The position numbers and the translations under genes were made by a program. This document shows positions 1-62,099 of a stretch of 62,099 nt of DNA, piece by piece. The notes below the pieces were generated by a model. That model was not told where the DNA came from. It saw only the letters and a list, made by a program, of their open reading frames with translations, and did not search any database. This DNA is from Neolecta irregularis DAH-3 (taxonomy: Eukaryota), in contig LXFE01000309.1 of the NCBI GenBank assembly GCA_001929475.1, forward strand, positions 1 to 62,099, written 5' to 3'. Position 1 is the first letter of the stretch. Each line of letters begins with the position of its first letter.

Positions 1-350
1 AAGGCGTGAAGGTGGATTCGGTGGAGAACGCACCGGAGGGTTTCAAAGGCGTGAAGGTGGATTCGGCGGAGACAAACGTGAAGGTGGATTCGGTGGAGAT
101 CGCACTGGAGGGTTTCAAAAACGTGAAGGAGGATTCGGTGGAGATCGCACTGGAGGGTTTGAAAAACGTGAAGGTGGGTTTGGCGGAGACAAACGTGAAG
201 GAGGATTCGGTGGAGATCGCACTGGAGGATTTCAAAAACGTGAAGGAGGATTCGGAGGAGATCGCACTGGAGGATTTCAGAAACGCGAGGGTGGATTCGG
301 TGGAGATCGCACTGGAGGGTATCAAAAACCTGAAGGTGGGTTTGGTGGAT
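1..350 (+). repeat. Imperfect coding tandem repeat, 45-nt unit (CGTGAAGGWGGATTCGGTGGAGATCGCACTGGAGGKTTTCAAAAA) mixed with 27-nt units
   Basis: Repeated GTGAAGG(T/A)GGATTCGG motifs visible directly; variation is mostly at third codon positions of frame 2. Confidence 0.9.
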
Positions 351-409
351 TCTCCCGCAACAAACCAAGCTTCGGAGACCAAGGAAAATTCTCCCATGGA
401 AAATACTAA
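2..409 (+). CDS. 3' end of a gene running off the left edge; Gly/Phe/Arg-rich repetitive tail of a probable RNA-binding protein
   Basis: Frame starting at nt 2 reads RREGGFGGERTGGFQRREGGFGGDKREGGFGGDRTGGFQKREGGFGG...FSRNKPSFGDQGKFSHGKY* (TAA 407-409). The track ORF 6..425 is a shifted frame of the same repeat. Confidence 0.75.
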   Translation, partial: RREGGFGGERTGGFQRREGGFGGDKREGGFGGDRTGGFQKREGGFGGDRTGGFEKREGGFGGDKREGGFGGDRTGGFQKREGGFGGDRTGGFQKREGGFGGDRTGGYQKPEGGFGGFSRNKPSFGDQGKFSHGKY

Positions 410-685
410 AGTGATCTCACCCTAGTATATTTGAAATCCTCTAGGTTACACTTTGGGTAAATGGCGGTGTCTTGTGTTTGTTAGCTTGTATCTCTGTGAA
501 AAGCTGACAGTTTTGTTTGTCTCGTATCTTTCTGTATAGTGTCATTAGAGTATAATCCTAGACTTTGCACGCGATAATCTGTTACAACTTTTGATTATCA
601 TGACGCTACAGATCAGAAATGCTAGTTTGAGAATTAGAAATCGTCCTTGAGCTTGGCCCACCACTACTTCGTCTTACACACCACA

Positions 686-3600
686 ATGTCCTCTGAACTT
701 CCTTTCTTTACCAGAAAACAAGAAGATGAAAGTATAAATCATAGCTATTTGTATCAACCTAGGCCTACAAAAGCTGCGGCTCTGCCTCTGAAAGTTCCAC
801 AGATTCAAATACCAGTTACCGAGCCTATTGAATTGAAGGACCAACTCAAAATCTCCTCAAAATTGACTAGCCAGTCTTCTATATATCCTGGTGGAAATAG
901 AATGTTTGATGTTCCTTCAAGAACACTCCCTGGAGCTTGTCCCGTTACTCTCAATCATCAAATGAAGAGCGAAGCCAAGATTCCCATTTTCAAAGCTCCT
1001 CCTTTTGCAAATAAACAGTCGACTTCTTCTGACGAACTCCTTCCTTCTGTTGAATTAGCAAGCTCCATCAAAGAACTTGTTGGATTTTCACCCAAAGTTG
1101 TTGAGAAGAGGGTTAGTATCCTTTCTCAAACTCGGAAATCTCAAATCCATTTGCAAAACCCTTCAGATATAAAATCAAGTCCCCCATCAAAAGCCCCTCC
1201 TTCACTCTGTGTCAATGGAGAAAAGGATAGTAATGGGGTTTCAAAGCTTCTCAGAAAGTCTGTTAATCAACAAAGTCCCTCTATTAAACAACCTTTGCAA
1301 CAACAGGGACCGTTGAATATAAACACATACCAAAAGCCTGCAAAATTGGAAGAAACGAAGATCATACTGCCAAAGCACTTTATCGAGTCTCCACGTATGT
1401 CACCCTCCACTATAGAATCATCTGCGGCCCATTTCTCTTCCACTCCTGAAGCAACTATTTGGTCATCGATGAACCAATTAAGACAAAGTAGATTTGACTT
1501 GGAGACAAAACTTCAACTCAAAGTTTTCAGTATCATGTGTGAATGCTAATCAACTAGGAAAAAGAACTTGAAATTTCTCAAAAAGAACTTGAAAATGTCA
1601 AATCTGTTTCTCAAGACCTAAAAAAGAAATTTTTAGATCTCAGAAAGTTTATGAATGGCCTTGGAGCGGATTATGGAACGCTTTGGACAGATCTTCGAAG
1701 CTGGAGCCACCAAGTGACATCGCTTTCCACGGACTACGCAGCCTGGAAAGCAGGGTCGCAACAACTCTATGCAAGTAAATGTTTGAAATGCAGGGTTTTG
1801 TAGCTAACATTAGCCATTGAAGGGAAAACGAGCCATCTTGATATTGAAAAGTGTAAAAATCTCATCAAGGATCTCGATAAGCAACTTGCACAATGTGAGA
1901 TGACTAGACAGAGCCTCAAGCAGCGATGTGAAAATGATGCCGGTCTCTTGGGTTGGCCAACAATGCATTGGACATAAAACTGATTCGTGGCCAGCAGAAG
2001 AAAGGGATCGTGTGGTATCCTTGGAGGCAGAACTCGTAAGCGAAAGGCACCGCTCCCAGTCACTTCAAAACACTTTGAACAATGAAAGAGACGCAACGGT
2101 CAACGAATTGAAACATCGAGTGAATGCTATCATTAATGAGGAAAGATGTTTCATGACCAAAAGGTAAATCTTTTCATGTCAGACTTGTTGATATCAGTAC
2201 AGTCTAGCAGTATTCTTTGAAAAGTTCAAATCATCTGAACACTCAGAACTCAGGACTTTGATTGAGCAATGCAACTCTCGGTATCTCATTTGTTGTAGTT
2301 TGTATAGCTAAGCATTGCAAGAGCTACGAATTCGTGGAACAAGCTCGCCTCGAATTTTATGTCTGTATGTGCAAAAGAAAAACAACATCTTCAAGAAAGG
2401 ACAACTACTCTTGAGGATCAAATTAACTCTTTAAATATCAAAATCGAGAGGCTAGAATCAAATGCATTCGCAAACTCTGAAACTATAGAGGCTCAGAAGC
2501 AAAATATAACAGAGTTGACGACTTTGAAAAATCAAGCAAAGAGCGCTGAAATTGAGCTGAGAAACGAGTTTGTCCCGTTTTATCCGAGATGTTATAGCTA
2601 ATATATAAGGCTTGCCGCAAAAGATAATACTATTCAAGAACTTGTTGGAAAGCAAAACAGTGCCCAGACTCAGCAACAGGAAACTCAAGCCTCATTGGCC
2701 TATCTTGAGAGCAAAATGGTCGAAAGTAACTGCCTTGTCGATACCAAAAAGAAGGAATTGGAAGAAGCACAGCAAGAGATCAGTCGACTCAATACCGAGA
2801 TGAAGCACCTACAACGTTCATCGGACCAAGTAACGTTAGAACTTCAATCTCTTCACGACACACACATACAAACACAAGCTAGGGTCAAGGGATCCGAACA
2901 AGAAATCGAAAATTTAAAGTCTAATTCGATCCAATTGGGTGGTATATCGGAGGAGTACGAGAAGCTCAAGGTACTCGGCAAAACTGTATTTCAGTTGACC
3001 CAAAGCCTGAATGTGATAACCTGAGAAAGGAATTGGAACATCATTTGTCCCAGAAAGAAAGTTTAGAAGCCCAGGTGTGAATATATTTTTGAAAGCCAAA
3101 GCGTAACCTTAGCTCAAAAAGAGCTTCGAAGAGCAACAGGTCATTTATGAGAAGCAAGCTGCAAAACTCAAACAAAACGAGGCAGCAAAATATCACAATG
3201 AAATCAAAGTCAAAGATCAAAAGATCATAAAACTTGAGCAAGATCTGCTCACTCTTAAAACCTTAAATGCAGAAAAGGCTATAGATACTTTGAAGGAAGA
3301 AATGTTCTTGAAGCAATATGTATGCAGCATCCCGCAATCTGACTGACTCTAAAGGTGGAAGGATACAAGTCTGAAAATGCAGAGCTCAAGACAAGACTAG
3401 AAGATTTGATCAAGTCAAATTCTACCACCGCTGCGCTACTAGCCAAGAATATCGAAGAGGATAATGCCCAACTGGAGGAAATCGAAAGACTCACGGTCAC
3501 CTCCTACCGTTAGAAAAGGTTTGACGAATGCAGGCGATCGAGAAAACATGTCAAAGGATCAAAGAAGATGCAGGCAAATCTCAGGAAGCCGCAGACATGG

Positions 3601-4336
3601 AAATTTTAAAATTGAAAACAGAGCTTTCTCGTCTCAAAGAAACAAGAGCGAGCAGAACTTCAAATTCGAAAGCAACCAAGATCAAAGCATCGGAATCTCA
3701 AGCCACTCTCGATGTGAACTTGCGAAGACCATATCCCATGCTTCAACTAGGCGAGGGAGATGATGAAAAGGGGGAAGAGGTATATCTTTCATGGTATCAA
3801 TCTAATTTTGAAAGAGTAATTCTCCAACCAAGCAAGAAAAAATTAATGTGTAATCGTTGCACTGAAGCATTCTAATTTTTTGCAGGCCTTTGATTTTCAA
3901 GCTTTCGCAATAGGAAAATTAGTTCCAGAAACTCCAGTGAATGAGTTTGATAGTCTTCTTTCTCCGGCTCGTCACGAACCAAGCCAAATTGCAGCAGACT
4001 TTCGGCAAGAGGTTTGTATGCTGAATATTGAACAAAGTTCATATTACAGAACGAAAGCGGGAAAGGAAAGTTTAGCGCCAAAAAGCGCAAGGTACATGGT
4101 GATCCTGAGATCTTGATTAACCGAACAGCCCCCCACTGGCCATGATTCCTCAATAAAACCCAAGAAGGGGCAAGCAACTCGAGCTAAAAAACGGAAAGCA
4201 AGTTAATATTTATGGGAAGCGCTGACGATAGACGTTGATAGCGCAGGACTCAGACGAGGAATTCTGTTCCTCTGAAGGGTTTCAGGCGAAGGAGAAAACT
4301 TATCGAAGAACCAGCCGGTCAACCAATCATTCATGA
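686..4336 (+). CDS. Large multi-exon coiled-coil protein (S/P-rich N-terminus, long central coiled coil, basic/disordered C-terminus), function unknown
   Basis: ATG 686; ORFs 647-1549, 1928-2167, 2359-2601, 2695-3024, 3528-3875 and 3880-4116 can be joined by short GT-AG introns; E/K/L/Q-rich heptads; probable last exon ...YRRTSRSTNHS* (TGA 4334-4336). Confidence 0.7.
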
Positions 4337-4598
4337 CATTTCGTTTACCATATCTTTTCTACATAAACATTATTTATTCAGATGAAATAATTTCTAACCC
4401 AGTTGAACTGAGCTGTCTTGTGGAAACCTTGTTTTGAAATCTGCATGACCTCAAATTATCCTACGTAAATCTAAATAGACACCCGGTCGTCATTAGTCAG
4501 ACCAATTGCCTGCTTTGTCTGTCATTCGATTCGTTGCCTAGAAAAGTTGGCTTCATCTTACTCCTAAGTGCACTTTAACTGATTCACAAGAATGAGCC

Positions 4599-4984
4599 AC
4601 GTCATTGTAGTAAAATCAAGGAGGAGAAAACCCATCAGATAACCAGGAAATATCACGGATACGAGTTTCTTGCGACATGCTGATGCCGACGTCATTTCAA
4701 TAGTGTCTTGGACTGGTTCAGATTGATTCTGTCTGGAGCTCATACGTAGGAATTTAGAATCATGGAGATATCATATCTCATCGGTTTTGAGTCGATAGGA
4801 TCGAGATGAGGCAATCTATCATCACGACTTGTGGGAAGGTTTAACCTTGAATATATCGGTCTGCTAAAAATCTTGATGAATCCTATCAGAATAGCAAAAA
4901 TAGCAAATTTGAAAAATCCTGAAACAAAAGTATAAAAGAATATAGAAATAGAATTTGATGTAGCCAATACCGAATTTACGTCAT
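4599..4984 (-). promoter_or_regulatory. Three ATGACGT (CRE/M26-type bZIP) motifs upstream of the Myb gene
   Basis: ACGTCAT at 4599-4605, 4689-4695 and 4978-4984, all in the same orientation. Confidence 0.45.
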
Positions 4985-5057
4985 TCGATGAATGGTTGTG
5001 ATTGGGTCACGTAGCAAATGCGGTCCTCACAACCAGCTTCCCCATCATCAGAGCCAG

Positions 5058-6404
5058 ATGGTCAAAACTCGTCAGCGCATAGGTAGTGAAGAGCCATCTC
5101 AAGGGTTTAATGTCATCATAAGACGACGAGGCAAGGCGCAGAAAGAAGCAACTGTTCGCAGGTCTAAATCGAAAACAAGCCGGGGGACAGGTGAAGAAGG
5201 GAGATCTAAACGTACATCCCGCTGCACGAGGAGGTCGCAAAGAACACATGTGGATGATTCTGATATTGAGACAGGTATGGGGTGTTTAGAAGACACATTT
5301 ATCAATGTTGACAGATCGACTTCCCCAAAACAGGCAGAGTGTTTTGGAACAGATCACAGAAGAAGATTATCTACCACAATGGAAACCTTCAAAGTCCCTA
5401 AAGCGCAAGTTGAGTACATCAGGAATTACTAGTTCACCAACCCTCACGGCTTCTCCTCGCAGATCTCCAAGTGAGATGATGACCACTCGGCCTATTAAGC
5501 GTGCCAGATTCAAAGATGAACTCGCGAACTCGTCTCCGAAGCTCTTGAGAAGTATGCGAGAAGGACGAATGATGTTAAAAGGTACTGTTCAAGACCCTTT
5601 ACCTACTCCTCGGATCAAGGCGAGAAAATCAGATGATGATACTATTAGCAAGATTGATGCTCAGATCCAAGAACTTGAGAAGCAAAGGAATGATTGGCTC
5701 AAATCTCGAGAATCTGGACTATACAATCATCCAACATCCGAAATTCAATACCACGAAGGCCTTGGATTAATTGATGAAAACGGCGTTGAAGACGAGGAGC
5801 TGGATGAGGAGGGAGCTGAAGAAGCTGGACAAAGAGTCAAACTGACAGAGTCTCCAAAATTAACATTGCCTCCAAGACGAAGACGTATTGTTAGGAAGAA
5901 TCAATCTTCAATCGCTGAGAATCCTTCCGAATCAGAAGTAGAATCCTCATATGATTTTGCCAGTGACAATCCACAATCTTCATACATGGCCGTTAGTCGA
6001 ACAATTCGACGAGAGAAAAGTTTTTCAAAAATCAACGCCAAGACTCGAGAAGAAAATGTTCCTCGAAAAAGAATTCCCTGGAGTTTGGAAGAAACGAAGT
6101 TGCTATGCCATCTAATCGACCGATTTGGGAATACCTGGGCAAAGATGGAGCAATATTGTAGAAATCATCAAAGTCAGTATAAAACTCTTTTGATCAATAA
6201 TCGCGATCAGATGAGCTTTAAGGATCGAGCAAGAGTGCTGAAGGTATCTGAGTCGATTTTAATTCTCGACCTAATCCCTTATAGCAAAAAGTCATAGACA
6301 ATGATACTGTGGAGTTGCTTGGGGAGAATTGGCAGTTTATTACTGTCAACGACAGATACAGAGGTGTGCATCGACGAGATGGGGATGACCACAATTATGA
6401 ATGA
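5058..6404 (+). CDS. Telobox-type Myb/SANT domain protein, Taz1/TRF-like (421 aa predicted)
   Basis: Exons 5058-5274, 5315-6243 and 6285-6404 join in frame; C-terminal RIPWSLEETKLLCHLIDRFGNTWAKM...RDQMSFKDRARVLKQKVIDNDTVELLGENWQFITV. Confidence 0.75.
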
Positions 6405-6611
6405 AATGTTTGCGGGACCTATTCCATTGTAATTGAATTGACATTTTGACTATATTCTACACAGTACCTAATCGTTCAATCAATAAATTGAACTATGAAG
6501 AATTCCCCCAAATGAGATCAAGTAGTACAAAAGAATACCTAATAAAATTATTCCCTTCTATCAAAATGATGAAAATGGTGGATCTAGTTATTAATGTTGT
6601 CGAGAGGCTCG

Positions 6612-7241
6612 TCAACTCCAACTACCAGCTGTTATCACAGATCCCACAAGTTCTTCTCTGATTTTGATACTTCCAACTGCCTCCTTCGCTTTTCGCGAAA
6701 TCTGTTTCATGAATTCGCGTTCTTCGTGTGATATCTTGTCGCTTGATATTGATTTGATTTCTTCGTCCGACGAGATTGCAAAGTCTATATCATAAACCAT
6801 TCGTCTACCGTGAGAACTTTGAATTTACGTGATAGCATACGAGTAGTTGTTTGTTCGCTCAGAAGAATCTACTGAATGGACGCGCTCTACTGCATTCACA
6901 GCATAGATATCAATCAAATTTCTACAGAGAAAAGTCAGTTTCGAACGTCGCTGCTAAAATCGCATACTCCGATGTTCTCGCAACGATCCTAGCCAATTCC
7001 TCTTGCTCGTGCTGTTGCCGAGCTGGGTCAGGAATATGATTCGGCTGTAAAGATATTGGACTATGATATATAGTTAGAAGTGAGAAGGTTTTGCAAGGTT
7101 TTGCCACTTTGCGTGCAGGGAGTCAGCTTGCAACAATCCCGTTTGTTCTTCAGAATTCTACAATGTAAGCTATTGGTCCAACGGTAGCCATGCAATATCA
7201 GACTCGGTATCTCTCAAAAAGCAAGACAGGCAAATTCCCAT
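6612..7241 (-). CDS. Ego1/Meh1/LAMTOR1-like vacuolar Rag-GTPase anchor
   Basis: ATG 7241 gives MGICLSCF (myristoylation Gly plus palmitoylation Cys); EQTGLL dileucine-like motif; EQEELARIVARTSE core; C-terminal helix ...KAKEAVGSIKIREELVG; first intron is GC-AG (7158-7193). Confidence 0.7.
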
Positions 7242-8426
7242 TCTCACGATGTAGGGGGTGGTTAGGTTTCCGGTCGGCAGTCAACAAACAGTTTACGTCG
7301 ATTGATCAGTTTAAGTTTGAGACCTACCTAACCTTCAAAGGTGAGGTCTCCTAATTTATTCGACTCAGATGAAAGGTAAATTAGGTGCTTGTACGAATCC
7401 AATACTGCTCTTGTCATGTTTTAGAGCATGCTTTTTGTCTGTTTCTGTTCTTTAAATGCTATTCAATGCTAGTGAAGATAAAGGCAAAATATTGCTTCGT
7501 TACTTAAACCTGTAAAAGTTCAACGTACCTCCACACTTTAAGCCGTTTCTGAGAATCTGAACATATGCAAAAACTTAAGAGCCACACTGAGACTTGAACT
7601 CAGTTTCATTATCCAAAATTGATAACAAACCACCGTCTCCTTTTTCACCCTAAGCTAATAAGAGCAAAGTAGAAGGTCCAGACCTTGGACTAGGGAGCGC
7701 AAAATCATCGAAAAAGACTCAATCGTAATAGGCATTGGTAAGACTTCTGCTATAGGTAAGATCAGGTACTGACTAGGCGAGTCTAATCCTTGATCTGTCT
7801 CCAGGGACTAGAGATAATCCGGAAAATGTTATAAATACTACATCCCAACCACTTGTCGTATAGAATCACGAAATTTAGAATTTCATCAAAAAGGACACCA
7901 CTCGGAATTCTAGGCGAAACTCTCCCCTCGATGTCTATTACTATCTACATCACTCCTTCCCTTACCCCCTGTCCTACCTACTTCAGCTTAAGTTCTGCTT
8001 CTTTCGTTGGTTCCTGTTTTCTTCAGAGTATCCTCGATGCCGGGAGTATGTGATATGTTGACGAGTCACCTCGAGCCATTGGGGCTTAGTTTAGTTTTCC
8101 TTTTTTTATCTACAAATTCTAATTAGAAAAAGGATGTTGGGCTCTGCAGGTATTTAGGATAGCGTTCTGCCCCTCTTTGTTTCTCGAAGAGATAGCAATA
8201 CATCATCATCATTAACAATCAATTACTATCCTCAGAACAAGTATAGGCCCCATTCCCTCCCTCCTTCCCCCCTTTTTCGGGTTCCAGAGCTTGGGACAGA
8301 TTCTGCGCTCCACACTTTACATGTCCCAATATATCTGTTTAGCCATCTCATAATGGCGAGATCAGTTGACGACGGCGCGTGGAAACTTTCGAATTGGCAC
8401 CAAAACAATCCATAATCTGAGACAGA

Positions 8427-11400
8427 TCAACGAACCAGTCCAGCGAGTTTACTGTTCCTCTTCATCAACTTTTCAAGCCGTTTGGTAACAATTTCTTCCT
8501 GTTTTAATGCAACATGATATTCTCGTTCCAGTTGTTCAAGGGGTATCTTTGCATCACTGTAACTACCACGAAGAGTTTTCTTAGCTAGATCAATTTGTTG
8601 ATCAGTAAAAGTAAATGACCAAGTGACCGGTCTCTTAAAAAATGGATGTGATTTGAAATCGATTTCATATCCCAAGGAGGTTATAACGTCGATTGTTATA
8701 TCTCGGATTGACTCAGGAGTTGAAAGCCCAGATGGAGTGTCAACTTCTGAGACTACGGAGGATGAAGGTACTCTAATAGGCGTCTTGCTGTTATTCTTGT
8801 CTTTCTTCTGTCGACGTGCTGGAACTGGTGGATGATCCTCAACTGGGTTTACTGGAGTTACTACTGGTGGAGGTATCTCCTCGATGGGCGCTGGCGGAGA
8901 ACCTTGCATACACACAGGAAGACTTTTCTCTGTAACTTTCTTTTCGTCCTTCTTTGTCTTCCGAAACTTGTCAAGCGCCTGAGTTTCAGACCCTTTCTTC
9001 GACTGTTGAAAAGGCAGAGCGTTGGATACTTGTGGAGTCTTGAATGGCACAATGCGAATTCTTTGTGTCTTTGAGTTTTCTCGACTCCCAGCACTCGGAG
9101 AACCAGACATTTCCGTCTTTAACGAAGCAGCAGATTGTGGTCTGGTGGAGGCCATTGATTGAGACACTGGAGTTGGCGAAGGAACTGGACTTGCTTGATG
9201 ATCTATACCCCAGTAAGCCCATGAAGTCGATGAAAGGAGAACTAGAGGACAGCAACAAGCGGGCATTTGAACGTACCGGGGTATAGATCTAACGCGAGGG
9301 GAACTGTGATGGAGAAAATGAAAAGTTAAGACTGCTATTCGCATGCAATTACATGACAACCTAAGTCAGAAAGAAGTAGTGATGATAAACCAATGAGAAT
9401 TAACCGCACAACCAGTACAATAAGCAAGCCAAAATGGTGTAAGAAGAGAAATGAAGATAGGAAAAGAAATCCTGAAGAAAGAAGGATGGTTAAAATGATT
9501 CGCGACAATGAAGCCCCGGAAAGATCAATACACCCCATATCGTTGCGGTTGCTGTCCTCTAGGGAGATTATACCCACCTTGTTGCATGAACCCCTGCTGG
9601 GGAAGGGGACTAGGTCTCATAGACAATATGGCTGGGTCCGCTAGGTCTGAACGCGTCAACTGTGACCTGCCCTGCAAATCAAGTCTACCTCGATCGCTCA
9701 TTATGCCGTCCGTTCGTCTAGCCTGAGGTGCATATATTTGATCTCTGAGCGCACCTTCTCGGGATGTTTGTCGTGAGTGTTCGTTATAAGTTTGTGGCGA
9801 AAAAATGCCTGGTGGAGGGGTCGCTGTTGTCTTGTATGTTGGGCCGCCGAGTGGCTGTTGGAACTGACGTTCGAGGGTACTTGACGCCGCACGTATAGGA
9901 TAGTTGCCAGTGGAAAGTGGTTGAGAGACTCCAGGAGGTGCAACCATCTGTGTGTGATATGCCACCGGTGTTTTGGTTATAATCACGCGTTTTGCATCGA
10001 ATGGATCAAATCCTTGATCAACCAATACAGCTTTCGCGCCTTCAGCCTCGCGCCGTCTCCTAGCAGCATCTTTGGAATATGTGAAGAGAGGAGGCATTGA
10101 CTGGGCATTTCGAAATTCATCCGAGCCAAGAACTGCGGAAGCAAAGACATACTTGAACGAGCCATCGCAGAGAGCAGCAAGGGTCTTTTCAAATGCTCCA
10201 TAAAAGGGTTCAGGAGAAGCTGCCGGTTTTGTAAATCGAAATTTTCCGGAAAGTTTCTGAGGAGATTTACTATTCTGTTTGGATTGAGGCAGTTTTGCAG
10301 GAGGAATTTTAATGCTTGGCGGAGAGAATTCGATTGGTTTCTTTACAGGCGATACTTCCACATGGTCGATTGAAACAGGGGTATTAGAACGGCTGAGCTT
10401 ATTGGTTGCCCAAGATACCTTGGCGGGCAGAGGAGTATGATCGAGTGCATTTTCACTCTGGGAATGTTCCATCGCGACCGGGCGAAGATTTTTGATACGC
10501 TGTTTCTGTTCATTCTGTTTCATGGCATGTTGCCTAGTATGATTAACACTGAATGTTGATAATATCAGGGTGAGCATACAAGCTTGAAAAGTCTTCCCGC
10601 GAATAAGAATAGGAATCCGTTTCTTCGCCAGGTTCATGTAAATACATGCAGTTTGGGTTCTGACAAGGCTGATTTCGTAGATAGGCTGTGCAATATTTTG
10701 TTGTACCCAAAGACGCACTGATACATAAGCAAACTGAGCAGATATCTGGATATACTGTAGGACTTTGCCATCATTAACGCTACCATCCACAGCGTGAATA
10801 GCCCTAGCTGCATCTTCTTTCCTTGCAAATGTGATATATACTTGCACAGGCTTTTGTGAGTTGGCTTGGTTACGTTGGCCTGTGGTATTCCGATTGTTTA
10901 CAACGACTTTAAGGATCTTTCCGTATTGACCGAAGTATTCATGACTTCTTAAGGTTTGTTCAAGTTCTTCGTTTTGAATTTTTGGAATCAACCCAGTGAC
11001 GTAGACCAAATTCTTTTGCTGAACACGAACGGATGCCAAATGTTTTCGGTTCATGACTTCCATTTCCCTTTTTTCCCTTTCTTTCCTTTTCTTCTCCTCA
11101 TTGATCTTCTGCTGCCGCTTCTGATCATTTAGAAGCCTGTAGATAAATATACAGCGTTATTGAGAAGTTACATACTCAACCTGCGTAACGGGTGTGAACT
11201 CTATGGGCCGATCGTCATAAGGCCTTCGACAGGCTGGACATTTCCCATTCAGATTTTGTCTGATATTGTTCCAGCAAAAACAACAGACCTAAGTGCCATG
11301 AATCAAAATGTTCACTTGGAGAATATACCTGATAACCGCACTGGCAAGGCCTGAATGTACGGTCGGCAAGATCCATTTCCTCCATACATAAAGGACTAAC

Positions 11401-11495
11401 AGGACTTAATATCAAGTTTATGACGTTGTGGTATACCAGTCCATCTCGTCCTCGTCTGAGCCGGAGTGATCATCATGGCGATTTGAAAGAGACAT
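8427..11495 (-). CDS. NOT4: CCR4-NOT E3 ubiquitin ligase Not4; short form stops at 9525, predicted long form continues to 8427
   Basis: C4C4 RING (CPLCMEEMDLADRTFRPCQCGYQ|VCCFCW), RRM (HLASVRVQQKNLVYVTGL...EYFGQYGKI), CCCH region. The extension to 8427 is inferred (see findings). Confidence 0.9.
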
Positions 11496-11683
11496 TTAAG
11501 CGGAGGTAGTTTAGCAGATAAGTGGCCTGTTGGCTTGTTTGGGTGAGTTTAAAGCGTCGCCAGATTATAAACGAGGATGCGAAGAAGGCGAACGGAACGA
11601 AAGAGGAGGTTTAGGAGAGCTTGCGCTTCACATAGCGACGATCTCCCATTCTGGTTGCCCAACCACCAACTCACTTTATTCAA

Positions 11684-15130
<3,447 letters not shown>

Positions 15131-15837
15131 GAGATTATTTTGTAAATGCATGTTCGTCTAGAGGGTTTCTAGCAGTTCCACTTACTTTATCCAAATGAAG
15201 AGCCATTCATTATTCATGCCGCATACCAATGAGTTCCACCTTTTGTATACCCATCTCCTTTTCCAAATTCTTTTTGCCTGTTGAATCTGGACAATCAGCC
15301 AAAGTTTAGCTACTAGTTTCAATAATTGTGACTGATTCTCTTATCTTTTCGACGATATCCGGCTGTTAAGTTCTCAGATCGTGCTCCCCAAATCTTAGAC
15401 TCATAACCCTTCGAAGTTATTCTCTTTAAATTACAGTCTCACAGGAGTCTATGTGCCTTTCAGAGATTCGATCCTTTCTGCAGTACGATGGTGTTGAATG
15501 TATTCTAATAGAAGATTCCCCGAAGTTCTGTTATGTGCAAAGAAGCCAAGGGAGACATTCATAGTCACTTATAAGACTGACACAAACAAACCGAAATATG
15601 TTATGTAGTAGAATTACAAAAATTCTAATATTTCCCTGCGCAAATAAAAAAAAACTCTTCTTTCCGTTCCGTAATTTTATACTCGGAACAGTAGACATTT
15701 TCATGACGGGGTTTGTGTTTCGACAAAATGATAGCTTTTCTTTTAGAATGCTTGATTAGGTTTAAACAGTGGCTAATCTAAAAACCCTCTTGCTATTGAA
15801 GATTGTAAAATCTGGAGCTCGTCCGAGTTGGATAAAA

Positions 15838-16255
15838 TTAATCATACTAGGAGTTCAGTATAGACGAAAGAAAAGATGAACGTACGATATGACTTTCAGG
15901 GATATGACTTCCATCCTCCTTCAACAGCTCATTCAAGCCTTTCTTCCTCTGTTCTGCCAGTTGTTTGGAGAGTTTGCCCTCGTTGTCTTTACTTTCGCGT
16001 TTCCTCATTCTCTCCTGTACTGTCAACTTCAGTTTCAGAACAATATACCTCGACAGCCTTCGCCGCGGCTTCACCAGCACTAATCCTCGAGCCATTAAGA
16101 CCTCCCAACGCCTTCCCAGAGCCTCCAGAATGTTTATACTGTTGGTGGCTCTGCGGCCTTTGTTCTTGTTGACCGTATGGGATATTATTGTTCGGACCAC
16201 CCAGCTGGTGTCCTGCATTGCTATCGTAGGCCTCACCGCCGCACAAATTACCCAT
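15838..16255 (-). CDS. Small N-acylated SVIP-like protein
   Basis: MGNLCG start; GKALGG...AGEAAAKAVE|ERMRKR...GKLSKQLAEQRKK; final micro-exon YD* (15838-15846) after a GT-AG intron. Confidence 0.65.
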
Positions 16256-17745
16256 AGATAGGATTACGTACGGAAATTATTGCTGGACTGTTTTGTATTA
16301 CTTGAACAGGGTCGAGATATGTAAAATACCAGGATAACTTGTTGTGGAAGGTACAAAGGTCGGAATGTTGTTTTAGAAGATTATGCGAGTTCTGATCTAC
16401 CACAATGTACAAGGAGAGTCCCATATGTCGCTCGTCGTACTCTATTTGTATATATGCATCTGGAGATTATTGGAGCATACATCAGAGATTTTAGCAGTAT
16501 AGACTAAATATCCTTTTGCATCTTATGAGGTTGCACAAGACAGAAAGATAGATAGTGCCACTTGATAACATGTAAGCTGTAAGAACACGAGGTTATATTC
16601 TTACCAATACGCTAAGTGGCTTGGTGATATATAATTACGGCATTAATGATGGAGTATATAAAAAAGGGAAATACCTAGGTTAGGTATGACCCTGTATAAG
16701 AAGTTAAGTTTGACAAAACCTACTCTTATTTGTACCTCAAGTGTACCACCTACATAAACAATATTAAGATGAAACTCAAGTAACATTTTGAGCCTTTTTC
16801 AGCCTCATTGGCTCAATCCAAGACTCAGATAATTTACCTTGCGAGAATAACTAGGAAATACAACAACTTTGGGTGGCAGTAGAAATAAGAGACCTGCGAG
16901 TGAATTGTATACCCTGAAAGTAAATGTTTTAGCACATAAAAAATTGATTCTCTCTCTCAAGAGAAATTAGCTGACATGTATATCGATCCCTCAGGTCTAA
17001 TTGATGGTGCAAGCTGCTCTAATGCAATCGGTTCCTACTAACCATTATATACAGGGAATACTTCCTATGCTCTGTGAGCGAGATTCACGTGCTCTTATCG
17101 ATAACAATTCATTGCTCCTCGGGAAGCTTGAACATCACTAATAGAACAAACAGATACGGCCGTAAACATTACAGTGCTACTTCTCGCAAAAGTAAATCCC
17201 ATGAAATTTCTATATGACAGGATTAGGGAAAAGATAGAGGCATCAAAAGAATAGGAAATAACTGCATATCTCTGCGTATATAGTCGTCAAATGACTTTGA
17301 TATTACTATGAATGTTGTATTGCCGCGCCTTGTCTGGCAAAATGCATTATTCTCGAAGATATGCTCAAGATGGATCAGGAAAACTATGCGGAATAAATTG
17401 AAGATTTAATGATCGTTAGCCTCATGAATTATGACATACACTTTTCCTCCTGGAATGTGAAGAAATGTGGGAGTATTTGAGCGAGAATGGAAAGGAATGA
17501 TCGCGCGCTTGCTCCGACTGTAGGAACGGCACCGGCGATAACTGTCAGGGTAACCGCTCAAAAGCGGTGGCCTAACCCCCAGCGAACAGGAGAAGAGAAC
17601 CCTCTCAGTCACCACCCACTCGCCTCCTTCAGGTTCCTTCTGACCGGGTCCCATTTGTACGGACAGGCTATTCTGCGCATCTGTCGCCGAGAAATACCTC
17701 CAAGCCATCTCGTTCGCTGCTCTGCTTGTTCTCGTTCGATCAACA

Positions 17746-19203
17746 ATGGGCGCCTTACCCTCGCCGGATCACACACGCTTCAGCAGGGAGACACCCAATG
17801 AAACGTACTGTGACACTGCTGGCTGCCATGTTGTATGCTGCGATAAAGACACCTGCGAAGACGTACCCTTGCTTCCGCAGTGTCAGTATGGCGATGGCTA
17901 TTCAACCCCGCTTGACTATTCGGCTCTGTACCTTACTGTAAGTGTTTTGCTGTATGTGTCGCAGTTACTAAACAAAGAGGCTGGAGTGGCTGGGTTTTGT
18001 TTCCTTGAAGAGCACGTACAAGAAGCATGGAATTGTTCCAACGAACATCACGACGGCTTCCCATCTGCTCCACCCGTTAGCAACCAGAACCAGACAAATC
18101 CATATGGATCGTCAAGCCCAACGCCATATACGCCGAACCAAAATGCTTGGAATCCCTGGGGAGTAGGAGCTCAAGAAAGTCATCAAACATTCCCAGATCA
18201 GCTAATTACTGCTGCCCATTTCGTGGATCAAAACCGACTGCCCTCACGTACTCCACAACTCGAACAGTCAAGCTACTTCTCCAATGTTGGGCATGACTTT
18301 CAGTCGATTAAGTCTGCTCACGGTTCCCCCGCCACTTCAAGTACTGCACCAACAGTCCCGACACCGAACGATATAAGCGCCACTCCAACTTTCCAGGATC
18401 CTCTTAACCCCGTACATTGCAAGTGGTTGCTTGAGAATCCAGTAGGAACGCATTCTTGTGATTATACTCATGCTGACCTAATTAGCAGGCAACTTGTATT
18501 TATGTAATTTCTTTGCACGGAATGCAGAAGCTCTGCAAAAGCATATTGAAAACGAACATATCGGAAGTAGAAAGAATCAGTACTATTGTCATTGGCAGGG
18601 TTGCTCGCGGAATCCAAAGTTGGCGTTCACGCAGAAGCAGAAGGTTGTGCGTCATGTTCAAACGCATACAAGTATTTTGACTCTTCTACTGAATAGGGGT
18701 TTGATATACTTAGACTCAAAGCCCTACCAATGTCCGCATTGTGGTAAACGTTGTGCGGAAAAAGCAACGCTGGACCAACATTTGCATACACATACAGGCG
18801 AGAAGCCTTTTCAAGTACGCTCGATGTTCATGACGCCATATCTTATTAGTGCTAGTGTTCCAAATGCAGCAAATCTTTTGCTGCCCGAACGACTCTTAGT
18901 GTGCATGAACGAACGCACTCAGGGGAAAAGCCGTGAGTTACATATATTTTAAATATGATTAAAAAATAGTCTCCAATGCTCACATTGCTCGCGGACTTTC
19001 TCCGAGTCGTCTAATCTTTCAAAACATATGCGTATACATGAGAGGGAAAAGGCTTTTAAGTGTGATTTCTGTGAGAGCACTTTTACACGATCTGGTACCA
19101 ATTATCTTCTTCATTATCTAATCATCTTGACCAACGTAAACGGCATATTCGAACTCGTCACCCCTCTTTTTTTGAGAGCTGGTATGGAGCTCATAAGGCA
19201 TGA
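17746..19203 (+). CDS. Multi-C2H2 zinc-finger transcription factor, Zap1/ZafA-like
   Basis: Cys-rich N-terminus; fingers YYCHWQGC...FTQKQKVVRHVQTH, TGEKPF and SGEKPLQC linkers, FSESSNLSKHMRIH; last finger CDFC...RSDQRKRHIRTRH needs intron 19095-19129. Confidence 0.8.
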
Positions 19204-19653
19204 GCCATTCCATACTCTCTCCTCAGATATGTTTGGAAACATATTATTGTCATTATTTAGGAGTTTCTTCGTCAATCAGGAGACCTAGGCTGCAAATGGG
19301 TTAGCACCGACTCTTGGGTGCTGTTAATTTGTTGATTACCTTCTGTCACATTTTGGCTCCTTGTATGAGTAGGTTAACGGTCTTTCATTAGTTAAAACAC
19401 GGTAAACTCTGGGTCTGTCGACAGCGTTTGATCTGTGTGTATATACTCTTGTGGCATTTATAGAAGCATATTCTGACTTCCAATCCGGTACTATGGTGTG
19501 AAGGTGTCTTAAGAACTGTTCCAAATGTGTCGATATCCGAGCTCAGGTTTGATACTGAATGCTACATTTCCATATGGTAGTAGGCGTCTAATGCGGACGC
19601 AGTAGTGTGTGACAATATCCGCCGCACATCAGAAGATATAACACGATGTGTGT

Positions 19654-19683
19654 ACAGACTTGCTAACAAGTAAGCAAGTCTGT
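19654..19683. repeat. Perfect 11-bp inverted repeat ACAGACTTGCT-N8-AGCAAGTCTGT
   Basis: Seen directly in the intergenic region between the convergent C2H2 gene and VPS26; flanked by TG repeats. Confidence 0.85.
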
Positions 19684-20151
19684 GTGTGTATGAAAAAGGA
19701 AATGATATCCTGCAGGATCAAAAATTGTTCTCTTAAGTCAAGAGGGATAATAATGAGTTTTTCTACTCTGGCGAGGAGAACCATAGGACACAGGAGTTTC
19801 TCTGAGATGCGACGGAGATCAATATAACTCAGATGAATAGCTTCACACAAGATAGTAGATATTCAGCCATCAGTTTGCATTGAATTAGGCAAAATAATCT
19901 AATACGACTCAACTTCATCTGAGACTGACCTTAAACTCATGAGTGTTGCTGAACGTATTTTTCCAGTGCTCACTATGACTGATAATCTCATAAAGATATA
20001 TGGTTATTTTGCTGCCCGTCAGAAAGAGCTATGAAGGTCGGGATTTGGAATAGATGTTATTTTACATTAAATGATATAAAATAGCAACTTGAAGATATCA
20101 ATGACAGTTTAGAAAAGCGATTTTATGTTCAAAAGCTTAGTTAACTATGGG

Positions 20152-21280
20152 TCATTGATCGTTCGTCCGTCGAAATAGAGTAATCTCGCTCTGTTTGAAA
20201 TATCTTCGGGCATCTTCATCGACAAGTACCAACGAGAGGTAATATCTACAACTAAACTTTTTGTTGACATCCCGAAAGGTTGGGGTCAAATCGAACCCGC
20301 CCAGAAACAGGCGAATTGGAATAGTTTCTCCTAACAAGTAAGATACTCAGCCAATAACGAGCGTTGCTACCTCGAACTGGAGCGCCGTCCATGATTTCGA
20401 ATTTTGTAATGGTTTCGCTTTCATTATATTGGTTCGGCACAGCGCCTGTCGTCTCTCTTCGGATGATTGACAATTCCATATGCTTGATCTTTAAGCGGAC
20501 AAGGAGAAAATATATTTTCCCGACGATAACATCCTTCAGGTGATATCTACGATATCAGTAAGCACGGTTGGTAAGGGGACAGACTTAGATTTACTATACT
20601 CAAATTCAATATGCAAGCAATCTTCAATCCCAACATCCATCTTGATTGAACTATTGTTTTCGGGAGGAACGCGGTATGAGTACACCCACAGATCTTTTTC
20701 TCTCGTAACATCCGCCATTCGTCGACTCACTGTCACTCGCACAAAATATCTGGACTTCAGCACTCTTCGCTCCTCAAGACGTACCTTAATTTGACATTAA
20801 TGCCATGATAACTTTCGTATTGTTTCTCTACATTTTTGAATTCAAAGTCAAAGGTCTGCGCATGTCGCATTTCCCCGGGCGCAGCCAGTTCCTGAACAAG
20901 GGATAGAAATTCGTAATGATTCCCACGGTCGAAGAAGAGTTCTAAAGGAGAATTGGCATCCATTGAAGTCCGAGATGCTTACCGACCTATGCTGCCAATG
21001 AATTCGACTTTAATGCCAGTATGTTCTAGCCTCTTCCCATCTCGTGGACGAACGGTAACCTAAAGGTCAGGACTATGAGGTCATGCATGTCACATACTGC
21101 TCCTTTGATTGATTCTCCGTCGCAATAGAGTGGCACTTTTTCCCTCCTGTCTTTGCTCACCTTGACATCGACAGTCTTTCGTTCATCATCCCCATCTAGT
21201 CTGATATCAAGGTCAACCTTCCCAGTCAGCAAAAATATCTATGATAAGTATACCGGGCTCTTAAAAAACAACGAAGCCAT
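20152..21280 (-). CDS. VPS26: Retromer subunit Vps26
   Basis: MASLFFKSP|VDLDIRL, EKQYESYHGINVKLRY, IKMDVGIEDCLHIEFEYSK, FEIMDGAPVRGETIPIRLFL, RRYFKQSEI motifs across GT-AG introns. Confidence 0.95.
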
Positions 21281-21761
21281 TGCCGTTGATATAATATATT
21301 AACGATTGGAGTACAGCGTCAATCAAGGGTGTCCACTTTCAGTCACGTGCATGTTGGGCGACCAATGGCCCACGTGAAGCCATTCATAGCCTTAATGCCA
21401 AAGTATGATTGAGTTGCCCTCGCTCCCACCCACCGCAACATTGGTCAGGTGCTGAAATTCGTCTGGCTAGTCTAGACTGGAAATCCAAAGTTTAAAATCC
21501 TTTTTGGAGGTTGATTTTCCCTGGTATTTCCTCGGCTTCATTACTTGCTGGAGGATTAAAGAACCTTGAACATTGTAGTTTGCTTAAATTGGTTCATTGA
21601 AGTCTGCACATGATCTGCAGCGTCTGTGTTTTGACTATCAGCCATTTATCGCTAAATCATTCCAACTTCATCCATCTCATTCGCATCTCTCCAAAACACT
21701 AGAAAGTGTCTAGTCATTCTTAAGGCCTTGCGGCCCTTCAATTGCTGCTGGTACATTCCAG

Positions 21762-22368
21762 ATGAATAAAATACCAGTAGTTGTAGTTATAGGTCCTGCA
21801 AGTATAGACCATCCGGATCTGTTATTTGATGCTGACGATAGCAGGTTGCGGAAAAACTACTGTTTCCAAGGCTTTATCTGCTTATTACAACTACATTTTT
21901 ATCGAGGGCGATGATTTCCACTCATCTGAGAACATTGCAAAAATGACCAATGGAATTCCCCTGAATGATTTCGACAGATCCGTCTGGTTGGACCAAATAG
22001 TCAAAACAATCGCGGTGAAAGCTATGGAGCCTGGGACTTTAGGAATCACTGTAGCCTGTTCAGCACTCAAGAAGATATATCGATTGGTTCTGAAGAAAGC
22101 CGAGACTAGTCAGAATGTCGAAATGTTTTTCCTGTTTCTGAAATTGGATATCGAGACATTACAGAACAGAATTACTGCTAGGAAGGGACACTTCATGAAA
22201 AAGGAAATGCTTGATAGCCAACTAAAAACTCTAGAATCACCAGAATGTGACGAGAGCAATGTTATCATAGTCGACGCTAGAGGTACTCCCGCTGAGGTCA
22301 ACCAGCTAGCCTTTAGGCAATGGGGAAGAATTCTTGAAGAAAAAAAGACCGGGGGATTATCTGAATAG
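21762..22368 (+). CDS. Gluconokinase (GntK/IdnK family)
   Basis: ATG 21762; P-loop GPA(S)CGKTT across an intron; EGDDFH, GIPLNDFDR, ACSALKKIYR, RKGHFM...LDSQLKTLE. Confidence 0.9.
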
Positions 22369-23828
22369 TTTTGTCGATAGGATCTCGGATAGAAAAGAAC
22401 AAATGAAATATCCAGGGCAATGATGATACAACTGCACTTTGTATTGCAAAATTTGACGCTGACATAAAAGCACAACTGCCACCAAAGGAGTATCCAAGAT
22501 CATGAAATTGGTAGGGCTGTAAACAATACCATTTGAGGAATATTAGTAGACTAATCCAAGATAACTGCGTCAATGCCCGCGATATTGAATTTTTACCGAA
22601 TGGACATGTAAGATGGATATCTCACGATAATCACCTATTCCTTGCCTCCATTGTTATCGTGTTTCCGCCAGAGGTCTTCCGATAGCAAGAATTCTTCATT
22701 CACAGAGGATAAATTTGGCAGAGGTAAAATCTTGGGCATAGGGTGCGGCAAAAGTTGTGGTAGCGTTTATTAAATACAACGCTTCGAACAATGAAAGAAA
22801 AACATCAAAACAATGATGGCTATGATTCCGAGAAAGTAGGTTCGGAGATATGATTGGGGTTCTCATGTCTACATAGTGTACCTTCCTATGAAAGAAGTTT
22901 CGTGTCCGGAGAACAAAAGTCTTATCAGCATAAGTCGATTTATAGCATTCCTTTCCTTGGTTGTCAAATGGGGATATATGGAGTCGCTGCTAACGTTTTG
23001 GCGGGATATGACGCAGCTCGAGAACAATAGAGAATTGAACTCTGATAGGATCAATCCAAACGCATCACGTGTGTTAATGCGATCCTATCAAACCTTAACC
23101 CCAATTTGGAAAATCAAAATCATTGGTCATAAGTCTATTAAATCCTTTTTCTGACTGGGTTGCCCATACTGAGGAGTTAGCCATCAGGTTGCTCAATCAA
23201 CCTGAGCCAAATCTAGGTTTAATAGATGTTTCGGGTTCGGTCATATCGGATATGGAGACAAAGTGACTATTTGATATTTATCCTAAGGATGAACTAAAAA
23301 TAATATGTCTCATTACTTTGAAAGAGAATAGCGTTTCCCACGGGATGGGAAACTAAGTCAAATTATGACAATCCAGAAAATTTGCTTTCAAAGCGAAGAT
23401 CGCACTCGAACGACAAAAGTACAAAGGCCCTTACTCTTTTTTAAGTGTTGCTTTAGCGAATTCTTCACTTCCTGCTTGTAACTGATGCTATTTATACACG
23501 CTACAGGATGAGTGAAGAAAGTCAACTGCTTCAACAAAGCCGAGACAGGGATAAAAGGGAAATTGCTTGGCTATCGCTCTTCTGAGAAATTGTGGAATAA
23601 AAGTTGATACTGACCATGAATGATGATCTTGAAGGGGTCTAGCCCCTTACACTATCACATCTCTTTTGGCAGCAAGTTTTTGGTCTCTATGAAACCCTAA
23701 TCCCGGCACTACCGCAGAGCCAAGGATACTTGTGGTGATTCTGACCTTCACGAGCCCTTTGATCTTGTTACGATTAATTGCACCTTTTTTTCTCGCTTCC
23801 GCAAGCGCTCACAGGTTGAGTCGCTGAA

Positions 23829-26800
23829 ATGTCGCAAAGTATAGCCTCCGCCTTTATCTTGTAGGTTTGTCGAATTCAACGCGATATCTGATGGCTCTTA
23901 GGGGCCTGGTTGCCCAATCGACGATTACTTGCGCATTGTACATTCTTAAAAGACACTATAATACACTGTTATTCTATCGCAAACCAATCTTACTTCTCAT
24001 GCTTCTCGTTTCAACGTTTCTTTTCGAGGTAGGGCAGCTATTCGCTCTAGTCACCAGTCAAGGAGCATGTCAGTTTTCTTCAAGTTTCACGGCTATCGCG
24101 GAAAATGCAGCCAAAATATTCGCCAGCAGTTTGATCATGTGGAAAATACTGGACCATGCGGAATGCACAGGGGAGAATTATCTCTTCAGGGCTTGGGGGG
24201 TCGCCCGCATCGGTATCTCCATATTTACCAGAAGTCTGACCATATCCAGGTCTTGCCGTCGTCAATGTGACCTTGACACGAACCACCAATATCCCGCAAT
24301 GTTACCCTCAATCGGCTGTATTGCCGTCACTTGCATCAGTTTTCACTGATCTTGCTCTTGATATATACTTCCTCGTTCGTCTTTCGGTGTTACTGAATCG
24401 GACTACCACTGAAGAAAGACGTATTGACCACCATGTGGTTTTTGTCGCAATTTCCCTTATGTTGTTTCATATGGCACGTGTAAAGCATTTGAAATTTGCT
24501 AATAAAAGATGGCAATCATCCCGGATTTCAACCTCCTTGTCCTGTCCCTAAGAATTATCCCACAGACACTGTCTCTTTTGGTCTTGATAGTACTTTTTAC
24601 TTTTTCCCAGGAGCTCGTTGTTCCAAAGCGTCGAGATCTTACAATCAGTATACCAGAATCGTCTCCTCGAGTTCTAGAGACAATCATTTCCAGCAGGCCA
24701 AATTTTTCCGGTGCTGCATCACACAAAAGCTTCGATATCGCTAGAACTCCTGTTCTTGTGTTACCGAATAAATCATGGGCTACAGCTCGTAAATCTCTCA
24801 GTGTAGCTTCTTTGGGGACGATCTGTCATTCCGGCACCTCGCCGTCTCTATCTTCCACCTCAAAGAAGTGTGATTGTCACCCAAGTACACCATCCATCCC
24901 GTTGTTGAAGAGTGTCAAGACAACGGATCCGGAGGTTGAAAGATCGTACTCGTCGAAATTTGCACACTACCGCAAGACATTTCCAGGTGCTGTTTTGTCT
25001 CCTCTCACTGGTCCTCCAAAAGTAAATGCAGCATACTCGCACTCCCTTCACAGGTCTTGGTGTAGTACAGACTCCGTATCGAAGAAAGGTTCAGACGAGT
25101 TTGATCTCGAATGCCTACCCTCAGCTAAATCATCGGTCTTCCTGAAGACTTCCTTCAAAAGATCGAGGAAAATCTTAAACTTGATGACTTGTCACATGTA
25201 TGATCAAACGAACCATCAGTCATTCAGCCAATCGTCAAAGTCTCTCCCATCTTCCTTTAATCTCCCCAATAATTTCAGCTCGCAGAAATTCGAGACTATT
25301 CAAGAATCAAGTCCGGAGCCTTCACCAGTCTCTGACATTGATTTTTCGATAGAGACCGCCAGTATGTTACTCTTTCCAGGATCTCCCTGTGCAAAATACT
25401 TGCAATGTACTCTCTCCGACATCTCTGTTGCATCTTCGAATTTTTCGCGCTCAAGTACCCATATATGGGACAAAATGAAGCGGATATCTTTAGAAAACAA
25501 GAATTTGGAGACTAATTTTGTTGGTTTGATTGGAGGGCCTCCTTATCTGGGAGCACTGGCATCTCGTAAATTTCAACAATACGTGGATTCACTCTCTGAA
25601 AGATCAGAGAACGCACTGTCATCCATCGCTGCTTCAACCCCTTTCACCTCAAGAGAGAGGGAAAATCAACTACACCTAAAAACAGGACTTTGGGCTAGAC
25701 CGGAAACACTTGGCACTGGTAGTTCATTATGGACAAGAACAGATCATTTATGGAAGATGCGGAGGGTAAGCCTTATAGAAAGATCTTTGGTCATGTTTGA
25801 TCGATATTCAATGAGGGGTTCTCGGACTGTAGTGGAACCAGCTGAGGTTTTGGGGACGTTATGGAGACCACCTTCAGTGGCGACAGCATGCCATCCTACC
25901 TCGTAATTAAATTGACTTTAGGCATCGCAGCATGGATTGTGGATGCCTCAGATGTCTCGAACTTTCACAGCGCATACTTGGGAACCTGCTAGAGCTGAGA
26001 TTCGACATATTATTTGGGACAGCCTAGCTTTCCAGCAACGGTCTTTGTACCATGGTACCAAAAGACATCGGCAAACGACTACGAGTTTCCTCGAAAGCTT
26101 CTGCCGACGTAAGGGTCCAGGATATCGGGGAAAGTTTCATCTGTTGGCTGTAACCCTTTCCAGTGATGCCCCGATTGAGAGGAAGAATATTTTTCTTTGG
26201 AACTCAGGCAAAACCAAACAAGTGCGACCGACTGATTCCATTTTGATTTAACCGCATAAGTCCCAGACATTGATAAGAGTATTGAAAGGACCGCATGAAA
26301 CTGGCACTTCAAAGCAACTATCATTTTTCCGGAGAAATCAACAGCTCAAGTGTGGTAAGATAATGAAAGCTATCGGTTGCGCTCTGTATATTCGTCGTTA
26401 CATGAATGCCGACCAGCGACATTTTATTGAAATAATATGGAGACCAAATGATATGTGCTCTTGGGCAAGTCCTTTACAATGCAGTGACCTGACGAATAGT
26501 TGCAAAAGGTTGGAAGTCGGATAAGGGCTACCGCTAGTGTAAATCTGCAAGAACCAGCATCCCAGCTTTGGACACTGAGGACCCCTATTAAATGCGGGTG
26601 CCCGTTATGTTCCAAGCACTATTTTCTTTATGAACATGACGTTTGCCAGAAGATTGTTGAATCTACTTGCTACTTTTCTCGAAATTTTCATTCGAACAAA
26701 TCTACAGTAACCTATGAACTGAAATTGTTCAGCACGGACACTCTATGGAAGTGCTCGTTAATACAAAAGGATCAAGTGTGTCAGTCTATATCTTTCGTAC

Positions 26801-27185
26801 TAAATTCTTAAAGGATATCGAGCTTTCTCTTTCGAAACCGACCGGAACAATGGACACCAAACTTTGGCGGAGAAGCGAAGTGTTTTTAGAGCCAGGTGAA
26901 CGAAGTAATTCGACACCCATACAAGCCTCAACTTTTGCTTTTGAGGAGTTTTCTATCGAACAATCGGATAAGAGAATGCAGGAATTCCCAGAGTTCGATC
27001 TTCAGGAGGCTTCATCTGATCCTTTCTGGAGAGAACATAGCACAAGAGGTAAATCGTGCAAGAGTTCTTTTCAGACTAACACAAAAACAGACCGAATTTC
27101 CTGGGCCGATTTCCTCTCTGAAGAAATTACCACAATGAATGAGAACAATACGTGTTCAGGACTCGGAGGTAATCGATCTATTTAA
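23829..27185 (+). CDS. Uncharacterised 7-transmembrane (GPCR-like) protein with a very long Ser-rich, LW-repeat cytoplasmic tail
   Basis: Seven hydrophobic segments in 23867-24610, Cys at the start of TM3 (GACQ) and before TM5 (PQCYP); tail ORFs 24509-25906, 25937-26251, 26270-26524, 26500-26811, 26745-27185. The 3' exon joins are uncertain. Confidence 0.6.
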
Positions 27186-27387
27186 TTCTTCTCTTTTTAA
27201 CATCATAAGCTCGCTCATATTTTCTCTCTTCGAATAACAAATTAAGCAATGAGAGATATCCCGACGAAAGCGAACACCATAGCATTATATCAGTGGGGTC
27301 TGAATTAAGCTACATATTTCCCAGCAGCCCAATTGATTCCCCTCTATCGCTGGACAGTAACTGTTCGGGTGAGCGAAATGAAAAGAT

Positions 27388-27959
27388 ATGCCAATGCTAA
27401 CGATAGATGATTCTGGTATCTTGAATATCAAGTTTGCAAATGAACACCTAGACCTGCTTATTTGGGAATTGCGTTCTGTATTTGATGAATTGTCGGACTG
27501 GGAAGAAGATTTGCAAGATTTTAACGAAACAGCAACGCTCGGCATATTGCGCAGTGGAACGAATATCAACATTCCCAAAATTAGGATCACCTATTACGAC
27601 GCGGAGGACCATCTTTTGCCGAGCGGTGAATATCGGATTGAGGAAATTGCGAATGGAGGATGTACAACAGAACTCTAGATGAGATTGTTTTCGACAGTTG
27701 TCAGAAAACCCAAATAGGTACGTCAAAGTGCCGGGATTTTTCTGCTGGTTTCCAATCACCTTGAGATAAGTTCGAGTTCAAATACTTGTGTTGCCGGCAT
27801 ATCGAGCCAAACCCCCGCAAATTGCCCTCCCTGGCAAATGTGTACTTTTTCAGTCATGATTCAAGAATTAGTCGCCAAACCCTGGAAATTGTACGAGAGA
27901 ATCGAGAATCATGTCAGACACTACGAGAACCAAGGAAATTTATCTCTCGCGAAATTTAG
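27388..27959 (+). CDS. Small orphan protein, 3 exons
   Basis: ORF 27388 splices in frame via GTGAAT...TAG and GTACGT...GAG introns to end ...RKFISREI* (TAG 27957-27959); no recognised motif. Confidence 0.4.
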
Positions 27960-29285
27960 CAAGCAGATCATTATTGCATGCTTTTGATCTTACCCTCATT
28001 AAATTAAATGATTATATATATAGTCGAAACTTGTTCATTCTTCATCGAAAACTTGTTTTTGACGACGAGAACCGCCCTTGAACTCTGCCATTTCAACAGA
28101 ATAACTCAAGATAAACAGACATTCTAGAACACAGATGAAAGTATATTTTGGAGATAAACTTTGCAAGTCCAAGATTATGATTGGCGACTAGTTCGACATA
28201 AAGGTAAAGCTACTTTTTAACCAATCATAGTTATTTCAGAACGCTCACGACAGTCCAGACGCCTGAGGCTTTGGGCATCTATCATCTGTCATCAATCGTC
28301 TGTTCCACAATATAGCCAGGGATTTTGGGGCATATATTATTTTGTGATCCATCCAAGACACTCTGGCTTAGGCGAAGAGAAAAGACCACTCAGTTTTCGA
28401 GTGTCCAGAAAGTCCCAAATGCTATTCAATATGCATTGTCCAATGGCTCATGTGCGTAGTTGCTACCATAGGAAGACAATATCTGTCTTATCAGATAGAA
28501 AGCTTGTGGAGCGATTGAGATTTGAGGGTAGTCGTTGATATGGAGGTAGAGAAGATTTCATCTCTGTTGAGTTGACCAGGGAAAAGACAAGGCTACCGGA
28601 CAACTCATGCTGAAGTGAGATGTCTCGGAAAGCTGGCTGCATAAACTGAGCAAGACGGGAAGAGTGAATGATTGCAGTGGTACGCTGAAGTCTGTGCCAT
28701 GATTGATTCCGTACTTGTTCTTATCGCTCTCCACAGCCATCGTGTCTATAGTGAATTGATGTGTTTTGTTAGAGATTTTTGTTTCTGTTTTATTTCGAGG
28801 GAAGGGAATACCGTCCTAGGATGAGTTTCGATGTAAATGAAATCGGTCAGTGAGACATAACATCGTAGAATTGATATTTTCTATCTCACGCGAGGGTATC
28901 ATTTCTAGAAAGGAACAAACGTTGAGGGCGAGGCAGGCTCTAGTATATTAGCAATACTTCGCAAACCAACATCATATCAGAAAGTTAGGACGATGGAAGA
29001 ATGAATTTGGGAAGCTCATTTACAAATACTATCAATGAATTTGATTATAGTAAGCGACTAGCCAAGATGTAAGATCCAATTTTGTGCACGCAAAAGAGAA
29101 GTAAAGCTGAAAAAATCTAAAAAAATGGAAATCTCTTCACACCTTGCGATTCTTCTTGGTATTTAAATTTGCACCGAAGATCCTCACAAACATCACGAGA
29201 AATAACACGCTCCAGACAACAACGTAGAAAGAAGAGGAAATGGCTGTATCTCTTCGAGAAGCAGCTTGATCCTGATGCCAATTGA

Positions 29286-31368
29286 TTACTTGCTGTCCAC
29301 TGCCGGTCCCGTGGGGGCTGCTTTCTGAGTCTGAGTCTGAGTCTGAGTCTGAACTTGATTGTCTTTGCCCACCGTCCCGCCCTGTTCTTTTCCCGACTCT
29401 CGATAACTAGACCCTCCGCGAGGTCGCGCAGGGCCTCTAAACCCTCTAGTTCGACCTCTTCCTCGACCACGAAATCCCTCGCTATCCGAGGCAGAACTCC
29501 TGTAAGAGTGGGACGAGGGTTCTTTGAGTTTAACTTCTATGGGACCATCTTTCTTGGCTCGTTCGAGGGCTTTTTGCGCAGCTTCTTTTGATGAAAAGAT
29601 AACGTAGGCGAATTTAGTTGAGCCAAATTTTCGATCCCTAAGAGTGATTGACGTTTTAGTTTTCCAATCAAGGGGGTCGAGAAGTGGTTCAATTTCTTCT
29701 TCACTATTTACGGGAGCAATAAACAGTCCTGGTAGATCTCGAAAGAAAACTTGCTTCTCACCCAATATGACAGTTTGCACATCGCCATTGATACTCTTAT
29801 CTGTTGTTTCGGTATGAGGTTCGTCTGTTCTGGTAGATTCAGCTGTTTTCGGTGGTTGAGCGGTTTCAACATTGACAGATTGTGGAGTAGCAGAGGGAGC
29901 TCGAGATTGTGTTTGTGACTGAACGGCATTTTGCTTGGCTTGATGGACAGGTTTGGTTTGTCTACGATAGCCAAAGTTAAAACCTTTTCAAATTAGTCAT
30001 ATAAATCTCATCAGCAAATACCAGAAGATTTTAATTCGGCACCAACCCTTCCTTCTTTAATATCTAGGACAAGAGATCCAAAGGCAGCATCCGATAAGTT
30101 GAAGTTCCAAAGATTCCGGAAGTGTGCATTCTCATTCTCTTGCAAGGCAGCTTCATGTGTTGGCATTCGGTTGAAGGCCTCGATAGCGTTGTAGAGAAGG
30201 GCTTTTTGATGTTGTGCGCATGCAGGTTCAACTTTTGCTTTTACTGTATCCCAAACGTCCATGAAGCTTTGCCTAGCGGAGGCAAGTTTAGCTTTGTAAT
30301 GCGAGACGTCCGGGTTGACACTGAAGTCATTGTAACTAGTGCTATACCGAAAGTGCAAGGCAGCGGATATGGAGATATCGGCCTGAGTTTAAGCTTATAT
30401 GCTATATATACGACAAACCTTGAGGACGGTGCCAAGTTGAGAGATAAGACCCTCTCGACCTGGACTAGCATGTGTGACCAACATTCTAGTTGTTGAAGGG
30501 TCAAAGCATTTGTTCGCGGTATCAATGAGTTCACCCATCTGCAAAACAGTAGTCCACATAGTTCCTTGGCCACCAGCGATAGTCGTAATACCCTCGCCAC
30601 AGTCAAAGAGTTTGTGATAAACCAGGGCACCACCCAGCCCAAGCAATCGAAGACGGATTCCACCCACATTGATAAGATGACTAGTAGCTTCATCGAGAAT
30701 GAACAAATTGTCAATGTTAAATTCTTTTGCTCGGAACTTCTCCACAACTTTGACATCTTCACACGCACCCCAAACGGTATAGACAGGGACAGAAAATCTC
30801 TTCTCACCTCTGAGAAATTCGGGGAGTTCGGATAGTTCTGGGCTGGATGTTACTTCTCGTCGAATCTGGTCTGCGGATGGGCCAGTGGTATTACTTTTAT
30901 TATTGAGACTGGTTCGAAGTCGTTGAAATTTCTCCAATGGGGAGTATTGGATGATATGCCGGAGTGTTCTACGTAATTAACTCCAGTCGATGACGAATGC
31001 ATAGATGCATCAAGCAAAGTAAAAGTCAAGTAGACGATGAAGTTACGAAAGATTAAGAAGATGCGATGACTTACTTGTTGCTTACTCGAGGCAAACTGTC
31101 AGAGTCATAAAAGCCAAAGTCACCCGTATGAATAACGGCTTGCGCATTTGCTTCTTTCGCAAGCTCATTAATTTGACTCAGATTACCTGGGCACGTTAAC
31201 AACCCGAGGAAAACGAGAGGATGCGAGTAATATACCTCTGATATCTGCCACGCAGAGAATTCGAGCGTTTTGACCGAGGTCCAAGACGTCAGCGCTGAAT
31301 GACGACTTTTGCTGAATTTGCTTGTCACGATCAGAGAAAATAAAGAAGGGCTCTTGTACCTCGTTCAT
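29286..31368 (-). CDS. Fungal metallophosphoesterase-like / DUF2433 protein with C-terminal RRM and RGG tail
   Basis: RILCVADIRG|NLSQINEL...VIHTGDFGFYD; VWGACEDV; THASPGREG; RNP1-like KFAYVIFSS; RGRGRGRTRGFRG...RGG. Confidence 0.8.
29324..29352. repeat. Hexanucleotide microsatellite (TCTGAG)x4+ encoding QTQTQTQTQ
   Basis: Seen directly in the last exon of the DUF2433 gene. Confidence 0.9.
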
Positions 31369-31678
31369 ATGGAATTAAGAGGTGCGAATAGAAGAAGAAA
31401 TCGAATAAAATGTGATGGAGGGAATGAAAATGGACCTATTTGACAGTCCTGGTGGTGGTTTCGGAAGTTGGTCTGCACGTTGCCGCGTTTTAAAATCGAG
31501 TCATGAACAAAAACTTCTTAATTCCCCTGTATAATATATAATGTATGTCTAAGCGCAGTTGAACCGCCCACATGACAACACCTTCCGTCCCATATGCAAA
31601 CGAAGTTGAATAGTTGCATGACGACCAGCTAAAACAGGGAAGAAATCTTAAAGGGAAAGCAAGATAGCAGTCACTAGC

Positions 31679-33086
31679 TTAGAATATCAACGGCCTGGGT
31701 TTCTCCCATGCGTTGTTCTGGTTAGTAAAATGGCCGTATGTACACGTTTCAGAATATATGGGCTTAGCAAGCCCGAGTTCCTTGACTTGTAATAGTAAGC
31801 TTGTAAACAACTGATAGGAAATATACCAATAACGCCTGGCCTAAGATCAAAATTTTCACGAATAACCTTGACGAGCTCATTAGAGGTTTTGTCACTGGTT
31901 CCATAGGAATCAACATATATGCTCAGTGGTTCAGCAACACCGATAGCATAAGACAGCTGAACGAGTGCACGGCGGGCAAGTCCAGCAGCAACAAGTGATT
32001 TGGCAACCCATCGAGCAGCATAAGCAGCAGAACGATCGACTTTGGTGAAATCCTATCCGTGAGTACTCTCTACTTATATCAGGTTTTGCCTTTCCAGAGA
32101 AAGCTCCGCCTCCATGGGCACCCCATCCACCATAAGTATCAACAATAATTTTGCGTCCAGTCAATCCAGCATCCCCTTGAGGTCCACCGATAACGAAACG
32201 ACCGGACGGCTGAATCTGCGAAACTTCAGCTCAGATGCAAGGCATTCGCACATGATAGACAGTCTTTTCGTCAAGAAACTTTGAAGGTATAACTTTCTTA
32301 ATAATGTGCTGGAGGATATCTTTCCGAATGTCCTCGGTGGTAACTTCCTCAGCATGTTGGGTAGAAACAACGACTGTATCAACGCGCAAAGGTATCACAG
32401 CACCACCTTCGGATCGATATTCGACCGTAACTTGTGTCTTGGAGTCTGGACGAAGGTACCCTAGGGAACCATTGCGACGGGCTTGGGCGAGTGCGGCATT
32501 GAGCCGATGGGCGAGAATAACGGTGAGTGGTAAAAGCTCCTCAGTTTCATCAGTAGCATATCCAAACATGATTCCCTAACGGTCAGCATGACTCTTCTAG
32601 ACGTGTAAAGAGATAGGCAGGTTCTTGCGTATTTCTTCAGGAATACAAGAGAAGGCAAAGCAAACCGAAAGGTATACCTGATCTCCTGCGCCAAGGTCTT
32701 CTAGAGCTCCGTTAATTTGAACACCGGCGGCTATTTCCGGACTCTGCTGCTCAATGGCAACAAGCACATTGCATGTCTTATAGTCAAAGCCCTTGCTTGA
32801 CTCGTCGTAACCAATTCGTTTAATGGTATTTCGGATGATGCTCTGGTAATCTAGGACTGCACGGGTAGAGATTTCTCCAAAAACCATAATCATTCCGGTC
32901 TTTGCGGCGGTCTCACAAGCAACTCTAGACATAGGATCTTGCTCGAGACAGGCATCGAGGATTGCATCCGAGATCTGATCGCAAATCTTATCTGGATGGC
33001 CTAGAGAATCAAATGAGATCCGCGCGACTGCAGATACCTTCGCCAACAGATTCAGAGGTGAAGAGAAAGGTATCACCGATAGACAT
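31679..33086 (-). CDS. SAM1: S-adenosylmethionine synthetase
   Basis: [57 protein letters not shown]. Confidence 0.97.
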
Positions 33087-33227
33087 GGTGGATGGAAAAA
33101 TGCAGATCGGAGGAAAAATACGGATTGGGATGAAAGCGGGGCCACTGAGGGGATATCTCAACTGGATGTCGCAATCTCACGGGCAGCTCAAAATTAACCA
33201 ATAGTCTTGAATACCACACTGACAGCC

Positions 33228-34305
33228 ATGGGAAAAACAGGATTGCTCGTAATGGGACCAGCTGGTACGTATCTTCTCCATAGACCTGTATCAATGAATA
33301 GGCTGCGGCAAAGTATCTTTTAAACGCTTGATTTTCCGTACTAAGGCTGTGATAGACTACCTTTTGCGCCGCGCTGTTATCATACATCAGAAACTCGGGT
33401 AGAATGGCCCACCTTGTGGTGAATAATTTGCAAACTCGCTGCAATTCTAACTGCAGAACCTAGATCCCGCTGCTGAACATTTCGAATGGGAACCCACAAT
33501 CGGTATGATGCCCTCGATCTATCGTTTTCATTATTCACACATTGCTAACAGACGCCCAGATATCCGAGATCTTATATCATTAGAAGACGTCATGGAAGAA
33601 ATGGACTTTGGTCCAAATGGTGGATTGATATACTGTTTCGAGTATCTTCTTTTTCTTGTGATCTCAGCACTGACTCAAGGTTCCTAATGCAGAATCTTGA
33701 CTGGCTTGATGAAGAACTCGGCGAACACGAAGATGACTATCTGATATTCGATATGCCTGGTCAGATCGAATTATACACCCATATACCCGTACTACCCTCT
33801 TTGATCAACCATCTAAAGCTGAATCTCCATTTCCGTTTATGTGCAGCATATCTCCTTGAATCCCCATTCCTCGTCGATAAAACCAAATATTTTGCGGGAG
33901 TAATGAGTGCCATGTCTGCTATGATCATGATGGAAATACCTCATATCAACATCATGAGTAAAATGGACTTGATCAAGGGGCAGATCAAAAAAAGGGAATT
34001 GAAGAGGTATCTGGATCCTGATCCACTATTACTCGCGGATGAAATCAATTCAAAAACAAATCCCAAATTTCATAGCCTAAATGAAGCAATAGTCCAATTA
34101 GTATGTGCAAATCACGAAACCATTGTTAATGTCAAAGATTGACGACTTCAATATGGTCTCGTTTCTGCCGTTGGAGTCGGGCAATGAGGAGTCGGTAGCC
34201 GCGATTTTAAGTTACGTTGATGACGCTACTCAGTGGGCCGAAGACCAGGAGCCAAAAGAACCAAAAGACGAAGAACTTGAAGGGTCGGAAGAGGTGGAAA
34301 TTTAA
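33228..34305 (+). CDS. GPN3: GPN-loop GTPase 3
   Basis: [71 protein letters not shown]. Confidence 0.93.
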
Positions 34306-34404
34306 TCGCATTAATCAAGTGATTTTATTGTACAATCTACATATATTACAGGACACATGGGAAACGACTTTATGGTTCCCACCAAAGACATATCCAAATC
34401 GAAA

Positions 34405-35781
34405 CTAAACATAACTCGCATCTGAAGATAGATCAATATAATACCCCCTGTTTTCTTGCGCTGCTGAATATGACAATTTGGATTTTTTCGCAGGTGGGGT
34501 CTTTGGTTTTGAAACCTGGAAGCAATCTTTGATTGGATTTATGATCGTCCTGATCTTCTTTTTCGTCTTGGATGGAGCTTTGGGGGCCCTTGTAGTGAAT
34601 TTTGACTCTTTTGTTTTTGTCATTGAGAAAGAGTTAACTTTTGGTTCTTTCAACCCGACATCGCAACAGATCGACATCGCAGGACCATTGGTTTTGCCTC
34701 CAGTGATATTGGCAAATTTCTCACGCGGCAGCGGCGTCGCTTTCAGAATCTCGATTGCTGCCTGGCAGTCCCCTTTCACGACGATGTCCCAAAGATCAGA
34801 ATCTCCTTTGACTTTTGGTGGATTCTCAGGGTTGATCCAGATAACCCGACCTTTACTACAATGTACAGATGCAGCAAACTCTTTTACCATTCTCTGAACC
34901 CCAGGGATTTTGAGGGTTGTCCCAACAACGAGGAGGGCATCAGGTCGAGCTCTCAAATCCGACTCTGTGATTTTGCCGATTGCTTCCTGTAGTTGTCAGT
35001 GGTTATTTGGGGAGGAGGGCATACAGCATCGGGATTCCACTCGTTATATAGAACAACTCTCGGTCGAACCTTGCCAATCCCAACACGCCGCTTTCCAGCA
35101 GCGCTTCGCGCTTCTTCAGTCTCACTACACCTCTCGCAATCTGGTATCTCTTCTCCCTCGAACATTCCTTCCGAAAATTCGTGGATCGAGGAGCACTTGT
35201 GGCATATTACACTATCCAAACCGCCATGGAGCCGAACAGTCTTCGGCCACGCTTTGGTAAGCGGCACATTAGTGCTCAGCCCTGGCAATCTATCTTCGAG
35301 ACAGTCAATGTTTTGTGTATACAACCGTAACAGCCGGCCAGATTCACCTAGCTCGGAGAGATACGTGTGAAATGGTGTAGGTTGTGCAGACTTACACAAA
35401 GAATGGAGAGAAGAAACCATTCTGTGAAACTGAGACGCTGACTCTGGGGAACTGTATACAGAAGCATCAAACATATCTTTTCCGCTGCTGATTTTGAGTT
35501 CCTGGCGGAGAGATGCGAATAAACCCGTAGAAGAACGAAAATCGGGTATTCCACTAGCCACTGAGACTCCTGCACCTGAAAACCGTAAGGCCTGGTCAAT
35601 TGAGCGGACACTGACCCGTAATCACAACAATTCGCTTTGCTTTTGTGACCACACGCTTGAATATCGAAACAGCTTCGGGGGGGATGTTCTGTTTTGACAA
35701 ATCGAGAAATTGGTAGGGCGGACCGAACGAAATGCTTGGTTGGGACGAAGATATTTCATTCCGTTTTCTTTTGGGAGGCAT
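34405..35781 (-). CDS. HST4: Hst4-type (class Ic) NAD-dependent deacetylase, copy A
   Basis: ITG|AGVSVASGIPDFRS, RLYTQNIDCLE, LHGGL, CHKC/CERC zinc motif, RPRVVLYNE, RPDALLVVGTTL. Confidence 0.9.
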
Positions 35782-35810
35782 TGCGTGCGGGGATGGAGGT
35801 TAGCGAGAAC

Positions 35811-35841
35811 CGCGACCGAGAAACACACGCGAAAGTCGCGA
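35811..35841. promoter_or_regulatory. Cluster of CGCG (MCB/SCB-like) motifs immediately upstream of sirtuin copy A
   Basis: CGCGA at 35811, ACGCGAAA at 35827-35834, TCGCGA at 35836-35841. Confidence 0.4.
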
Positions 35842-36115
35842 CCCGTCTATTGAGCAACCACCTATTTAGGAAATTTGTCAACATTTCTGAGCTGAACTCA
35901 TTTCTGATGTCATTTTTTGATCTCGATTAGCAAGCGATCGAGTCGAGACCCCGCGAATGCGACTGGATGATGTTTGATTTCCATGGATTTGCAAAGTGAG
36001 ATATTGTCTGGCCTTTTTTGGCCCCGGTAGTGATTTGTAGTACATTACCTGCATCACTGAGCGCTTTAGAAACAGCTAATCTAGAGAATTCCACTTTTTG
36101 TTCAGTGAATATAAA

Positions 36116-37994
36116 ATGACTGTGTGTTCGCGATGTATGGCTGGATCGACAATGTTGTCCCTTTCTTGGTCAGGCACATTGGCTTTTGCAATATGCTTTC
36201 ATCTCATCTATCGCTTTTGCACCTCAAGAGAGCGCCATCGACGCCTTGCTCAGACAGCCGCCCAACCAAAGCGATATTGTGGCCGGTTCCCTCTTGGCAT
36301 TGATATTTTCTGGCAGTTAATTGAGGCTCATCGAAACTCTACGCATCTTGAACTTGGTCAGTCGCTTTTTGAAAAGCATGGGCATACCACTGAACTTCAT
36401 TTTCTGGGCCAAGGAGTCATTTTTACCGACGATCCAGAGAATATAGAGGCAATGCTTCAGACGAAATTTAAAGATTTTGGGCGAGGCGCTATGATTCGTT
36501 CAATGTTCCATCTGGTTCTCGGGGATTCCGTATTCTCCGCTGATGGGGATCTTTGGCGTCATGGGCGGTCGCTGACTCGTCCGGTATTAATGGAGGAGAG
36601 CGAGATGCTGATCCGTAGACATTCTCAAAACAGCGTACAAGCAATCTGGACATTGTTGAGAAACACATTCAAAGAGCTATCGACTTGATATCACCCGGCG
36701 AGAAGACTGTCAACTTACAAGATATATTTTTTAGGTTCTCCTTTGATGCCAGCCTTGAGCATCTTGTTGGAGAGCTCCCAAGCTCATGGGACAATCATCA
36801 AATCCTCTTGTCGAAAAGCTTTGACAGGATACAAGAATGGCTATCGCTTCGTCTCCATGCTGGCCCTCTATATTTTCTTGTTCCCGAATTTATCTATGCA
36901 AAAGATGTCAAAACAATCGATGACTGCCTTTTCCCAATAGTTGAAAAAGCTATCAGAACTGCATCAGAAGACAAATCCTGTGGTGATGCAAATAGTTCCA
37001 AATTTAGTGTCCTTCAGGCAATGTGCCAAACGACAGACGATAAAAAGTTTTTGAGAGATCAGTTGGTCGGGCTACTGCTGGGTATACGATTACCCTTGAA
37101 TTTGCCAATATATAATCTAGCTGGTCGGGATACTACCGCCGCTGCTTTGAGGTACTTGGTGCTCTGTTTTCTAATTTGACACCAGTAGCTGGACTTTCTA
37201 CGAGTTGGCAAGACATCCTCAAGTCTACGCTCGTCTTCGAAATGAAGTTTTGGAAAAGATCGGCTCCAAGGTTGCTCCGACCATTGACACTTTGAACTCT
37301 TTGGAGTTTGTCAAGAAAGTAATCAACGAAAGTACTATCCCAGATTTGTTCTAGTGATCTCATCTCAAGCTTTGCGTTGCTATCCACCTGTAAATCACCA
37401 AACTAGTGCTGCTAATATTACAGGCAGCTACAAGTGCCCGACAAGCTCTCTGTGATACAGTCCTTCCTCGAGGAGGTGGGACAAACGGCAATGAGCCGAT
37501 ATATGTTTGCAAAGGACAACTTGTAATATTTGCCAGTTTGTGGGTTCACTATCGTAAAGATATCTGGGGCGAAGAAGCCGACACCTGGAACCCTGATCGA
37601 TGGGAAACCACAAGATTAAAGCCATGGACGTTTATTCCCTTTCAGTCAGTGACCTGGAAATTTCTAGGAAATTACTGATACCTTTATAGTGGAGGCCCAA
37701 GAGTTGTAAGCCTCTTCTATAGCACTCCGGTCAACGCTTACATGCTTGTCTCTTTTTAGTGCCTAGGAAAGGTATAGCCTGCTTTAGTTTGATAGTAATA
37801 CTGCAGAGCTACGCAATATCCAAAATGACATATGTGGTGGCTCGAATTGCTCAGAAATTCGAATTTATCGAAAACCGTGATGATAACCCAAAATATATGT
37901 TCAAAACTACAGTTCTTTCAAGCGGACATGTGAGTCAGAGGAGTCTAGTCAGCTAAAAATACAGGGAACATTGGTAGCGTTAAAAGAAGCTTGA
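36116..37994 (+). CDS. Cytochrome P450, CYP52 clan-like (alkane/fatty-acid hydroxylase type)
   Basis: DPENIEAML...FKDFGRG, LLL|AGRDTT, ETLRCYPP, LPRGGG, WNPDRW, PFHGGPRV|CLGK heme motif; about 9 introns. The exact start ATG is uncertain. Confidence 0.92.
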
Positions 37995-38128
37995 GGGCTA
38001 TGGCAAGGGAGAGCTAGAGCTGGTGAAGCATAGGCTGCTTTGGTTTGGTTCGAGCGATGCATCAGGTTAACGACAAATTGAAAGAATCCTGAGCCCCCAT
38101 AATTACAAAGTTGCATAATGTGACCCGT

Positions 38129-39734
38129 CTATACAAGCTCCATATTATCTCTTGATGATAGAGTAGGGACTGTCCATTTCCGCTTTTTATTGTTGGGCTT
38201 GAGTTTGGTCCCTTTAAAATGGGTGGAAATATCGCATCCTTCAGATTTTACTGCTTTCCGCCTTTTTCTTGCCTTGGGTACAGTAATCTGTTCTTGTTGA
38301 ATTGAAGGGAGAGTCAACTCTATTCCTGAGGACGATGGATATGTGATGGTTGGGACAATCCGAAATCCATAAGATGATGTTGTCAACGGCAGGCTTTGGA
38401 AAGGTTGAAACGGACCAGACAGGTAAGGTCCTTCCGGATAGAGCTGATATATCCGTTCTTCAAAATATCCGGGGAACAGGTCAGAGAGATGAGGAAGGGT
38501 GAGAGTCGATGCAGTTGATGGTGGGGTAGCTGGTGACAGTACAACTGGCGAACTCCTCGAACTTGAGCCTTCTGTAGAGTCAGAACCATCCTCTGAATCT
38601 TCACGGAGGAGTTCAATTGCGTTCTGGCAATCCCCCTTAACGGTAAGATCCCAAACATTTTCAAATCCTCTGTTAATGGGGGGGTCATCTTTATTGATCC
38701 AAATTACAAGCCCCTTTGAAAGTTAAACAAGTCTCGATATGAATTGAGATTACCTTTGCATGCTTTACTGCTTTGGAGAATTCTTTGACAAGCCGCTGTA
38801 CCCCAGGAACCTTCAGCGATGTTCCAACAACCACCTAACCAAATAAGCCATCCAAGAAACAAAAGGAAGCAATAACCAAGGCATCTGGCCGAGCCCGTAA
38901 GTCTGCAGTACTCACTGTGCCGATGGCATCCTACGGGCAGTTAATATACAAGAAACCTATCGATACGCACCGCATCTGGATTCTCTTCGTGATAGAGTAC
39001 AACTCTCGGTCTCAGCTTTCCAATACCATGTTGTCTCTTCTCGGCAATCCTCCTGACTTGGTCCGTTTCGAGACACCGTTCACAATCTGGGGCTTCATGA
39101 TCCACGAATAGACCGTCTTGGAAAGGGGCCACGGTATGACAGAGTGCACAAACAACGTGGTCAAGTCCTCCATGGAGACGGATTGTTCGAGGCCATGGTC
39201 CCTTCTGAGGCAATGGAATCTCAGTCTTCAAGTCTGGTACTTGCGACTCTAAGCAATCTATATTTTGGGTGTATAATCGTAATAATCTTCCACTGGAGCT
39301 TAAAAACGACATGTAGGAATGAAACGAGGTTGATTGCGAGTTCTTGCACAAGGACTGCATACCGGACATCACCCTGTGGAATTTTCTGAGAGCCTCTTTT
39401 GTTGTATAGACAGATGAGTCGAACATATCCTTCCCGTTTGCAATTTTGAGTTCCGTTCGCAAAGATGCAAAGAGGCCATTATTTGAACGAAAGTCTGGGA
39501 TTCCACTGGCTACCGAAACTCCAGCGCCTTGATACTCAGATGTGGTTAGTTAGAAACGTAGAACATACCAGCGATAACCAGAATTCGATTAGAACATGTC
39601 ATTATGTCGCGGAATGTTTGGAGCGCTTGTTGATCAACGACTGGTGATGTGAGATCCAGGGTTTTCGACAGAAAAGAGCATCTGCTCCAGTATTTCTTGA
39701 ATTTTTGGCGCTTCGCTATCCATGGTTTTGGCAT
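38129..39734 (-). CDS. HST4: Hst4-type (class Ic) NAD-dependent deacetylase, copy B
   Basis: IAG|AGVSVASGIPDFRS, RLYTQNIDCLE, WPRTIRLHGGL, CALC/CERC, RPRVVLYHE; long S/P-rich and basic tail to the stop at 38129. Confidence 0.88.
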
Positions 39735-39850
39735 TATTAGTTGTGGGGACTGTTAGAACGTTCGGAGTTGAGGTGAAAGATCACCCCCAATGACAAAAGA
39801 GGCAATACGGCTCTGGAATTGTGGTCCCCAGACTCTGAAACCTCCAAAAA

Positions 39851-42259
39851 ATGATATTGACAAGGGCCATCATGAATCTCTCAAAGGATGTACTGGCGTC
39901 ACCAAAAGCGAGGGGCACAGCTCTGATCCCGTCAGCTACAAAGAGGAGACAAAGAGGCACTTTATCTGGCGATTCTCCGCCCAATCCTTCCCTAAGCTCA
40001 GGCATTTTCTCGGGATTGACGCTGTATTTCTTTCCTAGTTCTTCGATAAGCTCCACACGACAGAAACGAATGAAACTTGCAGAGCAAGACGGCGCGAAGC
40101 TTGCTCAGAAGTTGACAGATGACGTTACTCATGTGATTGTCGATAAAAACCTGACCGGCTCTATGATACGCAAAATGTCGCTGTTGTCCGAGGTGCGACC
40201 TTTTGGCAAGACTAAGCTCATGGAAAGTTACCAGTAGGATTGATTGGCATACTTGTATCTCACTTCTATAGAAAGATGCCACTATTGTTAATCACAAGTG
40301 GCTCCCGGATTGCTTGTCCGTAAACCCTCCCATACACTATTGGTATCTCTGATCAAGAGTTTCGGCGCATACAAGCCGTCAGCGATACGTATTCAGTTCC
40401 TGAACTGAGTCTGGATCGCGATATTTCACCTGGGCCCTCCAGCGCTCAATCTCCAGGAAGCTCGACAACAAGGAAGAGATCCGTTAGGAAGAGGCAGAAC
40501 CAGGACGAGGAAACAAATCAGGCGAACATAATGAACGAAAGGTACAATATCTTGACCTAACCTTTTAATCCAAAGTTCATGGAATGAATCCAATATTGTC
40601 AATCAAACTTCAGATGATAATAGGAAACAGAGTGGACAGGTCAGAATAGATATTTCAACGATAGAAGAACCGATAGGGAGAATATCGGAAGCTTCATCTG
40701 ATCAAGATTTTGAACAATGTATAGCAATCACGAAGAAATCTTTCGTGAGGGTGATTACTTTCAAGGTTTTTCAGATTAATTTCAATAGACTGGCGGCAAC
40801 GAACTATCCACTGTGTCGAGTCCTGAAGGTTCTGATCCTGCCAGTACCGACCAAGTCACCTGTAAACTACAGTTGCCATCACCCCCAAAACGACAACGCA
40901 AGACAAAATCGAATACAGAAAATTGGGAGGCCGATTTCCAATGTATGCATGAACATACTGGACATAATCTCGAAGAAAATCCAAACTCCTATACTATTGG
41001 AATAGCACGACCCCTTTTATCTCACCACTGATTGGAATAGCTGGAGCAGTTGAGGGATCATTATAAGCGAACTCAAGACCAATGGAGGACAAAGGCAGTC
41101 CAGCAGTTCTATCTTCACTTACCGTCAGAGTTATCGTGAAGCAATAGCAGTTTTGAGGAATCAGAAAGAGTACATAAAAACAGCAGAGGAAGCCAGTAAG
41201 TTAAAGGGAATTGGTCCCGGGATTTCTAAAAAGATTGAAGAGATTGGTAAAATTTCTTCTTCACATAGTTTGAGACTAAAAACAAATAGTTCAGACTGGT
41301 CATCTGGAAAAGCTCGATTCACTAGGCACAAGCGACAAAGTTCTTGAAATGTTTCTAGGGGTTTACAGTATTCCAGTTCTTCGGAATTAATGATAATTGT
41401 AGGATGCGGTCCGAAAACAGCAGAAAAGTGGATACAGGCTGGGTGTCGTTCACTTGAAGATGTCAAACTATGGGGAAACCCTAGTCCCGCTCAACTTATT
41501 GGGATAGAGCTCTACGAAGATCTACATACGCGGATCTCGCGAGATGAAGTAACAGAACAATATGAAATGGTGAAAAATTCCGCCCAAAGGATTGACCCGG
41601 GTCTGATAGTGTACCCTATGGGAAGTTATCGGAGGGGTGCGACGGAATGCGGCGATGTCAGTTTTCTTTGGTCTGCAAACTAATCATCAAGATTGACATT
41701 GTTATCACAAAAGAGAACGCCGAAATGCCTGAACTAGCAGCCTCACTTCCGAAAATTCTGCAGGATCTTCACCAGAAACAAGTAATTATTCGTGGTCCTG
41801 CTGAGGTCGGCGGTGGCGTCGATAATAGCAAATGGCAAGGCATTTCCAAGTTGCCGAAGCCAGGTGCCCTGCATCGACGTATGGACATCCTACTTATTCC
41901 ATGGAACGAGAGAGGTGCTGCATTCATATATTTTGTTTGATATTTTTGTGAATTGTCTCTGATTAAGTAGACCGGTAATGACATCTTCAACCGAAGCATA
42001 CGTCTGTTGGCCAATAGGAAGGGATATAGATTGAGCGAAAAAGGTTTATTTAAGGTGACAGGGCGTCTTGTGTGAATGCTGAATGCAGATTGCGCAAATA
42101 GGGAGACTGAGAGAGAATATTCCCATAGGAAGTCTCGTTGTGAGCGATAGGGAAGAAGATATTTTTAAGTTTCTCGGTGTCCCATTCAAGTATGGTCTTT
42201 CCTTGCCCACAGTGAAGTTGCTGAATTTTTATAGGCCACCAGAACTGCGGAACTGCTAG
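39851..42259 (+). CDS. POL4: Family X DNA polymerase (Pol4/lambda-like) with N-terminal BRCT domain
   Basis: BRCT (VTHVIVD...WLPDCL), GIGPGISKKI, GSYRRGATECGD|IDI, RRMDILLIP, YF|TGNDIFNRSIR, ends PPELRNC*. The start codon is uncertain. Confidence 0.92.
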
Positions 42260-42587
42260 GTTTTAGGCTGTTATATATTTTCGCCTTTAGTTTTGTACCA
42301 CTCGCAGCCCTCCGTAAGATGAGAATAATTATTCCATTGGTGGTTACTGCATCTCTTTCCTCTCTTGAAATTCCTGGTCGTCAGGTACTGAAAACCAGCA
42401 AGTCAAAAAGGTCCGTGCTCATGGATGGCAACAGAAGGGAACAGAGGGATTGTAGTAGTTGACGTGCACAAAAATATGGAGACAAATGAAAAACAACAGG
42501 GTTAAATAGTCTTTCTCATGTTCTACGAATGCAAAAAATGCTAGTTTTCCTAAAACAATACACTGGCGCGCCGACCACTTACGTACA

Positions 42588-43479
42588 TCACTGATCCTGA
42601 GCTTGCAAATCAGCCGCCCTCTGGGCTATAGCTGCCGGCATGAAGTACTCGTGATACATTTGCTTTCGTTCCCTCCGCTGACTTGCATATACACTATTTA
42701 GTTCTCGTACAGATTTGGCATGAGCAAACATCCCATCCAACGAAACACTTTGATGTGCCTCCCGATGAGGCACTAATGCAGGATCCCGCAGATTCTTTTT
42801 CGGGCGAGGAGTTCGTTCGTCTTGAGGAATTGCAAAGGTAGCTGGAGGAAGTTGTGGGAGGTCTGCATCGGCAATATCTGAGGCAGTAAATCCTTCAGTA
42901 ATAGCTTCTTTCTCCCAGTAATCGTCAATAACTCTACGGCCGTCCTTGATCATTTTACCTCCAAAAGCACGGAAAACACTCCTGGCGGTTACAACAGCAA
43001 TTTGCCTCGATCGATAGCTCTGAGGGATGATACCAGTGGTAATCAAAAAGTCTTTCTCGGCCTAGGAGTCAATTCAAAGACAGACATGAATTATGTGCCT
43101 GGGTTGAAACGATCTTTTTAAGCGATTTGTTCTTCTGGTAGAATAGATACGAATCGCGATACCCTAAAGGCCTGGCCGCCTCAGTTGCCAACATGAATTT
43201 CTTTTCTCCTCGACCAAGGAATTTAAATGTCCGGACCTTGAACTCTCGCCCACTTAGAAGATCACCATCTTCTGTTATCTTTGATTCGCCAGCTTCATCG
43301 ATATCTGATATTGAGTGTTCGTCGGGATCTTGTTTGATAGTTTGGAGGGAAGATGAAGCGACATTTTCAATAGCTTCTGATGGTTTACGCTCGCGGCGCT
43401 TGACTCTAATTTGCTCATCTTCAGAATCCTCTTCAAATTCTGTGAGTGGAGAATCGCCTTTCGAATCATCGAAGTCCAT
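42588..43479 (-). CDS. Chromatin-remodelling subunit of the Rsc7/Swp82 (Npl6) family
   Basis: GESKITEDGDLLSGREFKVRTF...FMLATEAARPLGYRDSYLF, YRSRQIAVVTARSVFRAFG...VIDDYWE; one GC-AG intron (43062-43098). Confidence 0.88.
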
Positions 43480-43616
43480 ATGGTATTAAGGAAAGGGTTT
43501 ACTTTCAAGTCACGTTGATCCTACGTCACTTACATAGACTCACCTGTATTTACTTCTAGATATGTTCATTTATATACCACTCCTTCATCTAGATTCTTTG
43601 AAGGCTGAATAGGTAG

Positions 43617-45129
43617 TTATACCGACTTCTCACTGAGTGCCAAGATTCCCGGAAGGTCTTTTCCTTCTAGTAGTTCAAGGGAAGCTCCACCTAAAGGTTA
43701 CAGTTGAATCGTTTGAATCTAAATACCTCCAGTTGAAACATGGCTAAGTTCATTCTCCATCCCCCATCTATAGACGGCTGATGCAGTATCTCCTCCGCCT
43801 TCAACTGTCAGGATGCAATTGGGACAAATGCCAAACCGATTATTACAGTTGTTCCAGTGCGGGCAGCTTCGACGGCAGCTTGAAGGGTAGCTTTGGTTCC
43901 TTCGGCAAATTTGTCGAACTCGAAAACGCCGCAAGGACTTGCTTGTCAGGCATTGATAGCATGGCAACCTCGTACCCGTTCCAGAGAATCGTCTTTGCGT
44001 TGAGGATTGCTCTCTTAAAAAGCTCTCTAGACTTCTCACCACAGTCTAAACCCATCCATGAGTCCGGAATCCCTTGTTCATCATTTGCATATCCAATCTC
44101 CGCATTCTTGTCAAACTTATCGGCTGTCACATAATCGATAGGGAAAATGATGCTGACATTGAGTCTTTTGGCCTTCTCCAGGATTGCTTTGACGACCTTC
44201 GCTCCGGCTTCGTCGTACAATGATTGGCCAATCTTGCGTCAATAAGAAGGCAGAGAGGTTGCACACCTTGACGTGCTCGAGAGTCTTTTTGAACGTGAAG
44301 GCCATACCTCCACAGATGATGAGTGAGTCGACCTTTGGTAGGAGATTTTCAATCAATTGGATCTTGTCAGAGACTTTAGCTCCCCCGAGAATAGCCAGGA
44401 ATGGATGTTTAGGCTCCTCAAGTGCTTTGGAAAAATATTCAAGCTCTTTAGCCATTAACAGGCCGCTTGCTTTCTGAGCAAGGTCAATGCCAACCATTGA
44501 GCTATGAGCCCGATGTGCAGTTCCGAAAGCATCATCTATGAATTAGCCCAGGACAAGTATAACATTAACGTACTGACGTAGACATCGCCGAGAGCCGTGA
44601 GACTTCTCCGAAACTGTTGGACCATCTCGGAGTCCGCCTCGATCTCCTTCCCTTCCTGGTTTTTGGTGCTACCCTCTTCTTCGATATGGAAACGCAAATT
44701 TTCTAGTAAGATGATTTCACCTATCAATTGGCATTGCAACAAAGCAAGGCATGCCATCCTTGATATTCTGGCATCTATATTCAACTGGACCTCCTACACA
44801 ATCGTCAAGAAATGTGACTGGCTTGCTAAGCAAGCGTCCCAATTCTTTAGCAACGGGCTTCAGCGAGTACTTGCTAACAACTTTTCCATTTGGTCGCCCA
44901 AGATGAGACATCAGAACAACAGCCTTAGCACCTTGATATTGTGAGGATTGAAGATATATTGAGTCGTACCATTATCCAAACAGTACTTGATTGTCGGAAG
45001 GGCTGCAACAATTCGTTGATTGTTTGTGATTTTCCCGTCTTGAATAGGCACATTAAAATCGACACGGCAAAGAACCCGTTTTCCCCTGATTTGCAGGTCT
45101 GTTATAGCGAGTTTCGACGAAAGAGACAT
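43617..45129 (-). CDS. PGK1: Phosphoglycerate kinase
   Basis: [72 protein letters not shown]. Confidence 0.97.
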
Positions 45130-45293
45130 GGTGGTTGAATAAAAATGGGAAGATACAGGTTTTGGTGATGACGTGAATCTTCCGACCTGTTCCGATTTAC
45201 GAAAAATATCATAGTGAGGGGAAACAAATTCCTTAGAGGATTTTATTGAACTTTTCTGCAAGTATTTCCTATTTATATACTATACAAGCGAGT

Positions 45294-45711
45294 TTAACCT
45301 GTCATCGGATTAGGATGTGCGCCTGGGTTGGAGACTTTGTCCAGTTCCGCTCTTGAATATATCAGCATTTGTAGAATACACAGTGGTCGTACTTCAATAA
45401 CTTTGAAAAGTCATCTTCGACATCATCGTCATCCCAGTTGTTTTCCCATAAATGGTTCTTATTTGTAGGCAGACCGATTTTTGTATCAGCGTCTTCCCAA
45501 TCTAAATGTTAGTATCACTTCAATTGCGCCGTTAATCGCACCTTCTACCGGAAAGTCTTCGAACTCGTCGTCATCCCCGAATCCTAAGGGTTTTTTCTGC
45601 TCGGTTGCTTTCTTAATTGGTTTTTCAGTCTGAGATGTCGACGATTTTGGTTGTTGAGCGACCTAAATTAATAGTCTGGTCTGGTTCTTTGATTTCGTAT
45701 ACCTTGGACAT
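45294..45711 (-). CDS. SEM1: Proteasome lid subunit Sem1/DSS1 (absent from the ORF track)
   Basis: Four exons: MSK|...DDDEFEDFPVE|DWED...HLWENNWDDDDVEDDFSKLL|KAELDK... Confidence 0.92.
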
Positions 45712-46180
45712 ACTTAAGTTTCTGTGCAAACCTCTTATCTGGATAATGAAGGCTCCTCTAGGATCGTGTGGAGTTGGATTATACAATTGTAGGTTTTAGT
45801 ATTTAGTCAGCGCCACCTGTCGCAAAAGACTCACTTTTGGTAAGGATATACATTCTTCCTCAATGATGCTGCTTTAGATAACTTAAACATTAATTCACTT
45901 ATAAGTATATATTGTATTTTAAGAGAAAAAATGCTTTTAGAGATCTATCTGAGCACGCAGTACTACTTGTAATTACTCGGCTTGACAACAGAAATCGGTC
46001 GAGAAACTTTGCTTAATGAACGAAAAATTATTGCTGAGTCTATACCTTAATGCAGACATTGTCTGTCAGAAGTATGTACTATGTTATCTTACATAAGAAA
46101 AAAAGCAGACATGCACCGAGGGAAGACATAATAATAAACCAAAACCTCAAGATACCCAACACACCCCATATTAACCATAT

Positions 46181-48961
46181 TTAAGATGCAGGTGAATTCC
46201 GAAATCGTCCAGATGCCGGACGCCCCTCACAGTCAAATGATGGCCGGACCATGTCCGACATTGCAAATAAGAGCTCGTCCTCTTCCACTCCGATATTGAA
46301 ATTATAAACTCCACTACCGCTTCCTGAATTGTTACGCTTCGCACCTTCTTGGGAAACTCGTCTCCCAGATTCATCTGCAGTTAGGCTGAGTGTAGAACTT
46401 GATGGCGAAAGCATGTGCCGTCCTCTTGATATGAATCTGCGAGCCGAACCAAGGCCTCGACTTGAAGTTTCAGATGTCGAAGTCTGCTGTAGAGCCGTTG
46501 TTCTAGCACCAGCTGCTGGTTTATCTGCTGACTTCCCACTCTCGGGACTTTTGTTCATTTCTCTGTTGGTTTTCTCGCGTTGGATATTCAAATTCTCCAT
46601 CGATATCCGCCCTATTGCTGAAAGTCCATCAAGACTACCGAGGGATGCCGGATGTTTGCGTGTATTTTCTCTTATCTCAGTCATATGATCATCCGGCGCA
46701 AAGGTAAACGAACTGGCCCTGACGCGACGGTAAATGTTAGGCGAGGATGGTATGTCTAACGGTGTGCTTTTTGGCGACATAGTTGGAAAAAGGCAGAGAA
46801 TATCCCGACGTTGTGTTTCAGATGATTGATCGATAGATATCTGATGAGCTCCAACAAACTCCTCGCTAAGCCTAGACGGAACAGCAGGAATGTGGGGAGA
46901 TGTAGATTTCAAATGTATCGGGGATGAAAAGTTTACTGGTTCTGAATCTGAAAGGAGCTTTTTTAGATTTGACGATGATGGAAGAGACGAGGGTTGGATT
47001 GACCCTGAACTTGAGAGCGATTCACCGAAAGCTACATGAGATTCTTTCAACTTGTGGAACCTATCAAGGGTATTCTATATATTAAAAGAAATACAACAAG
47101 GTGTCATACTTTATCTCGAGATCCAGCTGATTCGATGATAGGTGCACAGTTCGAAAGCTTCAATGGTTGTTTGCTATCGATCATCTTGACAAAATCTGCA
47201 ACTTCTTCATCGTCATTCTCTAAGAAAGGAGACCCTAACTTGCTAGAATCAGGGAATCCCTCAACATGACCGGTGGAAACTCGGCGATAACTGCCTGCAG
47301 AAGTAAAACTACCGGATCTTCGATGCCCAAAACTGCTGCTATAGCGAGGTGCGGGTGACGGTGGCGGGGAGGAGGTAATTTGTTGAGCACCCTGCTGTTG
47401 GACTGGCACGGGCGTTATTTCAGACCTCAATGACGAAGAAGCCCTCAGGGAACCCGGACGCGAATTCGGTCGTTGTATCGACGAGGACGAGGGTACTCTG
47501 TGAACGGATAGCTTAGGAGAGGTAGAATGTTCATACGAGGATGGTGAAGCAGAAAGCGATGGTGCCTTAAAAGGTTGATGAGTAAAGACCATAGAAGAAT
47601 GTCGACGACTTGGCTCCTATGAAATTCGCATATTATCAAAGTTTTGGGAACATACCTGAGACCCAAGTGAAGACCTCGAGGTTCTTCCTGCAGATGTCGT
47701 CTCGCCGTAATGTCTCGGTGAGCTTCCAGATGGGGTTCTCAAGGAGTTTAGAGGACTTTCTCTCTGACTACCAGGCAAATTTGATGATAAACTGCCCTGT
47801 AGGTTGATTTGTCCGGGTGTTGGGAGGGATGGTCGTTGTGAGGTCGATACCTTTCCACTCCTGGTCGCAGTCCCGTCAGAATGAGTGCGAAATTGAAACC
47901 CTTGATCATGGTGAATGAACTGAGAACTTAACAGGGCTTCCGATTCGCTGACGCGAAAATCGCACATGCTTCGATAAGATACCTGTAGGTTGAAATTTCT
48001 TCGTATTAATTCAATGAGAATGCATTGGATATACCCAGCGGGCGAAATAATGGGACCAAAAGTATACTGATTAACCGAATCTGACTCTCCGACCAAAGGA
48101 GTGCCGATATCTGTACAACGATAATCTAGACTGCGACGATCGGAGCTGAGAATGCGACACCCGAGCTTGAGATTGTAGTTTCCTAGCTTCGACTTTTCCA
48201 TTCTTCGTTTCAAGTTCCAAGAAGGTAAAAGTCGCGTCTGGGCGAATAAAGTACGAAAGTATACAATCGATTTTTTGTAGACGACTGGTAGATCAGGCGG
48301 ATTCGGACGAACGGGCTTTCTACTTCAATGAGAACAGTTCATTGGTTGCAAGAAGGGACCTGAGTTCTAGCTTCCATCGTTCCAAGATAATCTCGCCACC
48401 TTTGACATGCCTACCGCCCGAATCGACATTCCTTCTGCGTCCATTATCATCTACAAGAAGGAGAACTTGATTCGTCGTCATATCGCGTGTATCAAGAAAG
48501 ACGTCGATGATCATAGGTTTGTAGTCTTCCAGGTCTTCGTTGAATTTCCATAAAGCCAGCTCATCTTTAAATGCCTCAGTCTCTTCAATATCGATACTAA
48601 ACTAATGGTTAGCATAGTAGTTATATTGATGTTCCATGCCCATCGATTCGCTCTTTTATTCAAGGTACCACGCTGATAGGATGGCTGAGTATCGATTCGT
48701 GATTGAATCACAACAATCGCGGTCTTGGTGAAGAAGTTCTATTTATCAGCGAAACAGCGCATAAAGTGGATTTGCCTGAAGGATTTGGTTTAACTTGGCC
48801 AAACGCGTAGGAACGTTCGAATACATGGGCGGGTTCGACAGATTTCCATCTTGAGGAAGCGGAGGAGCTACTGGGGGACTGTTTGAGTGTGCGGAATTGT
48901 ATTCATTGGAAGCATCGCGCTGTGACGACGGCCGGGACGATGGCAATGGGCGATAGGCCAT
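46181..48961 (-). CDS. ATG13: Autophagy protein Atg13 (HORMA domain plus long S-rich disordered region)
   Basis: KLNQILQ|NFFTK, NRW|FSIDIEE, IILERWKLEL, DLPVVYKKSIVYFRTL, VSYRSMCDFRVSESEALLS, PRYSSSF, DEEVADFVKMID, EEDELLFAMSD. Confidence 0.9.
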
Positions 48962-49325
48962 GCTATATCATTGTTTGGAGATATGCCAACTCCAGACAGG
49001 GTATGAACCGGCGAGGAAGGCGGGTTGAGATGGAGGTGGATGTTTGGCAGGTGCGATATGGTAGTCGACTTGGGAAGAGTCCTCATTGGGTACACCCCAG
49101 AAACGCTCAGTTTGTCTGATTCAACATGGTTACTCTTACAATATACTGGGATTCGCACTTGTTGTATTATCTCGAGGCTTACAATATCGGCCCGTCCCGG
49201 AAAACGCCCATGATTACATATCAAAATCAGTTTCATAATTCATGAGACACCGCATTTTCCATTTTACAGGTTCTGCAGTCTCGAAAGCGAGGAAAGTTTG
49301 GCCTGCTCATTCTTGAAACCGTTAG

Positions 49326-52230
<2,905 letters not shown>

Positions 52231-52579
52231 CGTCCGACAATAATCTGATCAATTTTATGAATGAATGAGATATCAGAACCGAGTATTCACTTGGGTTCGA
52301 CTTCAAGAACGATGAATGGAAGCAAATTATACCAGACCTTGTGAAGAAAAGGGATGCTGTTGTTTCGAAAAAAGGGAAAATCGAACAAATTCCAAAAGAT
52401 AGTAAAATAAACTGGTCGCAAAGAATGCCGGAGAATCTTTTGTTAGAAGCGCGACATTGTGTCGAGAGGTAATCAAATTGCAAAGTCAGAACGGGGAGAG
52501 TTTGTGAAACCCAGGAATGCAACAGCCCAAAGATATTTGATGAGCTCCATTCAATTAAACACAAGAGAAATTCCTCTAG

Positions 52580-53036
52580 TTAAGCCTATGAGACATAGTC
52601 AGCACCATCTATATCCGGTCCGATGGTTGGTACCTTCAACGCGTATTTTCGCTGAGGAAAATGGATATCCTTCTTTTTTTGCTTCTCTGTTTTTAAATTT
52701 CGCTCGTGGGTCGTCAGTCTTCGTCGAATGGCCCGAGTCTTCTTATATCTGAGATCTATGGGCATATTTTTATCTCCACGATACTTCAGTTGAAGATTGT
52801 GTCGGGTTTGAGCATTAATAACTGTAAGAACCCGGGCAATGTCTTTTCGGACTTTTTGGCTGGCAAGATCAGCTCTACCTTCTATTGATATGGGTATACA
52901 TTTTTATGATTTTTGAGGCGGCACCGCCGGCGATCTTCTGGACCCGTAGCGTATTCAGCTCGTGCTTGAGTTCATCGAGCTGTTGGGTAAGCTCCGCTTT
53001 GGATTTCTGGCGCAGTTCGTAAGCCGAATTCTTCAT
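52580..53036 (-). CDS. RPL35: 60S ribosomal protein L35 (uL29) (absent from the ORF track)
   Basis: [27 protein letters not shown]...[13 protein letters not shown]...[15 protein letters not shown]...[10 protein letters not shown]; two introns. An additional upstream exon is possible. Confidence 0.95.
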
Positions 53037-53097
53037 TTCTGGTGGAAAGAGGTAGTAAGCTGGACTGTTGGATGTAAAGGATTGCGGTGAGATCTGC

Positions 53098-53105
53098 CAG
53101 TCACG
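53098..53105 (+). promoter_or_regulatory. Homol-D-like box (CAGTCACG) in the RPL35/GOS1 bidirectional promoter
   Basis: One mismatch from the fission-yeast ribosomal-protein promoter element CAGTCACA; about 60 nt from the RPL35 ATG. Confidence 0.5.
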
Positions 53106-53169
53106 AATGGCTACTAATTAGTGAACCAACTAATTATAACCTCCATGCCACTTTACGCCTATCTTTGTA

Positions 53170-53980
53170 ATGTCATCTGCAACTCCAACAACTGCTTGGG
53201 CTACCCTCCGCAACCAGTCAAGGCGACTAGAAGAAGAAACAGATGTATTGTTTTCGAGATACTCGGCCTTGGCTAGCGAGTCTGTGTCCTCTGTAGACGA
53301 AACTGTTGAATCTTCCATCAGAGATTCGCTCATGCGAGTACGTCTGGTTGTAGTTTTAATAATTCACCGAACAGAGGGGGCAAATCGTTGAAAGCCTGTC
53401 GATAAGTCTAGATTCAGATTCTGGAGCAAGTGCTGCAAAGACACACCAACTTGCTAGATCAAGAGAGATTTTGGCTGACCATGAGAGGGAATTCGCTCGT
53501 CTGAAGGTACCTGGATCCCCGGTCAATTGCTCATTTGTTACAGGCGAATCTGCAACAATCACGCAATCATGCTAACCTGCTTTCATCAGTTCGTCAGGAC
53601 ATCAAGTATGAGCCTAAAGTGAGTGTTTGCTCAACCATCCAGCATATTTCGTGCACAGTCAGAATCGTCAACATCCGATCAGTTTCTACGAGAGCACGAA
53701 AGTATTTCTAGTTCTCATCGCATGACGGATAGTATACTCGCTCAAGCGTACGAGACCAGGGACGAGTTTGGAAGACAACGAGCTGCCTTGTCTCGGATGA
53801 ATATGAGACTGTTAAACTCTGCGAGTATCCTTTATTTTGTCACAACATATCTAACGTCTAGGCTCAATTCCTGGCTTAAATAAAATTATTGGCAAAATCA
53901 ACACTCGGAAAAAACGAGACAGCGTTATTCTCGCAGTCATCATCTCCATGTGTATCTGTGTCTTTTTATTCTGGGGGTGA
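53170..53980 (+). CDS. GOS1: Golgi SNARE Gos1/GOSR1
   Basis: WATLRNQSRRLE N-terminus, SHRMTDSILAQAYETRDEF SNARE helix, IPGLNKIIGKINTRKKRDSVIL, C-terminal TM segment. Confidence 0.9.
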
Positions 53981-53981
53981 A

Positions 53982-54957
53982 TCATGCTGGTTTCTGGAGT
54001 TCAGATAAGCTGCTGGCTTCCTCGTATAATCGTTTCGCACAATGAAGTAAGCTTTCTTTTTCATCTGAACTTGCTTCACCACATGCTGCCCACCGTATTC
54101 TACAGTCCGAATCCACAAGGTAGACATATCCAAGGTATGAATTCATAAGCCCGATGGAAGGCTTTACATGCTTGTCCAGCCTGGTGATAAAGAAATAGCG
54201 ATCCTGACATTAATTGAAGGCCCTGCAGAATAACTTGCATGGCGATGATCGGGAACGACATTCCTCAATCCTGGAAGACACGCCCAGACTATGGCAGCTT
54301 TTAAGTAATTTTCTTGTATGTTCAGTTCCACCAGACCATCATCTCCAAAGGCTTTCACGAAAAGATCTTGATACACATTACATTGATCATCACCGAACTT
54401 TGACGTGCTAATGGTCACTAATGACACTTTGTTCTCTTTAATAGTGGGGGTTGTATCTCGGTCTTTTGACTTCAATGTTCGACCATGAAAATTGGGTATA
54501 TATTGTGCTTTCTGAGAAGTCAGTCAAAAAAATATATCAGTAAAGCTACCTCCTTCTTGAAAATCCTCTTTGGTGCAATCCAATGCTAAAGATTCAAATG
54601 GGATTAGCCAGCGAATCATGACATACCTTCCCATTGTTTATTTTTATATCATGGAAATCTTTCCAGTAACTGGTAGAAATTTCAGACACACTTTTATTAG
54701 TATGCAAAATATAACAAGAATTATTACAGCTCCTGCCGCCGCTCTAGGTGTTTGTCGTAATTAACAAGATCTTCCTTTCGTTGCTTCCAAGATCTCTCGT
54801 CTTTTCCCAGATTTTCTCCTGCATGGGGTGGTGATGTCACCCCGATTGGCCTTGATAATGGCGGAATTGACAATGAAATGTGCCTTCGGCATTTGCTAAA
54901 AGTATGCGCAATCAAAGAGGTTCGGGAGTTGAACTTCCATACGTGGAAGATAGACAT
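53982..54957 (-). CDS. ATP10: Mitochondrial ATP synthase assembly factor Atp10
   Basis: PLSRPIG...PPHAGEN...[44 protein letters not shown]. Confidence 0.85.
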
Positions 54958-55042
54958 CGAGCCTGAATCTCCGGACTATTCGGACTATTGCGTTGGGATG
55001 ATGTCCAGCATCGTCAACTCCACGCATAATCCGTTATCGCAG

Positions 55043-56272
55043 ATGTCTGTCCAACCATCGAATTCGGCATGTTTGAATTTATTCCCAGCGATTAATCGTC
55101 AAGAAAAAGCGAAAACACTCATTTTCCCAGACTCCTCGGCAAAAGCGACCCAAAATCACGGGCAATTATGATGAAAATCGTCGCCGCGAAGATTTCGACA
55201 AGAAGCTGCAGCAATGCAAGAAAGAAGTAACCCAAGCGTTCAAAAAGGCAAAGACATTCGAGATCCAAAAGATTGCTAAAAGGATGAGGATAGCGAGGTG
55301 TACCCGCAGAAAATAACTATAACTTATTTTGTAGAAAATCAACTGATAATGAGACTTTGATTCGACTGGCTGAAGAGCTGGAAGCCGTTAAAGTATTTGG
55401 GACATATTCATTTTATTCATATACAGGCTCTCGATGTCGTCTTCCTAGCAAACTTTCATCTATACAGGATGCTATCAAGAAATCCACGAATCGCCGAAAC
55501 CAAATTCCTCCCACCTGTCCCTGAGAACAAATACCATGATGCTTCAAAACCCGTATTAAACGTTGTAGCGAGATTATACAATAGTAGGACCATTAAGGAT
55601 ACGAGCACCGGTACCACAATTTTGATGAACCGCCTTTTAGGAGATCACTTGAATCCTGAAAAAAGCAGTGATCGACCTACAGGAAAAATCTTTTTTAAGA
55701 TTGAAGGGGAGATAGATGAACTAGAGGGGGCATCTACACCTGTGAGTGGCAACTTTGAATTCAGCAAATTCGACTCGGAGAACGATATAGAAAGTGATTC
55801 TAAAGGAGGCGATGTTTCTTCGGAAGCTGATAGAAGTGCTCCCCCCCTCAAACAAAAATCTTCAAAGACAACAATTGTGCCGACAAGCATCTTGAAAGCA
55901 ACTACAAGCCATGCATCTACTTTCCTGCCGACATTGAGTGCAGGATATGTGCCAGGAGACAATGAATCAGATGCGGATGCCGAATATGAGGCGATATCTG
56001 GCGATAAATGTGAACGGAAGAATCGAAGGGGTCAACGAGCAAGGAGACAACTATGGGAAAAGAAATATGGGAAGAATGCAAACCATGTCAAGATTGAGGC
56101 AGAGAAAGAGCTCCTATTGCAAAAGCGGAAAGATCGATTTGCTAATCAACGTGTCTTGAAAGAAAATTCAGCGGCTGAAAGGCCCCTTCACCCGTCATGG
56201 GAAGCAAAAAAGAAGATGAGAGAGCAGCTCTCCTCTACAGCCAAATTCAGTGGGCAGAAAATAAAGTTCTAA
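55043..56272 (+). CDS. BUD22: Ribosome biogenesis protein Bud22/SRFBP1-like
   Basis: KKAKTFEIQK, STFLPTLSAGY, RKNRRGQRARRQLWEKKYGKNANH, PLHPSWEAKKK, FSGQKIKF. The start at 55043 assumes a GC-AG first intron. Confidence 0.9.
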
Positions 56273-56402
56273 TTAGTGCAACATAGTGTAAGATAAAGAT
56301 TAGCAAGTATTTAAAGAAATTGTGCCGTGACTGAATCTCATGTGATTGGTTATAGCGTGCCAGGTGAAATCTTGTCGTTGTAGAGATGCGTATAAGCTCT
56401 GT

Positions 56403-59068
56403 CTACATTAGCAAACAGTTACTTTTCCCTGCAGAAACGTGCTTTTCAAGTTCTTCCTTTTGTATCTGGTTTGTAGTTTCTAACGTTGAGACTTGCGATT
56501 CAAGTTTGCTGATTTCTTCTTGCGAAGCAGCCAGCTTGGAAACTGCATCCTGAAGGTCATTCTAGTATGTCAGTAGTTTCGATAGAATCAAGCCCGCCAA
56601 CATACGTGAGCTTTCTTCGTTTCTCTTCTAATAACCTCCATCACATCAGCAGCTTTCGCTCCTTTTTCTAGTTGATCATTCAGAGTCTTGTGATTAGCTA
56701 ATTGCTGTAGATATAAAACATACAGCTTCAATATCATTAACACTGCTTTCCAGCTTATTGATCTTGGCTATGTAGACTTGTTTTGATGTTTCAAGAGAAG
56801 AGATTTCTGCTTTTAGCTCTTTCAACTCAAGTTCGTATGTCTGCTTCAACGAATCCAGTTCTTTTTGACTTTCAGACCGAACCATTTGCGTGTTCTCGAT
56901 ACGAAGACGTGCAATTTGTTCCTCAGCTTCAGATCGAGCAATCAACGCGCCTTCCTTTCGAGCTTCCTCGACTGTTTCGGCCCGACTATCCCTTTCTGCG
57001 GCCAACTCCTGGTAGAGAGCATCGTGCTTATTTCGAAGAACCGCCAGTTCGTTTTCGTGATCCTTTTCAACGGTTCTGGCAACTTCTTCAAGATCATTGT
57101 CGTGTTCAGCTTTAACAGCAGCCAATTCATAGTTAAATTTAGCTACAAGATCATTCTATATTTAGCAGGAAATCCAGATAATTCTAACCTCGAGAGTCGC
57201 TTCAAGTTCATTTAGATGTTCCTCATGTTCGGACGCGAGGCGAGAAATTTCACTAGTTAATTGTATTATCATGTCCTAAACGTCAGTAATGGATCGCAGA
57301 GTTGTATAATTTACTTCAAGCTCTTTTTTATCTTGCTTATTTTGATCTCGAATATCAGCCGCTTCAGATTTTGTTTCCACAAGCTGCGCCTGAAGGCCTT
57401 CGATCTCACTACCCTTTGAATTGATGATCGTGCGAAATTCTTCGGTTTTCTCCTGTAAAATGTCAGACCGTCCAAAATCCAGATGATTACATCCAGCTCA
57501 CGGCAAAGAGCCGCATTCCGTTCGTGTGAACTTTGTAGTTGGGCCTCAAACTCGGCCTTTTGATCGGCAATTAAGTCTTGCGCTTCCCGCTCCTTGGTAT
57601 CATTCAAGTTCTACTATAAGAAATCTCCAGACATGAGCGCCTACATGCAGTTCATCTTTTAAGCTTTTGAGAACTCCGTAGAGACCGTCCATTTCGCGAT
57701 CTTTAGCTTCAAGGGATCTCTCTGCTTCGCCTTTGATCCTGTGGAGCTCTTCGTCTGAGCGAGAGACCTTTTGCCGCACTTGTTCAAGCTCGACCTTGAG
57801 ACGGTCGATTTCTTCCATGGACGATGAACCTTCACCATTGACTCTTTCATCATTATGTTCAGCTTTTGATGTAAAGTGTGCAAGTTTTTCATTTGACGAG
57901 TCCAATTCTTGTTTTAGGCGTTGGAACTCTTGTTCGCGCGATGCGATCTCTCTTTCGGATGCTGCTTTTGTGTTCTCAACTTCCAGAGTTGCGTCCTTGA
58001 TGTTGTCTTCAGCAGCCCGAATGAGCTTTTCAAGTTGTTCGATCTTCAATTCATGCTCTGCAATTTTTAATGCACTGGCATCCTTTTCCTTGATGAGTTC
58101 AGCAAATCTAATCGACCCATCCTGACAATCAGCAATATTCATGAGACTGTTTCACATTCACTCCGTTTTCAGAGATCGCTGTAGAGACGGCAGAACTAAG
58201 CTTTTCTAATTCGGTTTTATGTGCTTCTTCCATCAAACGGAGATCTTGCTGGTGCCGAACTTTTAGCTGGGCGACTTCGTCCAAATGGTCGGTTGGAATA
58301 TCAAAATTGACGCAGGATTCTTCAATAATTGTGCCTTTCAACCCGGATATCTTGCTCTCAAGTTCCTTGTTCTATTGGATCAGACCAAGTTCTGCGTGCA
58401 GACATACTCTGGCTCTAAGCCCTGCAAGTTCACTTTTAAGGCGTTCCAGTTCGTCCTTGGGCTTTCCCATGCGCAGTGAGGTCGTTCTTCCTAATCCAAC
58501 GGTGGATGCGACGGGACGACCACCAGTGCTAGTAGGCCGTGTTGCTGTTTTAGTGACTACTGGAGGTTTAGTTACGGTCTTATTGGACGACGAAGATTTC
58601 TGTGAGAGAGAAGAATTAGGTCTGCCGGACGTAGATTTGGTGGGACTGAGAAGGGACACCGGTACAGAAGCTCGCCGTTTCTCATCTGTCGAAGGCTTCG
58701 CGGCGATATTCTTTGGAACAACTGAATGGCGTTTAATTGGAGACGGCGGGGTCTTTGTGGTGGTCATCTCCTTCTTGGGGGCGCCTAAAAAAGTTGAGTA
58801 TATTGAAATACAAGGAGGCGAGACTTGTTTTTGAGGTCGTTTTTGTAGTGGTAGCGATTGGGTTGGGACGTTTAGGAGCCGGTTTGTTCTCCTTTTCTAC
58901 TTCTTCGTCGGATATCGCGGCCTTTAGAGTTCCTTTTGATTGATCCGTGGGTTTCTGAGCAGCAAAAGATGAGTCTCTGCTTGCCTGGGATGAAGCAGGG
59001 GTAGGGCTGGAGGACTGTTCCACGCTGTTTCCGCTGAATTTCTGGATTCTCTCCCTTACTGAAGCCAT
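56403..59068 (-). CDS. Multi-exon protein with S/T/P-rich basic N-terminus and long acidic coiled coil, function unknown
   Basis: ORFs 58733-59068, 58372-58767, 58129-58341, 57600-58142, 57311-57607 and 56694-57125 can be joined by short introns. The 3' end is uncertain. Confidence 0.65.
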
Positions 59069-59430
59069 TTATCGAGCGATCCGCCAAGGACTGAGCGAGA
59101 CAATGGGAGGTCTATGCGATAAGGAGTGAAAAGTGGGAAACAGGGTATGACAAGACGCGTGGATCCAACTACGAAGGGGTTTCACCGCACATGCCTCGCG
59201 GTAGCACCACCGATCACACACCACCAAAGAAACCCGGCTTTATAGTCCAGAGGAAAAGGATGAATGCATAGAAGAACAAATGAAATTCCATTTGAGCCGC
59301 GCAGGTTGAATATTTTCCTATTTAGTAGCTGGCTTGGGTCATGTACCCCTAATTGCTGAAATCTCTCCTTCTCTTTCCCCAATACTCGCAGTCCTCAGCA
59401 CGGGTCCTATCAAATGCACAGGAGAAGATC

Positions 59431-60932
59431 ATGAGACCTGCGAATGTACCCCGAAAACGCTCTGCTTCCCTTACGTTCCCTGCTCTCAGTCTTGTCCAAC
59501 CTCCAAACTACATTTGTCTTCTTCCACCCATTTTTACTCCAAATATCGCCAGTTTCAGACCCTCCACGTCGCTGGCCTGGTTTCGTATCTCTTTCCCATT
59601 TTCATTTTCAGCTTGTTTTTTATTTTATTTATTTATCTTCTGGTTCGTTCTTCTCTTGTGGGGCGAAGGATGGGGGTTTTCCTTGGCTGTTCAGCGTTGC
59701 GAGTGGGAAAGGTGGGAGTCCTGGGTATATTTTGCTCCTGCTCCTGCAGCTAATTTCAAGAATTCGGATGCTATTCCTCATCGTCTCGTGATAATTGCAG
59801 ATCCTCAGATTGTTGACGAAAGTTCGTACCCGAATAGATCGAGGCTACTATTGCATTTAACAAAGCTATATTCAGACGTTTATATGCGTCGAAGTTTTGA
59901 AAGACTGCGGTCACACCTACTCCCCGAAACGGTAATATTCGTTGGCGATAATATGGACGGTGGGCGATCAATTACTCTGGATCAGTACTACTCCTCTTTT
60001 GAACGTTTCGATAAAATCTTCCCTCCAAGGCAAGACTATAGACTCCTCAATAATATCCCCGGAAATCACGATATCGGATTCGGCGAAGACGTCATTGAGG
60101 AATCCTTGATACGATTTGAGAAGTTTTTTGGTATGGGGAGTGAAATGCACATCGTTGGGAATCATTCAATGGTAATGCTCGATACAATCAGCATGTCGAA
60201 CGAGTCTAAAAAAACTATATACGGTCCCGCTTGGGAATACTTTGAGCATATGGCTAATCTATGTATACCCAAACTCTCCTGTTTCACTGACAAAAGCAAC
60301 GCCATATCCTCGAATTCTTTTCCATCATGTCCCTTTATACAGAGTTCCAGAATCTCCATGTGGTCCTTTTCGCGAAAGGCTCGAAAGGATGTCGTCTATT
60401 TTAATTCAAAAGGGTTATCAGTATCAAAATGTCTTGATGCCAGAGCTGTCAACGACATTGCTACAGCGCTTACAACCCGTGGCCGTGTTTAGTGGTGACG
60501 ATCATGATTATTGCGTATTTGATCATCTTGTGGATGGAAAATCATACACTGAATGGACTTTGAAAAGCTTCTCTTGGGTTCAGGTATGTTCGACCTGTTC
60601 TTGTTTTGACAATCAAGGGAGTCCGACGACCAGCATTTCAAATGCTGTCTTTATGGAACCCACCAGATCGTGATTCTTCAGCCTCTTCTTTCCAGACACA
60701 TCTCTGTTTATTGCCAGACCAGATGTTCATTTTCACAGTTTACGTTGTATCCGCCTTGGCTTCAGTATTGGGTCTATTTCTTGTTTGGAGATTCCGGTCA
60801 GGGATGCCGGTAGGCCTTCCGGTGTCTACCAGAGATCGGTATTCCCCTAAAACGGGCGTCCCGTTTTTAATAATGTCGAGCACATGCATTTTCAGTGTGT
60901 GTTGCTTGTATGTCTACCTATTTACACTTTAA
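59431..60932 (+). CDS. CDC1: Cdc1/MPPE1-like metallophosphoesterase (GPI remodelling)
   Basis: IADPQ, YSDVYMRR, GDNMDGG, PGNHDIG, HHVPLY, GYQYQNVL, FSGDDHDYC, KSFSW; N- and C-terminal TM segments. Confidence 0.88.
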
Positions 60933-60952
60933 ATAGACCTGGCTTTCTACCT

Positions 60953-62099
60953 TTATTCTTTTGTGGAGTGAGACTGTGACATTGCTTCCGAAAAAGTTGG
61001 TGGGGGTAATTTCTTGGACGGTTCTAGAATTTGAAATGGAAAAAGGGAGGGGCCAAAAGGAAAGTGCTGAACTACTGGAAACTTTGAGAGTACTTCGGCA
61101 TTATACATTTTGTTCAAGCCCTGTGGGTTGATCAGGTTTAGTGTAGTAGTAGCGTACCTGGTTGATCTTGTCCCAATTTGGAATCCCCGAGATGTCATAT
61201 AGAATTGGTGAATGTTCATAAAAGGGACCACGTTTGACCTGGCGTTGGTCGCGTGTTTATGAGGGGCATACATCGTTTATAAAACCAATTGCTCCGAAAT
61301 AAAGATTATTGTGTCTCTCCCGTTCAACGATTTTGGCGTTGGTGATATCTGCCGGAGATACAGAGGAGCTTTGTTGACGCAGTTGACTGGACCCGAACAA
61401 GTAAGGAATGAATGAATGATCGTCGAGTCCCCACACGCCATGGCTCCCTGCAGGTTCCAAGGTGTATGTACGCAAGATATTCCGAATGAGCTGGAAATAC
61501 CTACAGATGAGCAACTTGTTGGCCAGTAAAAACTTTTCAAACACTCTCAAAGCGACTGCCAAATCGTCACTTCCGGGAGTGAGGATCTGAAGCATGTAGA
61601 GTGCGCAGAGAAAAGCGCAAAATGAGAGTTCGTGGCCGGTTCCATAATCTAATCGCTGAGCGGAACCAAAAGCTCCTACGAGATATGGCGAGAGTTCTAT
61701 GACTGCTGGTTCCACTTGATGTGAAAGGTGCTTTAGCAGTAAAGTTGAAGCATTCTTTTTGTCAGAGAGTGGGAAGAGGAGGGATTACATCAGACAAACG
61801 TTGCATCCACTTTCTAAAGGCAATATTTCCAAATCGTCTGGGTCCAGTATCTAGAGGAATCTCTTGAATCCATGATCCTGCTTCATCCAAAAGATCGAGA
61901 AGGCCTTGAACGTGTTGGCTGACTACCACTGATTCGTCGTTGATCGTGTGGTGCGGAACAGCGTCGTTAATCAAGCGAATAAATCCTGCGAGTCTTGCAA
62001 AAGCCACGGATCTGTGGAAATTTAAAACATCTGGTTCATTGTGTATCTTTTTCACTGGTTGTGCAAAAGCAGAGGTGAGTGATACGGTGGGGAAGAGAA
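60953..62099 (-). CDS. RRD1: PP2A phosphatase activator (PTPA) Rrd1/Ypa1, 5' end outside the window
   Basis: [63 protein letters not shown]. Confidence 0.92.

Follow-up and report, generated by a model that had tools for sequence, protein, structure and literature searches.

GC-AG introns with degenerate donors are present, are removed, and are unusually frequent on contig LXFE01000309.1 of Neolecta irregularis DAH-3, whose 62,099 nucleotides make up the window analyzed here. In the curated intron set of the contig, 11 of 145 introns (7.6%, 95% CI 3.8-13.2%) are GC-AG. This is approximately seven times the fungal mean of 1.009% given in Table 1 of PMC7072748 (binomial P = 3e-7), and the excess over the usual ~1% that had been proposed from the letters of the DNA holds within the window. 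It is likely that the following segments are genuine introns of the U2 type (major spliceosome) and that their share on the contig is roughly 7-10%.

7158..7193, minus strand: GC-AG intron (GCATGG, 36 nt), probable first intron of a LAMTOR1/Ego1-like gene
14894..14933, plus strand: GC-AG intron (GCATTA, 40 nt) inside the C-terminal KH-like region of PRP5, by homologue alignment
32053..32089, minus strand: GC-AG intron (GCAAAA, 37 nt) in S-adenosylmethionine synthetase (SAM1), by Pfam profile continuity
41005..41040, plus strand: GC-AG intron (GCACGA, 36 nt) in DNA polymerase lambda/Pol4, by frame and homologues
41095..41128, plus strand: GC-AG intron (GCAGTC, 34 nt) in Pol4, by homologue alignment
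43062..43098, minus strand: GC-AG intron (GCACAT, 37 nt) in an Rsc7/Swp82-family gene, by profile and an X2 piece end
44721..44754, minus strand: GC-AG intron (GCATGC, 34 nt, phase 1) in phosphoglycerate kinase (PGK1), by profile continuity
48602..48639, minus strand: GC-AG intron (GCATGG, 38 nt) in ATG13, by X2 joint and profile
48739..48775, minus strand: GC-AG intron (GCAAAT, 37 nt) in ATG13, by X2 joint
54204..54238, minus strand: GC-AG intron (GCAAGT, 35 nt) in ATP10, by X2 joint and profile
55067..55103, plus strand: GC-AG intron (GCATGT, 37 nt, AAG acceptor), first intron of BUD22, by X2 joint

All 11 segments are 34-40 nt long, start with GCA and end in AG, and the GC at +1/+2 and the AG at the 3' end are present in the genomic DNA in every case. 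The sequence-only reading had listed these 11 with the same positions, strands and lengths, and joining the flanks across each segment does give an open frame with the motifs it had named. The introns lie in nine different genes and span 48 kb. In animals and plants, GC-AG introns usually keep AG/GCAAGT, a context that compensates for the C at +2 and is typical rather than strictly defining. Here, as the same reading had recognized, the full GCAAGT donor is kept by one of the 11, the ATP10 intron 54204-54238. The genes that carry GC introns are ordinary housekeeping genes.

Removal was followed in X2, a run assembled to intron-less contigs and compared over positions 35500-55499, a range that holds eight of the 11 introns. 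Its record says 'DNA?', and X2 was presumably derived from RNA because its contigs are without introns. At least five of the eight introns in range are removed exactly (four joint rows and one piece end). X2 has 61 joints over this range, and among the 15 that are listed, four GC-AG introns are cut exactly, and no placement other than GC..AG would end in AG on the gene strand. In ATG13 the joints are 48601->48640 (ends CT..GC on the plus strand) and 48738->48776 (CT..GC). The joints in ATP10 (54202->54238) and BUD22 (55065->55103) each have one ambiguous letter, and the placements 54204-54238 and 55067-55103 give CT..GC and GC..AG, respectively; the BUD22 intron, previously called with a 'probably', is confirmed by its joint. 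The fifth exact removal is that of 43062-43098, by the piece end at 43059. The introns at 41005, 41095 and 44721, also in range, have their joints among the other 46 and are called from homology alone, and those at 7158, 14894 and 32053 lie outside the range.

Protein homology fixes the introns of PGK1, SAM1, ATG13, Rsc7, ATP10 and PRP5 and the two in POL4, and for five of them (PGK1, SAM1, ATG13 at 48602, Rsc7 and ATP10) Pfam profile positions run gap-free over the junction. The upstream exon of SAM1 ends at position 34 of the S-AdoMet_synt_C profile and the downstream exon begins at 35; in ATG13, profile positions 31 and 32 continue over 48602-48639, and the exon downstream of 48739-48775 begins at profile position 3; in ATP10, positions 195 and 196 of ATP-synt_10 meet at the junction. 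The upstream exon of PGK1 has 58 residues, the 57th of which lies at position 102 of the PGK profile; residue 58 and the split Gly codon occupy 103-104, the downstream exon continues from 105, and no in-frame GT alternative was seen at 44721-44754. The BUD22 profile begins 35 residues into the exon after 55067-55103. With 14894-14933 removed, PRP5 aligns without gaps to all five homologues, and an HMM of these homologues gives the GC-AG model 158.1 bits as against 108.8 bits for the public model P0004, which excises 14857-14893 instead. The frame of Pol4 is open only with 41005-41040 removed, the spliced form aligns gap-free to both homologues (P0002 and P0003), and the public model P0001 has the identical junction.

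It could be argued that the gene models are wrong and nearby GT donors are used, or that the GCs are assembly errors, and three GC calls of the gene finder, at 20978, 18450 and 54851, were indeed false. Moreover, both 43062 (49 nt) and 41095 (3 nt downstream) have an in-frame GT alternative. However, the 49-nt alternative in Rsc7 would delete four residues and predicts an X2 piece end at 43060, while the observed end, 43059, is the leftmost placement of the 37-nt skip; in the CRC_subunit profile, position 78 is the last of the upstream exon and position 80 falls on the second downstream residue. In Pol4, the alternative GT donor at 41098, which the sequence-only reading had pointed out, exists but is the weaker one. 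Against the two homologues the GC-AG form aligns with no gaps (71.2 and 70.1 bits) and the GT form with one gap (67.8 and 65.5 bits), a cost of 3-5 bits; the exon that follows begins at HHH_8 profile position 29, and P0001 uses the GC-AG form. On these alignments the GT donor appears disfavored. As for assembly errors, which the earlier reading had raised as a possible source of the GCs, the deep re-assembly X1 (word depth 423-449) has no variant letters over 35500-55499, which includes eight GC-AG introns, and thus the GC donors there are not assembly errors. Together with the X2 joints and piece end and the continuity of profiles and homologues, this largely refutes an artefact, which we consider extremely improbable.

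Only one of the 11, at 7158-7193, is left at the grade of probably a GC-AG intron, as judged from the frames around it. Exon 2 of this LAMTOR1/Ego1-like gene has an in-frame stop upstream and no ATG, and the sole upstream ATG frame (MGICLSC...) stops within 7158-7193. The next exon, 6970-7044, corresponds to positions 28-51 of the Pfam LAMTOR profile (E 6e-4, below the cut-off), and since the match starts at position 28, about 27 profile positions must be encoded upstream. A homologue search for this gene found none.

The rate comes from one 62-kb contig, and its denominator comes largely from a self-trained gene finder. When 20 of its predictions in four genes were compared with X2 joints, 14 were exact, one was off by 3 nt and five were false; introns adjoining micro-exons were also overlooked. 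With such errors in the denominator, the GC-AG share could be as low as about 7% or as high as about 10%. The small sample and the partly predicted denominators leave room for the idea that the excess is a local fluctuation of this contig, with an ordinary genome-wide rate of about 1-2%. This is very unlikely, as 11 introns in nine genes over 48 kb give P = 3e-7 at 1.009%, and 11 of 149 in an earlier intron set give P = 2e-4 at 2%. When all donor dinucleotides were given equal penalty in the gene finder, GC was picked 10 times, compared with a mean of 1.4 and a maximum of 4 for the other 14 non-GT dinucleotides.

The GT donors are degenerate as well, as had been claimed. Among 129 GT introns, A is found at +3 in 67%, T at +4 in 54%, G at +5 in 40% and T at +6 in 52%, which amounts to 1.07 bits over +3 to +6; in 16 transcript-supported GT introns, G at +5 reaches 56%. 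At the seven positions of the U1-complementary consensus besides +1/+2, GT donors match at 3.19 and GC donors at 3.73, with a chance expectation of 1.79. The difference between the two is not significant (P = 0.16), and thus neither compensation in GC donors nor its absence is firmly shown. A at +3 is found in 11 of 11 GC introns and in 87 of 129 GT introns (Fisher P = 0.034, resting on 11 cases). The geometry is tight: 125 of 140 short introns are 33-42 nt long (median of the 140, 38 nt), and 95 of 139 have a YTVAY motif at a distance of 5-13 nt from the 3' end, compared with 23.4 in shuffles. The motif is in this position in nine of the 11 GC introns, which resemble the GT-AG introns of the contig.

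Why GC donors are tolerated we infer from these features. The introns are tiny (mostly 33-42 nt), with a putative branch site of YTRAY-like sequence located 6-11 nt ahead of the 3' AG. Apart from G+1, Y+2 and a preferred A+3, their donors contain very little sequence information. The donor's pairing with U1, and subsequently with U6, probably contributes little to intron recognition, and the fixed short distances between donor, branch site and acceptor probably define the intron, so that a T-to-C change at +2 would cost little and persist, C at +2 apparently being tolerated if A follows at +3 and not otherwise (11 of 11). The earlier proposal that length and branch-point spacing define introns agrees with the tight values found; the definition itself is what we infer. 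The reading of a relaxed code fits the data.

It is also possible that the machinery is standard and that slightly harmful T-to-C donors drift to fixation under weak purifying selection in a small effective population, in which case GC introns would be spliced less efficiently than GT introns. The GC donor share of 7.6% is much lower than the C/(C+T) of 0.37 at unconstrained intron positions, and C at +2 is thus still selected against; the occurrence of GC introns in housekeeping genes also suits this explanation. However, the spliced form is the assembled X2 path at all four listed GC-AG joints, at a depth equal to that of neighboring GT joints, contigs being unable to measure splicing efficiency. 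We hold drift of this kind to be unlikely. A specific change that accommodates C at +2 (in the U1 5' end, the U6 ACAGAGA box or m6A, U1C, Luc7 or Prp8) would make the excess an adaptation of the reader rather than mere tolerance. The large GC-AG excess would agree with this, as would the +5 degeneracy, which is far from that of other fungi and could reflect altered snRNA pairing. However, the two algae known to have the largest GC-AG shares are described in PMC3033335 as having an unchanged putative U1 5' end, and GT still makes up 92% of introns on the contig; such a change therefore seems quite unlikely. The 62,099-nt window contains no snRNA gene, no gene for one of these factors and no Rfam match. 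More narrowly, it is conceivable, if doubtful, that the spliceosome of this lineage reads +2 as 'pyrimidine' if +3 is A, through a definable change in the U1 snRNP, in U6/U5 contacts or in their modification. If so, its GC-AG share would exceed all others known from fungi, and the organism would be a natural mid-G+C system for asking what enforces GT.

Ordinary U2-type GC-AG shares in Table 1 of PMC7072748 are 1.009% in fungi, 0.983% in animals and 1.488% in plants. The Neolecta introns resemble such introns in their GC and AG ends, in a branch site and length like those of neighboring GT-AG introns, in transcript removal and in having no U12-type donor, but are about seven times commoner on this contig and keep GCAAGT in one of 11. 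U12-type introns have the donor /RTATCCTT and the branch TCCTTAAC (the motifs ATATCC and CCTTAAC are quoted in PMC3033335). Unlike these, none of the 11 donors continues with ATCC after the first two bases, and the branch motifs are CTRAY-like.

The 5' splice site of Fusarium is given in PMC5677156 as A38A38G53/G100T99A74A42G93T66, with G90 at +5 in five other fungi. Like typical fungi, the Neolecta contig has G at -1 in roughly half of its introns, prefers A at +3, has T at +6 and carries CTRAY/TTRAY branch sites, but G at +5 falls to 40% (90-94% in the others) and C at +2 rises from ~1% to ~7.6%. At acceptor position -3, A is found in 27% (38 of 139), compared with Y93 in Fusarium (PMC5677156). 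GC-AG shares of 39.6% in Aureococcus anophagefferens, 22.2% in Micromonas pusilla and 7.7% in Chlorella sp. are reported in PMC3033335, whose authors tie the excess to genomes of 64-70% G+C and, with the U1 5' end unchanged, call the cause an enigma. On the one Neolecta contig the share is 7.6%, far above 1%, whereas the algal values are lineage-wide. Unlike these algae, however, the contig has 41-46% G+C along the window, and its introns are 33-42 nt long with GT donors that are degenerate too. GA-AG donors make up 3.2% of supported sites in Oikopleura dioica and Eurytemora affinis (PMC7072748), also a lineage-specific loosening at +2 with a conserved A at +3, but in animals, with A rather than C at +2 and a strongly conserved upstream AG.

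Two further candidates stand outside the count.

4198..4231, plus strand: candidate GC-AG intron (GCAAGT, 34 nt), picked by the gene finder
25886..25921, plus strand: candidate GC-AG intron (GCATGC, 36 nt)

Unspliced, the frame at 4198-4231 stops two codons later, and the intron is thus not required. The candidate at 25886-25921 ends in TAG after a good branch-like TTGAC, but splicing could also start from a GT lying 9 nt upstream, and the encoded protein is of no known family; this case and 24474 stay as ambiguous as they were in the first reading.

Few lineages are rich in GC-AG introns, and until now the link has been with algal genomes of very high G+C. A fungus of intermediate G+C with mini-introns, a collapsed +5 and about 7-10% GC donors separates the GC-AG excess from base composition, and related Taphrinomycotina offer a tractable comparison for what enforces T at +2. 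Gene annotation is also affected. The public PRP5 model P0004 uses a GT-AG site to excise coding sequence that is conserved, retains the GC-AG intron as coding and lacks the KH_12 match present in the homologue P0005, whereas the public Pol4 model uses both GC-AG introns. Neolecta gene sets that disfavor GC donors will contain errors of the PRP5 type.

The contig contains spliced GC-AG introns that are ordinary in architecture for their host genome, unusually frequent, and set amid weak donors. The eleven segments singled out by the sequence-only reading were all found in their places, and each measures 34–40 nt, starts with GCA, ends with AG, and leaves an open frame when its flanks are joined (11/11). 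They are named here by start coordinate:

7158–7193 (-), probable intron of the Ego1-like gene
14894–14933 (+), intron of PRP5
32053–32089 (-), intron of SAM1
41005–41040 (+), intron of Pol4
41095–41128 (+), intron of Pol4
43062–43098 (-), intron of Rsc7
44721–44754 (-), intron of PGK1
48602–48639 (-), intron of ATG13
48739–48775 (-), intron of ATG13
54204–54238 (-), intron of ATP10
55067–55103 (+), intron of BUD22

The possibility that the GCs are assembly errors was not borne out by X1, a deep re-assembly run that covers window positions 35500–55499 in full at a word depth of 423–449, with no alternative letters and no indels. Contigs of a second run, X2, match the same interval at no less than 99% in six of six records, yet skip 61 short segments. 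X2 is recorded as 'DNA?' under an organism code different from that of X1, and we infer that it is a transcript assembly because its near-identical contigs skip short segments placeable as GT..AG or GC..AG. Apart from the absent introns these contigs are identical to the window, and their word share of 0.73 results from the missing introns and not from divergence. Among the 61 joints (places where an X2 contig skips a window segment), the 15 that are listed each span 34–41 nt and can be placed on the gene strand as GT..AG (11) or GC..AG (48602–48639, 48739–48775, 54204–54238, and 55067–55103). In addition, an X2 piece ends at 43059, the leftmost placement of the 43062–43098 skip, where a 49-nt GT alternative would give 43060; five other X2 borders are also reproduced by this leftmost-placement rule. 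For 41005, 41095, and 44721, which lie within 35500–55499 as well, it is homology that argues for splicing. A single X2 contig covers the divergent genes ATP10 (-) and BUD22 (+), whose start codons lie approximately 85 nt apart (54957–55043), and another single contig is common to the convergent Pol4 (+) and Rsc7 (-); the transcripts of these neighbouring genes therefore overlap.

Flanking exons were scanned separately against Pfam and the profile coordinates on either side of each junction were compared. The coordinates were continuous over the junction in five cases, passing from 34 to 35 in SAM1, from 31 to 32 in ATG13, from 195 to 196 in ATP10, from 78 through one residue to 80 in Rsc7, and from 102 through two residues to 105 in PGK1. 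The GC-AG model of PRP5 aligns without gaps to five of five homologues across the junction and scores 158.1 bits against the homologue HMM, as opposed to 108.8 bits for the public model P0004. The public model uses a GT-AG site to excise conserved coding sequence at 14857–14893 (+) and reads the true GC-AG intron 14894–14933 (+) as 13 residues of protein; it has no match to KH_12, a domain matched by the homologue P0005. Pol4 with both GC-AG introns is gapless against two of two homologues, the same form being present in the public model P0001, and its 18-residue exon was compared with the homologues by local BLASTP. The sequence-only reading had raised the use of a nearby GT donor, and for Pol4 41095 the GT located 3 nt downstream costs one gap and 3–5 bits, which makes the GC donor the better fit and that GT a less likely site. 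X2 record 9 (38712–42235) skips 646 nt versus the 686 nt predicted after corrections, and the 40-nt remainder corresponds to any of several predicted introns of 40 nt. In the Ego1-like gene, exon 2 lacks a start codon and is preceded by an in-frame stop, and LAMTOR profile positions 28–51 match the next exon; homologue searches with the Ego1-like exon gave no homologue at E ≤ 0.1 and one spurious match to a repeat protein. At both 24474 and 25886 a competing GT donor is present, and no homology bears on the choice between donors.

The window has a G+C content of 41–46% along its 62,099 nt, and both of its strands are crowded with short open frames. A self-trained exon/intron dynamic-programming gene finder written for the window recovered approximately 30 genes with products typical of fungi, including PRP5, S-adenosylmethionine synthetase, Pol4/Pol lambda, Rsc7, PGK, ATG13, mitochondrial LeuRS, ATP10, BUD22, Vps26, two sirtuins, and a P450. 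The two sirtuin (Hst-like) genes are paralogous and lie at 34405–35781 (-) and 38129–39602 (-), on either side of the P450 gene, and an open frame at 3–425 (+) runs off the 5' end of the window and encodes tandem imperfect peptide repeats (VKVDSVE.. / NVKEDSVEIALE..). Four genes served to benchmark the gene finder against the X2 joints: of 20 predictions, 14 were exact, one was off by 3 nt, and five were false. Introns adjacent to micro-exons escaped the gene finder, and in a sirtuin it passed over an in-frame stretch of coding sequence.

Restricted to GT donors, the gene finder predicted 131 introns, whose lengths peaked sharply at 34–42 nt. As a chance control, all 16 donor dinucleotides were allowed, the 15 non-GT ones under one equal penalty, and the outcome was 117 GT, 10 GC, and 20 in total for the 14 other dinucleotides (maximum 4 each). 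Calls shown to be false, GT or GC, and unverifiable GC calls were then removed, and introns shown by X2 or homology were added. The Vps26 call at 20978–21016 is coding sequence (GIKVEFIGSI), the real intron being GT-AG 20942–20986; 18450–18488 would require a 4-nt exon, and 9672–9706 is unneeded as the frame is open without its removal. The candidates 54851–54883 (GC) and 54748–54791 (GT, GTGTTT) are absent from the spanning X2 contig, as inferred from listed X2 rows that take in every joint with a depth of at least 192.8. The unverifiable candidates at 4198–4231 and 53396–53433 were kept out of the count. Predicted introns at 47851–47982, 47243–47280, and 47392–47425 were likewise treated as false, not being among the ATG13 joints listed for X2, and the long 'intron' 39258–39362 is in-frame coding sequence with a sirtuin motif.

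In the resulting curated set, GC-AG introns account for 11 of 145 (7.6%, 95% CI 3.8–13.2%), a value from one contig with a partly predicted denominator. This lies above the fungal mean of 1.009% over 130 genomes, as given in Table 1 of PMC7072748 (binomial P = 3e-7), and with one in four of the unbenchmarked GT predictions taken as false, the share would be closer to 9–10%. Among introns supported by an X2 row or inserted letters, a depth-chosen and non-random subset, 4 of 20 are GC-AG. Aureococcus (39.6%) and Micromonas pusilla (22.2%) have higher shares and Chlorella (7.7%) a similar one according to the part of PMC3033335 drawn on here, where the algal excess is put down to a G+C content of 64–70% with an unchanged U1 5' end; the Neolecta contig, in contrast, has 41–46%. 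In the genome paper (PMC5309816), a term search of the main text found no mention of introns or splicing; a paper that came up for Neolecta irregularis and introns does no more than list the genome in its methods, and a literature search for GC-AG with Neolecta or Taphrinomycotina (the latter by title and abstract start) found no description of an excess. The excess is thus undescribed within the literature searched, although some of the introns are already present in public gene models.

The GT donors are degenerate as well, as the sequence-only reading had held, with only 1.07 bits of information at +3 to +6.

Base preferences at GT donors in 129 short GT introns and in Fusarium (from the portion of PMC5677156 used here)
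Position: short GT introns; Fusarium
+3: A 67%; A 74%
+4: T 54%; A 42%
+5: G 40%; G 93%
+6: T 52%; T 66%

The same portion of PMC5677156 gives G90 at +5 in five other fungi and G94 in Neurospora. GTCCCT, GTAGCT, GTAATA, and GTGTAC are among the 16 GT donors with transcript support. Over the seven positions of the U1-complementary consensus outside +1/+2, mean matches are 3.19 for GT and 3.73 for GC donors, versus 1.79 by chance; the two donor types do not differ significantly (P = 0.16). A is present at +3 in 11/11 GC donors versus 87/129 GT donors (P = 0.034). Length is tight (33–42 nt in 125 of 140 short introns), and YTVAY occurs 5–13 nt upstream of the 3' end in 95 of 139 short introns, where shuffles give 23.4 (maximum 37); 9 of the 11 GC introns have it. 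Recognition probably relies on G at +1, a pyrimidine at +2, A at +3, and a fixed donor-branch-acceptor distance, and C at +2 would then cost little. With C/(C+T) standing at 0.37 where intron positions are unconstrained, a GC-AG share of 7.6% still implies selection for T. An Rfam search across the 62,099 nt of the window gave no match, and so no snRNA gene.

Acceptor position -3 is A in 38 of 139 short introns, and AAG acceptors are therefore common. A few introns are approximately 100 nt and not 33–42 nt long; the 102-nt intron of SAM1 at 32576–32677 (-) joins ...GAGDQ to GIMFGYA with no residue lost. X2 contigs retain the letters of a 6-nt Pol4 micro-exon, 40228–40233 (+), between joints 40192->40272, and of two P450 micro-exons of 16 and 12 nt, 37690–37705 and 37760–37771 (+), between joints 37644->37805; all three are flanked by GT-AG introns, and the P450 pair makes the separate gene models G18 and G19 one gene. 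The public Pol4 model P0001, like the first gene-finder model, ends in ...FIYFV by reading through a 36-nt GT-AG intron at 41935–41970 (+). Past 41970 the reading frame stays open across three further GT-AG introns until a stop near 42260, in agreement with the C-terminus of the homologue P0002, and the last of these introns is consistent with an X2 piece border at 42235.
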